Source of the DNA: Raillietiella orientalis
Taxonomy: Eukaryota
DNA: 64,000 nucleotides
NCBI GenBank assembly: GCA_036172245.1
Contig: JAYWIR010000053.1
Coordinates: forward strand, 124,001-188,000
Direction: 5' to 3'
Shown here one piece after another: positions 1 through 64,000 of the stretch. The notes beneath the pieces were generated by a model, which was not told the origin of the DNA, searched no databases, and worked only from the letters and a program-made list of their open reading frames with translations. The position numbers were made by a program, and so were the translations under genes. Positions within the stretch are counted from its first letter, which is position 1, and every line of letters starts with the position of its first letter.

Positions 1-2404
1 AACCGCCTTCTTCCCTGGGACGACACAGGGGTTTCAGACTTACTCTTGGGCGATAGTGGCCCCAGAGTGTTTTTCTTTGCAGCTTGTCGAACTCCCTAGT
101 AGTGTCCTTGTTCATCCTCGCGAAGGCCGCGCCGAAGAGCACTTTCGGAAGGAGTACTCCGTTCCATATGTTGGCCTTTCGCTTCATCCCAAGGTCCGTT
201 CGGTTGTACTTGGCTGCTTCCTTGGCCGTTTTCCCCAGGATTTCCTTCCACAGCACCTTCGACGCAGAGCCGTCGCCGATGTAGACTCCCAGGTACTTGG
301 CCGTGTCCACCGTACGGAATCCACTACCCGTTAGAGTGGAGAGATCCAGTATTCCGACGGGCAAAAGCTGGCTCTTCTGGGAATTGATTTTTAAGCCCAA
401 GCCCTGTTCCATCAGGTCCACCACATCCAGAGACGCACGCTGATTTTTCTCTCCCTTGAAGAAGAAGAGTAGAACATCGCCGTATGCCAGATGGGTAAGA
501 CGCTGGCCATCGATTGTTATGCCTTGCAGTCGTCCGCTCTTCTCGATAAAGGACGACAACGCCTCCATGTAGATGACTTACAGCATCGGATTCAGCGAAT
601 CGCCCTGCCGGACTCCCCGTTCCATCCTGATTGCTGCTGTCTCCTGGCCGTTGATCCTGATCCGGCAGTACTGGTTCTGGAGTACAGCCCTTACGAAGTT
701 GCTGAAGTATTCCGGAAGTCCTAGCTTCTCCAGAACCCTCAGCAGCATCCCGTGGTCGATGGAGTTGAAAGCCTTCTCCATGTAAGTGAACTCTAGCATC
801 AGGTTCTCGCAGACGTATCGACTGAGTCCAACAGTGGCCTGGGCACACTTGACATTGTCCGACATGTGCCGTCCTGGGACTGCACATGTCTGGACCGGAG
901 AGATCAGCCTCGACATGACCTTGCCTAAGCGGTTGGACCCGATCTTCGCCAACCACTTGGCATCGGAGTTTAGGATCGAGATTGGCCTCCATTGGGCGAT
1001 CTGGGTAGAGTCGCCTCCTTTCGGCAGCAATCTCATCCGACTCTCGTAGAAGGACTGAGGTAGTCTGCCTTCTTCCCGGATGCAGAGGGTCAACTGGTGG
1101 AACAAGCGCAGGTAGGCGTGCAGGTACCGCTGATAGTGCGTGGTGGGTACACTGTCAGGGCCCGCTGCCACGTCCTTGCGAAGTTGCCCAAACGCAGTCT
1201 TCACCTCTTCTTCGGAGAACTCCTCCTCCAGTCTGTTCCGCTGGAGGTCGTCGATCCTCTTCTCGAGATAGCTCAAGAAGGCCTGTTGACTAGAGCGACA
1301 CAGCTGTGGTCGCCTGAAGTGTTTCGTGTAATGCCTGTGAAAGGCATCCACGATGTCCTCAGACGACTGTCGCTTTTGGCCGTCGTACTGGATGCAGAAG
1401 ATATCTGTTGCCAGATTTCTCTTCTCCAGCACGCCGACTTTCCCTTTTATGTTATTGAGGACGTACCGTCTCTCGTACTGATCGAAGTACTTTAAGAGGG
1501 AGCGATCTTGGATGTTCAGCTCCCGGTACGCCTCTTGCCTCAAGCGCCTATCCCCGAACTGCATGTTCGCAAACAGATGTATCCTGTGTTTCAGGCTGTC
1601 CCAGTCGGCGACTCTTCGGATTGTTGTTGCCTTCAGAATCGTCTCCAGGACAGCCTGATGTCCGGGATGGGTTTCGAACCAGGCGGGCATGCTGATGAGC
1701 GCCGCCCTGGTGCCTTGCCTCCGCCGAGGATTTTCCGTTCTTAGGGAAAACCGCACCAGGGGGTGATCGGACACCGTGGTCATAATGTCTCGAAAACCCT
1801 GGATGCGATTCCCAAGTTCGGTGCTGTGCAGTACGTGATCGATCGGCTTGTGACTTGCAGTTCGCCACACCAGTCCGAACTCGTCGGATAACCGCCGATA
1901 CGCCGTCCTTCCTCTGGCGTCTTCGGAGTGAGTGATCTCATCCAATATGTTGAGATTGCCAGCAACAATCACGACGTCCTTGGAAGCAACCTTTTCACGG
2001 AGTGCTGCATGCAGCGCCTCCGCACAACGATGTTTTAGCCTGTGCGGTCCGTACACGTTCACCAGGATGAGGTGAACAGTAGCGGACCAGGCGAGTCGCA
2101 CGCCGATGATTCGTCCGGTTTGGGGACAGAACACTTCCAGAATAGTGGGGGCCAAGTTGTTCTTGATTAGGACCGCCACTCCCTGCGTGTTCCGTTCTCC
2201 CTCGCTGACGAAAATCTGCCCGTTGAATCGCCGTTCCATTTGCTGGCTAATCTCGAGACCCATCTTGTGGGTCTCCTGCAGGCACACTATGTCTTGTTGT
2301 GCGATGGTCCGCACAATCCTTCTTCTTTTTCCCTGGTCGACCATACCGTTTACATTCCAGGAGGCGATGTTCAGATTCCTGGCGGTCGATAGGGAAGAGG
2401 CCAT
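1..2404 (-). pseudogene. G1 ORF2 (APE endonuclease + reverse transcriptase), disrupted
   Basis: Motifs SWNVNG, CLQETH, NVYGP, IDH, SDH, WRPISILNSD, MEKAFN and RQGDSL. The frame ends near 578 and YADD has mutated to YGDV near 475. Confidence 0.9.
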
Positions 2405-2417
2405 AAAAGGGGAAGAC

Positions 2418-4205
2418 CTATTTCTTGGCCTTCCTGAGCTTCTTCTGTCTGAGAGAGCGTGCTCTTCCAGACAATGAAGAAGCAGCGGGCTTCTCGCTGC
2501 CGGCGTCACTCTCTGTTCCGGTGAGGTCGGTTACTTCCGCCTTCTCCGTCGAGTGTTCGTCCCGCTCGATCAGTTTTCGAGATAGCGTCTCTATCTGGAC
2601 CTTGGCGCAGAAGTTCGCCTTTACCTCGAGAAGCTGTTGCTCTAGCTTTTCGCGCTCGGTGACCTCCACAACCTGGTTGACCTTCTCCTGTGCATTGCAG
2701 ATCTTCTGCAGGATTTTCTCTTGCTGGGGACCGCTCTGCACCTCTAAGACTTCATTAGCCAGTGATGCCAACTCCTCCGTAGATTGCAGTGCCTCCTGCG
2801 ACGCCGGAGTGGCTTCGGCTTTTTCTTCTTCCGCGCCTTCCTGCGCTACCTTCATCTTCTCGCCTTCTTGCTCTTCACCTTGTAGGATAAGAAGGGTTTT
2901 TTGCTCCTTAACGAGCATGCTCCTCTTTCCTTTCTTCCCTACCTGTATGAAGCCGTCTTCCGATACCGGGACGGCTTCTTTCACCTTCTTCGGCCTTCCT
3001 GCCTTCTGAGGCTGTTCCGCCTCCTTGGTGTTTCTCTCTATCACGGGAGAGAGACCTCGAATCCTTCTGCAGTTTGCAAACTCCGGACAGCTCCATTTGG
3101 CATGTCCGTGTTTCTTGCAGAAGGAGCACACCTCCGGCTGCGGGCAGTTTCCGACTTGATGTCCAACTTTGCCGCAGCGGAAACAACGACACGTTGGGCA
3201 AGCGCCGGCCCTGTGGCCGAACTGCTTGCACCCGGTGCAGAATATCGGCTGTTGCCGGTAACGCACGTTCACTCCCTGAGATTGTTCGTCAAGAACGGCT
3301 AATCCAGGGATCACAGCTCCCTCTTTCAACTTCATTTTGGCGATCATGTCGCCAGAAAATATTTTTCCAGAGAAGTTCTGGAATTCAAGGTCCAGAACTT
3401 CCCCATACTGCTCCAAAAAGTTCCACACCGTTAGTTGCGGTGTGAGGATGGAGATGCCGTTCAGAAAAACGGTTGTGTATGGCATCTCGCCAACACCACA
3501 AACCATCCTCCCTTGTATATTGATCCCCTTCTGGATCAATCGCTCTCTAATCTCTTCACAGTCTGTGAAGACTGTGAACCCGTTGTTTGCTGGTATGATC
3601 GCCTGTATGCGATCAAAATTCATGTCCGTTTTATCGAGGGACAGATACACCTCCCTGATATTATTGAACTTGATCAGCCCAGTCTTGAAAATGATGGGCT
3701 TTACATTCGGCCCTAACTCCACGATCGGTCGATCCACCTTTTCGACTTTACCGCATAGCGGCTTCCCGAATTTTCTTGGTGGGTGGACACTCGCTTGTCC
3801 AGCCGCCACCGACGCATAGGAAAAGGGCTGCGCCGCCGCAGCCGAACAAGATGGCGTCTCGCCCTGAACCGCGTGGACGCGCGCGGGTGCTGCCTGGGAC
3901 GCCGCGGCTCCGAGCGCAACCCTCGACGTCGCCACCGTTGCCGCCGTGGGCGGCACCCTCGGCATCGCCGCCGCAGGCGCGACCTTCCCCGCCGCGCGCA
4001 CGATCCTCGGCGTCGCCGCCGCGGGCACGACCTCCGCCGTCGTCGCCGCGGGCACGATCCTTGGCATCGCCGCCGCCGGCGCAGCAAAGCCCGCCGCGGG
4101 CGCGATCCTCGGCATGCCTGCCACCGCCTCGCCGTTGCCGCACGTTACCTCCATGGCTTCCATGGGGGACGACGGTCTCTCCACTCCTCTTCTAGGTGCC
4201 TGCAT
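2418..4205 (-). CDS. G1 ORF1, gag-like nucleic-acid-binding protein with three CCHC zinc knuckles
   Basis: 595-aa open frame with CTGCKQFGHRAGAC, CFRCGKVGHQVGNC and CSFCKKHGHAKWSC. Ala-rich N-terminus and E/K/Q-rich C-terminus. Confidence 0.88.
   Translation of the reverse strand: MQAPRRGVERPSSPMEAMEVTCGNGEAVAGMPRIAPAAGFAAPAAAMPRIVPAATTAEVVPAAATPRIVRAAGKVAPAAAMPRVPPTAATVATSRVALGAAASQAAPARVHAVQGETPSCSAAAAQPFSYASVAAGQASVHPPRKFGKPLCGKVEKVDRPIVELGPNVKPIIFKTGLIKFNNIREVYLSLDKTDMNFDRIQAIIPANNGFTVFTDCEEIRERLIQKGINIQGRMVCGVGEMPYTTVFLNGISILTPQLTVWNFLEQYGEVLDLEFQNFSGKIFSGDMIAKMKLKEGAVIPGLAVLDEQSQGVNVRYRQQPIFCTGCKQFGHRAGACPTCRCFRCGKVGHQVGNCPQPEVCSFCKKHGHAKWSCPEFANCRRIRGLSPVIERNTKEAEQPQKAGRPKKVKEAVPVSEDGFIQVGKKGKRSMLVKEQKTLLILQGEEQEGEKMKVAQEGAEEEKAEATPASQEALQSTEELASLANEVLEVQSGPQQEKILQKICNAQEKVNQVVEVTEREKLEQQLLEVKANFCAKVQIETLSRKLIERDEHSTEKAEVTDLTGTESDAGSEKPAASSLSGRARSLRQKKLRKAKK
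3900..4130 (-). repeat. Ala-rich coding tandem repeat (AAAMPRIVPAA-like) in G1 ORF1
   Basis: About 4-5 imperfect copies of CGATCCTCGGCATCGCCGCCGC. The same array occurs in G2 at about 9540-9770. Confidence 0.75.
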
Positions 4206-4522
4206 CCTCGCAGCTGGTCTTGCTGCACGGGACCACTGCAGGTCTTCCGCCGCGATCTCCTCGGAGCTTCTTTTCTAGTTTCGTTTGGAAAACTTCCCCT
4301 CTCCGGGCACACACGAGCACAATGAACTGATTAAATTGTCAAGTGCACAATACTTCGAGCCGCGGAGCAAGTTCACCGACTCAGCAGGTTTCCCCAAGTC
4401 CCACAAGGGGTGGGGTAAGTTTATTTTTCTATAAAAATACAAAATTTACATTCGCACTCTCATTCACTCAATACAAACATTTTCAACTTGGGGGTCCTTG
4501 GGTTGCACTAGAGTTCTGCTTT

Positions 4523-7500
4523 TCAGGGGGGAATTCCAGCTGGATGGTCCCGGGCGACGTCCTGGATCCTCTTCAGGATGAATCGGTACGTCCAGGCGTG
4601 GATCTTCCCGCAGTTCCTGATGCCGATTTTCCTCTTCAAGAGCCCTTGTAGGATCTCCATAGGTGGTGCGGCTCTCCTGGCTTTCCTCATTTTCCACCAC
4701 CGCACAAGTATGGCGGTGATGAAGAGGGCTATGGTCGTCCTCACCATGGGATTGTAACAGGGAACATTACCATCCCCATGAAACATCCCGGCGAGGATCT
4801 CCATAACGGACTTGTTGGTAAGTCCTATGATCCTTTTCAGGATCAGCTAGTCATGCAGGAGTGTGGGACACGTCAAGACGTGAAGTCTCGTGTCGTCGTC
4901 TCCACATGCTGCGCAGTCTCGGTCTTCCCGTCTTCCTGTAAAGTGCTGCAATCGGGACCCACTCTCGATTCCTCCGTGATAAAACATCAGGAGGTCATCC
5001 TGGGTGCCCGGCGGAAGGTCACTCCTCCAGAGCGTCGTGCCGATCGCTAACAGGTTAAACCGTTCACTCCCGTAGCGTTCGGTGGCTTCCTGGAGGGCAC
5101 TGGTGTCACGGTCGTTTTCTTGGATAAGCCTTCGGAGGTTTGTTCTGGTTACCCTCGACCATGCGAAGTCGTTGTGGTTGAACCACACTTCGCGGGTCCT
5201 GTGGGTTAACCTTCCTAACATCATCTCTGTATACCGAAGTATACGTGTTTGATGTAGGTAGCCTCCTCGCCTCCACTCCTGGATTTGCAGTAGGGTAACT
5301 CTGGACCGCTGGTAGATCCAGCTTCTCGTGTCCGGCGGGACAGGAAGCAACCAAGGGATCACCAAGATTGACTCGTCCTGCCTGAGTTCCCTGCTTCGCG
5401 GCACGATCTTGATTTGGTGCTTCCGCACCAGCCGTTGCTTCCTCCTCCAGGTCGGGTCGATTGTTATCCATTCCCCTACTTTGCCTAGCAGCGCAGTCAT
5501 CAGGCCTTTCGAGCTGTTAAGCAACAACGCGTAGGCCCTGTGCGCCGCATACGGCCAGTCATCCCAGTAAGTGGCAATGTCCAGGATGTGTCGCGTATCC
5601 ATGATTTCTATGGAGTGTGCAAGCGACTTCATCCCGGAACCGCCTTCTTCCCTGGGAAGACACAGGGGTTTTAGTCGGACTCTTGGGCGATAGTGGCCCC
5701 ACAGTGTTTTTCTCTGCAGCTTGTCGAACTCCCTCGTGGTTTCCTTGTTCATCCTCGCGAAGGCCGCCCCGAAGAGCACTTTCGGAAGGAGTACTCCGTT
5801 CCATATGTTGGCCTTTCGCTTCATCCCAAGGTCCGTTCGGGTGTACTTGGCTGCTTCCTTGGCCGTTTTTCCCAGGATTTCCTTCCACAGCAGCTTCGAC
5901 GCAGAGCCGTCGCCGATGTAGACTCCCAGGTACTTGGCCGTGTCCACCGTACGGAATCCACTACCCGTTAGAGTGGAGAGATCCACTATTCCGACGGGCA
6001 AAAGCTGGCTCTTCTGCGAATTGATTTTTAAGCCCAAGCCCTGTTCCATCAGGTCCACCACATCCAGAAACGCACGCTGATTTTTCTCTCCCTTGATGAA
6101 GAAGAGTAGATCATCGGCGTATGCCAGATGGGTAAGACGCTGGCTATCGATGGTTATCCCGCTTAGTCGTCCGCTCTTCTCGATAAAGAACGACAACGCC
6201 TCCATATAGATGACGAACAGCATCGGACTTAGCGAGTCGCCCTGTCGGACTCCTCGTTCCATCCTGATTGCTGCCGTCTCCTGGCCGTTGATCTTTATCC
6301 GGCAGTACTGGTTCTGGAGTACCGCCCTCACGAAGTTGCTGAAGTGTTCCGGAAGCCCTAGCTTCTCCAGAACCTTCAGCAGCATCCCGTGGTCGATGGA
6401 GTCGAACGCCTACTCCATGTCAGTGAACACCAGCACCAGGTTCTCGCCGACGTATCGACTGAGTCCAACAGTGGCCTGGGCACACTTGACATTGTCCGAC
6501 ATGTGTCGTCCTGGGACTGCACATGTCTGGACCGGAGAGATCAGCCTCGACATGACCTTGTCTAAGCGGTTGGACCAGATCTTCGCCAACCACTTGGCAT
6601 CGGAGTTTAGAATCGAGATTGGCCTCCATTGGGCGATCTGGGTAGAGTCGCCTCCTTTCGGCAGCAATCTCATCCGACTCTCGTAGAAGGACTGAGGTAG
6701 TCTGCCTTCTTCCCAGATGCAGAGGGTCAACTGGTGGAACGAACGCAGGTAGGCATTCAAGTACCGCTGATAGTGAGTGATGGGTACGCTGTCTGGGCCC
6801 GCTGCCACGTCCTTGCGTAGTTGACCAAACGCAGTCTTCACCTCGTCTTCGGAGAATTCCTCCTCCAGTCTGTTCCGCTGGAGATCGTCGGTCCTCTTCT
6901 CGAGGTAGCTCAGAAAGGCCTGTTGACTAGAGCGACAGAGATGTTGTCGCCTGAAGTGTTTCGTGTAATGCCTGTGAAAGGCATCCACGATGTCCTCAGA
7001 CGACTGTCGCTTTTGACCGTCGTACTGGATGCAGAAGATATCTGTTGCCAGATTTCTCTTCTCCAGCACGCCGACTTCCCCTTTTATGTTATTGAGGACG
7101 TACCGACTCTCGTACTGATCGAAGTACTTTGAGAGGAAGCGATCTTGGATGTTCAGCTCCCGGTACGCCTCTTGCCTCAAGCGCATATCCCCGAAATGCA
7201 TGTTCGCAAACAGGTGTATCCTGTGTTTCAGGCTGTCCCAGTCGGCGACTCTTCGGATTGTTGTTGCCCTCAGAATCGCCTCCAGGACAGCCTGATGTCC
7301 GGGATGGGTTTCGAACCAGGCGGGCATGCTGATGAGCGCTGCCCTGGTGCCTTGCCTCCGCCGAGGATTCTCCGTTCTTAGGGAAAACCGCACCAGGGGG
7401 TGATCGGACACCGTAGTCATAGTGTCGCGAAAACCCTGGATGCGGTTCCCAAGTTCGGTGCTGTGCAGGACGTGATCGATTGGCTTGTGGCTTGCTGTTC

Positions 7501-8041
7501 GCCAGACCAGTCCGAACTCCTCGGATAGCCGTCGATACGCCGTCCTTCCTCTGGCGTCTTCCGAATGAATGATCTCATCCAAGATGTTGAGATCGCCAGC
7601 AACAATCACGACGTCCTTAGGGGCGACTTTTTGCCGATGTGTTGCATGCAGCGCCTCCGCACAACGATGTTTTAGCCTGTGCGGCCCGTACACGTTCACC
7701 AGGATAAGGTGAACAGTCGCGGACCAGGCCAGTCGCACGCCGATGATTCGTCCGGGTTGGGGACAGAACACTTCCAGAATAGTGGGGGCTAAGTGGTTCT
7801 TTATTAGCACCGCCACACCCTTCGTGTTCCGTTCTCCTTCGTTGACGAACATCGGTACGTTGAATCGCCGTTCCATTCGCTGGCTTATCTCGAGACCCAT
7901 CCTGTGGGACTCCTGCAGGCACACGATGTCTTGTTGTGCGATGGTCCGCACAATCCTTCTTCTTTTTCCCTGGTCGACCAAACCGTTTACGTTCCAGGAG
8001 GCGATGTTATTCCTCCTGGCGGTCGATAGGGAACAGGCCAT
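4523..8041 (-). pseudogene. G2 ORF2 (EN-RT-zinc finger) with stops
   Basis: ORF pieces 6410-8041, 4847-6385 and 4523-4804. KAFD has become *AFD at 6410; AYADD is intact; C-terminal CAAC..H...C is present. Confidence 0.9.
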
Positions 8042-8055
8042 AAAAGGGGAAGACC

Positions 8056-9843
8056 TATTTTTTTGGCCTTCCTGAGCTTCTTCTGTCTGAGAGAGCGTGC
8101 TCTTCCAGTCAATGAAGAAGCAGCGGGTTTCTCGCTGCCGGCGTCACACTCCGTACCTGTGAGGTCGGTAATTTCCGCCTCCTCCGTAGAGTGTTCCGCC
8201 TGCGCGATCAATTTTCGAGATAGCGCCTCTATCTCGACCTTGGCGCAGAAGTTCGCCTTCACGTCGGGAAGCTGTTCCTCTAACTTCTCGCGTTCAGCGA
8301 CCTCCACCACCTGGTTGATGTTCTCTTGTGCAGTGCAGATCTTCTGCAAGATTTTCTCTTGGTGAGGACCGCTCTGCACCTCCATGATCTCCTCCGCCAG
8401 TGTTGCCAACTCCTCCGTAGTCTGCAGAGCCTCCTGCGACACTTTAGTGGCTTCCTGTCTCTCTTCCTTCGCGCCTTGCTGCGCTACCTCCATCTTCTCG
8501 CCTTCCTGCTCTGCTGCTTCCAGGATTTGAGGAGTTCCTTGCTCCTTGACGAGCATCCTCCTCTTTCCCTTCTTTCCCACTTCTATGAAGCCGTGCGCCG
8601 ACACCGGGACAGCTTCTTTCACTTTTTTCTGCCTTCCTGCCTTCTGAGGCTGTTCGGCCTCCTTGATGTTTCTCTCTCTCACGGGAGAGAGACCTCGAAT
8701 CCTTCTGCAGTTTTCAAACTCCGGACAGCTCCATTTCGCATGTCCGTGTTTCTTGCAGAAGGAGCACACCTCCGGATGCTGGCAGTTTCGGACTTGATGT
8801 CCTACTTTGCCGCAGCGGAAACAACGACACGTTGGGCAAGCGCCGGCCCTGTGGCCGAACTGCTTGCACCCGGTGCAGAATATCGGCAGTTGCCGGTAAC
8901 GCACGTTCACTCTCTGAGATTGTTCGTCAAGAACGGCTAATCCAGGGATCACAGCTCCCTCTTTCAACTTCATTTTGGCGATCATGTCGCCAGAGAATAT
9001 TTTTCCAGAGAAGTTCTGGAATTCAAGGTCCAGAACTTCCCCATACTGCTCCATAAAGTTCCACACCGTTAGTTGCGGTGTGAGGATGGAAATGCCGTTC
9101 AGAAAGACGGTTGTGTATGGCATCTCGCCAACACCACAAACCATCCGTCCTTGTATATTGATCCCCTTCTGGATCAATCGCTCTCTAATGTTTTGACAGT
9201 CTGTAAAGACTGTGAACCCGTTGTTTGATGGAATGATCGCATGAATGCGATCAAAGTCTATGTCCGTCTTGTCGAGGGACAAATAGACCTCCCTAATGTT
9301 ATTAAATTTTATTAGCCCCGTCTTGAAGATAATGGGCTTCACGTTAGGGCCTATTTCGACTATTGGTCGGTCCACTTTTAGTACTTTTCCGCTAAGCGGC
9401 TTACCGAATTTCCTAAGTGGGTGGACACTCGCCTGTCCAGCCGCCACCGACGCATAAGAAAAGGGCTGCGACGCCGCAGCCGAACAAGATGGCGTCGCTC
9501 CCTGCACCGCGTGGACGCCCGCGGGTCCCGCCTGGGACGCCACCGCCGCGGGCGCAACCCTCGACGTTGCCGCCGTTACCGCCGCGGGCGGCACCCTCGG
9601 CATCGCCGCCGCAGGCGCGACCTTCCCCGCCGCGGGCACGATCCTCGGCGTCGCCGCCGCGGGCACGACCTCCGCCGTCGTCGCCGCGGGCACGACCCTT
9701 GGCATCGCCGCCGCCGGCGCAGCAAAGTCCGCCGCGGGCGCGATCCTCGGCATGCCTGCCACCGCCTCGCCGTTGCCGCACGTTACCTATATGGCTTCCA
9801 TGGGGGACGACGGTCTCTCCACTCCTCTTCTAGGTGCCTGCAT
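8056..9843 (-). pseudogene. G2 ORF1 (three CCHC knuckles)
   Basis: Near-identical to G1 ORF1, with an early TAG and a 1-nt A-run expansion just before the stop. Confidence 0.85.
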
Positions 9844-10027
9844 CCTGGCAGCTGGTCTTGCTGCACGGGACCACTGCAGGTCTTTTGCCGCGATCTCCTC
9901 GCCGCTTCTTTTTTTTGTTTCTTCTGGAAAACTTCCCCTCTCCGGGCACACACGATCACAATTAACTAATAAAGTTGTCGAGCGCACAATACTTCGAGCC
10001 GCGGAGAAAGTTCACCGACTCGGCAGG

Positions 10028-13000
10028 AGCGGAGCGATCTCCAGACTGTCAAGGAGGTGACTCAGTTGCCGCGTTTTAAAGGCTAGCAAAAGAAGCGCCT
10101 ATAAAGAACGCAGCGAGAATCGCGGAGGTTTGGGCAACTACTTTCGGAAGCCTCCGAAAATCGCCTTAGCGAATGGAAGGTTGTGGAGAGGAGAAAAGAA
10201 AAATCTTCAAAACAAGCTTCGCAACATATATCCCTTAGCTCTTCCAAAGGAAAAAGCAGTCGCGCGAATACGAAAACTCGCGCGGCTTGTGCCTCTTCCT
10301 AGGAAAAAGCCAGCGCCTTCAACGCGTGCAAGTCCGCTTCTGTGAACCCCGACAAGACCATTCCGGTGCAATCGGACGGATGCAAGCGCACGTCGAGAGT
10401 GCGAGCATTAGACTCCCCAAAAGAGTCCGATAGCTACGCTGAACGACGCGTCACTCGCGTGGGAGGGAGCGCCCTCAGGACTGAAGCCCTGAGGCGTGAC
10501 GCACTCGCCGCCGAACAACAAGTGCTCACCCCGGAATCCACACGTTCTGCACCCGGGAAGCAGCACTTGATTACGTGCAGCACAGTTGAGGTGGGTGGCG
10601 ACCGCTCTCTCCATCCCGTCGTGCTGCTTACTGTTCGCTCGGCGGGTGAGGCGAGCACCACGGCCTCGCTTTCCCAGCCGTGATGATGGCAATCGCGTCA
10701 TCTCGTCGTGTTGCCGTTACGTCTTGGAATGTCAACGGGCTCCAACATGAGAAGAGGCGACTAGTAACTGACGCTGTGCGCGCCTTCGACTTGACGCTCT
10801 TGTAGGAGATTCACAGCATCTCCGAAGAGTAGGCTGCCAAAATGGAACAACGCGCGGGCGGAACGCTACTTTATAGGTGCGGCGTTGCACGTACGTGCGT
10901 CGACGCTTTCCTCGTGCGAGGAACTTTGGCGGGAGCGGTGCGCAGCGTTTGTTTCGACACGGAAGGCCTAGTGGGACAGCTTTTACTCGAGTGGTCCGAC
11001 TCTATCGACCTTGTCGTTACCGACGTGTACGCGCCGAGCAATGCTGGTCGATGGGCCGAAAGGATCGAGTTCTTCGGTACCCTTCGAAGCCAGTGGCTCT
11101 TCGATTTCACCCTACTGTGACCCATCTCATTGCAAGGGACTTTGACGTCTACCTTCTTTCCGAAAATAGATCCCACAGAAGGGAAAAGTTGCTAGCGTAA
11201 GAGATGTGCGTGTCCGTGCACGCGTGCAACTTGTTCGCTAGCGACCCTGTTATGGCAGCAACGCCGGACCACGTATACCTTGATGAACACTTGGTCGCTC
11301 GAGTGGGTCGGAGCGGCCCGTGTTGTCCGTGCTTTCAGACCACAAGAGGCTCCAGTTCGAGTTTCTCCCGCCAGGCAAAGGGCCTCCAAACTGTTTTTGG
11401 AGGATGCCGGCAGACTGGCTAAGCCACCCGGAGGCGGCTAAGCACCTTCGCCAGTACCTCCTCGGCTTTTTCTTGAGTGAGCTTGAGGAGAGGGACGATC
11501 TGAAAAGATCGATTAGCGAGTGCCGCTGCCGGTTTCCCTTGCTCCAGCTTTCGCGCGGCTTCGGAGAGGGTGTAACCAACAGCAGAGATATTCTGCAGGC
11601 TCGTTCCATTTCCAGGCGGTCGGAAGTTGGTTGATTATCCCATTAAAAGGCCAAGGCCGATCGTCAGGTCTGGCAGTCAGGGGCGACAGTTCTGCTCGAC
11701 GACCAGGACAGGGAATGATCGGCTCCAGCCGACGTTCGACGGATAGTCAGGCGCTATTACTCTTCTTTGCATGCAGAGGAATCGACAAAACGCCGCCTCT
11801 CCCGGCTTCTCCTGCCGATTCATGCGCCGGTTGTATTAGAGAAAGAACGCGCGCGTCTTGATGAGTTCTTCACGGCGAAGGAAATTTTCTCGGCCATCTC
11901 GGGGCTAAAGAGAGGAAAAGCGCCAAGCGACGATGGGCTCCCGGCAGAATTCTTTTAGTGTTTTGCGGCGGACCTCATTTCCCTGGTGCTCTAACTCTCG
12001 TCGCTGATGCGATACTCGATTGATGTCCCCGCCTCGTTTAGCTCAGCGAAGGTGCGTCTACTGCCGGAAGGCGGAGATTTGCGCCAACTGAACAACTGGC
12101 GTCCGATCGCATTAGTGAATTCGGACGTCAAGTTGTTCTCGAAACTTTGGGTGGCGCGGATGGGTAGGATCGCGGAATCCTTGGTAAGTCCGAAGCAGAC
12201 GTACGCTGTTCCTGGGCGGTCCATGGACGCGAATCTCTTGTTCATCCTCACATTGCTGCAATTGCAGCATCGTGTGGCGGTGGATCGTCGTGCGGAAGCG
12301 ACGCCTGCGATCTCTCACCGACGGAGGCGCGGGACGCAAAGGGAGACAACGGGAGCCTTGGCGGTTGCAGTCGATCTGCACAAAGCTTTTGATTGCGTGA
12401 ACCAAAAGCTTCTTCTTGAGCTTTTGGAACGTCTGGGTCTTCCGGCATCCCTGTTGGCGTACTTGCGCTCCTGCTGGCGCCACGCGATTACATCCATTGT
12501 TTTCAGTGGCTGTCGCGTGTACGGCGTGCCGGTACGACGAGGAATTAAGCAGGGTGACGCTAGCCAACCTGCCGAGCTCCTGTCCAGGTACGCCGGCCGT
12601 GGCAGCCTATGCCGACGACCTGCTTCTCCTGTTGCCCATGTCCACCCCGGCGACATCGCCTGAAGACTTCTTTGAGTTGATTCGTCGCTGTGCGGGCGTG
12701 AGCGTTAACAAGAGTGAGTGTATGGTTGTTCCGGTGGAAGGGACGTCGGAGGGGCACTCCTTCTGGATTTGCCTAGTGATCCCCACGTGCAGGTACTTCA
12801 GGTATTTTGTCGTGCCGTTGAACGACTTCTGCATCTCAGAAGCGTGGTCGGACTGCCTGCGGAAGGCAGAGCGTGCACTTGGCCAATTTTCAGAAGGCGA
12901 GTTCGTCTTGTCGGAACAAGCCTGCATCTGGAACACCTTCGTTGCAACCCTCCCAAGCCCCCTGTTTTTTGTTTGTCCACCTCCCCAGGAAGTCAAGTTT

Positions 13001-14534
13001 AGAGCGCAGCGCCTTCCACGCAAAGCGCTGTGGGGCGCTGCAAGATCCCGTGTTAGACTTAAAGACTTGGTGGCGCCGCGTCAGGATGCAGGCTTGGGCA
13101 TCCTCGACTTGAACAGCATCGAACTGCAGGTGCAGTTTTGCATGATGCGGCTCTGAGACAAGCTGTGGTGTACGCCGTGGTGCATACCCGCACGCCTTAT
13201 ACTGAGGCGCTGCACGGGAAGCGAGGGACTGCTTTCGTTGCTACCTTACTTTCGGCACACCAGAATAGGGTTTGGCTTCCCGCTGAGGCAGCTGTCCTCT
13301 CTGCTGGAAGCCCAAAGCTGGATCTCCTGCCGCCCCATGAACATTAGTGCATGGCGGCAGGAATCTTTTTCATCGTGGCCAGCTTCCGAAGGAACGCGCC
13401 CGGAAGATCTTCGACGCCTGCGACTTCTCCTCAGTCATCAAATGGACAAAGTCATGCAGGACAAGAAGATGTCGGATCGTCTGGCTGCCACACCACTCGC
13501 CGCAGCGCTGTCTGCCCTCAGGGCACGAAACCACGGTTGCCTAGTATAGGAATTGGAGTTCTCCTGCAAAATAGTGGGAGTCAGTAAACTCTTCGGCTGC
13601 TGGACGGCATACGAGCTAGTGCAAGCCGCCACTCCTCGAAATCGGGAGAAGAGCCTGCTTCGGTGGAGCGAACACTTAAGTGTGCCCCCCGAAGAGATAG
13701 TGGTTCCCCTCGATTGTATGGACAGATCCGTGTTCCCCCTTAAGTGGAAACAAGATGTGCTGCTCTTTTTACATTGTGCATTACACTGTAATAGGCAGCG
13801 AAGCATCGTTTCCGGGGGAGCTGCTTTGCCAAACTGTTTAAGGTGCGGAGAGATCGAGTCTTTTCCGCACCTTTTGCTGGACTGCGGTGACCTCCGGGAA
13901 CTGTGGCGAAGGCTCACTTCGGCCATCATGCCACAAGGAGGCACTGCCATTGATGTGCTGCGGCGCTTCTTCAGCAGAAATGGACTTTCGGTTGGCGCGA
14001 TTGTCGCAACCATGTGTTGCGTTCGCGCCATCGTGAAGGCCCGTTACGCCTTGGAGTTTCCAGCGCAGCGAAGGAAGGCTCACCTGCTTGCAGCTCAATA
14101 CATGGAGAAGGCTTCAAGGTGGTCTCATCTTCGTGACAAGGTGAATGAGGACATCACCGACATACATCGTCGGTTTACAGACCTTTGAGAGCGGCGGAAT
14201 CCGGTGACGCCTGTTACCTCTCGCCCACCCATACCCCGTCTTCTATCGCTCGGTGAAATTACCGGTGCCCATGCTTTAATCCCCGTGTTTTCCAGAGCAA
14301 TCCCAAAGTCCCTTATCCTGTCCTTCTTTTTGATTGTTTTAATTCTATTTTGGTTTCTTTGTGTTCCTTGCTTCCCCACACCGCTCGGAAAACTGTTACT
14401 TTGGCGTGCATGCCAGGAATATTCTCTTCATTATTGTTCAGTCGTCAATTGAAGGTGCGGTTCCCAACTGGTCTATTTTATATAATTGTTTTGTTTATGT
14501 TATATGATATAAACGCCCTTGCGTGAGCGGGTGA
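10028..14534 (+). mobile_element. LINE family D copy F: ORF1 tail + degenerate ORF2 + 3' UTR
   Basis: SWNVNG at about 10723, WRPIALVNSD, DLHKAFD, AYADD and CLRCGE..H..C, with many stops and frameshifts. Ends TAAACGCCCTTGCGTGAGCGGGTGA. Confidence 0.85.
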
Positions 14535-14537
14535 GGA

Positions 14538-15270
14538 ATCTCTTGCGCTTGTTCTGCAGAGATCACGTGGATCTCCTGCAGCAGCGCAAGGTCGTAGGAC
14601 TCCAGAAGAACGGCCATGTCTCGTCTCCTGCCGGCGTCTGTCATGCCGTTCACGTTCCAAACGGCGATGCGCAGACGACGGCGGGAGGAGATTCCCGGCA
14701 TTACTGCTGGGAAGATTAAGGTGTGGGGGAGCCCTCCTCTTGCGAGGGGGGCGGGATGTCCATGGGGGTTTCGGCCTTCTCAGGCACCTGAGGCACCTGT
14801 TCGGCCTCCACCTCCTCCATCCCCTCCGTGTCCGTGCGTGGGAGTCTCTCGGGCGACGGGTCCCGAGAGTTTCCCACGCTCATGGCACCCTCGCTTGCGG
14901 AAGCCATCTCTTCCCCTTCCACGGGGGAGACGAGCTTCCTTGGCTTTGTGGACTTACGTCCAGCCTTCTTGCGCGGTGCCGTAGAAACGGAGGCTGCGCT
15001 TCCGGCCTCCACCTCGGGGTCGGAAGTGGGGTACTCCTGAGGGGAGGCCGGACGCCTTACGGCCTTCTTGCCAGCCTTGGAGGGTTCTGGCTGCAACGAG
15101 GCTGCCAGCTCCTCCGCGGCTCGCGCGAAGGCTACGTCATCGATGGTGGTGTCGATGACCGACGCCGCCGCCGGCTCGCTCTCCTCGCTGTTGACAGAGT
15201 CAACAGAAGGGAGGTCGTCGGTAGTGGCGAGTTCTATTTTGCAGGGGTCGGGAACACGATCCACGACAAC
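14538..15270 (-). mobile_element. LINE family B copy B', middle piece (ORF1 C-terminus + ORF2 start)
   Basis: MPGISSRRRLRIAVWNVNG...LLQEIH. Nearly identical to 37958-38578. Continues the ORF1 piece that ends at 54223. Confidence 0.88.
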
Positions 15271-18200
15271 TGCCGCACGGACGTGTTCTGTGTTGCTCCT
15301 CGAGCGTGATTCCTTTACGTCTTCTTGTGTGTGGTTTGCCCGAGTGCGTCCACTGGGATGTCCACGGAGCCCCTGCAGCAATATTTGGATGTGGAAACTG
15401 CTACAGGCAGTGGAGACTCTACTCCAGATGTCCGGTCCGCCTCTGATTCTTGTGTCTCGCCACCGGCGAGAAGCTTCGCCGCCGTCGTCAAGGCGGCGGT
15501 AGCCAACGGAGCACCACCCGACGAAGCTGAGCTGCAGGCATGTGCAGCCCATGGCTACAAGCCTGCGCTTTGCTATCAGGTGAGTGCTTCTATCTCCGTC
15601 TGGGTCTAAGAAAATTTGTGGGACGAGCTTTTGCGCGTCGGGGTTTGAAAGGACGACCTCCTGGCCGTCATGCCGGTTAACGCGCTCGGACACTGGGAGG
15701 TGCACTGCAAAGATTCATCCCTAGTCCAGCGTCTTCTCCGCACCCCCCTAAATATCCGCGGGAAGCAGGTCGTCCCGTCGGCCATTTTCGAGTCGTTCGT
15801 GGTCCGATTGTCCGCCGTCCATGTTGAGACGCCCGATCGCGTGCTCGTCGCTGCACTTAGCGCACTCGTCACGGTGCACGCGCTGTGGAGAGCAGACAAT
15901 TTGATCAAAAGGATTGCATCTCTCCACAACGGACCTGCCATGGCGCATGTCACCGTGGCGGATAGGAGGCAAATGCCTCCGCACTTGCAACTGGGCGATG
16001 CGATCGTCCACCTTAAATTTGTCGGTCAGCGACCGGCTTGCGTCATTTGCGGTGCAGAAAGCCACCGTCCGTGGACGCGCCCTTCACGCAACTGCCACTA
16101 TTGTAAACAGCTCGGCCACTCCATCAAAGAGTGCGCCGAACTGAAGAGAAAGCGGCAGGCGAAAAGTCGCCAGCAATCGACCCCGTCCGCAACGAAAAGA
16201 TCCCCCGTTGTGCCACAGGAGAAATCGGGCGCGAAGAGCGCGGCATCTCCGAGTGGCGGTTCCGCAAAAAGGGCGCGGTTGCTTCAGGGAAGTAACCATA
16301 CCAGACTGCCGCGCAGACGGGAAAGATGACAGGTCGACCTGGAGGCATATCGCCCCCGTCGAAGCAGCCTAAGAGTGCGGGCACGCACTAATTCAAAGCT
16401 GCTAAACCGTCCGCGTCCGCTTGCGCGTCCAGCAGAGCACACGGGAAACCGTGCGCGGGTACCCTCAGAGCTGCCTCTGAACGGCAGTCTCCTCCTACGG
16501 CGGTGGATATCACGTCTTACACGCCGTAAGCAAGAGCAGCGAAGGCTGAAATGGCGCCTAGCGGGACGACGGCAATGACCGCCGTTTCGCCCTCATGGGC
16601 CAAGGAGGAGGTACAGTTTGAAACGGGGAAGTAGTCATCTCCAGCCGCGAGAGCGAAACGTGAGCCGGCATCTCCGACCAAACAATTGAGGGAGGCGTCA
16701 ACCTCCCAGGAGGTTGTCCACGACGCAGGCTGGACTCGAATCTCCAGGACGTCTACAAAGGGGAAGAAGAAGGTTGACCCTTCAATACTCCCCATCCTTA
16801 AGGTAGGTGGGAGGCAAAAGAGGAGCACGACGAAGAAGGTGCGTACCCAGGTACGCACAACGGCTGCGTGCTCTGTCTCTGTCGCTCCGCGCGACAGGGC
16901 GGCTGCGGAAGCCAAAGCTCCGGAAGCTGCGTTGGCGACTGCGACGAACCCCGCGCGGGCAGGGCAAGCCTCCACCTGCCGCAACAAAAAGAGACTGGGA
17001 AAACGCCAGTCTCGTACCAGGCACTCGGACTCCGAGGTGGAGTCGGAGTGCAAACAAATGAAGCGCGCATCTCGCGGTAAGCCGGTAGCGCGCCGGGCTA
17101 AAGTGCGAAAGCACGAACTTGTTGCCGGAGGCGGTTCCGTCTCCTGCACGGAGACCAAGGCGATGATCCTCAGCTTCCAGGACTCAGCTGGGCGCGATGT
17201 GGCTGGGAACGGGAGCGATTTCGCTTTGTAATCCACTCTTTTACCAGCTGACATCTTGTCGCACGGGGCGAGGAGCACGCCGTCATGTCCGAAGCAGTGA
17301 TGCGTGGACTCGCGTCCGCTCGTCGCGTCAGCGTGGCCTGTTGGAATGTCAACGGGCTACGTGATGCTGACAAAAGGCGGACGGTAGCGAACGCTTTGCG
17401 CGCGTTCGATCTGGTGCTGCTGCAGGAGATACATAGCATCTCCGTACGGCAGGCATCGGATCTGGAAGAGCGCGCAGGTGGGACGCTACACTGGCGGCAA
17501 GGCTCCGCGCACACGTGTGGAGTCGCGTTCCTCGTCCGAGGCAGGGTGGCGGAGGCTGTGCGGAACGTTTGTTTCAACGAGGAAGGTCGTGTGGGCCAAC
17601 TTGTCCTCAAGTGGTCCGAATAGATCGACCTGGTCGTTACGAACATCTACGCGCCCAGCGGCGGCCAGCATTACGCCCAGCGACTTGCATTCCTGGGTGG
17701 CCTGCGCAGCCGCTAGCTCGCTGATTCCGGCCCTAACGTGGCGCACCTTCTTGCAGGAGACTTCAACGTCCACCTGCTAACAGAGGAGAGATGCCGCTTG
17801 AGGGAGAAGCAACTGGTGAGCGAGGTATGCGCGTCCGTGCGCGTGCAAAACTTGCTTGCTGGTGAGCCAGGGATGGAGAGATCGCCGGACCATGCGTTCC
17901 TCGATGAACACCTGCTCTCACGAGTAGGTCCAAGAGGGCGCCTGCTGTCCGCGATTTCGAATCATCCTAGACTGGAGTTCGAGCTCCCTCCGCCTGGCAA
18001 AGGGCCTCCGATGAATGTCTGGAGGTTGCCGGCCGACTGGCTTAGCAATTCGGAGGCGGCGGAGCATCTCCGCCAACACCTCCGGGACTTCGCCATCTAT
18101 GAACTCGAGGACTGGGACGATCTAAAAAGATCGGTCCTCTAGTTCTGCTGCCGGTTCCCCTTGCACCTGCTTCCCCGCAGCTTCGAGGAGGGTGTCGCGA

Positions 18201-18358
18201 ACAGCAGATCCTATCCGCAGGCGCGTACCTTTTCACAATGCCCGGACGTACTCCGTCTGGAGGAGTACAGGGTCAAGGCGGAGCGCCAGGTTTGGCAGTC
18301 TGGAGCGGCTTGTCTGCTCGATGACGCTGGCCAGGAATGCTCGGCTGCAGCCGAAGTT
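15271..18358 (+). mobile_element. LINE family D copy D, 5' piece (5' UTR, ORF1 about 15358-17231, ORF2 EN from 17285)
   Basis: 5' motif GGACGTGTTCTG..GCTCC. Knuckles CVICGAESH and CHYCKQLGHSIKEC. EN motifs CWNVNG, LLQEIH, AGDFN. Confidence 0.85.
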
Positions 18359-18360
18359 TG

Positions 18361-19565
18361 TCACCCGGATATGCCAAGGCATTTATTATTCTAATTTTTT
18401 ACAAAAATTAGATAATAAAGTCTTTAAAAAGATGGTTTCTGTGGGGAAACACTGGGTTCTCCCACCTTGCTCGACGTGTCGGTTGCTGGTGCATAGACCG
18501 GTTAGGTCCATTCCCGAGGCGCATGGGAAGGGAAAACTAGAACAAAAACAAACAAAAAGAGAGATCACGGGAAGGTGAACAGTTATATGGGGAGAGGGGG
18601 GAACAGGGAAGGGATAAGTGGGCGCCTAGGTCTGTCCACCGCATCCTCTTAAGGATGCTGTCAAGTTCGGTTTTTGTTGTGAAAGCTAGACGCCACCTTT
18701 TCGCCGTCTCTAAAGAGATCGTCGTCCAGTGGATGGCGTCCCTGCATCTTGGGCCTCTTCTTCTGGCGTGCCACCTTTGCATAATGCCGCGCACGCAGCG
18801 GAGGACTGCTACAGACGCAAAGGGGCGCAGGTCGTCACTCAGAAAGAGGCGACGGTAAATTTCCTTAGTGTCGCCTACTGGAAGATGGAGGATTGGGGCG
18901 ATTCGACTCAAGAGTCCATCCAGGGCGACACACTCGAGGGTGAGATGCGGGAAGGTATCTCTTTCTCCGCACTCGACAGAGCGAGCATCCTTATTCCCCA
19001 GTGTCCAGTGAGACAGGCGTGCTCTGCTTAACAGTTTCCAGTGCAGAAAGAGCAACGCCGTCTCCTGCCACTTTAACGGGAGTGTGCCGCAATTCCAACA
19101 CGCTGATGGCCACTTCAGCTCCTCCGGTGGTATTGCGAGGAGCTCTCCTCAGCGCGCAAGTCCGTGAGGCGGGACGCTCAAGGTGGCAGCGTCCGTGAGC
19201 TCCCGAGTCGTCCACGCCTTTGAAGGTTTTTTCCTGCCTCGGATGAGGCAGGACACTTCCCACGATGCCCGCTCGTTGTTGCTCCTAGTGTTTTTCAGGG
19301 AGGACCGAACGGGAGCAAGGGGGCTGAAAGAAGCCCACAGAAACTTTCGGGGCGTGTTGATAATATACTGCAGCGGCTGTCCAGCGTACGCTCCTCGTCG
19401 TAGGCAGTTGTATTCCGCCTCGCTCATGCCTTTGATCTTCGCCCACACGGAAGCTGACTCCTGAAGCCAGGCAGTGCAGTTCGCGGGGAGGCAGGAGATC
19501 GAGGTATTCTCCCTCATCAGGGCGACCATCTGGCGCAAATCGGGGCCACAGTTGGAGAGGCTGCG
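18361..19565 (-). mobile_element. LINE family C-like 3' piece (ORF2 C-terminus + 3' UTR), probable 3' end of copy E
   Basis: ELTDAAT and ECGERDTFPHLTLEC. Terminus AATAAATGCCTTGGCATATCCGGGTGA. Confidence 0.8.
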
Positions 19566-19569
19566 CTGG

Positions 19570-21405
19570 TGATCCTGTCTCACTTGCAATGCTTATCTTT
19601 GGGTATGCCTGCCTCGGCCGCCTACGCTGATGACCTGCTTCTTCTGCTCCCCATGTCCACCCCGGCGTCCAGTGTCGACGATTTCTTCGACCTGATTCTT
19701 CGGGTAGCGGGCGGGAGGCTAAACAGAGAGAAGAGCGTGGTCGTTCCTGTGGGTTCGTCGTGTGAGGAACAGTCCGACTGGATCTGCCTGGGGATCCTCA
19801 CGGGTACTTTAAGTACCTTGGCGTTCCGTTGGGCGCTGTCGGCGCATCCGGAACGTGGGCGGACTGTCTTCAGAAAGAAGAGTTGGCCATCAGCCCGTTC
19901 ATTAACGGCAAGTTCACCTTGCAGGAACGGGCGACTATTTGGGACAGCTTTGTCGCCCCCTTCCTCTGTTTCTTGTTTTTTGTTTTGGACCCTTCCTATG
20001 CGCCGAAACAGCGGGCTAAACGCCTGCTGAGGAACGCTTTTTTTGGTCCGGCGAGATCCAGGATCCGCCTCAAATATTTGGTTGCTCAGCGTCGGGATGC
20101 TAGTTTGAGTATCCTGACAATGGAGCGAATCGGACTGCAGGTGCAGTTCCGACTGCTGGCACTGTGTGCCCAGCTATGGACATTCCCTCTGTGTGTGCCA
20201 GCACGCATTCTCCTGCGGAGATGCGCCGGCAGCGGAGGATTTCTCTCTCTTTTGCCGGACACTCAATACAGGAAGTGCGGTTTCGGGTTTCCATTGCGGC
20301 AGTTGACAGCACTTCTGGAAGCTCACTCGTGGAACACCTGCTTCCCAATGATCTTCAAAGCTTGACGGCACGAGTCTGTGAAATCCTGGGTGGCGTTGTA
20401 AGGAATACGCCCTGAAACTCGCCCCCTGGGCCAATTTTTTCCGCAATCCATGGACGAAATACTGCAGGACGAGGTGAAGTTTTTTACCATGGCTGCCACG
20501 CTTCTTGCCGCAGCGCTGTCTGCCCTCAGGGCAAGAAACGACAGTTGGTAACCGGGGAGGTGGGAGTCTTCCTGCACGATAGCGGGGAAAACCGAACTCC
20601 TTGGCGCCTGGAAGACGAGTGAGCTGGCGGACGCCGCCACTCCTCTTGTGACTGCGAAGGGACTCCTCCGGTGTGCAGAATAACTTGGTGTCACCCCCGA
20701 AGAACTTGTAGTCCCTCCAAAGTGTGTGGAGAGTTCGCTGTTCCTCCTTGCTTGGAAGCAAGCCGTGATGCTTTTCGTCCACTGGGGTTTTCAGTGCAAG
20801 GAACGTTGGCATCGTTACTAAGAGGGACTTTCGTCTGCGAACTGCGTTCGTGCGGATCAACGGAGTCGATTCCGCACCTACTTCTGGACTGCGGTTTCTT
20901 ACAAAGACCGTGGCGTAGGCTGGCAACAGTACTCTCGCATCCTGTGGACACCGCAAGGGACTTGCTGCGATTCTTCACGCCGAGAAGGCTGTCTACAAGC
21001 GGAAGGATTGCAATCATCGGTTGCATACGCGCGATAGTTCATGTCCGCCATGCGCTGATAATCAACGGGTAGCACCAAGAGGTAATCGGGAAAGCATCTT
21101 TCTACATGGAAGGAGCCGCCAGATAACCTCAATTGACCGAAGATACGAAAAGGGATCTCGCTAGCATACGCCGACGGCTTACAGACGCTAACCAAGAGCG
21201 CACTTGGTGAACCTTTTCCCTCGCCCTCTTTAAATGTTTTTTTTTTTTTGTGTGTTATCTCTCTACTCTTTTAGTGTTGTTGGAAGCGGTTTGTTAACCA
21301 GGCCTGTGTGCCGGTAACTTCTCTTCGCTCTGTGTCGTTTCTTTGGTTAAGGACATCGTCTCTGACCGGTCTATTTACAATAAGCGCCCCGGCGTGACCT
21401 GGTGA
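19570..21405 (+). mobile_element. LINE family D copy D2, 3' piece from YADD onward
   Basis: AAYADDLLLLLP and CGSTESIPHLLLDC. Terminus AATAAGCGCCCCGGCGTGACCTGGTGAAAAA. Confidence 0.82.
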
Positions 21406-21834
21406 AAAACATCAAAGTCCTCCTGCTGTCGGAAGCGCCCGACATTAGAGCACAACTGGTCTACGAGTTGTGTGCGTCGATGCATGCGCGCAACTTGTTG
21501 GCCGATGAAGCCGACGTGACACGCAGAATCGACCACGTGTTACTCGATAACCACCTGTGCACGCGGGTGGGGCCTCAAGGCGCACTTGAGTGCGAGCTGT
21601 CCGATCACCCTCGTCTAGCGTTCATCATTTATCCGCGCGAAAGAGGTCCACCCTCCGAAGCGTAAGGCCTGCCGGGATTCTGGTTGCGACTCCAAGGAGC
21701 GCGCGAATATCTGCGTGCATTCCTGCGTGGGTTCGAACTGCAGACTCTTGTTGACTGGGACAAATTAAAACGCTCAGTCCGAGAGTTCTGCGACTAGTTT
21801 CCCCTTCATCAACTTCCTCCATGATTCGGTGATG
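21406..21834 (+). mobile_element. LINE family C-like ORF2 fragment K (EN end/linker)
   Basis: RAQLVYELCASMHARNLL, IDH, LSDHPRL and FPLHQLPP*FGD. Confidence 0.8.
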
Positions 21835-22440
21835 CCACCCGCATACGCCAGGACGTTTATTAAAAACATTTTTACAGTCAATCCAGAACGTGGTACAAGG
21901 CCCCACTGACATTTACGCAATACCGGAACTGCCAGGACACCGGGACGCAGCCCGGTGTGGCTCTCCTCGGCAGTGGAAGGGGATAGGGAGAAAACAAAAA
22001 TAAAATAAAAAGAGAAAAACAAACAACTAAAAGAGTTTCAGGGCCAGGAAGAGATCACAGACAACTGCTGGAAGGGCTCATCATTTCCAAGATGCCTTCG
22101 AGTTCCATTTCCATTATTCCAAGATGGGGCCATCGAGTAGCTCTCTGCAGCAAGCGAACAGCATACTTGATGACGTCCCTCACGATGCAGTCTTCATCTT
22201 CGGCATCACTCCAGGCCGCCACGATACCACGAATGCAGCAAAATGCTGCCAGGGCTGCGGCTGGACTGAGGGCGTCCCGCACGAAGACAGGACTGTAAAC
22301 GCATCTAACGTTGCCACCATCCCGTATCATAAGGGCCGATTTGAGACGATCCCAAAGAATCCGGATGGCAGGGCAATCAACTGGGAGGTTAGGGAGCTAC
22401 TCCCGCTCCTCACAGCAGGCACACGCAGGATTTACTCTTT
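21835..22440 (-). mobile_element. LINE family A copy A5, 3' piece
   Basis: CCIRGIVAAWSD. The 3' UTR matches 25160-25380 and 34540-34750. Terminus AATAAACGTCCTGGCGTATGCGGGTGG. Confidence 0.82.
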
Positions 22441-22449
22441 CCGCGTCGT

Positions 22450-25159
22450 TCTAGGGAGCAGACGTGGTTTCGCATCGCTCCACGGACTGGTTAGTGAAAA
22501 GCTTTTCGTTGGTTGTCTGGTGTGTGGGAGCACCGGTGTCCCATGACAGAAATGCCTAAGGACACCGAGATGGAAGTTGGAGGAGGAGAAGAAACATGCT
22601 ATCCTCCACCAATAAAAGTTGGCGCGTCCGCCCTTACGGAATCCGGGGCACTTGCCCCATCGGAATCGGGGGCAACCGCCCCTTCGCGACTCTCTTCGCC
22701 ATTGGCGAGGAGTTGGAGTGACGTCGTTGCTGCACCATCCCCGGATGCAGTAGCGGAGCAGACTGGCTACAAGGATAGCGGCTACAAACCGTCTCTGATT
22801 TATAAGGTAAGCAGTGTGTTTGATGAAAAAATTGCACGCTCCTTCGAAATGGAGCTGCAAAGGTTGAACGTGAGAGAGGAAGACCTTGAAGGCCCATCCG
22901 TCCTTATTGGGGGCCAGCGAGTTGAGCTGACATGCAAAGAGGCAAGTCTGGCGCAGCGACTACTGAACACCCCTATTACGGTGGACGGCCGCAGGATCTT
23001 CCCTGTGACGGAGGACCGCTCCGTCGTGGTCCACCTCACAGGTGTTTCACTCCGAAAGGACAAAACCAGCGTCCATGAGAAGTTGTCGAAGCATAGTAGT
23101 GTGCACGCGTATTGGGTCAAACCCAATGTCTTCCGAACGCACGGAAGGCTATTCAGTGGGATGGAAGCAGCCCGCGTCACCCTAACAGAGAATGGTGGGC
23201 TTCCCCACAAACTGAATATCGGCGAAGCAAAAGTCGATGCATGGTACGTGGGTAAGCCCTAGTATTGTGGCCATTGCGATGCTACAGGGCATCTAAAACA
23301 GCGGTGCCCTAACATCCAATGCCACTTATGTGGAAATAAGGGCCACATCCGTAAGGTGTCTCCAAGACGATTAATCACGGTCCCTCCCGCTCCCAAAAAG
23401 GCAAAGGGGAAACGCACGGGAGGAACGCATACACAGAAACAGGCTGCAAACACTCAGATTCCAGTTTCAAAGCCCTCACAGCAAACGTCGGTTGAGAATA
23501 CTCCCGACGACGCTGGTGACGGCGAAGGCCGGCCGACGGCAAAGCCACGAAGAAAACCCGTGAGTCCCGAACGAAACTTCGGTGAAAACAAAAACGCAGC
23601 GCGAAAAACCGTGCCGCGAAAAGCTCCGCGCATGTTCGCTAAAATTAGAGCGTGTGAAGAAAGCCGATGCCGCCACCGGGGGAGCAATCTCCCCCCTCGC
23701 GTTTGGTGAAGTTGCGACGGTCGATGGTGAACCTTCTGGCGAAAGAGAGAAGGAACCGCGCGCCGCGCTCGACGCGATCGAGGAGGCCGCCATCCAGCAG
23801 GTGGTGGAAAAACTCACGGCTGAACTGCAAGGCCGTGAAAAGAACTCGCGAAAAGCCATGCAAGGGCCTGCCGCGAGGAAGTTTCCGGAGGCAGGTGAGG
23901 CAGATCCGGACTTCGAAAGTGCGTCCTCTTCAGCGGAGGCGCCACCAAAGAAGACGGGGCGTAAGTCTCAGAATCCCAGGAGGCGCATCCGGATCAATAA
24001 GGAGGCGGATGAATCGGCCTCCGAGGGGGAAGCCGGCAGCGTGGGAGGCGAGGGTGGGAATATCTCATTCCCCGACACCGTGCAGCTAGCGACCACCATG
24101 GAGGAATATGTGCAGGTGGGTGAACGCCTACTTCCTCTGCAAAGACCTGACGACGAATCGTCCTCCATGGAAGAGGGAGAAGCTGTGCGCGACGCACCCC
24201 CTCCTCCTAGCGTCTGGCAGGAAAAAGTGGCGGGAGCCCCATTGCCAATTTCCCAGGATTAACACCTGGACTCGCCTGTCGCCGTAGGATACGCGTAGCC
24301 TGCTGGAACGTCAACGGGCTGCGCGATCACGGCAACAGGCGGGACACGGCCGACACCCTGCGTGACATCGACCTGGCACTCCTGCAGGAGATCCACGTGA
24401 TCACCACGGAGAACGCCAAGGAGATCGAAAGGATCGCAGAGGTTCGCTGTTTTGGCAATGAGGCGCTCGCAACGCCTGTGGCGTCTCGTTTTTTATGAAG
24501 CCAGCAGTCGCTTCCTTCGTCAAGGACCTACAGGACAGTACAGACGTACGACAAGGACAGTCGGGTTGGCCATCTTATCCTTAGGTGGTCCGACTCGATC
24601 GACCTTGTCGTGACTAATGTGTACGCTCCGAGAGGAGGACGCAGGTACGTGGAACGTTCCCGGTTCCTCGAAACCCTGAAGCGCGACTGGCTGGCGGATA
24701 CAAACGTACGCAAGACACATCTGATCGGTGGGGATTTTAACATCCGCCTGCTCTCAGGTGTGCCTTGCAGGCAAAAAGAAGCAACCAACGAGTTGTGCGC
24801 CGCTATGCGTACGCGCAACCTGCTGGGGGACCTACCGGAAATAGCCCAAAGCGTAGACCACGTCTTCTTTGACGCCGACCTGTGCCCACGGGTCGGCAGA
24901 CGAGGGAAACTTCCGTCGAAGCTATCGGACTACTTCCGGTTGATAATCGAGATTATGCCACGCAAGAAAGGACCACCATCCAGGACGTGGCGTATGCCAG
25001 GCGACTGGACGCGCATCTCCGGTGCGGCGGAACATCTCCGTCAGTTCCTGAGAGGAGTAATCCTCCGCAACCTCGAAAACTGGGACCGCATGAAGGTCTC
25101 GGTCCGCGAGTCCTGCGAGGATTTCCCTTTGCACCGCCTGCCTTGGGGATTTGCTGTTG
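22450..25159 (+). mobile_element. LINE family A-like copy H, 5' piece (ORF1 about 22543-24262, ORF2 EN)
   Basis: 5' motif AGACGTGG..GCTCC, WYVGKP followed by two CCHC knuckles, CWNVNG and GGDFN. Ends at FPLHRLPWGFAV. Confidence 0.85.
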
Positions 25160-28100
25160 CCACCCGGGTACGCCCAAGGCGTTTATTAATAAAAAACTCT
25201 ACAATTGCGGTACCAGGCCCCGCTCACGGCCTTATGCACAAGACCTACCGGGACGCCAAGACGCAGCTTGGCGTGGCACTACCCGGCAGCGAAAGAGGAT
25301 GGGGAAGAAACAAAAGTAAAATTAAAAACGCAAACACACAAAAGAGGTTGGAGGGCAGAGAAGGGATCACTGTTCGCTGAGAAGAGGGCCCATCCTTCGA
25401 AGAAAGCCCTCGACGTCTCTCCGCATATCTCCCAGCTGATGCTATCCGGCAGCTTTCCAAAAGAAGCGTTGGGCATACGGGATGACATCCCTCGCCTGTG
25501 GACCCACTCCTTCGTTGTTGGCGTCGCTCCATGCCGCCACGATGCCACGGACGCAGCACAAGGCTGCGATGGCTGCGGCTGGCTGCAGTGCGTCCTTCAG
25601 GAAGAGGGACCGAAGAACGTCTCTAAGAGTGCTGCCCGTAGGGAGCCCGAGGGTCGTCCCGAACCGTTCCCAAAGAATTCGGAGGGCAGCACAATCCACA
25701 ATAAGGTGGGGAAGCGACTCGCGCACCCCGCACCTGGCACACGCAGGATCCACAGCTTTCATCGTCCAGTGGAAGCGGCGCGCGTTGTAGGGTAGACCCC
25801 AGTGCAACAAAAACAACGCCGACTCTTGCCACTTGAGGGGCAGGATCCTGGATTCCTTCATCACCGGGGGCCACTTCAGCTCATCCCTGAAGATGGCGAG
25901 CAGCTCGCCCCATCTTAATAATCCTCGCGGCTGGTCGCTCGGGTTCGTAACGTCAGCCAGTTCTCCTGTTGTCCAGCCGCTGATTTACTTTTAACGTCCC
26001 TCGATGCAGCAGGAGACTTGCCACCTTGGAGTCCGACTGCTGTGAAGCGCCCTCCTCAGGAAGGGCAGCGCCGTAGCCAGGCAGGTTTTCTCTACCCACG
26101 TGCTTCTAGCTGGATTCTCCAGGAGATTCCTCAGAGTGCAGCGGGCGTAGGGGATGCATCGGAGACGATTCCACGTTACGTGGATTCTCTGGTTCACCAT
26201 TGCCCACTTTCCGAGGTTCTCCTCCAGTCAGGCATAGGAGTTGGCAGAACAGCAAACCATCCAGCTGTTCTCCATGGCCAACGATGCCATGCGTCGGAGC
26301 TGTAGGCCGCATCTTCTGATCTTCCGGCCGATGCACAGAAGAAAAGACGCGAGTCCCTCGCACCCGGACACACGACTGGCAAGGACGCGAGCCGGAATGC
26401 ACCACGGGGTGCTCCACATCTTTGCTGCGATGGCGAGAGTACGCCATCGCATCAGTTTCTCCACGCGCTCCAGCGTCAGAAGGTTAAGTCAGCACTCCCG
26501 ACGAGGAGCGCAAAGGTCCTTCAAAGGGACTCGGGGCCTCTCCTCGCCCCAAAGGGCGATGCGGAGGAGGTCCATTGTCCTCTTTTTCACAACTCCTGCA
26601 GCGGCACAAACAAAAAGCAATGGGCGGAGGATGGGGGACGAAAGGGCGTTCCAAACCGCAGCCCGTTCCGGCAAGTGAAACTTGCCTTCCAGGAACGAGC
26701 GGATCGCCGTCTCGACTTTTTGGAGGCAGCTGGACCACGCTGCCGCAGAGGACAAGTGACCCAACGGAACACCAAGGTACTTGAAGCACCTCGCCGTGGG
26801 AAAGTCCAAACGGTCCTAGTTCTGTTGCCCTGCCTGCGCCGCACCAACTGGCACTATCGACGACTTCGCCCTGTTCACCTGCAGTCCGGTCCCGCGGCTG
26901 AGCAGATCGAAGAAGTCTCCGACCGCCTTTGCCGGGGTGGACATTGGCAACAAGGGCAGAAGATCGTCGGCGTACGCTGCTACGGCGGGCGTGCCGGAGC
27001 ATGAGCTCGGCAAGGGGGCCAATGTCACCCTGTACGCTCTCAGCACCAACTCAAAGTAGGTGCTGAAGAGCAGGGGGCCGAGGCTATCTCCCTGCCGTAT
27101 GCCCCGCCGCCCCGCCACGTCATACACCTTGTGACCACTAAAAGAGACGGTAATCATCGCATTCCGACAGCAAGAGCGCAGGTAGGAAATCAGGGAGGGT
27201 GAGAATCCCATGCAACCCAGAGGCTCCAAGAGGAGTTCCTGGTGTACACAGTAGAATGCCTTGTGGAGATCGAATGCGAGCGCTAGGGCCCAATTCCCCG
27301 CCTATGGGTCCCTTCTTATTCCGGCTGGCGGCCAAAATGTGAGGTTGACGACTTTCCCTATCCCATTCTTGTCTCTTCTCAGCAGGTGCTCCCATGTGCT
27401 TGCAAAGAAGAGGTTGGCATCCATACTTCGTCCGGGAACAGCATAAGTCTGCTCCGGGCTAATAACGGATTCTGCTACCTGCCCAAGACGCGAAGCCCAT
27501 AGCCCTGCTATCAACTTGGCGTCCGTATTCACGATTATGATCGGACGCCAGTTCTTTAAATCCCTGAGGTCTCGCGCTTTCGGTAGGAGCCTTACTTTGG
27601 CTGACCGAAACGAGGCGGGAACATCGCCTTCTTCTCGGTTTCGCCTGATTAACTTAAGCAAGAGGGACGCCAGCTCTTCCGCGGAGCTGTGAAAGCACTC
27701 GGCGGGCAAGTCTTCTTCCCCTGGAGCTTTACGCATCTTGAGAATTTTGATACCGGCGAGAATTTCACGGGTGGTAGAAGGCTCGTCGAGGCTTTCCATC
27801 TCCTGCTCCCCTATTGCCGGGGCTCCATCCGGAAGCAACCGTCGAGAGGCGTCTCGATCCGGGGGCTCCCTGGCGTGAAGAAAGGAATAACAACTCCGCA
27901 CGAGATGCCGTATCGACGCGGAAGACGAACATTCCCGGCCCTGGTCGTCCAGCAAGCTGGCCGATCCGGATTGCCAGGCATGGCGTTCGACGCTGGCGCG
28001 GTACTCTTCCAGGCGACGCACATTAAAGGTCCTCTCGTACCTACGAGCCTGCAAATATGCCCGATGGTTACAATTACCCTCGCCGAATTCAGGGGGCAGG

Positions 28101-28177
28101 CGGTCAAGAGGAAACTGCTCGCGAAACTCCCGGACGAAGGCATTGAGAAGGACCCAATCGGAGAGACTCTGAAGCGT
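25160..28177 (-). mobile_element. LINE family A copy A2, 3' piece (linker, RT, zinc finger, 3' UTR)
   Basis: WRPIIIVNTD, RQGDSLGP, AYADD and CARCGVRESLPHLIVDC, with a hairpin terminus at 25161-25187. Confidence 0.88.
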
Positions 28178-31100
28178 CGAGCGGACGTGTCTTTTCGCTG
28201 CTCCTGAGTTTCATTTCCGTTGGTGCTTGTGTGTGGTGTGGGTGGAAAATTAGGCAGCTACGGAACTAATTTGGGGAAACACGCTAAAGGTCGTTAGGCA
28301 GCAATGCTTGATACCACCACCGGTGGGGATCCAGGGGCGATGATCTCATTCCCCCGGAGGACATAAAGGTGGAAGCTCCCGCATCAGTGGAGGCTCCCGC
28401 CAGCACGGATGCGCCCTTGGCCCTACCCAGGGCTTGGAACGCCGTGGCTGCGGCACCTACGCCAGCAACTATGGCGGCAATGCGCGCTTACCTGGAGGAG
28501 GGGTATAACCCACCCCTTCTATATAAAGTAGGCGGTCTATATTCTCCCGAGTACGCGCTCGCCTTCTCGCAGGCGAAGCGCGTTCTCGGTGTACAAAAAG
28601 AGGAGCTTCTAGCTATGTCCGTCAGAAGCGAAGGTCAGTTTGTGGAAGTTATCTGCAAGGAGGCAACTCTTGCGCAGAGACTTCTGGGAACCCCCGTAAT
28701 TATGGGCAGCCGGTGGCTTCTCCCAATTACTAAAGACCGGTCGGTGACCGGTATCACGTTCCGGATGAGGAAGGAGGCCGTCCGGAACGAATTAGAAAAA
28801 TTTGCAACTTTCCACGCGCTGTGGGGTAAGTCTACTCCTTTTGTTGATTACGACGGGGTGCATGGCGGCCTGGGTGCAGCGCGAGTGACGGTTCGCGAAG
28901 GATGTGAGTTTCCCCACAAACTCACCGTCAACGGTGAATCCGTTGACGTGTGGTACGTGGGGAAACCCAAGTTTTGCGGCTGCTGCACAGCTTTGGCCAC
29001 CTTAACATGAGGTGTCCGAACGTGCAGTGCCAGCAATGCAAACAAGCTGGGCACACCCTTCTGGTATGCCCCCAAAACACAGTCCGCGTCGTGTCCGCAA
29101 AACACGCGAGAAAGCGCGCGGCTAAAAAAAGGAAGAAGCTGGCAGCTCGTGCTGCTGCTAAGGGAGTCACCTCCGTCACCAAGGCGAAGGCCAGCCCCGA
29201 GACTTCGGCGAAAAACGCCGCAAAGTTCGAGGGCGAGGGTCAAGAGCCAGGGTGGCAGAAGGTCGACCTCAAGAAAAACTCCTCTAAGTACGGAAAGTAC
29301 CTGGCAAAACGGAGAGAAACCGCTCTGCGCCGCAAAAACACCAAAAGCTGCTACGTCGTCGTAGAGCGGATTCCCGCCATCGACGAATGCGGCGCTAAGG
29401 AACTCGCTGCTGCCTCTGCTCAACCCTTTGTTGACAAAGTCAACAAGGAGGGGAGCGAGTCGGCAGCGTCCGTCATCGCGCCCACGCTCGATGACGTCTC
29501 CTTCGAGCGCGCCGAGGAGGAACTGGCTGCCTCGTTGCAGCCGGCCGCCCCCAAGGCTGGCAAGAAGTCCGTCAGGCGTCCGGCTTCCCCTCAGGAGTCG
29601 GCCACTCGCGACCTCTAGGTGAAGCCCGGAAAACAGCATCCATCTCCTCGGCATCCCGCAAAAAGGCAGGACGAAAGTCCACAATGCCCCGGAAGATCGT
29701 CTCCCCCGACGAAGAAGAAGAGATGGCTTCCGGCTGCGAGGGTGCGATGAGCGTGGGAAACTTCCGTTACCCATCGCCCGAGAGAAACCCACGCTCCGGC
29801 ACGGAGGAGATGGAAGGGGTGGAGGTCGAACAGGTGCCGTTGTTACCTGAAGAGGCCTCCGTCCCCATATACATCCCGAACACCTGCCCCGCGGCAGGTA
29901 GTGCAGCGCCACCTCCCCAGCAATAAAGCCGGGATTCGCCTCCAGTCGTCGTCTGCTGATCGCCTGCTGGAACGTCAACGGGCTAAGCAACGACGGCACG
30001 AGGCGTGACTTGCGTCACCCTGGCATCTTTCGACCTGGTGCTGCTGCTGGAGATCCACGTGATCTCCGCAGATCAAGCCCGGGAGATCGAACGGATCTCG
30101 GGTGGTCGGCTGCTGTGGCGCTGCGGTACCGCGAAATCTAGCGGTGTCGCCTTCCTGCTCCGACTAGCCATCGAGGCCGCAATAAAGGACGTACGGTTTG
30201 CTGACGCCGGTCGCGTCGCTCAGCTGACTCTCAGCTGATCCGACTTAATCGACCTGGTCTTCACCAACCTCTACGCTCCTAGCGGTAAGGACGCGTTGAG
30301 GACGAAGGCAAGAAGAGAATTCTACCTTGCCCTCGGACGCGATTGGCTGATCGAAGCAAGTGTTCGCAAAGCGCACCTGATCGCAGGTGACTTCAACCTG
30401 CGCCTGCTTTCAGGTGCGCCCCATACACTGAATGAACGCGTCAACGAGTAGTCCGCGCAAATGCACACGTGCAACTTGCTGGCCGGAGATACGGACATGA
30501 AACGAAGCATCGATCACGTGTACCTTGACCAGCACCTATGCTCTCGCGTGGGCAGGCGCGGCAAGTTACCGTTCGAGCTGTCGGACCATGGCCGAATCGT
30601 GTTCGAAGTGCATCCGCGCGACAAGGTCCCCCCCTCGTCAGCGTGGCGTCTGCCAGGGGACTGGCAGAAGTTCCCGGACGCGGCGGAACATCTCCGCGCG
30701 TTCATACGGAACTTCAGGATGCGGACGCTTCAGGACTGGGACCGCTTCAAGCGGTCGGTCCAGGAGTTCTGCGACCGGTTCCCTTTGCATCGCCTACCTG
30801 CGGGATTTAAGGAGGGGCCGCGTAACGAAAGGTACTATCTTCAGGACCGACGTTACGCGAGAGCCCTCGACATGCGCAGGTTAGCAGAGTATCGAGCGGG
30901 AGCCGAGAGGCAAGCCTGGCAATTTAAGTCGGCTAGCTTGCCAGACGACCAGGGCCGGGAGCACTCAACTCCTGCTCAAAAGCGCGGGATTGTTAAGAAA
31001 TTTTACTCCTCCCTGTACGCCAGCGCGCCTCCGGAGCGAGATGTCTCACGACTTCTGCTTCCGGAAGGTGCTCCAGCGATCGGAGAGGAGGAGAAAAGAA

Positions 31101-33250
31101 GCCTCGACGAGCCTTTCACGATGGACGAGATCCTCTCCTCCATCGGTAAGCTCAAGAGACGGAAGTCTCCATGGGAGGACGGCCTGCTCGCGGAGTTTTA
31201 CCAAACATTCGCGACAGAGGTTACCCCTCTGGTACATCAGCTCACCTTGCTGATTCGCGAGACAGGTGACGTTCCACCTCGTTTCGTTCAGCGAAGGTGC
31301 GGCTCCTCCCGAAGGGAGGAGACCTTAGGAGCATGAACAGCTGGCGTCTCATCACAATAGTGAATGAGGACGCCAAGTTGATAGCCAAGATGTGGGCAGA
31401 GGGTCTATTACGGGTTGCTAACATCTTCATCAGCCCGAAACAGACTTATGCTGTTCCCGGGCGGAGCATAGAGGCGAATCTGTTCCATGCTTCAACATGG
31501 TTAGAGCACAAATAGGAAGGGGCTTATTGAGCAGCCGGAATTCCGGTGCGTCCGTTGGCGGGAGACGGAAAGGTCGGGTGGGGAAGGGAGCCCTTGGGGC
31601 GCGGTCGACTTGCGTGAAGCATTCGACAGCGTCGACCAGAATCTCCTGCTGGAGCTTCTGGAACGCTTGGGCTTCCCGGCCTTTTTGATGGCCTACCTGC
31701 GCTCCAGCTGGCGTAACGCGCCAATTAATGTTCTTTTCAGGGGGCAAACCGTGCACGGAGTACCGGTGCGACGCGGCATACGGCAGGAAGACAGCCTGAG
31801 CCCCCTGCTCTTTATCGCCTTTTTCGAATTGGTGCTAAGAGCGTACAGGGAGACTGTAACGCACCTGCCCCGCGACTGTCCCGGTACGCCTGCGGTTTCG
31901 GCATACGCGGACGATCTTCTGCTACTGCTCCCTATGTCCACCCCGGCTTCGGCGGTCGAGGAGTTCTTCGACCTGCTGCATCGGAGAACCGGACTTATGG
32001 TGAACAGGACGAAGTCGTCCGTAATGCCAGTCGGAGCGGCGTGGGCAGGGCAGCACGACTGGTTCCGTTTGGGGATCCCCACGGTGAGGTACATCAAGTA
32101 CCTTGGTGTGCCGTTGGGGGAATGCTCCCCTGCGAAAGCGTGGTCCGGCTGCCTTCAGAAGCCTCAGGCGGCGATCGGCCGGTTCCAGGATGGGAGGTTC
32201 TACCTGCAGGAACGGGCCGCTGCGTGGAACGCGTTTGCGGCACCCCTCCTTCGCCCCTTGCTTTTTGTTTGCCCCCACCCAGCTGAGTCTAAGAAAAGAA
32301 CGAATGACCTCCTGTGGATAGCCCTTTGGGGCAGAGGGAGGCCTTGAGTCCGTCTCGTGGACTTGTGCGCTTCGCGTCGGGACGGCGGTCTTGGCCTCCT
32401 GACCTGGAGCGACTGTAGCTTCAGCTCCAGTTCCGGAGTGTTTCCTTTATGGCAAAAAATTGGTGCAACGCCTGGTGCCTCCCTGCACGTCTCCTCGTCG
32501 AGCGGGCCACCGGCAATGCGGGACTGTCGTCCTACTTTGCGCACCGAAGCCCCATCTGCCACTGCGGACTTCAGCTTCGAAGGGCGGCCAAGCTCGTGAA
32601 GACCAACTCGGAGCGGACCCTCGTACGCCCCGCGAACGGTCCTGCCTGGTTGCAGGAAACCGTCCGCACGTGGCCGATGACTCATGAGCAGAGCCCGCAA
32701 CACGAGCGAATAGCTCTGTTGGGGCCTCACGCACACCGCACGCTCCGAGAAGTCTTCGAGGATCCCCGGAGGAGAGCGTGGGCTTAAAGAACCTCACTTG
32801 CTGCGGTACTGCCTACCCTACGGAAACATCTGGGCAGCAACGTCGCGGCACAATGGGAGGTTACTGTGAAGATCGCCAGCAGGGCAATGAAGATCGGAGA
32901 CTGGAGAACGGGTCAGCTCACCAACGCTGCGACCCCGAGGGCCACTGCACACGGACTCTTGCGCTGGGGAGAGCTACTGGATGTTCCGGAGGAACATCTA
33001 GAGTGGCTCCCGGTGCTCATGGACTCGCGCACCCTCTACATAAAGTGGCAACAGTCGGCACTCCTGGTGTTGCATTGGGGCCTCCCCTGCAACGCCCGCC
33101 GACACCACTGGATGCGTGGGGGTGTCAACCCCAATTGTGTCAGGTGCGGGGAGAGGGAATACCTCCCCCACCTGCTAGTGGAATGTGTTGCCCTCCGTCC
33201 CTTGTGGGAACGCTTTGCCGCAGCCCTGGGTATACCCGGAGGCAACGTAA
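28178..33250 (+). mobile_element. LINE B-related copy B2, nearly full length, 3' end deleted
   Basis: 5' motif GGACGTGTC..GCTCC, frameshifted ORF1 about 28300-29926, and ORF2 with SAYADD and CVRCGE..H..C. Confidence 0.87.
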
Positions 33251-34523
33251 CGTAGAATGGGCTCGTCCACGCGAGTATTCATAGCGTCCGTATCAGATGT
33301 TAGCTGAACATTGCCGCGGGCGGCCTCGGCAGGAACGGCTAAGCGTTCCAGTGCTACCGAGCATTCGCGGAGTTGTTTTTTTGTAAGCAGCGCGGCATTT
33401 TTCTTTTTGCCGGCAGTTTTCTTCCCCGACTTTTCTTCTGCGATCACTTTCTTTTTTTTTTCTTTTCAGGCCTGAACCAGCTGCCAATTCTCCTCCATTT
33501 CCGAGTTCACGAGAGCTCTTTCCTCCGATGCCTGTACGGGAGGTAGGAAGGGTGGCAGTTGGGAACGGCCATTTTCGCGAGCTGGTCCTTCTACCAGCTT
33601 TCCACGTTTTTCCTGCGCCTTTTTGGCGGCAGAGGGCACCGGGGTGGGGCGCTTGGGGCACACGCGCCGAACGTGACCCTTTTCCCCGCATAGGTGGCCC
33701 ACAATGTGCGAGCACCTTTTTCTTTGATGCCCTACTGCATTGCAGTAGCCACAAAATTGGCGTTTTCCCACGTACCAGTGGTCCACCGCTTCTTGGAAGA
33801 CCTCCAGCTAGTGGGGAAGCGCACCACCCTCTTTTACGGTGATACACCCCGAAGCTTGACCTCCGAAAACGCTATTGTAGCCTTGGAAAATCGTGGACTT
33901 CGGCCACAACGCGTGCACTTCTGCGTGCTTTTGCAACTGTTCGCAAACCGCTGACCTAGTCATGCGACTGGAGATCCCAGTGAGATCGACCACCACCGAG
34001 CGGTCCATCGTCACCGGCAAGATATTCCGACCATCAACTATCAGTGGTTCGGTGATCAGGTGTCGGGGAAAGATGATATCGTTGCATACCACCTCGACCC
34101 GCTGCCCGCCTCTGAGGTCGCAGAGACCGTCCAGAACTTTTTCGAAGATATTGGCGTTCTGCAGCGCTTTCGTAAAGGCGCGCGCGGTTCGCCCATCGAA
34201 AAGGTTGCCTACATTGTAGAGTAGCGAGGGTTTATACCCCGCGTTCTTGTAGTCTTCCATCTCGGCCATGGCATCCACGCTAGGCGCGGCCACCATGGCG
34301 ATATATGACCTCGGCTTCGCTGGGGACGATTCCGGGGCGGATGCCTCTGATACAGTAGGTTGTGGGGACGAACAAGCATCCATCACGCCTACTTCCATCG
34401 CGCTGTCCTCTGGCAACGCTGCCATCGGACTCCGACGATGTGCACTCACAAATCACTCCAGAAAAAACCACTCGCCTTGCCACGCAGGCGTTGCGCATAA
34501 AAAGCACGTCCTCTCTTTTCAGC
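33251..34523 (-). mobile_element. LINE family A copy A2, 5' piece (5' UTR + ORF1)
   Basis: MAALPEDSAMEV..., WYVGKRQFCGYC..H. The flanking 15-bp repeat at 34524-34538 pairs with 25145-25159. Confidence 0.82.
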
Positions 34524-34538
34524 GGGGATTCGGCGTTG

Positions 34539-36644
34539 CCACCCGGGTACGCCCGAGGCATTAATTCGTAAAAAACACTACAATTGCGGTATTGGGCCCC
34601 GCCTCACGGCCTTATGCACGGGATCTACCGGGACGCCGGGACGCAGCCCGGCGTGGCACTCCCCGACAGCGAAGGGGGATGGGGATAAGACAAAAAGTTA
34701 AATAAAAAGAAACAAACAAAAAGAAGTTGGAGGGCAGGGAAGGGATCACTGTTCGCTGTGGAGAGGGCCCATTTGTCGAACGAAGCCCTCGAGGTCAGTC
34801 TGCATATTCCACAGTTGGGGCCATCCGGCAGCTCTTCGCAAGAAGCGTTGGGCATATGGGATGACATCCCTCGCGTGTTGACCCACTCCTTCCTTGTTGG
34901 TGTCGCTCCATGCCGCCACGATGCCTCGGACGCAGCACAAGGCTGCAAGGGCTGCGGCTGTCTGCAGGGCGTCCTTCACGAAGAGGGGCCGAAGAACGTC
35001 TCTAGGGGAACTGCCCGTTGGGAGACCGAGGATCGTCCCAAACAGTTTCCAAAGGGGACGAAGGCAAGCACAGTCCACAATGAGGTGGGAGAGCGATTCC
35101 CGCTCTCCGCACCTGACACACGCAGGATCCAGAACTCCTCTTGTCCAGTGAGAGCGGCGTGCGTTGCCGGGTAAACCCCAATGCAACAACAACAACGGCG
35201 ACTCTTTCCACTTAAGGGGCAGGATCCTGGATTCCTGAAGAAGCGGGGGCCACTTCAGCACAACCATAGGGATGGCCAGCAGCTCGCCCCATCTTCTTAG
35301 TCCTCGCGGCTGGACGCTCGGAGTCGTGGCGTCTGCCAGCTCTCCTGTTGTCCAGCCGCTGATCAACTTTTCGCGTCCCTCGATGCAGCAGGAGACTTGC
35401 CACCTTGGCGTCCGGGTGCTGTGAAGTGCCCTCCTTAGGAAGGGCAGCGCCGTAGCTAGGCAGGTCGTCTCTGTCCACGTGCATCTTGCTGGATTCTCCA
35501 GGAGATTCCGCAGCGTGCAGCGGGCGTAGGGGCTGCATCGGAGACGATTCTACGTCTCCTGGCTTCTCTGGTTAACTACTGCCCACGTTCCAATATTCTC
35601 CTCCAGCCAGGCGGGGGAGTTGGCGGGGCAGGAAACCATCCAGCTGTTCTCTTTGGCCAATGTTGCCATGCGCCCGAGCAGTAGGCCACATCTTCGCATC
35701 TTCCGGCCACGGCTGAGAAGAAAAGACGCGAGTCCATCGCACCGGGACACACGGCTGGCCAGGAGGCGGGCCGGAGTGCACCAAGGGGTGCTCCATATCT
35801 TCGCTGCGATGGCGAGGGTTCGCCACCGCAGCTGCTTCTCCACGCGCTCCAGCATCAGGAGGCCAAGACCGCCGTCCCGACGCGGAGCGCACAAGTCCTT
35901 CAGGTGGACTCGGGGCCTCCCCTTGCCCCAAAGGGCGATACGGAGGAAGTCCTTCATCCTCTTCTTGGATTCCATGGTGGGGGGGCAAACAAAAAGCAAG
36001 GGGCGGAGGATGGGGGCCGCGAAGGCGTTCCAAACCGCGATCCGTTCCGGCAAGTGAAACTTGCCTTCCAGGAACGGGCCGATCGCCGTCTCGACTTTTT
36101 GGAGGCAGCTGGACCACGCTTCCGCAGGGGAGTAGTCCCCCAGTGGCACACCAAGGTACTAGAAGCACCTCGCCGTGGGGATCCCCAGACGTTCCCAGTC
36201 CTGCTGCCCTGCCCACGCCGCACCTATTGGCACAACCGACGACTTTGCCCTGTTAACCTGCAGTCCGGTCCCGCTGCTGAGCAGATCGAAGAAGTCTCCG
36301 ACCGCCTTTGCCGGAGTGGACATTGGCAACAAAAGCAGAAGATCGCCAACGTATGCTGCTACGGAGGGCGTGCCGGGGCACGAGCTCGGCAATGGGGCCA
36401 AAGTCACCCTGTACGCTCTCAGCACCAACTCAAAGTAGGTGCTGAAGAGCAGGGGGCTGAGGCTATCTCCCTGCCCTATGCCCCGCTGCACCGGCACGCC
36501 ATACACCTTTTGACCGCTGAAAGAGACGGTAATTATCGCATTCCGCCAGCAAGAGCGCAAGTAGGAAATCAGGGAGGGTGGAAAGCCCATGCGACCCAGG
36601 AGCTCCAAGAGAAGTTCCTGGTCTACACAGTCCAACGCCTTGTG
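34539..36644 (-). mobile_element. LINE family A copy A1, 3' piece (RT from HKALDC to 3' end)
   Basis: HKALDCVDQ, GQGDSLSP, mutated YVGD, zinc finger and hairpin terminus. Confidence 0.88.
36631..36644 (+). repeat. Left TSD of element B (TCCAACGCCTTGTG)
   Basis: Matches TCGAACGCCTTGTG at 42213-42226 at 13 of 14 positions. Confidence 0.9.
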
Positions 36645-36655
36645 CGCTCTAGGGT

Positions 36656-36677
36656 GGACGTGTTTTCTCGGTGCTCC
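36656..36677 (+). promoter_or_regulatory. Conserved 5' motif GGACGTG...GCTCC, candidate internal promoter (representative copy)
   Basis: Recurs near the 5' end of nine copies. Promoter function is inferred. Confidence 0.55.
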
Positions 36678-36739
36678 TCGTACCAGGAAGTCTCCCTTTG
36701 TGCAAGCGTCGTGTATTTCGGTGGTCGATAAGGCAGCGA

Positions 36740-38400
36740 TGCGTGACGCGACCACCAGGGATGGCCAGGGGGCAGCGGCAACGCCGCCCCCAGAAACGAT
36801 GGAGAGCCAGCGGGCGGCGGCAACGTCGCCCCCAGAGGCGATGGAGGTGGGGGCATCCGCCCCCACAGAATCGGTCTCCGGTGCAGCGCTGGCGTGGAGC
36901 GCCGTTGTGTCGGCGCCATCGCCTGCAGCCCCGGCGGAATATTCGGCCTATGTAGAGGAGGGCTACAACCCCTCATTGTTCTACAAGGTAGGCAATTTAT
37001 ATTCTTTAGAGAGCGCGCGCGCCTTCTCGAAGGGCATGCGCGCTCTCGATGTGAAAGAGGAGGAGCTCAGCGCTATGACCATCCGCAGCGGGGGTCAGTA
37101 CGTTGAGGTCATCTGCAAACATGCAGAGCTGGCCCAACGACTGCTTAAAACCCCCGTTGTGATGGGGACGCGCAGGCTTCTCCCCACTACGGCGGACCGC
37201 AGCATGGCGGTCCACCTGTTAGGCGTGACCGCGCGAATGCGCAAAGAACAGGTTCGCGCTGCTTTGGAACAGTTTGGAACGGTCCACGCGCAGTGGACGA
37301 AAGTTAGTCCTTTCGAGGACTACACAAGGCTGCAACACGGCCTCACTGCTGCGCGCGTGACTGTTCGGGAGGGCTGCACTCTTCCCCACAAACTGGTGGT
37401 CGAAGGCGAAACCGTCGACCTCTGGTATGTGGGGAAGCCGAAATACTGTGGCTTCTGCAATACGTCGGGCCACCTCAAAAAGAGGTGTCCCAATGTGCAG
37501 TGCCAAGTATGCGGCACAATGGGCCACACGAGGGAGGTGTGCCCAAAAGCAGCAGTGCGGGTGGTTTCCAAGAGAAACCTTAAAAAACGCGCCCGGCTTC
37601 TGCAGAAAAGACTGGCGGCGAAAGCTGCCGCGAAGGCTGTGCCACCCGCCCCCAAGACCCAGGCCGCACCCGAGACCCCGGCGACCAACGCCGAAAAAGT
37701 TGAGTGAGCCGGCCAGCAGACTGAGTGGCAAGTGGCAACAGCCAAAAAATCAAAGAAGGAGAGGAGGATGGGAAAGAAAATCGCCTACCAACAGAAGAAG
37801 TAAGAGCAGGGTAGCGCGATAATTAAAGAGTGCAGGGTCGTTGTCGAACGCGTTCTCGATGTTGCCGAACGCTGCCGGAAAGAAATCGCCGCTACCGACG
37901 ACCTCCCCTCTGTTGACACAGTCAACAGCGAGGGGAGCGAGCCGGCGGCGTCGTCCCTCATCGACACCACCATCGATGACGTAGCCTTCGCGCGAGCCGC
38001 GGAGGAGCTGGCAGCCTCGTTGCAGCCAGAACCCTCCAAGGCTGGCAAGAAGGCCGTAAGGCGTCCGGCCTCCCCTCAGGAGTCCCCCACTTCCGACCCC
38101 GAGGTGGAGGCCGGAAGCGCAGCCTCCGTTTCTACGGCACCGCGCAAGAAGGCTGGACGTAAGTCCACAAAGCCAAGGAAGCTCGTCTCCCCCGTCGAAG
38201 GGGAAGAGATGGCTTCCGCAAGCGAGGGTGCCATGAGCGTGGGAAACTCTCGGGACCCGTCGCCCGAGAGACTCCCACGCACGGACACGGAGGGGATGGA
38301 GGAGGTGGAGGCCGAACAGGTGCCTCAGGTGCCTGAGAAGGCCGAAACCCCCATGGACATCCCGCCCCCCTCGCAAGAGGAGGGCTCCCCCACACCTTAA
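36740..38400 (+). pseudogene. B ORF1 (zinc-knuckle protein), internal stops
   Basis: CGFCNTSGHLKKRC and CQVCGTMGHTREVC, with a 42-bp tandem duplication (AATPPPE.ME) at about 36772-36846. Confidence 0.85.
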
Positions 38401-38414
38401 TCTTCCCAGCAGTA

Positions 38415-41400
38415 ATGCCGGGAATCTCCTCCCGCCGTCGTCTGCGCATCGCCGTTTGGAACGTGAACGGCATGACAGACGCCGGCAGGAGACGAGACAT
38501 GGCCGTTCTTCTGGAGTCCTACGACCTTGCGCTGCTGCAGGAGATCCACGTGATCTCTGCAGAACAAGCGCAAGAGATCGAACGGATCTCCGGAGGGCGG
38601 CTATGGTACAGGTGTGGGAGAGCGAAAAGTTGCGGTGTCGCCTACCTGCTCCGGCCAGCCGTCGAGGCCGCGGCTCGGGGCGTGCGGTTCGACGATCACG
38701 GTCGTGTCGGCCAGCTGAATCTCAGGTGGTCCGACTCCATCGATCTGATCGTCACGAACGTGTACGCACCGAGCGGCAAGGACCTGATAAACAGGAAGGC
38801 GAGGAAAGAGTTTTCCTTGCGCTCCGGCGAGACTGGCTGACCGAAGCAGGCGTGCGGAATGCCCATCTGGTTGCAGGCGATTTCAACGTTCGCCTGAAAC
38901 CAGATGAGCAGAATCCCGAGCGTGACCTGGTCAACGAGGTGTGCATGGCGGTGCACACCTGTAATCTGTTGGCCAGTGCACCGGGGATGGAAGAAAGCAT
39001 TGACCACGTGTTTCTTGACGAGCACCTGTGCCGTCGCGTGGGCAGGCGCGGCAAGTTACCGTGCAAGCTGTCCGACCATCGCCCGCTAGTCCTCGAGATC
39101 CATCCGCGCGACAGGGGCCCCCCCTCGTCAGCGTGGCGTCTCCCAATGGACTGGCTGAAGCTCCCGGACGCGACGGAACATCTCCGCACGTTCATACGGA
39201 GCTTCAGTCTGCGGACACTTTAGGATTGGGACCGCTTCAAGCGGTCGGTCCAGGAGTTCTGCGACCAGTTCCCTCTGCACCGCCTACCCACGGGTTTTGG
39301 GACCAGGGTCCGTAACGAACGAGCCTACCTGCAGGCCCGTCGTTACGCCAGGACCCCCGACATCCACAGGCTGGCGGAATACAAAGCGGGAGCCGAGAGG
39401 CAAGCCTGGCAGTCCGGATCGGCCAGCTTGCTGGACGATCAGGGCCAGGAGCACTCGGCACCTGCCCAAATCCGCGTCCTGCTGCGGAGTTACTACTCCT
39501 CCCTGTATGCAGAACACCTCCGGAGAGTAACGTCTCACGACTCCTACTTCCGGAAGGCGCTGCAGCGATCGGGGAGGAGCAGAGAAAGACCCTCGACGAG
39601 CCTTTCACGATGGACGAGATCCTCTCGGCCATCGGAAAGCTCAAGAGGCGAAAGGCTCCAGAGGAGGACGGCCTGCCCGCGGAGTTCTATTAAACTTTCG
39701 CGGCTGAGCTTACTCTTCTGGTACAGCAACTCACCTTGCTGATACGCGAAACAGGTGACGTTCCCGCCTCTTTTCGTTCGGCAAAGGTGCGGCTCCTCCC
39801 TAAGGGAGGAGATCTGAGGAGCATGAACAACTGGCGTCCCATCACAATAGTGAATGCGGACGCCAAGCTGGTGGCTAAGGTTTGGGCAGAGCGTCTGGGA
39901 CGGGTTGCCAACATCGCCATCAGCCCGGAACAGACATATGCTGTTCCCGGGCGAAGCATGGAGGCGAACCTTTTCCTCGATTCCACCTGGCTAGAGCTCC
40001 AACATGAAAGGAGCTTGGTGCGCAGCCGGAATTATGGTGCGTGCGCCGGCAAGGGGTAGGATGGTCGGGTGGGGGAGGGAGCCCTTGCGGTCGCAATCGA
40101 CTTGCGAAAAGCATTCGATTGCGTCGACCAGAATCTCCTTCTGGAGCTTCTGGAACGCTTGGGATTCACGGCATCATTAGTGGCCTATCTGCGCTCCTGC
40201 TGGCGCGACGCGCTCATCAATGTTACCTTCAGCGTGCAGACCGTGCACGGAGTGCCGGTGCGGCGTGGGATCGGGCAGGGAGGCAGCCTGAGCCCCTTGC
40301 TCTTCAGTACCTACTTTGAGTCTGTACTGAGAGCGTACAGGGGAACTCTGGCGCACCTGCCGCACGACTGTACCGGTACGCCGGCCGTTTCAGCATACGC
40401 GGACGACCTTCTGCTGCTGCTCCCTATGTCCACCCCGGCTGCGGCGGTCGAGAAGTTCTTCGACCTGCTGCATCGGGGAACCGGACTTACGGTGAACAGG
40501 GCGAAGTCGTCCGTGATGCCAGTTGGTGCGGCGTGGGTAGTGCAGCAGGACTGGGTCCGTTTGGGGATCCCCACGGTGAGGTGCTTCAAGTACCTCGGTG
40601 TGCCGTTGGGGGACTACTCCCCTGCGGAAGCGTGGTCCGGCTGCCTTCAAAAAGTAGACACGGCGATCGGCCCGTTCCGAGGCGGCAGGATTTTCCTGCC
40701 TGAACGGGCCGCGGTTTGGAACACGTTCGCGGCTCCTCTCCTCCGCCCCCTGCTTTTTGTTTGCCCCCCCACAGAGAGGATTAAAAAGCGGACAAAGAAC
40801 CTCCTCCGTATCGTCCTTTGGGGCAACGGGAGGGCCCGAGTCCGCTTAAAGGACTTGTGCGCTCCTCGTCGGGATGGTGGACTGGGCCTCCTGACGCTGG
40901 AGCGGCTAAAGCTTCAGCTACAGTTCCGCTTGTCGGCACTCGTTCCAGAGTTGTGGTGCACCTGTTGGTGCGTCCCTACACGTCTCCTCCAGCAAGCCAC
41001 CGGCAAGACGGGACTGACGTCGTATCTTGCACTCCGTTGCCGCGTCAACCGATGCGGACTCCAGCTACGGAGGGTGGCTGCGCTGTATCGGAAAAACCAA
41101 GGATTGCTCACCTGTCGCCCGTTTAACGGTAGTGCCTGGTTGCAGGAAACCGTTCGAACGTGAAGACGGTTCGGCATGCAACGCTCCCAACAGGAACGAA
41201 GGTTCCTGTTTGGGGGTTACAGAAGTTGCACGCTCCGCAGGATCCTGGAGGATCCAAAGAAGAGAGCGTGGGCAGGAAGAACCCCCCTCGCTGCTGCGCT
41301 GCCCTCCCTGATGGAAGATCTGGACAGCGATGTTGCGGAGAAGTGGGTGGTTACAGTAACAATCTCGGGAAAGGAGAAGAAGATAGGAGAGTGGAAGACG

Positions 41401-41990
41401 GGGCAGTTAACAGACTCTGCGACCCCGAGTACGCCTCCCAATGGACTTCTGCGCTGGGGCGCGCTGCTCGATGTTCCCATTGAACATCTGAAGTAGCCCC
41501 CGGTGCTCATGAACACTTCCGCCCTCCCCTTAAAATGGCAGGAGTCGGCTCTCCTGTTGCAGCACTAAGGACTCCCCTGCAAAGCCCGCCGACACCACTG
41601 GACCTGGGGAGCGGTGGACCCCTATTGCGTCAGGTGTGGGGAACGGAAGTCCCTCCCCCACCTGCTAGTGGATTGTGTTGCCCTTCGGCCCCTTTGGTTT
41701 CGCTTTGCCGCGGCCATCGGAATGCCCTGCCGCAACCCCAGGGAAGCACTGAAAGCCCTCTTTGTTGCCCACGCCCTTCGTCCATTGGCCTCGTCAGCAG
41801 CTTTGTACTGCCTTCGCGGGATCGTCACCGCTTGGAGCAAGGCTACGGGAGGATAACGCGACTAGGGTGTTAACCAGCCAGCCTCCCAGTCTCTGAGGAG
41901 GGTGTCCCGATAGCCCCACCTGGATCCAGGAATACAGAAGGAGCTTGCCGGCATCCTCCAAAGGATGCAACGGCCCCACCAGCAACTGTG
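38415..41990 (+). pseudogene. B ORF2 (EN-RT-zinc finger), disrupted
   Basis: VWNVNG, AGDFN, LSDH, WRPITIVNAD, DLRKAFD, SAYADD and CVRCGE..H..C. Confidence 0.88.
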
Positions 41991-42181
41991 ATCCCTTCCC
42001 TTACGCTCACAACTTTTCTCTTCTTTTTTTGTTTTGTTTTTTTTGTTTTTCCCCCTTCCCCCTGCTGCCGTGGTGGACCGTACCGGTCTGCGAACCGGTG
42101 ACCCGGCAGGCTCTGTGTTTCTTCGTGCGTGGCCGGAGCAATGGTCCAGCCACCGCACGTCTTTGTAAAAGTTTATTTTAC

Positions 42182-42212
42182 AATAAACGCCCCGGCGAAA
42201 TCCGGGTGAAAA
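42182..42212 (+). terminator. 3' terminal AATAAA + GC hairpin (representative copy)
   Basis: AATAAACGCCCCGGCGAAATCCGGGTGAAAA. Variants occur at 14 element ends. Confidence 0.7.
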
Positions 42213-45058
42213 TCGAACGCCTTGTGGAGATCGACTGCGAGCGCTAGGGCCCCCTTCCCCGCCCGGGGGTCCCTTCCCAACCCGGCTGGCGGCCCCAATG
42301 TGGGGTTGCCGACTTTCCCTATCCCTTTCTTCTCTCTTCTCTGCAGGTGCACCCATGTGCTTGCGAAGAAGAGGTTGGCATCCATACTTCGCCCGGGAAC
42401 AGCATAAGTCTGCTCCGGGCTAATTACGGATTCTGCCACCTGCCCCAGACGCGAAGCCCATAGCCCTGCGATCAACTTGGCGTCCGTATTCACGATCGTG
42501 ATCGGACGCCAGTTCTCTAAATCCCTGAGGTCTCCCCCTTTCGGCAGGAGCCTCACTCTGGCTGACCGAAACGAGGAGAACACATCGCCTTCGTCTCGGA
42601 TCAGCCTGATCAACTTAAGCAGCAGGGGTGCCAGCTCTTCCGCGAAGCTCTGAAAGAACTCCGTGGGCAAGCCGTCTTGTTCTGGAGCTTTACGCCTCTT
42701 GAGCCTTTTGATACCGGCGAGAATTTCGCCGGTGGTAAAAGGCTCGTCGAGGCTTTCCATCTCCTCCTCCCCTATTGCCGGGGCGCCATCCGGAAGCAAG
42801 CGCCGAGAGGCGTCTCGATCCGGAGGCTCCCTGGCGTAAAGGGAGGAGTAGAAACTCCGCACGAGATGCCGTACCGACGCCGGGGACGAACATTCCCGGC
42901 CCTGGACGTCCAGCAAGGTGGCCGACCCGGATTGCCAGGCTTGGCGTTCGGCCCCGGCGCGGTACTCGGCCAGGCGACGGAAATTAGGGGTTCTCTCGTA
43001 CCTACGAGCCTGTAAGTAGGCCCGATGGTTGCGAGCACCCTCGCCGAATCCGGGGGGCAGGCGATCCAGGGGGAACTGCTCACAGAACTCGCGGACCGAT
43101 TCCTTAAAAACGTCCCAGTCCTGGAGATTCCGGAGCGTGACACCTCTCAGGTATTCGCGAAGGTATTCCTTCGCACCTGAGAGTCGCGTCCAGTCCCCCG
43201 GCAGACGCCAATCCCTGGATGGCGGTCCCTTGTCACGAGGCCGCATCTCGAAAATTAACCGGGAATGGTCCGACAACGTCGACGCACCCCTCCCCCGTTT
43301 GCCGACCCGTGAACACAGGTCAGCGTCGAGGAAGACGTGGTCGATGCTGCGGACCATTCCCCTCTCACCCGCGAACAAGTTGCGCGCAAGCATGGCGGCG
43401 CACAACTCGTTCATCGCGTTCTCTTGTGTTTCTGGCTCACCTGTTAGCAGACGGAGATTGAAATCTCCCGCTATCAGATGAGCCTTCCGCACGTTCGTGT
43501 CCGCCAGCCAGTCGCGCTTCAGGGAATCCATCAGCCTGGTACGGTCGCTGTATCCCTGTTTACCGCTGGGGGCGTACACATTCGTGACGATCAATTCGAT
43601 CGAGTCCGACCAGCTGAGAATCAGCTGACCGACCCGACCGTCGTCATCGAAGCGCACGCCCTTCACGGCCACGTCGATGGCCGGCTTCACGAAGAACGCG
43701 ACCCCGCAGGTGTTGCGGAGGCCGCACCGCCAATACAGCCGACCCTCCGCGATCGTCTCGATCTCCTGGGCTTCTGCCGCGATGATCACGTGGATCTCCT
43801 GCAGCAAGGCCAGGTCGAGCTCACGCAGGGTGTCGGCCGTATCTCGCCTGTTACCGTCGTCGCGCAGCCCGTTGACGTTCCAACAGGCGGCGCGAATCCG
43901 ACGGCGACTGGCGAGCCCAGGTGTTATTCCTGGGAAGATGGCGATGCGGCGTCCGCCACCTGTTGGGGCGGGACGCTAGGTGGAGGAGGAGGGTCAGGCG
44001 CTGCGTGCACCTGGTCCCCCTCCTCCATGGGTAACGGCGCGTCGAGCGGGTCACCCTTAGATGGGGTCGCGCCTACATGTTGGCCCTCCTCCATGGGGGC
44101 GGGATGTTCAGGCTCGGCGACTGCAGATAGGACTTCGCCCCCCTGCTCACCCTCCTCCATGGGGGTGGCCGGCTCGACGGCTTCCGAGCGTGGGAGTTCC
44201 CTCTCCTGGATTCCCACGCTACCGCTACCTTCCTGCTTCTCCTCCTCGCTGGTGGAGGGGAGGCGCCTCCTGGGTTTCTGGGACTTGCGTCCCGACTTCA
44301 TGGGGGGTGCCTCCGAGGAGGAGGATGCACTTCCGGCCCTTAGGTCCGACTCACCTGTGGGGGCCTTTTTCGCGGGAGCCGGCCTTCGCACGGCCTTGCG
44401 TGAGGGGTTCTCACGCTCCGCAAGCGTGGCCGCGAGCTCCTCCGCCGCCTGAGCGAACGCGACGTCCTCGGCTTCGACCGTCGCTATTTCGCGCGGCTCA
44501 CCCTCTGTGTAAACAGAGGGTTCGCCGTCGCGAAACTCGGGCGCGGCGGAAACGGCGAGGGAAGGCTCGTCGCCCCGGGTGGCAATCTCGGGAACGGCTA
44601 TGCGCTCCAGTGCTAGCGTACACTTCCGCATGGTCTTAGAGCGCCGCCCAGGTTTTTTCGCCTTGCCGGCTGTCTTTTTTACCGCTTTAGCGGGTTCCGC
44701 GGGGTGCACCTTTTTCTCCTTCCTGGCCTTGACCAGCTGCCAGCCGTCTTGGACTCCCGCGTCTTCGGCGGGTTTTTCTTCCGACGCCTGTGTGGGAGGA
44801 ACAGGGGCTAGCGGCTGCTGCCGGCCAGTATCGCTTTTTGGTCTTTCGACCAGTTTACCGCGTTTTGCCTGTGCTTTCTTTGCAGCAGGCGGCACCGGAG
44901 TGGGGCGTTTAGGGCATACGCGGCGTACGTGGCCCTTCTCCCCGCATAAGTGGCACACAATGTTCGGGCACCGCTTGCGCAAGTGTCCTACTGCATTGCA
45001 GTGGCCACAAAAGCGGGGTTTCCCCACGTACCAGAGGTCTACGACTTCGCCATTGATC
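42213..45058 (-). mobile_element. LINE family A copy A1, 5' piece (ORF1 from knuckles, ORF2 EN to KAFD)
   Basis: ORF 42173-43807 is open up to AVDLHKAFD. ORF1 has WYVGKPRFCGHC and three PMEEG repeats. Confidence 0.9.
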
Positions 45059-46078
45059 TCGTTGACCAGCTGTGCGCGAATTTCGGGCGCACCTGCCAGC
45101 AGGCGGACGTTAAAGTCCCCGGCAATGAGGTGCGCCTTTCGCATGTCTTCTTCGGCCAGCCAATCTCGCCGCAGGCCTTCGAAGAACGCAGTGCGTTCCC
45201 CGCGCCTGTGGCTCGTGCCGGGCGCGTACACTTTGGTCACGACGAGGTCGATCGCGTCGGACCACTTGGCAACAAGCTGCCCGATTTGACCTTCCCCGTC
45301 GAAGTGCACGTCGCGCAGCGCATTAACGACGGCTGGCTTCAGCATGAAAGCCACACCGCGGGTGTGGTCTCTCCCGTTTTGGTGTACGAGCCGCCCGCCT
45401 GCGATCCGTTCGATTTCCTGGGCCTCCCCTGCGTGGAGAACGTGCGTCTCCTGCAGAAGCGCCAGGTCGAAGTCCCGCAGGCTGGCGGCCACTTCTCTCC
45501 TCTTGCCGTCGTCGCGCAACCCGTTGACGTTCCAACAGATTACGCGCAGTCGCCGGCAGAAGGAGAGTCCACGCGTTGGTGTGTTTATTGTGCTTGCTTA
45601 CCGTCCTCCGCCTGCTGTTCAGCAGGCGGGAGTTGTGTATCCATTGCGACGGGCTGTTGCTCGCAAGGAGGCGGTCCGTCGGTGGTTGTGGTGGTGGTTG
45701 GAGGATCCTGCTTGGCCAGGCACGTCTCCGGCGAGGAGTCGCGAGACCTCGCGGACATCGCCTCCCCGTCGTCGTGGTCCGACCGCATTTCCTCCTCCGC
45801 CGGTGGAGGTGCGGAGCGCCGCGGGTTGCCTACCTTGCGGCCCGCTTTGCGCTTCGGGAGAGCGACAGCCGGAGCGTTGCCGGCTTCGGCTTCGGACTCG
45901 GAAGTCTCCGGTCCTTTCGCCTCAGCCGGACGTTTCAAGGCCTTCTTCTGGGCCTTGGGAGGCTGCTGGAGCATGGCTGCCAACTCTTCCGCCGCCTTGT
46001 TGAAGTCCCGGTCGTCGCTGCTCACGCTGGGCTCGCGACTTTGTCGCGGCGTCGGCGTTCGCGCGGCGGCGGGTTGTT
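45059..46078 (-). mobile_element. LINE family C-like copy E, middle piece (ORF1 C-terminus + EN start)
   Basis: FNKAAEELAAML, ORF1 stop at 45585, then CWNVNG..LLQETH..AGDFN. Confidence 0.8.
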
Positions 46079-49000
46079 CACACCCGGATGTGCCGGGGCA
46101 TTTATTTCTTAGAAATAAAATAACAGAAAAAATGTCGCGTGGCGAACCCGAAGGTTCACCACTCCAAAACAGCTTGCTGGTTACCGGCTCCGTGCCGGAG
46201 AGGTCCTTCCGATGCGCGGGGATGGGAAATAAAGAAAAACAAAAAGAAACAAAAAGTTCAAATGTGGGGGGGAACAAATGCTGTAGAGGTGGGAGGGCGG
46301 GGAAGGGATCACGGTGCGCGTGGAGAGGTCCTCTAGATCCTATTCAGGATCCGCACAAGCTGAGTCCTTTCAGCGCCCAAGTGGCGCCACTTGCAGACAC
46401 TTCGCGCGAACACGCGAGTCCAGTGTAAGGCGTTGCCGGTTGGCTGACGCCTTCTTCTGGTGGCGTTCCAAGCCGCCACTATTCCTCTGATGCAGCAGAG
46501 GACTGCTACACTAGCGGGCGGGGACAAGGCGTCACTACAGAAGAGGCGCCTGAAAACGTCCTTTGGGCCGCATCCGCGCAAGTCCAGGATCGCCGCGAGA
46601 CGATCCCATAAAGGGCGGATGGCACTGCACTCGATGAGAAGGTGGGGGAAGGTCTCTTTTTCCCCGCACCGGTCACAATAAGGATCCACAGCCCCCCGGG
46701 TTGTGTGATGAAGGCGTGCTTTGAATGGAAGTCCCCAGTGGACCACAAGCAACGCCACATCCTGTTATTTCAGGGGGAGGGATGCACTCTTCCAGGACGC
46801 TGGGGGCCACTTCATCTCCTCCGGAGATAGTCCGAGTAGCTCGCCCCAGCGTCGAATTCCGTTGGGCGGGACACTCGGCGTCGCAGCGTCAGCTGGCTGC
46901 CGAGATGTCCACGCCTTTATCGATTGTGTCCTGCCGCCTATAGTGCAGGACACGGTCCATTTCCCCTGCTCGCTACTGTCCCTGGCATTCACAAGGAAGG
47001 GCAGCACTGGGGCGAGGGGGGTTATCAAGGCCCATAGAAGCTTGTCGTGGGACTGCACGATCTCCTGCAGCGTCCAGCGGGCGTGCCTGTTCATACAAGT
47101 GTTCCTTGTGCCCGCCGGAACGTGGATCTTTACCCAGGTGGAGACTGACTCGTGCAACCAGGCGGCGTAGTTCCCTGGGAGGCAGGAGATCCAGGCGTTC
47201 TTTTGAACCGCAACAAAGATGCGTCGCAGCATAGAGCCACAGTATGGTCTTCTGCAGACGCGCGCAGACAGAAACGACAAAAGTCCGCCGATTCCGCAGG
47301 CTCGTTGGGCCAGGAGGCGTGCTGGAACGCACCAAGGCGTGTCCCACAATTCTGCCGCAAGGGCGAGAGTCCTGAATCGAAGTTGTATTTCGATACGCTC
47401 CAGCGTAAGTAAGCCAAGTACACCGTCCTTACGTGGAGCGCACAAGTCTTTGAGCCTCACACGGGACCTCCCTTTGCCCCAAAGGACTGTCCTCAGGAGG
47501 CCCGCTGCTCGTTTCCGAATAAAATAAGGGGCGGGGCAAACAAAAAGTAGGGGGCGAAGGAGGGGAGCCGCAAACGCGGTCCACACCGCGGCCCGTTCCT
47601 GCAAGTAGAACTTGCCTTCTTGGAACGGACCGATCGCAAACGCTGCCTTTTGGAGACGGTCGGACCAGGCTTCTGCTGCGCAGAAGTCCCCCAACGGTAC
47701 GCCGAGGTACTTGAAGCACCTGCCCGTGGGGATCCCCAAGCGGATCCAGTCCGACCGTCCAGCCCACGCCGAAACGACGAAGACCATGGATGACTTCGCC
47801 CTGTTCACCTCCAGGCCCGTCCCGCGGCGCAGCAACTCGAAGAAGTCCTCGAGTGCACTCGCCGGGGTGGACCCGGGAAGCAGCAGCAGAAGATCGTGTG
47901 CATAGGCCGACACGGCAGGCGTGCCGGCACACGAGCTCGGCAGGGTTGCCAGAGTTACCCTGTATGCCCTCAGCACCAACTCGAAGTAGATGCTGAAGAG
48001 CAAGGGGCTCAGGCTGTCACCCTGCCGGATGCCGCGGCGTCCGGGCACGCCGTACACGTGCCGGCCGCTGAAACCGATATTGATTGACGCGTTGCGCCAG
48101 CAGGAGCGCAGGTAAGATTGAAGCACGGCAGGGAAACCCATGCGTTCCAGGCGCTCCAGAAGGAGATCCTGGTCGACGCAGTCGAATGCTTTGTGCAAAT
48201 CGACCGCGACGGCAAAGGCTCCCGCCGAGTCCATCCCACCCTCTGCCCGATCTTCTTGGTCAGAGGGGGGCGCGAGGCTCCCTTGACCGTCCTGTGCAAC
48301 GCGTTGTCGCAACTGCCACCATGAGCTGGCGAGTAGCAGGTTGGCCTCCATGGTTCGTCCGGGAACAGCATAGGTCTGCTCGGGACTCACCACGGAAGCG
48401 GCCACCCGCCCCAAACGCTCAGCCCACAACTTGGCATACAACTTTGCGTCCGCATTCACTACTGTGATGGGACGCCAGTTGCCAATGTTGCGTAAGTCTC
48501 CTGACTTCGGCAGGAGACGTACTTTAGCTGACCGGAACGAGGCGGGAACTTCGCCGTGTTTGCGGATCAGCGCACTTAACCTGAGCACCAGGGGGGCCAG
48601 CTCTGGCGCGAAGCGATGGTAAAACTCCGCGGGCAGGCCGTCCTCCCCTGGTGCCTTCCTTCTCTTGAGCCTGTTGATGGCGGAGATGATCTCCGCCATC
48701 GTGAACGGTTCCGCCAATCTGGAACGGTCCTCCTCCTTGAGCGCGGGAGCGCCATCCGGCAGCAGCCGCTGCGCGAAATGGCGCTCAGGTGTTAGTGGCG
48801 CGTACAAGGAGGAATAAAACTCCCGCACGATGCGGCTTACCTGGGCTGGGCTGGAGCGTTCTTGGCCCTGATGATCCAGCAGGCAGGCCGAGCCTGACTG
48901 CCAGGCCTGCCTCTCCGCCTCAGCCTTGAATTCAGCCAGGCGACGGACGTCGGGACGCCGGGAATAACGGCGCGCCTGTAGGTACGCCCGCTCGTTCCGG

Positions 49001-49962
49001 ACACCCTCACCGAAGCCCGGCGGAAGACGTTCCAGGGGAAACTGGTCGCAAAACTCACGGACTGAGCACTTCATTTCGTCCCAGTCCGCAAGCGTGTGAA
49101 GCTGGAATCCTCGCAGGAAACAGCGTAGATGTTCCGCCGCTCCTACGAGGCGCAACCAATCCCCTGGCAGGCGCCATGTTTTCAGGGGAGGGCCCTTATT
49201 GCGCGGATGTAACTCGAGCACGAGCCGTGGATGGTCGGACAGCTCTGCCGGGAGCGTTCCTCGAGTTCCCACCCGCGTGCACAGGCGGTTGTCGAGGAAC
49301 ATGTGGTCGATGTTCCGATCTCTCCCGGCATCGCCGGCCAACAAGTTGCGCGCATGCATGGCTGCGCACAACTCGTTGACCAGCTGTGCTCGTCCGCTGG
49401 GCGCACCTGCCAGCAGGCGGAGCTTGAAATCGCCCGCAATGAGGTGCGCCCTTCGCACGCCTGCTTCGGCCAACCAGTCTCGCCGCAAGGTTTCGAAGAA
49501 CGCAGTGCGTTCCTCGGCCCTGTGGCTGCTCACCGGAGCGTACAGGTTCGTGACTACGAGGTCGATCGAGTCGGACCACTTGAACACAAGCTGCCCAACT
49601 CGACCATCCCCGTCGAACCGTGCATTGCGCAGTGAGTTGTCGACGGTTGGCTTTAGCAGAAAGGCCACTCCGCAGGAGTTGTCCGTTCCGTTCCTCAACA
49701 GTAGCCGCCCTCCCGCGATTCTTCCGATTTCCTGGACATCTCCCGGTCGGAGAACGTGCGTCTCTTGCAGGAGCACCAGGTCGAAATCTCGCAGTATGGC
49801 GGCTACATCTCGCCTCTTTACGTCGTCGCGCAACCCGTTGACATTCGAACAGGTGATGCGCAAGCGGCGGCAGAAGGCGAGCCCACGCACTGATGCGTTT
49901 ATTGTGGGGTGGAGGCGGCCTCCTCCCTTGCGGAGCACCACAAAAGCACGTCCACCCTCTCA
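46079..49962 (-). mobile_element. LINE family C copy C1, ORF1-less, flanked by 14-bp direct repeats
   Basis: The 5' motif lies about 60 nt from the ORF1 stop. GGCGGCGGGTTGTT occurs at 46065-46078 and 49963-49976. Confidence 0.88.
46333..49890 (-). pseudogene. C1 ORF2 (EN-RT-zinc finger), longest open ORF2 in the window
   Basis: Open for more than 1000 codons. YADD has become YAHD, and TGG has become TAA at 46765 relative to C2. Confidence 0.9.
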
Positions 49963-49976
49963 GGCGGCGGGTTGTT

Positions 49977-50793
49977 CACACCCGGATGTGCCGGGGCATT
50001 TATTTCATAGAAATAAACTAACAGAAAAATTGTCGCGTGGCGAACCCGAAGGTTCACCACTCCATAACAGCTTGCTGGTTACCGGCTCCGTGCCGGAGAG
50101 GTCCTTCCGATGCGCGGGGATGGGAAATAAAGAAAAACAAAAAAAAAACAAATATTTGAAGTATGGGAGGGAGCAAATGTTTCGGGAATGGGAGGGCAGG
50201 GAGGGGATCACCGTGCGGGCGGATAGGTCCTCTAGATCCTATTTAGGATCCGTACAAGCTGAGTCCTCTCTGCGCCCAAGTGGCGCCACTTGCAGACGTC
50301 TCGGACGACTAGGCGGGTGAACCGTAAGGCGTTGCCAGTTGGCTGACGTCTTCTTCTGGTGGCGTTCCAAGCCGCCACGATCCCTCGAATGCAGCAGAGG
50401 ACTGCTACAGAAGAGGGGGGGGACAAGGCGTCACTACGGAAGAGGAGCCTGAAAACGTCCTTTGGGCCGCATCCGCGCAAGTCCAGGATCGCCGCGAGAC
50501 GATCCCACAAAGGGCGGATGGCACTGCACTCGATGAGAAGGTGGGGGAAGGTCTCTTTTTCCCCGCACCGGTCACAATAAGGATCCACAGCCCCCCGGGT
50601 TGTGTGATGAAGGCGTGCTTTGAATGGAAGTCCCAGAGGACCACAAGCAACGCCACATCCTGCCATTTCAGGGGGAGGGATGCACTGTTCCAGGACGCTG
50701 GGGGCCACTTCATCTCCTCCGGAGATAGTCCGAGTAGCTCGCCCCAGCGTCGAATTCCGTTGGGCGGGACACTCGGCGTCGCAGCGTCAGCTA
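49977..50793 (-). mobile_element. LINE family C copy C2, 3' 0.8 kb
   Basis: Near-identical in blocks to 46079-46893, with the same terminus. Confidence 0.88.
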
Positions 50794-51671
50794 GTTCCGG
50801 CGTTGGAGCGACGTTAATCGGGCACACCACTTTGGTGTGGCCCTTCGCGCCGCACGTTGGGCAAACCGCGTCCGGGCACCGCTTTTTCAAATGCCCGAAC
50901 GACTTACAGTTTCCTCAAAATTTAGGTTTCCCCACAAACCAAATGTCTACGAACTCGTCGCCAATTTGGAGCTTGTGGGGAAGCTGTACGCTTTCTCGAA
51001 GCGTCACGCGCGCGCCTACTCGCCCACTAAATGCACCGTTCACTCCGAAGGTGTTGGGCTTTCTCCACATCGCGAAAATGCTTGCGTATTTTTCCAGTTC
51101 AGCGCGGATGGCGTTCTCATCCATCCGCTCTGTTGTCCCTGTTAGGTGGACCACAATGGAGTGGTCCACCGTGTGTGGGAGCAAATTCCTGCCCTCAAAT
51201 TGTACGGGCGTGCAGAGCATCTTGTGGGTAATTGCTGCATCCTTGCAGATGAGCTCCGCCAACTGCCCTCCGCTCCGTATAGAGAGGCAAAGAATTTCAT
51301 GGTCGGCAATGCCCATCTTTTTGATGGCATTGCCGAACTTTCTCGCCCTTAACGGGGAATATAAATTGCCTACCTTGTACAGCAGGACCGGATTGTATCC
51401 CTCCTGTATGTAGGAATTGATTTCGGCGGCGACATCGGGCGTTTCCGCCGCTGCCACCGCGCTCCAGGCCCTCGCCGTAGTGGCGGGTTCAGAAGAAGTG
51501 GTGGGGCGTGATCCCACCTCCTTTGGCTTGGGAGACGCGGTCTCCCCGCCTCCCTCACCTGAAACTGCGGCGTTCACAGGCATTTCTGCCTGTCAACGGC
51601 CGCGAAACTCACATGAAACACCAGAAAAGAAAAACTCCTTATCCACGGAGCGCACAACAATTGCGTCCGCC
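50794..51671 (-). mobile_element. LINE family C-like copy E, 5' piece (5' UTR + ORF1 to second knuckle)
   Basis: GGACGCAATTGTTGTGCGCTCC 5' motif, YNPVLLYKVGNLY, WFVGKP and CPTCGAKGHTKVVC. Confidence 0.82.
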
Positions 51672-54222
51672 GTGCACCGCGCAGTCACGCGCTACTACTC
51701 CTCGTTGGACGCGGAGGAGCCCACGGAACGCAGTCTCTCCGAGCTGCTCCTTCCGACGGGCAACCCTGCAATCGACGAGGAGGAACGCGCCAGATTGGAT
51801 TGGCTTTTCACGGCGGAAGAAGTATCTTTTGCCATAGCGGGCCTGAAAAGGCGTAAGGCGCCTGGGGAAGATGGCCTGCCCGCGGAGTTTTTTCAGTGCT
51901 TCGCGGCGGAGCTCGTCCCCCTGGTGCTAAGCCTTTCCTCGCTGATGCGTGAGACAGGAGATGTTCCCGCTTCTTTCCGCTCAGCAAAGGTGCGGCTCCT
52001 GCCGAAAGGCGGTGATTTGCGCCACCTCAGTAACTGGCGTCCGATCACATTGGTGAATTCGGACGTCAAGTTGTTCTCCAGGCTATGGGTCGCGCGCCTG
52101 GGGAGAATCGCAGAGTCCTTGGTAAGTCCGGAGCAGACGTATGCTGTTTCGGGGCGGTCCATGGACGCGAATCTCTTCTTCGCGCGAACATGGTTCGAGT
52201 TGCAGCAGCGCGTGGCGCAGCAGAGCCAAGCAGCCGAAATCGCCGCTGCCAAAGGAAAGCGGCGGTGTTCAATGCACGATTGAACGCCTGGAGCCTTAGC
52301 GGTCGCCGTCGATCTCTGCAAAGCGTTCGACAGCGTAAATCAGGACCTCCTTCTAGAGCCTCTGGGACGCCTAGGGCTCCCGACGCACCTCATCGCCTAC
52401 TTGCGCTCCTGCTGGCGCTACGCGTTATGCTGTATCTCTTTCAGCGGGCGTCACGTGTACGGTGTTTCCATACGGCGGAGTATCAGGCAGAGAGTCAGAT
52501 TAAGCCCCCTGCTCTTCAGCATCTTCTTTGAGTTGGTTCTGAGGGCGTACAGGCTGACGCTGTCCAACCTGCCGAGCTCCTGCCCGGGAACAGCGGCCGT
52601 GGCCGCCTATGCTGACGACCTTCTCCTGCTGCTGCCCATGTCCACCCCGGCGTTCCCTTGTGCGCCTTCTGTCCAGCAGAAGCGTGGTCGGGCTGCCTTC
52701 ACAAGGCAGACTGCTCTGGGCCCGCTCCAAGGCGGCAGGTTTCTCCTGTCGGAACGGGCCTTCGTGTGGAACATTTTCGTTGCCACCCTCCTCCGTCCCC
52801 TCTTTTTTGTTTGTCCCCCTCCATACTCGGCTGAGCGCCGGGCGCAACGCCTGTTGCGTAACGCCCTGTGGGGACCGGAGAGGTCCAGGATACGCCGGAA
52901 GGACTTGGCGTCTCCTCGGCGGGATGCAGGTTTGGGCATCCTGACGCTGGAGCCGATCGAACTGCTAGTGCAGTTCCGCATGCTGGCACTTTGTGCGCAG
53001 CTCTGGACTACTCCCTGGTGTGCTGCAGCGCGGCTGCTGCTGCGACGCAGCACGGGTGGCGACGGACTACGTTCGTTGCATTTGCGCACGGAGCGCGCCC
53101 AGAGAGCATTCGGCTTCCCTTTGAAACAGCTCGCCACGCTTCTGGGAAAGCATGAGTGGATCTCCTGCCGGCAGACGAACTTCAACGCCTGGAGGCAGGA
53201 AGCCTTATCGTCCTGGGAAGCGCAACAGGATGTGTCGCGTTTGGAACTCCGTTGCGTGAAACTTTCCTCATACTGTCCAGTGGGGGAGGTGCTGGAAGAC
53301 CAGGACCAGTGGACACTCCTATTCGCTACGGCACTCGCCGCAGCACTGTGTGCACTGATGGTGCCAGATGACAGTGACCTGCCGGCGAGGTGGGAGATCA
53401 CTAGCGAAATCGCAGGCGAAACCCGACTGCTGGGCGGCTGGCGGACTTGCGAAGTGGCAGACGCTGCCACAGCTCGCATTCTTGCTAAGGGGCTTCTCCG
53501 GTGGAGTGAGCTCCTCGGGGTGCCCACCGATGAACTTGTGGTCCCTTCTGCGTGTTTGGACGCGACTCTCTTCCCCCTTCGGTGGAAGAAGGACGCTTTT
53601 CTGCTGGTGCATTTGGGTTTGTACTGCAACCAGAGGGCGCACCTGATTTCCGGGGGAGTTGCGTCCTCGAACTGTGCCAAATGCGGAGCGGTGGAATCGC
53701 TTCCGCATTTGCTGTTGGAGTGCGGTGCCCTCCAGGAGCTGTGGCAGCGGCTGTTTTCAGCGGTCCTGCATCCTGGACACACCGCACTGGATTGGATGCG
53801 CCGCTTCTACTCGCGTGGCGAACTTTGTCTTGGAGCGTTCGACGCAATCATCTGCTGCGTCCGCGCCATTGTCAGAGCCCGCTACGTATTGCAGATGCGG
53901 GCAGTCTCAACATCGGTCCCCGACACCGTAGCCTGCAACCTGCAAATGGCTGCCGGGTGGCCACATCTTGGAGCAAAAGTGAGGATGGAGATCGGCGGCT
54001 TTCACCGCCGGTTCTAAGAACAGGAACGATTAGACTGTATACCTCTATCCCCGCCCTCCCACCCAGTTTATTTATTTATTGTCCCACCCCATCCGGTTCC
54101 GAACTCTCAGTGTGTCCGGACTGCGTTCCGGGAAATCTACTCCCCATTTTCTGTTCATCTTGCCTCGGAAAACAGTTCTCAGTTGATATCATAATAAACG
54201 TTTTGGCGCAACCAAGTAATAA
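51672..54222 (+). mobile_element. LINE family D copy D, 3' piece (RT to 3' end)
   Basis: Resumes at VHRAVTRYYSSL exactly where 18358 stops. Has AYADD, CAKCGAVESLPHLLLEC and a degenerate hairpin end, followed by ACGACAAC. Confidence 0.85.
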
Positions 54223-55416
54223 ACGACAACGCTGCATTCTTTAATTTGCTCGCTTGCCTGCTGTTTTTTCTGGCGGTACGCGAGCTTTTTGTCCATCCTC
54301 CTCTCCTTCTTTGGTTTTTGGCTGTAGCCAACTGCCACCCAGGCTCCTGGCTTGTTCCCTCGACTTGTTCGGCGTTGTTCGCCGGGATCTCGGGTGCGGC
54401 CTGGGCCTTGGGCGCGGGTGGCACAGCCTTGGCGGCATCTTTCGCCGCCAGCCTTCTCTGCAGAAGCCATGCACGTTTTTAAAGGTATCTCTAGGAAAGC
54501 ACCCGCACTGCTGCTTTAGGGCACACCTCCCTCGTGTGTCTCATGGTTGCGCATACTTGGCACTGCACATTAAGACACCTCTTTTTGATGTGGCCCGACG
54601 TATTGCAGAAGCCACATTATTTCGGTTTCCCCACATACCAGAGGTCGACGGTTTCGCCTTCGACCACCAGTTTGTGAAGAAGAGTGCAGTTCTCATAAAC
54701 GGTCACGCGCGCAGCAGTAAGGCCGTGCTGCAGCCCCGTGTAGTCCTAGAAAGGACTAACTTTCGTCCACTGCGCGTGGACCGTTCCAAATTTTCTAGCG
54801 CGGCGCGAACCTGTTCCTTGCGCATTCGCGCGGTACCACCTAACAGGTGGACCACCATGCTGCGGTCCGCCGTAATAGGGAGGAGCCTGCGCGTCCTTAT
54901 CACCACGGGGGTTTGAAGCTGTCGCTGGGCCAGCTCTGCTTGTTTGCAGATGACCTCAACGTACTGACCCCCGCTGCGGATGGTCATAGCGCTGAGCTCC
55001 TCCTCTTTCACCTCGAGAGCGCGCATGCCCTTCGAAAAGGCGCGCGCGTTCTCTAAAGAATATAAATTGCTTACTTTGTAGAACAATGAGGGGTTGTACT
55101 TCTCCTCTACATACTCCGACAATTCCGCCGCGGCTGCAGGCGATGGCGCCGACACAACGGCGCCCCACGCCCGCGCTGCAGGGGGACCGATTCTGTGGGG
55201 GCGCATGCCCCCACTTCCATCGCCTCCGGGGGCGACGTTGCCGCCTCCCCCTGGCTCTCCATCGCCTCTGGGGGTGGCGTTGCCGCTGCTTCCTGGCCGT
55301 CACTGGTGTTCGCGTCATGGATCGCTGCCTGATCGACCACCGAACCACACGACGCTTGCACTGGGGGAGACTTCCTGGCATGAGGAGCATCGAGAAAACA
55401 CGTCCACACTAGAGCA
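54223..55416 (-). mobile_element. LINE family B copy B', 5' piece (5' UTR + ORF1)
   Basis: Colinear with 36645-37845. Starts TGCTCTAGTGTGGACGTGTTTT. Confidence 0.9.
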
Positions 55417-57470
55417 CGCAAAGCGTTCGACTGCGTGACTCAGGATCTCCACCTGAAGCTCCTGGTACGCCTCGGTCTGCCGGTGAACCTCGTGGCCTCT
55501 TTGCGCGCCTGCTGGCGGCATTCGCTCAATTTTATTTCTTTTAGCAGCTGCCACGTGTACGGCGTGCCGGTGTGCCAGGGCGTCAGGCAAGGTAAAAGCT
55601 TAAGCCCATTGCCCTCTAGAATCTTCTTTGAGTTGGTGCAGAAGGCGTACAGGCTGACGCTGTATAACCTGGAGAGCTTTTGTCCAGAACGCCGTCCGCG
55701 GCTTTCTATGCTGACGGTCTTCTTCTCCTTTTACCCATGTCTTCCAGTCTCGCGGACTTCTTCGAGGTGATTCGCCGGGGACTGGGCGTAAGCGTAAACC
55801 GGAGCAAGAGCGTGGTCGTTCCTATTGGTACGGCGTGGGAGGGGCAGTCCTTCTGGATCCACCTGGGGATCGCGACTGCTTTCTCCATTTTATATCTAGG
55901 CGTTCCACTGGGGAACATCAGCTTAGTGGAAGTGTAGTGGGACGTTTTCGGAAGGCTACGAGTGCACTGCGCCCGTTCTGCCATGGCAGGTTCGGGCCGC
56001 GATATGGAACACTTTCGTTGCCCTCCTCTTGCGCTTCCTGTTTTTTCTTTGCCCGCCATCAGACTCGGCGAAGCTTCAGGCGCACACCCTGTTGACGAAT
56101 GGACTGTGGGATCCTGCGCGGTCCAGGTTCCGCCTGAAAGTCTTGGCGGCTCCGCGTCGGGATGCTAGCTTAGGCATCCTGACGCTGGGGAGAATCGAAC
56201 TGCTGGTGCAGCTTCGGATGTTGGCCCTGTGCGCCAACCTTTGTTTCACCACGTGGTGCGCTCCTGCGCGCCTGCTCCTGCGGCAATGTACCGGCAGCAA
56301 TGAACTTCTGTCGCTGCGACCGCACACGTAGCGCTCCACGAGTAGCTTCGGTTTCCCGTTTGAACCACTCTACCGGCATTTGGCAGCCCAATCATGGATC
56401 TCCTGCCGTTCAACGAACTCTGATTCCTGGTGGCAAAAACCGTTGCATGGCTGGGAAAAGCACCAGGGTGTTTCTCTCCTGGATCTTCGTTGCATTCACC
56501 TCTTCCCGTACTGCTCGGTGGATGAGGAGTTCAACAGCCAGGAGAAGTGTACTCGCCTGGCCGTCACGCCCCTCGCCGACGCGCTGTCAGCCCTCAGAGC
56601 AAGAGATGACAGCTGCGAACCGGCGAGATGGGAGGTCGCCTGCACCGTCGTAGGAAGAACACGACCTATTGGCGGCTGTAGGACTTGCGAGCTGGCAGAC
56701 GCCGCAACGCCTCCCCACATCCCGAAGGGACTATTTCGATGGAGTTAACTCTTGAGTGTGGCCCCCGAAGAACTTGTGGTCCCTCCCTTCTATATAAACA
56801 CTTCTGTGTTCTCCCTTTAGTGGAAGCAGTACGTCATCATACTGCTGCATTGGGGTTTTCACTCCAACCAGCGGACGAACCTTGTTTCCGGAAGAGTTGT
56901 CTCCCCAAACTGTAAGCGGTACGAAGAAGTGGAAACACTCCCGCACCTGCTACTGGACTGCGGTGCTCTCCTAGGAGAGTGGCGGAGGCTGGCCTCAGCT
57001 CTTCTGCACCAGGGGGACACCACGAGAGACTTGATGCGCCGCTTCTTTACGCCAGGCGTCTTTGGGTAATGTCGTTGCAACCGTGTGTTGCACCCGCGCC
57101 ATCCAAAAGGCTCACCGAGAGTTGGAGACGCTGGCCAACCTTCGTCAGCACACCGGATTAGCCAGCACAAGCATGTCGTCGGCTGCCGAGTGGGCTCAAC
57201 TGCCACAGGACGTAAGGAGAGAGATCGCCGGCATCCATCGCTGGTTTTGAAAGAAAGGAACGGCGTTACCAAAGTCCGCTGTCTCCGGCCCTTCATATTT
57301 TCATTTTTTTTATAGTAGTGTATTTGTGGTCCCCTCTCTTCCTTTCCGTACTTTTGGCATACCGACCTGCGTGTCTGGGATCTCACCCCCTTCGTCTCTT
57401 GTTTTTTAATTTTTCCAAGAACTCTGTACCTTGATAGTTTCTTAATAAACGCCTTGGCGCACCCGGGTGA
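55417..57470 (+). mobile_element. LINE family D copy D3, 3' piece starting at RKAFDC
   Basis: RKAFDCVTQD, degenerate RT and zinc finger. Terminus AATAAACGCCTTGGCGCACCCGGGTGA. Confidence 0.85.
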
Positions 57471-57473
57471 TGA

Positions 57474-59498
57474 ACAGTTCGTACCCCGCGATGGTCTCGT
57501 TCTCCTGGACCTCTGCCGCGGTGTTAACGTGGATCTCTCGAAGCAGGCTCAGGTCGAGTTCACGCAGGGTGTCGGCCGTATCTCGCCTGTTACCTTGGTC
57601 GCGCAGCCCGTTGACATTCCGCGACGACTGTCGAGCCCAGGTGCTACTCCTGGAAAAGTTGCAGTACGGCGTCCGTCACCTGCTGGGGCGGGATGCTATG
57701 TGGAGGAGGAGGGTTATGTGCTCAAGGCACCTGGTCCCCCTCCTCCATGGGTAACGGCTCGTCGAGCGGGTCACACGCAGTTGGGGTCGCGCCTACCGGT
57801 TGGCTCTCCTCCATGGGGGCGGGCTGTTCAGGGTCGGCGCCTGCAGGAAGGACTTCACCCACCTGCTCACCCTCCTCCATGGGGTGGCCAGCTCGACGGC
57901 TTCCGAGCGTGGGAGTTCCCCCTCCGGGAATCTCACGCTTCCGCTACCTTTCTGCTTCTCCTCCTCTCTGGTGGAGGGCAGGCGCCTCCTGGGCTTCTGG
58001 GGCTAGCGTCCCGACTTCCTGGTGGGCGCCTCCGCGGAGGAGGACGAACTTCGGTCCCCCAGGTCGCATTCACCTGCAGGGGCCTTCTTTGCTGGAGCCG
58101 GCCTTTGCACGGCCTTGCGCGGGAAGTTCTCACGCTCCTCCGGCGTGGCCGCGAGCTCCTCCGCCGCCTGCGCGTAGGCAGCGTCCTCGCCGGCGGCGAG
58201 CGCTTCGCGAGGCCAACCCTCTGTTTGCACAGAGGGTTCGCCGTCGCGAACCTCGGGCGCGCCAGAAACGGCGAGGGGAGGCTCGTCGCTCCGGGTGGCA
58301 GCCTCGGGAGCGATGACGAGTTTCGGTGCTAGCTAGCACTCGCGGAAAGTTTTCGATCGCGTACAGGGTTTCTTTGTTTTCGCGATCTTCTTTTTCCCTG
58401 CTTTCTCCGGTTCTTCGTTGGAACCCTTCCTCTCTTTTCTGGCTTTTACAACCTGCCAGCCTACTTAACCTTCTTATGCTTGGTACGGTTGTTCCTCCGA
58501 ATTTTGCGCCGGAGGTTGAGGTGCTGGCAGCTTCTCCCGTCCACTTTCTGCCTTCGGTCTTGCGACCTTTAATGCGCGTTTCCCCTGCGCTTTTTTGGCG
58601 GCAGGAGGAAGCGGGGTGGGGCGCTTGGGGCACACGCACCGAACGTGACCTCGTTCTTCGCACAGGTAGTACTATATGTTCGGATACCTTTTGCGTAGGT
58701 GTCCTACTGTGTTACAGTGCCCACAGTAGCGTGGTTTTCCCACGTATCAGAGGTCTACGGCTTCCTGGGAGAACTCGAGCTTGTGAGGTAGCGCTCTACC
58801 CTCCTTCACGGTGACACACGCTGCGGCCTGGCCCCCGAAAACGCTATTGTAGCCCTCAAAAATAGAAGCTTTAGGCCTCAGCTCGTGAACCTCTCCGAAT
58901 TTTTTCAATTCCTCACCAACCGCAGACCACATCATGCGGCTGGTGATGCCGGTCCGATGCACCACTACGGAGCGGTCCATCGTGACTGGTAGGATCTTGC
59001 GCCCATCCCTGTCCAGCGGGGTGGTGATCAGACTTTGCGTCAAGTAATTTCCTTACAGACAACCTGGACCCGCTGACCCCCGCTAAGCACGGAGAGGCCG
59101 TCACGATCCTTTGCTAAAAATATTGGCGTTCTGCAGCGCTTTCGTGAAGGCGCGTGCAGTTCGCCCTTAGAAAAGCTTGCCTTCCTGGTAGAGTAGCGAA
59201 GGTTCATAACCCGCTATCTTGTAGGCTTCCATCTCGGTCATGGCTTTCGCGCTAGGCGCGGCACCCATGGCTCTCCAACTCCTCGCCTTGCGCGGAGAGG
59301 GCGATTCCGGGGATGATGGCCCTGTTCCATTTGGCTGTGGGGGAGTACTAGCCTCCCCCACGCTTACATTAAGCGCAGTGTTCTCTGGCATCGTCGCCAT
59401 CGGACACCGGCGATGTGTGAAAACACGAATACTAGCAAAGAAACTCTCTCCAAGCCTGGCTGACGAAGCGTGAAAAAAACACGTCTGTACTCGACGAG
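57474..59498 (-). mobile_element. LINE family A copy A4, 5' piece (5' UTR, ORF1, first codons of EN)
   Basis: AGACGTGTTTTTTTCACGCTTC 5' motif. ORF1 is homologous to 33251-34449 and 43924-45058. Confidence 0.85.
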
Positions 59499-60006
59499 TG
59501 GAATCTGGGGACCGGGTCCGCAACGAAAATTCGTATTTGTATGCCCGTGGTTACGCGAAGAAATCAACGTACGTCGCTTGGCAGAATACCGCGTCGAGAC
59601 AGAGAGCGAAGCCTGGCAATCCGGGTCGGCCAGCTTGCTGGACGACCAGTGCCGGGAACACATATCCCCGGCGTCGGTACGGAATCTCCTGTTGTGCTAT
59701 TATTCCTCCCTTTATGCGAGACCCCCCCGGTACGAGACGATTTTTGGCGCTTGCTTCCAGATGCTGCCCTTGTAATAGGGGAGGAGGAGAAGTTGAGCTC
59801 CGACGAGCCTTCTACACCGGCAAAATTCTCGCCGGTAACCAAAGGCTCAAGAGGCGTTAAGCTCCTAGGGAGGACGGCTTGACCGCAAATTTTCTCCAGT
59901 GCTTAGCGGAAGAACTGGCACTTTCGGTGCTTCAGTTGACAAGACTGATACGAGACGAAGACTTTGGGCAGCCAAGATAAACCACAGGAGCAACGAAACG
60001 TTGATG
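59499..60006 (+). mobile_element. Degenerate LINE ORF2 fragment J (linker, then deletion to C-terminal region)
   Basis: VRNENSYL, WQSGSASLLDDQ and AEELA, then WAAKINHRSNETL. Confidence 0.75.
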
Positions 60007-60615
60007 TTCACCCGGATGAGCCGGGACATTGATTTTAAAAATTCTTACAAAGCAAAATTTCATGATAAAATCATTTGTTTTCAATGTTTGGTTTTTCGTT
60101 TATTTTTCTGGTCGACACACATGACCAAACTGTCTTCGGGCACTTATCCTTACCGACCCGTAAGTCTATAAAGTTCCCTATTGGCGCACGGGATGCAAGA
60201 AAACCAAAAAATAGATTGAAATAAGCAAAACAACAAAAACGATGGAAGGCACAAGGTTTTTTTGGAGGGGAGGAAAGGGAAGGGATCACAGTGCACCGTA
60301 GAAAGGGCTTTGTATCCGGGTTTGGATGCGAAGAAGTGCCGACCAATTTTTTGTGAAGTCGCCTCCCACGGGAAGACTTCTGCAAAGAGACGGTTGCTCA
60401 GTGATAGCATTGCAACATCTTCGTCCTCTCCTTGTTGCCGTCCACTTCTCCAGAATTCCGCGTAAGCAGCAGAGCACTGCTACACCTGCGGGGCTGAAAT
60501 GTGTCTTGCAACTGGAGGCGTCTAAAAATGTTTTTTCGGTCGCCAATGCCACAATGTGTAGGGCAGATGAGTGTCTATCCCTCATCTGGCGGAGAGCAAC
60601 ACACTCCACCATCTC
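60007..60615 (-). mobile_element. LINE family C-like 3' end
   Basis: VECVAL..LCCLRGI and terminus AATCAATGTCCCGGCTCATCCGGGTGAA. Confidence 0.75.
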
Positions 60616-60983
60616 TTTGCAGGAGGCGTCAATTCAGTGCGTACTAAGAAAACTTCTGTTGGCACTTGGTGGCATCCATACCCGGATGCAAAGGCCTCCC
60701 TACGGAGTACCGCGATCAGTTCTATTCCCCCCCCCTTCCAAAAAGCATTGTCTTCCCAGTCGTTTGCTTTTTTTTTTTCCCTGTATCTTTTTAGTCTTCT
60801 GAGCCTGTGAAGAGGTCCTTACCTGCTTGAAGCTCGGTAAGGACAAGTGTTTAAAGACCTTCAGAACTCTATCTGCTGAAACATAAAAAAAAAAATCTTT
60901 ATTGATTTTTTTAAAAGACAGCGTTTTATGGAATTTTGATACAAGAAAATTTCAATAATAAAAGCCCCGGATTACTCGAGTGA
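60616..60983 (+). mobile_element. LINE family C-like 3' end, inverted relative to 60007-60615
   Basis: Homologous 3' UTR and terminus AATAAAAGCCCCGGATTACTCGAGTGAA. Confidence 0.7.
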
Positions 60984-61430
60984 AGATCCACGAAGATTTA
61001 CTCGACTACGCTTGAACTAGATTATGAAAAACCCACGCAACTTGCTGTTGGCCCCTTCTACCTTTCCTCCTACCTTGCTGCTCTTCCTCACGAACACTAG
61101 GGACTGAAACATTCGGGAACTGTTGGAGGTGTCCTGTTTCGTTGAAGGCACAAGGAAACTCTTAGAAGCGTGCACGATACAAGAGTTATTCGACGTTTCG
61201 TCTTCGAGCCCAAGTCTAAAACACTTCTGCATCGAAGCGAACTGCTCGGACCATGATCTTTTTGAGGACTGTGTCAAGATGATCTCGCGAAAATAATTTA
61301 AAAGGAGCGCATGTCAGATGCCGAAGACGAATCTAAACGAACAGTGATTTACTTCCTGCCTTCCCTTCCTACAATAAATGTTTCTTCTTTTTCAATTCTT
61401 TCCCTTTATTTGTGTATTTCTTTTTCCTTT
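60984..61430 (+). mobile_element. Highly degenerate ORF2 C-terminal fragment (probable continuation of J)
   Basis: LEVSCFVEGTRKLLEACTIQELFD resembles the family A segment WQVSCCIEGREKLISGWTTGELAD. A pyrimidine tract follows. Confidence 0.55.
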
Positions 61431-61539
61431 TCTCTTGTCCTTCAAGATCAGCGTTGTGTAGAAGAAGTTTATTGATGGATACTTCGACATATCCGGTTGT
61501 TAGACATCGTTTGGGGTTGAGCATTTCCAGCTCTTCTCG

Positions 61540-61840
61540 TAGGGCGGGCACTCTGTCCTGCACTACCAGATTTGGCGCTCAGCGCTTGCCTTTCACTCTG
61601 CAAGATGCTCGACGTCAACGATTCTGGAAACGGTCACCGTCTGCAGAAATTCTCAATTGTTAGCTACGACTTCCCCGGATCCGCGTGGAAGGCGATGCAA
61701 AGAGAACCGGCTGCAGAGCTCTCCGACAAGTCTTTTGAAATGGTCACTGTGCGAATGTTTTTTGATTTCGAAGTCGCAAAGACGCTGACAAAGATGTTCA
61801 GCAGCTTCCCAATAGCTATGCAATCCCTTTATAAGCTCCT
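61540..61840 (-). mobile_element. Degenerate family D-like ORF2 linker fragment
   Basis: EAAEHL..RFSLHRLPRGSGEVVAN. Confidence 0.6.
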
Positions 61841-61844
61841 GTTG

Positions 61845-63413
61845 TTTTACGGGAGATGTCCAGGAAATCGAAAGAATCGCGGGAGGGCGGCTACTGTGGA
61901 GGAACGGAACGGACAACTCCTGCGGAGTGGCCTTTCTGCTAAAGCCTGCTGTCGACAACGCACTGCGCAGCGTCAGGTTGGACGAGGACGGTAGAGTTGG
62001 GCAGCTTGCGTTCAAGTGGACCGACTTGATCGATTTCGTGGTGACGAACCTGTACGCTCCGGTGAGCAGCCACAGGGCCGAGGAACGCATTGCGTTCTTC
62101 CAATCCCTGCGGTGAGACTGGTTGGCTGAAGCAAGCGTACGGCGGGCGCACCTCATCGCGGGCGACTTCAATCTCCGCCTGCTTGCAGGTGCTCCCAGCA
62201 GTCGAGCACAACTAGTCAACGAGCTGTGCGCAGCAATGAATGCGCGCAACTTGTTGGCCGGTGATGCCAAGAGAGATCGGAACATCGACCACATGTTCCT
62301 CGACAACCACCTGTGCACGCGGGTGGGAACTCGAGGAACGCTCCCGGCAGAGCTGTCCGACCATCCACGGCTCGTGCTCGAGTTGCATCCGCGGAATGAG
62401 GGCCCTCCCTTGAAGACGTGGCGCCTCCCAGGGGACTGGATGCGCCTCGCAGGAGCGGCGGAACATCTACGCGCGTTCCTGCGAGTATTCCATCTTGAGA
62501 CGCTCGCGGACTGGGACGAAATGAAGTGCTCAGTCCGCGAGTTTTGCGACCAGTTTCCCCTGGAACGTCTGCCGCCGAGCTTCGGCAATGGGGTCAGGAA
62601 CGAACGGGCCTACCTTCAGGCCCGCTGGTATTCCAGGCGTCCCGACGTCCGGCGCTTGGCGGAATTCAAAGCTGAGGCGGAGAGGCAGGCCTGGCAGTCA
62701 GGCTCGGCCTGCTTGCTACACCATCAGGGCCAATAGCGCTTCAGCCCAACTCAGGTATGCCGCATCGTGCGGAAGTTCTATTCCTCCTTGTACGCGCCAC
62801 TAACACCGGAGCGCCATTTCGCGCGGCAAGTGCTGCAGGATGGCCTCCCCGCACTCAAGGAGGAGGATCGTTTCACGTTGGCAGAACCGTTCACGATGGT
62901 GGAGGTTGTCTCCGCCATCAGCAGGCTCAAGAATAGGAAGGCACAAGGAGAGGACGGCCTGCCCGCGGAGTTTTACAAACACTTCGCGGCAGAGCTGGCC
63001 CTTCCGGTGCTCAGGTTGAGTACGCTGATCCGCGAACACGGCGAAGTTCCCGCCTCGTTCCGGTCAGCAAAAGTACGTCTCCTGCCGAAATCAGGAGACT
63101 TACGCAACATTGGCAACTGGCGTCCCATCACAGAAGTGAATGCGGACGCAAAGCTGTATGCCAAGTATTGGGCTGAGCGCTTGGGGCGGGTGGCCGCTTC
63201 CGTGATCAGTCCGGAGCAGACCTATGCTGTTCCCGGACGAAGCATCGAGTCAAACCTGCTTCTCGCCAGCACATGGTGGCAGTTGCGACAACGCGTTGCC
63301 CAGAAAGGTCAAGGGAGTCTTGCGCTCCCCTCTGACGAAAAACATCGGATAGAGGGTGGGAGGGACTCGGCGGGAGCCTTTGCAGTCGCGGTCGACTTGG
63401 GCAAAGCATTCGA
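61845..63413 (+). mobile_element. LINE family C copy C3, ORF2 EN to KAFD
   Basis: Colinear with C1 ORF2 and ends at AVDLGKAFD. Confidence 0.9.
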
Positions 63414-64000
63414 TTTTCATCCGGATTTCTCCAAGTCGTTTATTAAAAAAATAAACGACGTAAACAAATTATTAATGGCTGTGGCAATGCTCCAGCCAGA
63501 AGCTAAGAACCACGGCGCCTGCCAATTCACCGGTTTCTAGACCGGTACCGTCCACCAAGGCAGCAGGGGAAAGGGGAAAAACAAAAAAAAACCAAAAAAA
63601 AAAAACAAAGGGTGGGAGGGAACGGGAAGGGTTCACTGTTGCTGCTGGGGCTGCATCATTCCTCTCAGGAGGCTGGCAAGCTCTTGTTTGTTGCGAACAT
63701 CCAGGTGGGCCATCGCGACGTTCTCCTCAGGAATTCGGAGGCGCACTGGATGGCTTCCTGATCGCTAGGTCCTCCCTTCGCCGTGCTCCAGGCGGCGACG
63801 ATCCCACGAAGGCAGCACAAGGCTGCTATCGAGGACGCTGGCCGCAGGGCGTCGGCAACGAAGAAGGCTTTTAGTGCGTCCCTGGGGTTGCTGCAAGGGA
63901 TATTGATGGCCGCGTCAAAGCGGAATTAAAAGGGCCGAAGGGCAACACAATCCACTAGGAGGTGGGGGAGGGAATCACGTTCCCGCACCTTACACAATTG
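63414..64000 (-). mobile_element. LINE family B copy B3, 3' end (extends beyond window)
   Basis: 3' UTR and ORF2 tail are homologous to 41620-42212. Terminus AATAAACGACTTGGAGAAATCCGGATGAAAA. Confidence 0.88.

Follow-up and report, generated by a model that had tools for sequence, protein, structure and literature searches.

Organization of the locus

The window analyzed here is a stretch of 64,000 nucleotides from Raillietiella orientalis (assembly GCA_036172245.1, contig JAYWIR010000053.1, positions 124,001 to 188,000), and all positions given are those within it. All of the evidence comes from a single 54-kb locus in this one assembly. A full-length element of 5571 bp (fragment n, 36645-42215) was used as the reference, R, and an nhmmer search with R as the only query divided 10651-63998 into 28 oriented fragments. 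These LINE fragments cover ~94% of the region, with the untiled gaps summing to ~3.0 kb of 53.3 kb. Self-comparison showed that paralogs across the region are 70-97% alike, while the families taking part in the locus are 50-90% alike. No similarity between 10028-10650 and the rest of the window was found.

From their predicted domains, the elements are APE-type non-LTR (LINE) retrotransposons, with APE and RT domains in ORF2 and CCHC motifs in ORF1. The 1058-aa ORF of fragment q contains Pfam matches to Exo_endo_phos (E 2e-10) and RVT_1 (E 9e-21), and both domains also occur in the left-hand L family. A zf-CCHC match (E 9.6e-5), which passes the curated cut-off, lies in the ORF1 part of a 531-aa ORF, and CCHC patterns are also visible among the remaining ORF1 translations. 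The elements have the target-site duplications (TSDs of 8, 11 and 12 nt), variable 5' truncation and constant 3' end of LINEs, and self-comparison of the window revealed no repeat shared by the termini of n. Rfam, at its gathering thresholds, returned zero matches and thus no known 5' ribozyme or RNA-gene target. Protein homology searches gave seven hits, one of them close (64%) and the others generic LINE reverse transcriptases that indicate no clade. A metagenome scan with ORF2 gave nine loci, all distant relatives with 24-59% identity over short segments.

The window contains 13 recognizable 3' ends and nine recognizable 5' ends, and a motif search recovered 12 of the former (the missing one being that of fragment a) and eight of the latter. 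An AATAAA-hairpin-GGGTG motif is conserved at the 12 3' ends, without poly(A). Eleven of these end in GGGTG, GGATG or TGGTG, and that of fragment t is divergent (CCAAGT). Elements n, k, D and i are each full-length or close to it.

Outer fragments

The outermost host, J, is represented by its right-hand piece only (x, 59499-59985, +; R ~2647-3107), which begins at an LPPGFG-coding site. The full-length 5' end of the family-A element A4 (w, 57477-59498, -; 5' part, R ~1-1961) adjoins x at this site, which will be called the family-A site. The 3' end of D3, a member of family D/F (v, 55416-57476, +), in turn adjoins w at R ~1961. D3 consists of the 3' part from an HKAFD-coding site, and it is here that the 5' end of the family-B element B' is found (u, 54223-55415, -; 5' part, R 2-1208). 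The middle part of B' is fragment b (14537-15270, -; R ~1200-1934), and an 8-nt duplication is common to b and u. At R 1934, b is adjoined in antisense by the 3' end of F, a D/F element extending from ORF2 to the 3' end (a, 10651-14536, +). Neither i nor g qualifies as the left half of x, as the would-be duplications mismatch and both fragments lie inside E.

Element D occupies the space between b and u. Its 5' part (c and d, 15271-18357, +) has a full-length 5' end, ORF1, and ORF2 to about residue 368, and its 3' part is t (51646-54222, +). The first 21 nt of t (51646-51666), at the 5' junction of E, are of uncertain origin. Element E is probably present as three pieces: e, the 3' part (18358-19590, -; R ~4350-5568), with its 3' end at 18358; s, with the 5' end and ORF1 up to and including the zinc knuckles (50798-51645, -); and p (45058-46076, -), which spans the ORF1 tail to ORF2 residue ~191 and would be the middle of E. 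No reading frame stays open from s into p; a stop codon interrupts s, and E lacks ~0.4 kb of the ORF1 tail relative to R. Between p and s are two elements in head-to-tail arrangement. C1 (q, 46077-49962, -) has a 5' leader joined straight to ORF2, without ORF1, and is bounded on each side by a 12-nt duplication. C2 (r, 49975-50797, -) is 5'-truncated and matches the 3' end of q at 91-93%.

To the right of x, the 5'-truncated fragment y (60003-60617, -) adjoins x with its 3' end at R ~3107, in antisense. The interval 60617-61517 shows weak ORF2 C-terminal similarity only, plus an inverted repeat with y. It is followed by z, a short ORF2 fragment (61517-61820, -; R ~2518-2814), and by C3 (aa, 61846-63410, +), which is 89.7% like q and is cut at the HKAFD site. 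There, the 3' end of the family-B element B3 adjoins it (ab, 63411-64000, -), and B3 continues beyond the window.

Inner fragments

Adjoining e is the 5' end of D2, a 5'-truncated D/F element (f, 19591-21410, +), whose 3' end adjoins, in sense, a fragment of K (g, 21411-21831, +; R ~2203-2655). K is cut at the LPPGFG-coding site, where the 3' end of a terminal fragment of the family-A element A5 is located (h, 21832-22445, -). The interior of h is adjoined by the full-length 5' end of H (i, 22446-25156, +; R 2-2656), which itself extends to the LPPGFG-coding site and is met there by the 3' end of the family-A element A2 (j, 25157-28171, -; 3' part, R ~2550-5567). A candidate site remnant between h and i was discarded, since it belongs to the sequence that encodes the zinc-finger region of h itself.

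Next to j is B2, a distant family-B relative (k, 28172-33250, +), which runs from a full-length 5' end to R ~5096 and lacks the 3' end. Beyond it is a family-A 5' part, probably of A2 (l, 33299-34521, -; R ~1-1250). Only 14 nt of a (+) host (34522-34535), from the LPPGFG-coding site, separate l, at its 5' end, from the 3' end of A1, also of family A (m, 34536-36644, -; 3' part as far as the HKAFD site). This remnant looks like a TSD common to two tandem family-A insertions, though it agrees with the end of i at only nine of 12 positions, where a duplication ought to show full identity. Element B (n, +) follows, flanked by an 11-nt duplication, and then the 5' part of A1 (o, 42216-45057, -; R ~755-3494), which is joined in frame with p (at 45057).

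Insertion and host restoration

In-silico excision had been proposed as a check that should restore continuous ORFs, and continuity of the host was restored for B in A1, D in B' and E in D. The TSD of n within m and o is identical at 11 of 11 positions (36634-36644 and 42216-42226), and once n is excised, the host aligns without gaps to its paralog j with 90.6% identity over 595 nt. The duplication flanking D in b and u is perfect (8/8) and is present in single copy in the uninterrupted homolog n. At E in d and t, there is a 7-nt overlap of which five positions are identical, and excision leaves a joint without indels relative to paralog a. In addition, q and r are separated by a TSD identical at 12 of 12 positions. 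Because the junctions carry TSDs and excision restores the hosts, the data support growth of the locus by insertion of these related elements, referred to here as a guild, into one another, and not by rearrangement.

Depth of nesting and orientation

When re-derived from the fragment ends in R coordinates, the order of nesting is the one given in the preliminary description. The outer part is x (J, +) > w (A4, -) > v (D3, +) > u and b (B', -) > c, d and t (D, +) > e, p and s (E, -), and the inner part continues from E to g (K, +) > h (A5, -) > i (H, +) > j and l (A2, -) as well as m and o (A1, -) > k (B2, +) and n (B, +), respectively. The side branches described earlier, F(+) in B'(-) and B3(-) in C3(+), were recovered as a in b and ab in aa, and the pair q and r within E is a further one. 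No pair of halves crosses another, and all are properly nested. The insertion depth is up to about 11 levels, a figure that rests on one-sided junctions and on two inferred deletions. Only three host-insert links are two-sided (those restored by excision), with each of the others resting on one canonical junction, and the window does not include the left halves of J, A4, D3, B' and F, which are predicted to lie to its left.

The boundaries between k and l and between o and p are not insertion junctions. As already proposed for the link from E to K, the inner chain of E, K, A5 and H requires a deletion, of ~13 kb, at the boundary of o and p (45057). Similarly, A2 as host of B2 would require a second deletion, of ~1.8 kb, near 33250-33300.

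An excess of antisense insertions, previously put at 13 of 15, was also found in a recount, where it amounts to 15 of 18 events with the same exceptions (q, r and f); the count leaves out a putative insertion of y' into z. The bias is largely a by-product of families A and B. Without these two, seven of ten events are antisense (one-sided binomial P ~0.17). As junctions of families A and B are always antisense, they account for most of the bias and for the alternating orientation from level to level.

Site specificity of families A and B

What is added to the nesting is the site specificity of families A and B within sibling LINEs. Four of the five family-B junctions, namely the 5' ends of n and u and the 3' ends of n and ab, map within 1 nt to the same nucleotide of the site coding for the HKAFD motif of RT, in antisense, and their hosts belong to families A, D/F and C. 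The exception is the distant relative k, whose 5' end is not at this site. For family A, all five junctions (3' of j, h and m; 5' of l and w) are at the LPPGFG-coding site, in antisense, in four hosts. Copying of one composite is excluded and the events are independent, since the hosts resemble each other less than the inserts do: 69-73% versus 78-89% for family B and 63% versus 75-86% for family A. Thus, for both families, independent insertions occur at one position and in one orientation, in a small sample from one locus.

Among guild copies covering the respective site, HKAFD is occupied in three of nine and LPPGFG in four of 13, the 14-nt remnant included. Uninterrupted copies, with A and B elements among them, carry nearly identical target sequences, so that the specificity is not readable from a comparison of occupied with empty sites.

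The earlier proposal that each new copy supplies targets for the next is thus supported for family A, with one site in four hosts, and for family B, with one nucleotide in three host families. For D/F, E, H, K and C, no target motif common to the insertions was found at the window junctions, and the D/F insertions, at R 1200, 1934 and 1961, do not share a site.

Proposed mechanism and alternative explanations

The island is probably made up of at least ~20 copies from several related APE-type LINE families, which were integrated into one another by successive target-primed reverse transcription, families A and B acting in a sequence-specific manner. The junctions, the duplications, the restored hosts and the recurrence of identical positions from one host to another are direct observations. 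In the proposed pathway, family B would nick the sense strand of the host LINE just 3' of the HKAF(D) codons, producing an 11-nt TSD and an antisense product. Family A would do likewise in the LPPGFG-coding stretch, which lies between the domains for endonuclease and RT, and its TSD would be 12-14 nt. The specificity would be set by the endonuclease, possibly aided by pairing of a read-through 3' RNA with the target. As both motifs are presumed to be under selection in every active sibling family, each new copy would present fresh targets, and insertion in antisense each time would make the orientation alternate level by level. The TSD would regenerate the site, whose reuse could yield head-to-tail pairs, and later deletions and gene conversion may have blurred the inner part.

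Alternatively, LINEs without sequence preference could have piled up passively in a gene-poor or recombination-poor region such as pericentromeric heterochromatin, with nesting occurring simply because the targets were already LINE. Any insertion into a region that is nearly all LINE-derived is expected to land in a LINE, the remaining families (D/F, E, H, K and C) share no site, and the orientation of the events outside families A and B is not significantly biased. What makes passive accumulation unlikely is the precision of the other two families: one nucleotide position of a 5.6-kb element at four of five family-B junctions, always in antisense, and another single position at all five family-A junctions, in hosts from different families. 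The reuse of one site by q and r, with its perfect duplication, also argues against it.

Recurring junctions could also trace back to one event if a few ancestral composites had been copied by segmental duplication, inversion, ectopic recombination or gene conversion, so that part of the stack was a product of rearrangement. Some alignments do cross host-insert junctions (for example 36403-37846 versus 55658-54224, 85%), gene conversion is suggested by a tract of 97-100% identity between b and n (R 1300-1934), and the two boundaries at the putative deletions did not arise by insertion. Nonetheless, host flanks and inserts differ in identity (69% versus 89%, 73% versus 78% and 63% versus 75-86%), the hosts are of different families in both the 3' and 5' regions, and at three links the duplications are intact and excision gives a clean host, which together render this explanation very improbable. 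A mis-joining of similar LINE copies by the assembler, giving chimeric junctions that mimic nesting, is the most improbable of all. The region does consist of paralogs of high similarity, including the 600-nt tract in which b and n are identical, and none of the eight pieces shown from the one public run compared bridges a junction. In that run, 13% of the sampled words were found, short contigs were mostly 90-95% alike, and 328 of the 362 pieces aligned to the window are below 99% alike. Mis-joins, however, arise inside shared sequence and not at canonical termini with 8-12-nt TSDs that are single-copy in paralogs, and most of the paralogs are too divergent to collapse.

Successive insertion with two site-specific families thus remains the preferred reading. 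A stronger form of it, which is put forward tentatively and with some doubt, is that the guild lives in obligate mutual hyperparasitism. Here, the endonucleases, perhaps assisted by a read-through 3' RNA that pairs with the target, would have evolved to recognize coding motifs of siblings that purifying selection holds constant, the targets could not escape without loss of function, and the resulting islands would be self-propagating, alternately oriented and possibly centromere-like or a source of small RNAs.

Relation to known systems

The closest known cases are the self-nesting Zepp/ZeppL LINE clusters and the targeting of Tx1D by Tx1L. In the green algae Coccomyxa subellipsoidea and Chlamydomonas, Zepp/ZeppL elements are described as forming clusters of nested LINEs of up to tens of kb, with a G+C content above that of the rest of the genome (PMC3446292, PMC8226300), and the arrays as being mostly 3' ends, owing to frequent 5' truncation (PMC8226300). 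The locus resembles these as a cluster built by nested insertion into existing copies, a likeness of architecture. It differs in having several diverged families, nine full-length 5' ends against 13 3' ends, no poly(A) tail and two families that use one exact coding-motif position, always in antisense. Tx1L of Xenopus laevis is reported to be an APE-type LINE with a specific target inside the DNA transposon Tx1D (PMC6719617). Families A and B likewise target another transposable element, but whereas the Tx1L target belongs to another class, theirs are conserved coding motifs of sibling LINEs. With targets and parasites in one guild, the relation can be reciprocal and recursive.

LINEs of the R1/R2 type insert at one nucleotide position of a conserved multicopy target, in a fixed orientation and with a defined duplication length, and form head-to-tail double insertions at a reused site. 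Their targets are a host RNA gene or a microsatellite. The insertions of families A and B share the single position, fixed orientation and defined TSD length, and head-to-tail pairs occur at the locus, but the target is the ORF of another retrotransposon. R1, R2 and similar sequence-specific families have been described as rDNA- or repeat-specific LINEs (PMC1919474, PMC5035012, 10.1101/158386). In Cryptococcus neoformans, Cnl1 is reported in non-LTR arrays of 5-80 kb with many copies (10.1101/2021.08.11.455996). The locus is also a multi-copy non-LTR array; unlike the subtelomeric, single-family Cnl1 arrays, it is multi-family with motif-specific antisense nesting, a feature absent from the available part of the Cnl1 description.

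If both site preferences hold genome-wide, the locus would be a clean natural case of retrotransposons living on retrotransposons via coding motifs that the victims cannot change. The self-assembly of Zepp-type LINE islands would then have a mechanistic basis, and the alternating orientation, itself explained, would predict that these islands give rise to convergent transcripts and double-stranded RNA. Two new short target sites with known TSD lengths and nick positions would also join those of the few sequence-specific APE-type endonucleases, which are of interest as targeted insertion tools.

Two further observations concern family B. Outside the tract shared over R 1300-1934, the identity of b and n falls to 80-91%, a pattern that points to gene conversion. 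Separately, a contig from the public sequencing run has a loose end at 38578, where a D/F-like 3' end lies at R 1934 of a B-like element differing from a; this is a lead, and a lead only, to a possible third specific site.

Element type, termini and families

The DNA of the window is eukaryotic repeat DNA. Its long ORFs encode an Exo_endo_phos endonuclease followed by RVT_1, and the upstream ORFs carry a CCHC knuckle, which together define the elements as APE-type non-LTR (LINE) retrotransposons. Using a single full-length element, R (fragment n of family B; 36645–42215, 5571 bp), as the nhmmer query, the sequence from 10651 to the window end was tiled into 28 oriented fragments, leaving approximately 3.0 kb of these 53.3 kb untiled. 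Fragments are designated here by lower-case letters, reconstructed elements and families by capitals, and R coordinates are positions along n.

The elements share both termini. The 3′ terminus consists of AATAAA, a 5-bp hairpin and GGGTG plus a few bases; poly(A) is absent. Each of the 13 listed elements stops ~25–30 nt past an AATAAA-like signal. The hairpin shows one compensatory change among 13 copies and, in fragment t, is preserved despite changes on both sides. The 5′ terminus includes GGACGTG(T/C)TTT. A motif search recovers 12 of the 13 listed 3′ ends and 8 of the 9 recognisable 5′ ends between 10 and 64 kb.

Families were assigned by comparing element termini (the first 900 nt and the last 600 nt). 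Family B comprises n, u and ab, which are 76–91% alike, with k as a distant relative (~60%). Family A comprises j and m (84% alike), h (63–65%), and l and w (72%), while family C contains q and r (91% alike) and aa, which is 89.7% like q. A looser D/F group is formed by a, f, t and v (50–58% alike), and E (e, s), H (i), K (g) and J (x) are singletons. No close relatives of this guild were found in the protein or metagenome collections searched.

Fragment q (46077–49962) has the family 5′ leader fused straight to ORF2, without ORF1. It contains the longest ORF of the region (1058 aa), and homology extends beyond its stop codon. Possibly it represents a variant that lacks ORF1 and relies on other elements.

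The nested chain

Fragment ends were placed in R coordinates and sorted into three kinds: canonical 3′ ends, canonical 5′ ends and interior breaks. The chain of nested insertions in the preliminary description was thereby re-derived. Writing each host before its insert, with the strand, it reads x (J+) > w (A4−) > v (D3+) > u+b (B′−) > c,d+t (D+) > e+p+s (E−) > g (K+) > h (A5−) > i (H+) > j+l (A2−) and m+o (A1−) > k (B2+) and n (B+). No pair of halves crosses another; all are properly nested.

For three links there is proof from both sides, and for these, in-silico excision restored the continuity of the host. The first is n in A1, where n is flanked by an 11-nt duplication (36634–36644 = 42216–42226). 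With n excised, A1 aligns to its uninterrupted paralog j without a gap across the joint (90.6% over 595 nt), and keeping the second copy of the duplication produces an 11-nt indel at that position. For D in B′, GTTGTCGT (host sense) is present at the break in both b and u and is single-copy in n, the uninterrupted homolog; the alignment of rejoined b+u to n runs across the joint. For E in D, fragments d and t overlap by 7 nt in the coordinates of paralog a (5/7 identical), and their joint is indel-free if the 21 extra bases found at E's 5′ junction are disregarded. Fragment q also shows a 12/12 duplication; it sits head-to-tail behind r, at the same site and in the sense orientation within E.

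Along part of B′, a tract of b is 97–100% identical to n (14538–15170 versus 37950–38578, R 1300–1934), whereas the rest of B′ is 80–91% identical to n. The switch in identity lies inside b, not at the b/u joint, and suggests that the two copies, which are inverted and 23 kb apart, underwent gene conversion or were homogenised by the assembler.

Site specificity of families A and B

At this one locus, in one assembly, families A and B are site-specific. Four family-B ends, 5′ in n and u and 3′ in n and ab, share a position to within 1 nt, immediately past the HKAF codons of the RT motif (HKAFD) on the antisense strand. The hosts at this site belong to family A (m/o), the D/F group (v) and family C (aa). 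The sole exception is k, the distant relative, which is not at the HKAFD site. In family A, j, h and m have their 3′ ends just after ...GAT T(T/C)G (G/C)(T/C)G, which is part of the LPPGFG-coding stretch between the endonuclease and RT domains; the hosts are i, g and a 14-nt remnant. The 5′ ends of l and w adjoin the same stretch 12–14 nt upstream of the 3′-end position, the offset that a duplication of such length should give.

Shared junctions could also arise if one composite had been copied. This is contradicted by the identities, since divergence is greater among hosts than among inserts: identity is 69% and 73% versus 89% and 78% for family B, and 63% versus 75–86% for family A. The shared junctions are thus not copies of one composite. 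The HKAFD site is occupied in 3 of 9 copies and the LPPGFG site in 4 of 13. No immunity is visible, as empty sites, including those in the A and B elements themselves, resemble occupied ones.

According to a passage in PMC6719617, Tx1L, whose target is Tx1D, is a known LINE aimed at another transposon. In the open-access papers and preprints searched, no description was found of LINE families targeting fixed coding motifs of sibling LINEs in antisense.

In one public run, a contig follows n or b as far as R 1934 (window 38578). Past this position it is the reverse complement of a D/F-like 3′ end, which is unlike a and resembles f. R 1934 may be a third recurrent insertion site.

Orientation and proposed mechanism

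Of 18 events, 15 are antisense (one-sided binomial P ~0.004), when one weak event, y′ in z, is left out. The antisense events are n, B′, ab, k, A1, A2, A4, A5, D, a, v, E, H and y, with K in E as the probable fifteenth. Families A and B account for eight of the 15, their orientation being set by the target, and without A/B events the count falls to 7 of 10 (P ~0.17). Most of the alternation in orientation therefore follows from site-specific antisense targeting. The exceptions named earlier, f (D2) and q and r (C1/C2), were counted as sense; f is sense relative to adjoining g and antisense relative to adjoining e, so that its placement in the chain is ambiguous.

Insertion would occur via target-primed reverse transcription. 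Here, the element endonuclease would nick the host sense strand at the motif, and the freed 3′ OH would prime synthesis of cDNA, starting at the hairpin-bearing RNA 3′ end. A second nick on the other strand, 8–14 nt upstream, would then produce the duplication, which would regenerate the site so that a second element could enter. Examples of such reuse are q behind r, l and m around the 14-nt remnant, and perhaps the L array, the LINE copies at the left edge of the window. Specificity probably lies in the element endonuclease, possibly assisted by pairing of read-through RNA with the target.

Weaker links and proposed deletions

A single junction, in which a canonical element end abuts an interior host position, underlies each of the links x > w > v > u, g > h > i > j, b > a, x > y and aa > ab. 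Of 12 positions compared between the end of i and the 14-nt piece that separates l from m, 9 match. Fragments e, p and s appear to be parts of one element, E.

The inner chain requires a deletion at 45057, where 5′-truncated o is fused in frame to p. A 531-aa open frame (43924–45519, minus strand) spans this breakpoint and encodes the endonuclease N-terminus of p as one fusion with the ORF1 C-terminus of o. The sequence lost to this deletion would comprise ~2 kb of E as well as the right halves of H, A5 and K. A second deletion, near 33250–33300, is also required; through it, k would have lost its 3′ end and A2 its middle.

Window edges

The right end of the window (y, 60.6–61.5 kb, z and aa) is outside the main chain and is partly worked out. 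Here, 60000–61520 has a G+C content of ~46% versus 55–64% elsewhere, and contains the decayed 3′ fragment y together with a second copy, inverted and diverged, that has a 3′-end-like motif of its own near 61500.

The 623 bp between the L array and a (10028–10650) have no similarity to the rest of the window, either as DNA or as six-frame protein. The L array itself (1–10027, minus strand) consists of two head-to-tail copies of a different APE+RT LINE family, which repeat at a period of 5637 bp and are 92% alike. The copies adjoin 5′ end to 3′ end without a spacer. Leftwards, the array continues off the edge of the window, and its 5′ end is at 10027, next to the 623-bp segment.

Follow-up and report, generated by a model that had tools for sequence, protein, structure and literature searches.

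An L1-like LINE family with a probable target site in the conserved ORF2 codons of related LINEs

Introduction

Known targets of site-specific LINEs are rDNA, telomeres, small RNA genes, microsatellites and a DNA transposon. The APE-type element R1 makes a target duplication that is short and fixed, R1 and R2 use read-through-assisted site-specific priming, and Tx1L sits in Tx1D. The 64-kb stretch of Raillietiella orientalis DNA analyzed here (the window, to which all coordinates refer) raises the question of whether the protein-coding body of one LINE can be the fixed target of another. The initial annotation had proposed that one group of elements, family A, inserts antisense and to the exact nucleotide into the codons of a conserved motif in other LINEs, and that different families have divided distinct target sites within a shared LINE body. 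Here, we describe the junctions on which that proposal rests and weigh the other ways in which they could have arisen.

Composition of the window

Diverged L1-like LINEs, nested in one another and encoding an APE endonuclease (EN) and a reverse transcriptase (RT), make up the window. Self-comparison and an ORF2 map made by tblastn revealed LINE-in-LINE arrangements throughout, with clusters that arose as new copies inserted within or beside existing ones (the tandem pairs being A2/A3 and X1/X2). Pfam models Exo_endo_phos and RVT_1 both matched ORFs of the window. In the A-lineage ORF at 42173-43975, the EN match had an E value of 1.6e-11, whereas the RT match was weak (19.8 bits vs. a curated cutoff of 29.6 bits), because this ORF is interrupted at residue 593; for A2 and A3, the RT part was mapped by tblastn. 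The top PDB match of ORF2 was human L1 ORF2p (E 4.5e-45), with R2 at 3e-14. Within the window, only A3 part 2 and X1 retain an intact endonuclease, and none of the four copies of family A (A1-A4) is intact. The nest extends past the window edges, and deletions and rearrangements are present in the cluster. Twin priming or 5′ inversion was considered and rejected, as the inverted LINE piece beyond the element's 3′ end belongs to a different copy.

All lineages in the window have a common 3′ terminus. The arrangement AATAAA-hairpin-GGTG is kept in 12 of 12 aligned 3′ ends, and none of the 12 carries a long poly(A), there being at most 4-5 A after this terminus. Judged from the DNA, the RNA would end in AAUAAA, a 5-bp GC hairpin and GGGUGG.

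Family A termini at the GFG codons

The first host, K, is represented by its left half (21413..21834, plus strand), which covers ORF2 residues ~174-321 of a LINE assigned to the X1/E8 lineage by tblastn, site alignment and tree, and which ends ...LPP*FGD. Its last 15 nt (CATGATTCGGTGATG, 21820..21834) are in frame with the host ORF and stand directly before the 3′ end of A1 (21835..22443, minus strand). A1 comprises the 3′-terminal ~600 nt of family A, all of it 3′ UTR, and is truncated at the 5′ end of host H. The left half of host H (22447..25159, plus) is an A-lineage LINE, running from a 5′ end with the GACGTG motif through the ORF1 region and into ORF2 as far as residue 321 (...LPWGFAV). 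It ends in tag T1 (25145..25159, plus), the left copy of a putative 15-bp target duplication of A2.

The 3′ part of A2 (25160..28171, minus) includes the 3′ hairpin terminus, the 3′ UTR and ORF2 residues 1064 back to 287. It is interrupted at residue ~287 by the 5′ end of B2, a plus-strand LINE nested in A2 (28172..33250, right boundary approximate), and ~1.5 kb of A2 is absent at this insertion. The 5′ part of A2 (33455..34523, minus) has a full-length 5′ terminus, with GACGTGCTTTT located 13 nt from the end. Tag T2 (34524..34538, plus) lies between the A2 5′ end and the A3 3′ end, and would serve for A2 as the right copy of the duplication and for A3 as the left flank. A3 part 1 (34539..36644, minus) contains the 3′ terminus, the 3′ UTR and ORF2 residues 1064 back to 589. 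B1, a full-length nested LINE (36645..42214, plus), follows, antisense in A3 at the RT motif HKA(L/F) and with a duplication of ~11-12 bp (AACGCCTTGTG). A3 part 2 (42215..45048, minus) takes ORF2 from residue 593 back to 12, together with part of the ORF1 region and its CCHC knuckle; its own GFG site is uninterrupted. At 45048, where A3 part 2 breaks off, an unrelated EN fragment adjoins it without a tag. The H|A2, A2|tag and tag|A3 junctions all belong to a single locus.

The three tags quoted in the initial annotation lie where it had placed them (TGATTCGGTGATG ending at 21834, GGGGATTTGCTGTTG at 25159 and GGGGATTCGGCGTTG at 34538), each followed by CCACCC, and its claim of a common register also held: the minus-strand 3′ ends of family A at 21835, 25160 and 34539 fall on one host base in 3 of 3 cases. 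When the codons were aligned to the nine further LINE copies of the window in which the GFG site is uninterrupted, the junction proved to lie one base into the second Gly codon (GFGx G|GT), again in 3 of 3. The host codons at the junctions are those of L-P-x-G-F-G-x-G in the EN-RT linker, the hosts being on the plus strand vs. family A on the minus strand. According to our own estimate, which is not the output of a tool, the odds that another random insertion would strike that base on that strand of a ~5.5-kb LINE are about 1 in 11,000.

Both full-length 5′ ends of family A (34523 and 59498) are at the same GFG codons, so that 5 of the 5 informative termini in the window are located there, in each case opposite in strand to the host LINE. 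Neither A1 nor A3 has a visible 5′ junction, since the 5′ side of A1 adjoins the 5′ end of H and A3 is broken at 45048; the 3′ junction of A4 falls beyond the traced sequence. The second of the full-length ends is that of A4 (57471..59498, minus), which comprises the 5′ 2 kb of the family: the 5′ terminus, the ORF1 region and ORF2 to residue ~88. It abuts the right half of host J (59499..59975, plus), an A-lineage LINE with degenerate GFG codons followed by ORF2 residues ~320-468. That A4 adjoins such codons at 59498 was claimed correctly: the sequence here is TG GAA TCT GGG GAC CGG GTC CGC AAC GAA, which translates as (E)(S)GDRVRNE and runs on into host ORF2 (residues 317-468). Likewise, the spacing between the terminal motif and the tag is equal in A2 and A4, as had been stated, but from CACGTC to the tag it amounts to 13 nt rather than 12. 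Because these first 13 nt of A2 and A4 cannot be aligned to each other, and because the J tag matches T2 at 7 of 15 bases, the register of the A4 5′ end is good to about ±3 nt and is not proven exact. Host J is possibly the other half of host H; both are in the A clade, and their tags agree at only 7 of 15 bases.

Host sequence at the junctions

As the initial annotation had reported, 25145-25159 and 34524-34538 are identical at 12 of 15 bases. T1 and T2 also have in common a GTT codon that is found in none of the nine uninterrupted copies. The tag at 34524-34538 is best read, from this one pair, as a 15-bp target duplication of A2.

A different origin for the tags would deprive the similarity of the flanks of any bearing on the target: the 13-15 nt might be carried by the element itself, either as a 3′ tail or as read-through of the donor flank into the RNA. 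The tag does occur between the A2 5′ end and the A3 3′ end without host sequence around it, and the X lineage has the same layout, an identical 14-nt string preceding both of its tandem copies (X1-tag-X2). In the B lineage, moreover, the bases adjoining the hairpin (AAAATCGAA) look element-borne and yet mimic the target, and the last bases of the family A tags (TG, TTG) differ from AGG, the commonest host form. In K and H, however, the tag belongs to the host: the 150-430 nt of host ORF upstream run into it collinearly and in frame, without a gap, and the terminal ATG of the K tag is matched by AATG in its relative E8. Even if the tag were present in the RNA, the upstream host sequence would place both insertions at a homologous site. 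We therefore consider an element-borne tag very unlikely to account for the junctions. Since the RNA may nevertheless carry a read-through copy of the tag, the position of the nick is uncertain by up to 15 nt.

The tags of K and H differ from GGATTCGGNGNNG at 1 and 2 positions, respectively. Matches that loose number 91 in the window vs. 84.6 expected by chance, and the short motif is thus insufficient on its own to provide specificity.

Independence of the insertions

A shared register could also have been inherited rather than targeted, if one ancient insertion had given rise to a composite of host and family A that was copied by segmental or tandem duplication and then diverged. A single BLAST alignment does span both junctions (21773-22431 vs. 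25098-25749, 67.8%), A2 and A3 are arranged in tandem and are 83-85% alike, and the cluster has been subject to deletion and rearrangement. Against this, K and H are only 58% alike, and each is nearer to an uninterrupted copy (K to X1, 70%; H to A3 part 2, 71%). In the tree, host K groups with X1 and E8 (support 93/93) and host H is the sister of A3 part 2 (100/99), while host J falls inside the A clade (100/99); a clade of K with H is rejected (AU p 3.3e-6). A1, A2 and A3, by comparison, form one clade in the 3′ UTR tree (98/98). The K and H insertions are separate events, and shared ancestry of one host-plus-insert composite is rejected for them. For the tandem pair, the differences between A2 and A3 are skewed to third codon positions (63, 43 and 96 of 476 at positions 1, 2 and 3, respectively), which indicates that part of their divergence occurred under selection and points to two insertions. 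A4 overlaps both A2 and A3 part 2 and is therefore a fourth copy. Taken as a whole, inheritance of the register by duplication seems to us very unlikely.

Sites used by other lineages

The B lineage inserts antisense at the RT motif HKAF, as seen from two 3′ and two 5′ junctions, and an E5-type lineage is found antisense near residue 378, with two 3′ junctions on one base. The proposal that distinct target sites are partitioned within a shared LINE body is thus supported inside the window, because these other lineages use exact sites of their own. D1 and E2, which are related elements, land ~24 nt apart in the endonuclease region and not on one base. A loose GTT-type ending is common to the nicked-strand ends of many lineages.

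That only a region is targeted (LINE-cluster or centromere-type chromatin), with the shared base a product of loose endonuclease preference and chance, is highly improbable: the window is indeed wholly LINE-in-LINE, the GTT-type ending is widely shared and D1 and E2 are offset from each other, but a loose preference falls far short, by the estimate given above, of explaining why three 3′ junctions share a base and a strand and why two 5′ junctions fall in the same codons, and like precision is seen independently in the B and E5-type lineages.

A proposed mechanism for target choice

Within the scope of four copies in one 64-kb window of one genome, we consider it probable that family A is a target-site-specific, L1-like APE non-LTR retrotransposon whose landing site is the L-P-x-G-F-G-x-G codons in the ORF2 of another LINE. 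All four copies are at the GFG site, each of them antisense to the host ORF, and the hosts belong to at least two lineages, one being that of A itself and one that of X1/E8. In the scheme suggested by the junctions, the A endonuclease would nick the host sense strand after GFGx-G (5′-GGATTCGGNGNNG|), and the freed 3′ OH would prime reverse transcription at the 3′ end of an RNA without poly(A). A second-strand cut 15 bp upstream would then generate the 15-bp target duplication. As this duplication would restore the site, a further copy could insert next to the first, which would give A2-tag-A3.

A wider reading, which we put forward tentatively and think rather more apt to fail than to hold, is that of a closed guild. 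At least four sister LINE lineages would live only inside one another, each having a base-exact, mostly antisense site in a different conserved ORF2 codon block of its relatives (the endonuclease region, the GFG linker, the vicinity of residue 378 and the RT motif HKAF). Each insertion would disable a competitor and rebuild the element's own target, while purifying selection on the host proteins would prevent the target from escaping. In a bolder form of the same reading, the homologous RNA of the element might pair with the host antisense strand and help to choose the site, which would explain the antisense rule.

Comparison with known site-specific and clustering LINEs

The targets of site-specific non-LTR elements include rRNA genes and "transposons," and the APE-type specific clades are R1 and Tx1 (PMC4640811). 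R1, R2 and further lineages of arthropod 28S rDNA resemble the elements described here in that several lineages each occupy a base-exact, fixed site in a conserved multicopy sequence, with precise junctions and no long poly(A). Since other lineages in the window use other fixed sites, the LINE body may be viewed as a shared, partitioned niche, as 28S rDNA is for R1 and R2. The shared target here, in contrast, is no cellular gene: the elements land in the protein-coding body of other LINEs, which belong to the same superfamily and include members of the inserting element's lineage, and each hit disables a relative. Tx1L of Xenopus, of the Tx1 clade, is an L1-group, APE-type LINE and is similarly specific for a sequence inside another mobile element, but it targets a DNA-transposon-like repeat and not the conserved codon block of a related LINE; the parts of the literature consulted on the Tx1 clade describe no guild in which sister lineages each have a site of their own within one element.

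Zepp and ZeppL of green algae and CNL1 of Cryptococcus are LINEs that pile into their own copies, and both A2-tag-A3 and X1-tag-X2 fit this pattern. The sections consulted on these elements describe no base-exact ORF2 site, fixed antisense orientation or partition among lineages. Zepp carries poly(A), unlike the elements of the window, which end in a hairpin plus GGUG, and CNL1 is R2-like and not APE-type, again unlike them. Family A is a candidate for a site-specific LINE whose target, a conserved coding motif in related LINEs, is of a new type.

If true, this would be a new kind of niche, with LINEs parasitic on LINEs, including those of their own lineage. It would supply a sequence-level mechanism for the nested and tandem growth of LINE-only clusters, including those proposed as centromeres in some algae. 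It would also imply an arms race in which mutation offers the target little escape, since its codons specify a protein motif that is needed. Several related APE endonucleases, each with its own exact site in a 5.5-kb target, would form a natural series for the study of specificity change, which in APE-type elements also bears on programmable insertion tools.

Searches for relatives

Rfam and tRNA scans of the window found nothing, and no ribozyme was thus detected at the 5′ ends. A protein search returned 15 matches, one of them close (64% identity) and the rest at ≤32% identity, and the ESM Atlas yielded generic EN+RT clusters only. No relative was confirmed when metagenome, prokaryote-genome and viral contigs were scanned with profiles, and a DNA pattern of the shared 3′ terminus hit 11 metagenome loci, 0 of 11 with LINE similarity. 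One public run matches a 0.06 share of the stretch; 674 of its short contigs match, including 25 at ≥99%.

A reference ORF2 for the LINE copies

Diverged LINE copies are piled up on both strands across all 64 kb (~58% G+C). A Pfam search assigned an endonuclease of the APE type (Exo_endo_phos) and an RT (reverse transcriptase, RVT_1) to their long ORFs, and also placed a CCHC knuckle upstream of one ORF2. The ORF2 of copy X1 (46768-49959, minus strand) is unbroken over 1064 residues and served as the ruler for residue numbering; X1 is nevertheless without an ORF1 and without an ATG near its 5′ end. The top PDB match of ORF2 is human L1 ORF2p (E 4.5e-45), and since LPPGFGEG (residues 312-319) lies upstream of the stretch aligning to that solved structure, the motif belongs to the endonuclease-RT linker. 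Scans of metagenome, prokaryote-genome and viral contigs found no external relatives.

Family A junctions at the GFG codons

The initial annotation had proposed that family A, an L1-like LINE with four minus-strand copies (A1, 21835-22443; A2, 25160-34523; A3, 34539-45048; A4, 57471-59498), inserts antisense, and to the nucleotide, into the codons for L-P-x-G-F-G-x-G (the GFG site) of plus-strand host ORF2s. The three flanking strings it quoted were located exactly as described, each with CCACCC next: in host K (21820-21834), in host H to the left of A2 (25145-25159), and, separating the 5′ end of A2 from the 3′ end of A3, at 34524-34538. We codon-aligned these flanks, or tags, to nine uninterrupted copies (at 11413, 18035, 28174, 30659, 39149, 43195, 49161, 61805, and 62434), and all three A 3′ junctions mapped to a single position, immediately following the first G of the second Gly codon. 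The uninterrupted X1 site reads GGC TTC GGT GAG G/GT GTC, and the junctions read TGA TTC GGT GAT G/CCACCC (K), GGA TTT GCT GTT G/CCACCC (H), and GGA TTC GGC GTT G/CCACCC (34524 tag).

Family A has two full-length 5′ ends, A2 at 34523 and A4 at 59498, and both flanks begin 2 nt ahead of the first Gly codon of the GFG site. The GACGTGYTTTT motif is separated from the flank by 13 nt in both, so that the equal spacing reported earlier stands, but not its count of 12 nt. The A4 5′ end does abut degenerate GFG codons of host J (right half, 59499-59975), its flank (TG GAA TCT GGG GAC C GG GTC CGC AAC GAA) continuing into host ORF2 residues 317-468, although its register is accurate merely to within a few bases, the first 13 nt of A2 and A4 being unalignable. 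With these two small corrections the original observation is confirmed. Within this one window, on a small sample of four A copies in at least two hosts, the reading of family A as probably a site-specific LINE, one whose class of target is new, is supported.

In addition, host H begins with a full-length 5′ end (~22447; region 22436-22470) that meets A1 within the most strongly conserved segment of the A 3′ UTR, GCACACGCAGGAT, which is invariant in A1, A2, and A3. This junction may be a further fixed site, or simply a truncation point.

Host origin of the tags in K and H

In K and H the tag continues 150-430 nt of host ORF in frame, with no gap relative to the uninterrupted copies (...EFCD*FPLHQLPP*FGD in K; ...SCEDFPLHRLPWGFAV in H), and is thus host sequence; the final bases of K, ATG, agree with AATG of the related copy E8. 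The tag at 34524-34538 and that to the left of A2 are identical at 12 of 15 positions, as previously noted, and share a GTT codon that is present in none of the nine uninterrupted copies. The pair is consistent with A2 having produced a 15-bp target duplication in host H and with A3 having entered at that site too.

Independence of the insertions

LINEs are not known to excise, and since K and H are each nearer an uninterrupted copy than each other, they must have been hit separately. In the tree of ORF2 residues 174-321, the uninterrupted A3 part 2 is the sister of H (100/99), K clusters with uninterrupted X1 and E8 (93/93), and K and H are 58% alike. A4 is a fourth copy, since it overlaps the 5′ part of A2 as well as A3 part 2; its host J falls inside the A clade (100/99), and so differs from K. 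In a tree of 600 nt of 3′ UTR, A1, A2, and A3 make up a clade of their own (98/98), separate from the B clade (B1 and B4, 100/100) and the X clade (X1 and X2, 100/99). A2 and A3 lie in tandem, are 83-85% alike, and differ at 63, 43, and 96 of 476 first, second, and third codon positions, respectively. This third-position skew suggests that part of the divergence arose under coding evolution, and hence that A2 and A3 are two insertions rather than one duplicated, a reading we hold less firmly since CpG effects might contribute to this pattern. A host clade of K and H was also considered; the best tree uniting them was rejected (log-likelihood difference 35, AU p 3.3e-6).

Termini shared across lineages

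Read on the minus strand, the A 3′ ends comprise AATAAA, a short GC hairpin, and GGGTGG. The same type of terminus occurs at every LINE 3′ end found in the window (12 aligned ends; 5-pair consensus hairpin, little covariation); the A ends are thus genuine termini rather than internal breaks. In all lineages AATAAA, a 5-bp GC hairpin, and GGTG occur without poly(A) (e.g., 25160-25187, 42182-42208, 46079-46106, and 57444-57470). GACGTGYTTTT lies 10-15 nt in from every full-length 5′ end of the superfamily; allowing one mismatch, the motif has eight matches versus 2.5 expected, six of them at element 5′ ends. The 3′ UTRs are only 45-60% alike between lineages, yet the termini are common to all, which suggests that elements for RNA recognition and promoter function have been conserved.

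A possible insertion mechanism

Taking orientation, site, terminus structure, and the one duplication as given, we infer the remaining steps. In target-primed reverse transcription, the strand whose target sequence is joined to the complement of the element 3′ end is the first nicked. The host sense strand carries host sequence followed by that complement, which would place the first nick of the A endonuclease on this strand, after GGATTCGGNGNNG. In stringent-type LINEs the RT recognizes its own RNA by a conserved 3′ end, and by analogy the AAUAAA-hairpin-GGUG(G) end probably provides the handle for such selection. Cutting of the second strand 15 bp upstream would yield the 15-bp duplication, and as this rebuilds the target site, tandem pairs would follow naturally. 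In R1 and R2, RNA carrying a read-through copy of the flank helps priming; possibly A RNA does likewise, in which case the nick would be shifted by up to 15 nt and the site unchanged. With up to two mismatches, the 13-nt core has 91 matches in the window versus 84.6 expected by chance, and is thus too loose by itself for the observed precision; either recognition extends over a longer context, or the tags decayed after insertion.

Other lineages use other sites

The suggestion that different families have partitioned sites within a shared LINE body is supported inside this window. B1 (36645-42214), which is full length, interrupts A3 in antisense orientation at HKA(L/F), an RT motif, and has an 11-12-bp duplication, AACGCCTTGTG; the B3 5′ end (55419) and B4 3′ end (63415) adjoin this motif in two further hosts. 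In the E5-type lineage, E5 and an AT-rich element that stops near 61500 lie antisense in hosts E4 and E7 (18340-18390 and 61470-61530), each terminating exactly 19 nt away from the host string GAGCATT, near ORF2 residue 378; this is a third exact site.

The B junctions at (V)DLHKA(F/L) span 36633-36656, 42203-42226, 55408-55431, and 63403-63426, B1 showing both of its junctions. Beside the B hairpin, AAAATCGAA is common to B1 and B4 and mimics the target, which means that the RNA may bring part of the flank with it. The AT-rich element differs in composition from E5 and lies within a 45% G+C stretch (60000-61500).

X1 and the 5′-truncated X2 (46079-50792) sit head to tail, in sense orientation, inside another minus-strand copy (45055-46064 and 50793 onward), within its CCHC-knuckle ORF1 region, and the identical 14-nt string GGCGGCGGGTTGTT precedes each (46065-46078 and 49963-49976). 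D1 and E2 end in the endonuclease region at residues ~88 and ~79, ~24 nt apart and hence not on one base. Two further junctions are off-site or rearranged: P adjoins K at residue ~174 in sense orientation, and the B2 5′ junction is at A2 residue ~287, with ~1.5 kb of A2 missing. Unclean junctions occur at 45040-45060, where an unrelated endonuclease fragment abuts A3 part 2 with no tag between them, and at 28165-28180/33250-33455. Deletions, or losses linked to insertion, have reshaped the cluster.

Comparison with known elements and minor observations

APE-type site-specific non-LTR elements fall in the R1 and Tx1 clades (PMC4640811), and Zepp/ZeppL (PMC8226300, PMC3446292) and CNL1, whose exact sequence specificity is stated as undefined (PMC12810828), are LINEs that pile into their own copies. 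Full-text searches of open literature yielded no description of a base-exact site in a relative's ORF2, of a fixed antisense orientation, or of several sister lineages dividing one LINE body; an earlier description may exist elsewhere.

A 719-nt minus-strand fragment (14538-15256) is 97.5% identical to a portion of B1 (37860-38578). No other pair in the window comes close to being this young, and the B lineage may thus have been active, or have been duplicated, recently. Finally, a distinct LINE family, with an ORF2 just 27-28% identical to that of X1, occupies 1-10027 as two head-to-tail copies (1-4388 and 5638-10027, 92% alike), in which an AATAAA-hairpin 3′ end directly meets the 5′ end of the next copy at 4388/4389.

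Follow-up and report, generated by a model that had tools for sequence, protein, structure and literature searches.

Site-specific LINEs are already known, as are self-nesting LINEs such as Zepp and Cnl1. Among the former, Tx1L sits in the DNA transposon Tx1D, while R1, R2, TRAS, and SART each have a constant insertion nucleotide and orientation, with 3' ends that are defined and lack long poly(A) and with many full-length copies. The Tx1 and R1 clades have been named as the APE-encoding groups with specific targets, and "transposons" have been listed among the target classes (Kojima & Jurka 2015, PMC4640811). Excerpted accounts of self-nesting elements describe clusters of nested Zepp elements in Coccomyxa/Chlorella, one per chromosome (Blanc et al. 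2012, PMC3446292), and tandem nesting of Cnl1 of Cryptococcus in its own family, in sense orientation and at subtelomeres (2023, PMC9942834).

Here, we analyze a 64-kb stretch of DNA (the window) that is tiled throughout by LINE fragments, i.e., a nested cluster of related LINEs as seen by tblastn and in the translations. Judging from sequence, one of its families, B, is with good probability a sequence-specific APE-type non-LTR retrotransposon whose target is the DNA encoding the reverse transcriptase (RT) motif (V)DLxKAFDCV in related LINE families; the case comprises three events in this one window. Like Tx1L, Keno, Mutsu, and Dewa, B would be an APE-type LINE with strict sequence-specific integration into multicopy sequences. 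Unlike those of Tx1-clade LINEs, however, its target would be neither one specific DNA transposon nor an RNA gene but a protein-coding catalytic motif of autonomous LINEs, found here in three diverged host families. With R1, R2, TRAS, and SART, B shares a fixed insertion nucleotide and orientation in a conserved multicopy sequence, but those elements target host genes or repeats whereas the "host gene" of B is the RT of another parasite, and R2 uses a restriction-like endonuclease unlike the APE-type B.

The window also resembles the clusters of the L1-type elements Zepp (Coccomyxa/Chlorella) and ZeppL (Chlamydomonas), which according to the excerpted source consist almost only of nested LINE copies (2021, PMC8226300), and, like Zepp-type clusters, it has 3' fragments stacked on one another (60.0-61.5 kb) as well as tandems in head-to-tail arrangement. 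It differs from them in holding several families that each have their own site and insert antisense. The excerpts on Zepp and ZeppL, compared by description only, name no target nucleotide or motif, unlike what we see for B, and B differs from Cnl1 by inserting antisense, into other families, and at an RT-coding motif. A literature search found no RT-coding motif in print as a LINE target.

A nested cluster of related LINEs

The LINEs of the cluster encode an APE endonuclease and an RT. Pfam searches found Exo_endo_phos and RVT_1 domains in ORF2 of C1, E1, E2, and A1, with E-values of 2e-10 and 9e-21, respectively, for C1, whose intact ORF2 has KAFD at residues 590-593 and serves as reference for the numbering of host residues (tblastn). 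For B, Pfam scanning covered only the RVT_1-bearing ORF of its ORF2, where RVT_1 was recovered with an E-value of 3.7e-16, and its endonuclease part is recognizable by homology to C1 ORF2 residues 13-387 (tblastn only). The closest solved relative of the cluster ORF2 is human L1 ORF2p (E 8e-45, vs 2.6e-14 for R2), scores that place the element in the L1/Tx1 superclade only. CCHC zinc knuckles in ORF1 are a typical, though not exclusive, feature of the Tx1 clade; in ORF1 of B and E2, zf-CCHC matches are weak and under the curated cut-offs, and CxxC...H...C strings are visible in the translations. The closest database protein is a metagenome RT with 64% identity, and a metagenome scan gave chance matches only.

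Head-to-tail tandems in the cluster are 92-93% identical. At the three joints of this kind in the window (E2/E1, Cq/C1, and A1/M), a 3' end directly adjoins the 5' terminal motif of the next element, and short 3' tails are stacked at 60.0-61.5 kb. The KAFD motif is covered by 11 RT copies in the window (positions of the main features are given in Table 1).

Table 1. Elements, junction repeats, and target sites discussed in the text.
Feature	Positions	Strand	Remarks
B4, internal B fragment	14538..15256	-	B nt 1216-1934, 97.5% identical
G / H	15275..19550		G (+) from 5' end to ORF2 ...AAAEV, residue 380, ends at 18358; cut by antisense H
A3, A-like 3' fragment	21822..22445	-	68-74% to A1/A2; 3' end antisense in host h
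Host I	22446..25144	+	5' end to ORF2 residue 321 (...FPLHRLP)
A2, A1 paralog uninterrupted at the site	25145..28177	-	85-91% identical; "empty site" control; site 27246-27262 = AAGGCATTCTACTGTGT
Host A1, 3' half	34524..36644	-	ORF2 residues 589-1064 and 3' UTR (tblastn)
Left TSD copy, 14 bp	36631..36644		tccaacgccttgtg; 1 base different from right copy
B, full-length copy	36645..42212	+	5568 bp; 5' terminal motif CGCTCTAGGGTGGACGTG; ORF1, linker, APE+RT ORF2
B's own KAFD site	40108..40124	+	AAAGCATTCGA^TTGCGT; 1 mismatch to consensus, at the base right after the nick; unoccupied
3' terminal module common to families	42163..42212	+	AATAAA, 5-bp stem (YYYGG / CCGGG), 6-nt loop, short family-specific tail
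Right TSD copy, 14 bp	42213..42226		tcgaacgccttgtg; antisense of CAC-AAG-GCG-TTC-GA (HKAFD) of host A1
Host A1, 5' half	42213..45054	-	End of ORF1, linker, ORF2 residues 12-593 (tblastn)
C1	46065..49959	-	Paralog of host C3; intact 1064-aa ORF2; without ORF1
N / r	50793..54222		N (-, 5' end ~51675) adjoins host r (+, 51676-54222) at ORF2 residue ~380/381 (VHRAV...)
B', 5' 1.2 kb of second B copy	54224..55416	-	88.4% to B positions 2-1202
Host D3	55417..57477	+	ORF2 from residue 590 (cgc-aaa-gcg-ttc-ga^c...) to 3' end; own family
P / v	57478..60004		P (-, A-like 5' part, 5' end ~59492) adjoins host v (+, 59493-60004) at ORF2 residue ~322
w / H2	61440..61805		Host w (-, 61506-61805), ORF2 residues 274-380, ...TPNDV; stops at same codon as G
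Host C3	61852..63413	+	ORF2 residues 73-593; 89.6% identical to C1; last bases ...aaagcattcga
B3, 3' part of third B-family copy	63414..64000	-	75.8% to B positions 4980-5568; continues past the window

Family B junctions at the KAFD codons

In the full-length copy of B, ORF1 has weak CCHC knuckles, ORF2 is spread over at least three frames so that this copy is defective, and the 3' UTR terminates in ...AATAAACGCCCCGGCGAAATCCGGGTGAAAA. The termini of B' and B3 align base for base with those of B, with exactly TGAAAA at both B-type 3' ends (B and B3). The 3' end of element r truncates B' at its inner end (~B nt 1202), while B4 shows no terminus and is flanked by the 3' end of F and the 5' end of G. 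The nearest sister family of B, element k, is 74.6% identical to it across its length and 0.82-0.85 in the region of the motif; the 5' end of k is found at host residue ~287 instead of KAFD, and its 3' end is missing.

The four visible B termini (two 5' and two 3') belong to three insertions, all of which are antisense, sit at the same nucleotide of AAR-GCR-TTC-GA^C (K-A-F-D), and physically split the RT ORF of their host. A preliminary description of this DNA had placed three family B copies antisense at one RT nucleotide in hosts A1, D3, and C3, and the junctions lie exactly where it put them. B indeed splits A1 between the two 14-bp TSD copies that had been claimed for it, which agree at 13 of 14 bases (position 36633 is G in 5/5 covering contigs of run X1). 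At D3, the B' 5' end gctctagtgtggacgtg (minus strand) stops at 55415/55416 and adjoins cgcaaagcgttcga|ctgc at 55417-55430, in the shared 14-nt register that had been proposed. After the last bases of C3, ...ggcaaagcattcga at 63413 (residue 593), comes ttttcatccggatttc, which on the opposite strand reads as the B-type 3' end GAAATCCGGATGAAAA; the break is the same as that of B in A1, again as described. The stagger is thus a 14-bp TSD at the complete copy and the same 14-nt register at B', the only two 5' junctions available.

The same junctions could arise by descent if a single ancestral B insertion had spread through segmental duplication, through recombination, or through gene conversion. 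Rearrangement of the cluster is evident from its 92-93% identical tandems and from nesting orders not all of which can be simple, and the D3 and C3 junctions are complementary, one being a 5' and the other a 3' junction, all of which would suit such copying. However, the host flanks of the A1 and D3 junctions share only 0.39-0.66 identity (in 100-nt steps) compared to 0.86-0.98 inside B, with a sharp switch at the junction. Flank matrices place A1 nearest to A2 (0.89-0.91), C3 nearest to C1 (0.90), and D3 nearest to F (0.70), while pairwise values among the flanks of A1, C, and D are 0.61-0.73, i.e., three host families. Uninterrupted paralogs exist for A1 (A2) and C3 (C1), 85-91% alike; A1 being near A2 and C3 near C1, the origin of each host therefore lies in an intact master and postdates the family split. 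C3 and D3 are not two halves of one host either because they share 86% and 37% amino acid identity with C1, respectively. The B insertions are thus independent, given that the host families differ, that identity switches at the junction, and that A1 and C3 have uninterrupted paralogs. The single ancestral insertion with identical flanks, which the preliminary description had named beforehand as the case against its claim, is rejected by the identity switch and the flank matrices, and we regard copying by descent as extremely unlikely.

A further alternative is regional or chromatin targeting without nucleotide specificity, of the kind that has been suggested for LINE clusters at centromeres or telomeres, with the KAFD coincidence due to chance or a local hot spot. 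The entire window is LINE sequence, and the excerpted accounts of Zepp, ZeppL, and Cnl1 describe nesting in existing copies with no site named (PMC8226300, PMC3446292, PMC9942834). Yet three events share base, strand, and 14-nt register, and by our own arithmetic the chance of two further random insertions at the homologous base and strand is ~(10/128000)^2 or ~6e-9, even with 10 alternative RT sites; chance is excluded as the cause of the shared B site. Regional targeting also does not predict that other families have their own, different recurrent sites (see below), and we consider it very unlikely.

The 17-nt target pattern has seven matches at ≤2 mismatches in the window, all in RT motifs, vs 0.04 expected. 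Four of the 11 RT sites fit AARGCRTTCGA^CTGYGT, namely those of A1, D3, C3 (upstream half visible only), and C1, and B occupies three of these four compared to none of the seven deviating sites (Fisher's exact p = 0.024, in a post hoc comparison). The C1 target is perfect but empty (48176-48192, AAAGCATTCGACTGCGT), which is compatible with non-saturating insertion at a site that is not always used.

The 3' terminal module (AATAAA and hairpin) is shared by all families of the cluster. The five pairs of its hairpin are maintained despite C-to-U wobble changes in two of them and a double change, and a covariance model built from 11 training ends recovered 14 LINE 3' ends, three of them new, among 16 matches at E ≤10; the other two matches, with E above 1, are likely noise. 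The three head-to-tail joints resemble template jumps, which are known from R2 biochemistry, and could point to template switching by the RT, or to repair of a fragile site through microhomology, rather than a specific endonuclease. However, the exact termini of B are joined to the host with a 14-bp TSD, neither TGAAAA nor CGCTCTAG has microhomology to the target, and template jumps yield sense tandems, not antisense insertions within an ORF. This explanation is therefore scarcely credible. Three independent antisense insertions at the same nucleotide, the TSD, and the empty paralogs instead bear out the earlier proposal that B targets the constrained KAFD coding motif of related LINEs.

Recurrent sites of sister families

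While its view of B as a targeting LINE stood, the preliminary description had overlooked that A-like and H-like families have recurrent antisense sites of their own. In host h (21399-21821, +), ...FPLHQLPP (ORF2 residue ~321) is followed by the antisense 3' end of A3, and host I is cut at the same site (25144/25145) by the antisense 3' end of A2, which is 68% alike to A3 and 85-91% alike to A1. Similarly, the 3' end of H (-, 18359 to ~19550) interrupts G, and a decayed LINE-like 3' tail, H2 (+, ends 61505, ...CATATCCGGTTGTTAGAC), adjoins host w, with the H and H2 3' ends coming after the same Val codon in G and w. A comparison of H2 with H found no wider homology, and the covariance model of the 3' module missed the H2 tail. 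G/r, H/N, and A2/P are complementary halves that could each be one old insertion parted by later events (r itself adjoins B' with its 3' end at 54222), and because of this, only duplicated 3' junctions were counted as independent. At least two sister families thus appear to target constant positions of their own, the A-like (ORF2 residue ~321) and H-like (~380) families probably share the site-specific lifestyle of B, and the cluster probably grows by mutual, site-specific nesting.

The insertions at recurrent sites (three of B as well as A2, A3, P, H, H2, and N) all run antisense to the host element, the recurrent targets all lie inside LINE ORF2, and the G and r junctions in the ORF1-ORF2 linker of B are likewise antisense. 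This is what homology-guided targeting would produce, in which sense LINE RNA pairs with the antisense DNA of a homologous LINE in an R-loop and the displaced sense strand is nicked and primes, making all insertions antisense and limiting targets to sibling LINE coding sequence. Moreover, no nucleotide block is better conserved between B and its hosts than the KAFD stretch. On the other hand, conservation is poor in the ORF2 regions that hold the A-like and H-like sites, G and w are unlike each other just before the junction, and the copy in B itself, with which pairing should be best, is not occupied. The antisense orientation is explained equally well by asymmetric recognition of the site by a protein, and we know of no precedent for R-loop homology-guided LINE targeting, which we consider unlikely.

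Predicted integration and mutual nesting

L1-type elements integrate by target-primed reverse transcription. At the KAFD site, the 3' end of B (...CCGGGTGAAAA) is joined directly to host-sense ...AAR-GCR-TTC-GA and its 5' end meets the host 14 nt upstream, which gives the 14-bp TSD. The predicted B endonuclease would nick the sense strand of the host at TTCGA^CTG, between the A and the C, and the freed 3'-OH would prime reverse transcription at a fixed point of the B RNA. This point may be set by the conserved hairpin 3' of AAUAAA and not by poly(A) annealing; TGAAAA is invariant at the two B-type 3' ends. The other strand would then be cut 14 bp away. Being conserved at the protein level, the KAFD motif would offer a multicopy target that active sister families keep replenished, and each insertion might give B a putative safe harbour and disrupt a competitor.

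More broadly, the cluster may harbor a guild of related LINEs that parasitise one another, with each endonuclease homing antisense to its own fixed site in a sibling: the KAFD codons for B, ORF2 residue ~321 for A-like elements, ~380 for H-like elements, and the B linker for G-like elements. We consider this tentative reading plausible, though a little short of probable. If true, a LINE-only, possibly centromere-type island would assemble and renew itself with host genes left untouched, and synonymous substitutions at the nick site, for instance the GA^T of B itself, would represent self-immunity in an arms race of transposon against transposon.

Family B insertions in the KAFD-coding stretch of other LINEs

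The preliminary description had proposed that family B inserts, antisense and at a single nucleotide, into the stretch that codes for the conserved reverse transcriptase (RT) motif KAFD of related LINEs, and the three junctions on which this idea was built lie exactly at the positions claimed. At junction (i), the full copy of B splits host A1, which tblastn recovers as residues 589-1064 on the left and 12-593 on the right with the duplicated HKAFD as overlap (all ORF2 positions are numbered with the ORF2 of element C1 as ruler), and the flank reads CAC-AAG-GCG-TTC-GA in reverse complement. At junction (ii), the 5' end of the partial copy B' (88.4% identity with B positions 2-1202) lies at 55415/55416 and is followed by cgcaaagcgttcga and, directly beyond it, ctgcgtg; host D3 starts here at residue 590, and TTCGA^C again lies 14 nt from the B end. 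At junction (iii), host C3 ends with ...ggcaaagcattcga at 63413 (residue 593), after which comes the reverse complement of a B-type 3' end, GAAATCCGGATGAAAA. This end belongs to the partial copy B3, which has 75.8% identity with B positions 4980-5568 in an alignment that reaches the last base.

All four visible B-family termini, from three insertions, thus fall on one nucleotide and are antisense to the host. Targeting that is purely regional would not predict such agreement on one base and in one register. Chance is a negligible cause of the coinciding sites; by our own arithmetic, with 11 RT copies that cover the motif, the probability that two more random insertions hit the homologous base and strand is ~6e-9. 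The observation is therefore confirmed, and the KAFD-coding stretch of other LINE families is supported as the target of B as far as three events in a single window allow.

Another rival, set out beforehand, holds that one ancestral B insertion was copied by descent together with its flanks, and it is contradicted by the alignment of junctions (i) and (ii) as well as by the flank matrices. In B orientation, the host flanks of these junctions show an identity of 0.39-0.66 per 100 nt over 1.4 kb, which jumps to 0.86-0.98 at the junction and is held through 1.1 kb of B. In the matrices, the nearest relative of A1 is A2 (0.89-0.91), that of C3 is C1 (0.90) and that of D3 is F (0.70), and the values among A1, C and D are 0.61-0.73, i.e., these represent three host families. 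A2 (25145-28177) and C1 are unbroken at the site and 85-91% identical to the interrupted hosts, which makes them "empty site" paralogs. Since the interrupted hosts are closer to their intact relatives than to each other, each of them must have retrotransposed from an intact master and been hit by B later. Junctions (ii) and (iii) complement each other, with a 5' end at the one and a 3' end at the other, but they cannot stem from a single event either, because C3 is 86% identical to C1 at the amino acid level and D3 only 37%. Judged from these comparisons, the three B insertions are independent events.

Element k (28178-33246) is a sister family of B with 74.6% identity; its 5' end is found not at KAFD but next to A2, at ORF2 residue ~287. 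Aligning k for its 3' end gave none that was recognisable and hence no informative 3' junction. In sequencing run X1, 0.28 of the sampled words were present; its contigs are 200-360 nt long, break at repeats and are too short to span the junctions (414 aligned, 21 of them at least 99% alike). Anecdotally, one 357-nt contig of this run begins exactly at 42213, and five contigs have G at 36633.

Coordinates and sequences of features in the nested LINE cluster
Feature	Position	Strand	Sequence or remark
B, full copy	36645-42212	+	5568 bp, splits host A1
Flank left of B	36631-36644		tccaacgccttgtg
Flank right of B	42213-42226		tcgaacgccttgtg
Family B termini			5' GCTCTAGNGTGGACGTG; 3' GAAATCCGGRTGAAAA
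Occupied site A1			CAC-AAG-GCG-TTC-GA^C-TGT-GTA (host sense)
Occupied site D3			CGC-AAA-GCG-TTC-GA^C-TGC-GTG (host sense)
Occupied site C3			GGC-AAA-GCA-TTC-GA^ (host sense; remainder beyond window)
Unoccupied site C1			AAAGCATTCGA^CTGCGT (perfect match to target)
Unoccupied site B itself			...TTCGA^TTGCGT
Unoccupied site F			...TTTGA^TTGCGT
Unoccupied sites r and k			...GA^CAGCGT
Unoccupied site A2			...TTCTA^CTGTGT
Unoccupied site E1			...TTCAA^CTCC
Unoccupied site E2			TAG...TTCGA^CTCC
C1 ORF2	46768-49959	-	intact, 1064 aa; KAFD = residues 590-593
LINE 3' ends	14538, 18359, 21410, 21822, 25145, 34524, 42212, 46065, 49963, 54222, 57477, 60005, 60986, 63414		
Head-to-tail joint E2/E1	4364-4400		
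Head-to-tail joint A1/M	34496-34536		8 nt between
Head-to-tail joint Cq/C1	49941-49975		3 nt between
A-like recurrent site	21399-25161, 57478-60004	antisense	FPLxxLP|P, ORF2 residue ~321
H-like recurrent site	18300-18420, 51600-51760, 61440-61640	antisense	Val codon of ORF2 residue 380

Target sequence and a possible route of insertion

Sites that fit AARGCRTTCGA^CTGYGT are occupied in three of four cases and deviating sites in none of seven (Fisher's test, 0.024, for a post hoc comparison in which the C3 site is half visible). When up to two mismatches are allowed, this 17-nt pattern matches the window seven times, always at RT sites, with 0.04 matches expected. The KAFD site of B itself differs from the target solely at the base after the nick, which is no more than a hint of self-immunity.

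The 3' module and the 5' ends fit the "stringent" type of LINE. In the mechanism that we propose, the B RT would recognise the 3' stem-loop and start cDNA at a fixed base, using as primer a specific nick on the host sense strand (...TTCGA-3'OH), and a second nick, placed by the 14-bp target site duplication (TSD), would fall before CAC/CGC on the other strand; both nick positions are deduced from the junction sequences. If B is site-specific, a large majority of B flanks would be expected to carry TCGAAYGCYTTG... at the 3' junction, and the 5' junction would lie another 14 nt on. In R1- and Tx1-type elements, it is the endonuclease that gives insertion specificity, and by analogy the endonuclease of B may itself supply it. 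Passages of Kojima & Jurka 2015 (PMC4640811) name the Tx1 and R1 clades as APE-type specific groups and contain a general statement on the specificity of such elements.

Make-up of the cluster and its terminal modules

Both strands of the 64 kb window are tiled by related non-LTR retrotransposons, fragments as well as full copies, with Exo_endo_phos (APE-type endonuclease) and RVT_1 domains on the long ORFs and, in several families, ORF1-like regions with CxxC...H...C knuckles upstream of ORF2. Human L1 ORF2p is the best solved relative (E 8e-45; R2, 2.6e-14). A homolog search with C1 ORF2 gave 15 matches, the best being a metagenome protein (64% identical) with KAFD intact, and a search of the ESM Atlas returned generic RT clusters only.

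In all families, the 3' end is built from AATAAA, a stem of 5 bp (YYYGG/CCGGG) that closes a 6-nt loop, and a short tail specific to the family, which is TGAAAA in both B-type ends. RNAalifold recovers this stem, with two pairs kept via C-to-U wobble changes (4-5 sequences) and one double change. A covariance model of the module, trained on 11 ends, yielded 16 matches at E <=10, of which 14 are LINE 3' ends, including three new ones, and the last two, with E >1, are probably noise; the window matches no Rfam family at the gathering threshold. The 5' terminal motif GGACGTG(Y)TTT...GCTCC is shared by at least 10 elements, and full-length insertion is therefore frequent.

At three head-to-tail joints, the exact 3' end of one element adjoins the 5' terminal motif of the next, and these joints resemble products of RT template jumping or of tandem duplication; elements E1 and E2 share 92% identity over 4.4 kb. 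Template switching, which would account for the three joints, leaves antisense insertions with a TSD unexplained.

Several other features of the cluster stand apart. C1 (46065-49959) carries the family 5' terminal motif directly before its intact ORF2, without ORF1; a C-like relative, N/o' (45055-46034 and 50793-51675), has ORF1 and a linker, and C1 therefore represents a variant that lacks ORF1 but still looks coding. In E2, an in-frame TAG at 6410-6412 occupies the K codon of KAFD (ME*AFDSID), probably by simple mutation, and E1 reads AAG at 773-775. The stretch 60005-61505 has a GC content of 0.46 compared to ~0.58 elsewhere in the window and consists of short LINE 3' tails stacked on both strands (J, X1 ending at 60986, and H2). 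A reading of the whole window as a single simple nest fails: the intervals H...N (18359-51675) and A2...P (25145-59492) cross, and rearrangements or repeated site-specific hits are therefore needed.

Further recurrent sites and relation to known elements

Beyond KAFD, A-like and H-like elements, and perhaps G-like ones, recur at sites of their own, and all these insertions are antisense. The 3' end of A2 (25145) follows ...FPLHRLP of host I, and that of the diverged copy A3 (21822) follows ...FPLHQLPP of host h, both at C1 residues 320-321. A3 shows 68-74% identity with A2 and A1, and a match of 39 nt is all that hosts h and I have in common; A1, with which A2 shares 85-91% identity, lies in another context, and A2 and A3 are therefore independent events. 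The A-like element P adjoins host v with its 5' end (~59492) at about residue 322, and this recurrence points to a second family-specific target site. At the H-like site, the 3' end of H (18359) follows ...AAAEV of host G, and the 5' end of N adjoins host r at VHRAV (residue 380/381). Host w ends with ...TPNDV at the same codon as G, 20 residues past the AERQxW common to G, w and C1, and adjoins the decayed tail H2 (ending 61505) with an H-type loop, CATATCCGG. H2 is without wider homology to H and was missed by the covariance model of 3' ends, so this case is weaker and the assignment of H2 to the H-like elements is tentative. Among the copies covering the respective position in tblastn, 3/14 are broken at residue ~321 and 3/13 at ~380.

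The 5' end of G adjoins the internal B fragment B4 at about B nt 1216 (15180-15300), and the 3' end of r adjoins B' at about B nt 1202 (54180-54260), with CGACAAC common to the flanks of both junctions. Either these are one old insertion that may later have been pulled apart, against which stand the identities of B4 (97.5%) and B' (88.4%) to B, or a G-like family has the B linker as its target. Guidance by RNA homology (R-loops) would elegantly explain the universal antisense orientation, but we keep it at low probability because the A-like and H-like sites are poorly conserved and fit it badly.

Site-specific LINEs survive by homing to conserved multicopy rDNA, snRNA/tRNA genes, telomeres or one DNA transposon. 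LINE-only nested islands are known as Zepp/ZeppL clusters at green-algal centromeres and as Cnl1 arrays. Craig et al. (PMC8226300) and Gusa et al. (PMC9942834) describe how ZeppL and Cnl1, respectively, nest into copies already present. One nested Zepp cluster per chromosome is described in passages of Blanc et al. 2012 (PMC3446292), and the portions of accounts of Zepp, ZeppL, Cnl1 and specific LINEs that we examined name no nucleotide target inside the nested element. A full-text literature search found no paper that names an RT-coding motif as LINE target; the primary Zepp papers (Higashiyama 1997, Yamamoto 2003) might contain such a description. Because no account found names such a target inside an element, we rate family B as a site-specific APE LINE with a new target class, namely the sequence that codes for the RT motif in other LINE families.

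When metagenomes were scanned for the pattern of the B 3' end, four loci came up, all in unrelated low-GC sequence without LINE context. When junction-spanning chimeric ORFs (KAFD, then FHPDF...) were searched with HMMER among 1.84 billion representatives, 0/150 matches listed (of 15874) passed query residue 227, and the top match, P0016, was rejected as a chimera because it is an unrelated gene model composed of repeated fragments of RT. A word-index search with a 66-aa junction peptide returned nothing at near or longer lengths.

If this reading is true, family B would be a LINE that has its safe harbour in other LINEs, in the sequence coding for their catalytic motif. This would amount to transposon hyperparasitism, with a target that is free of protein-level drift and replenished by competitors, one of which each hit would inactivate. 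Natural enzymes of the APE type with a recognition sequence of 14-17 bp would also be interesting as tools for site-specific insertion. Should sister families each have a site of their own, this would provide a concrete molecular mechanism for the origin and confinement of LINE-only nested islands, and a long-standing descriptive observation would become testable.
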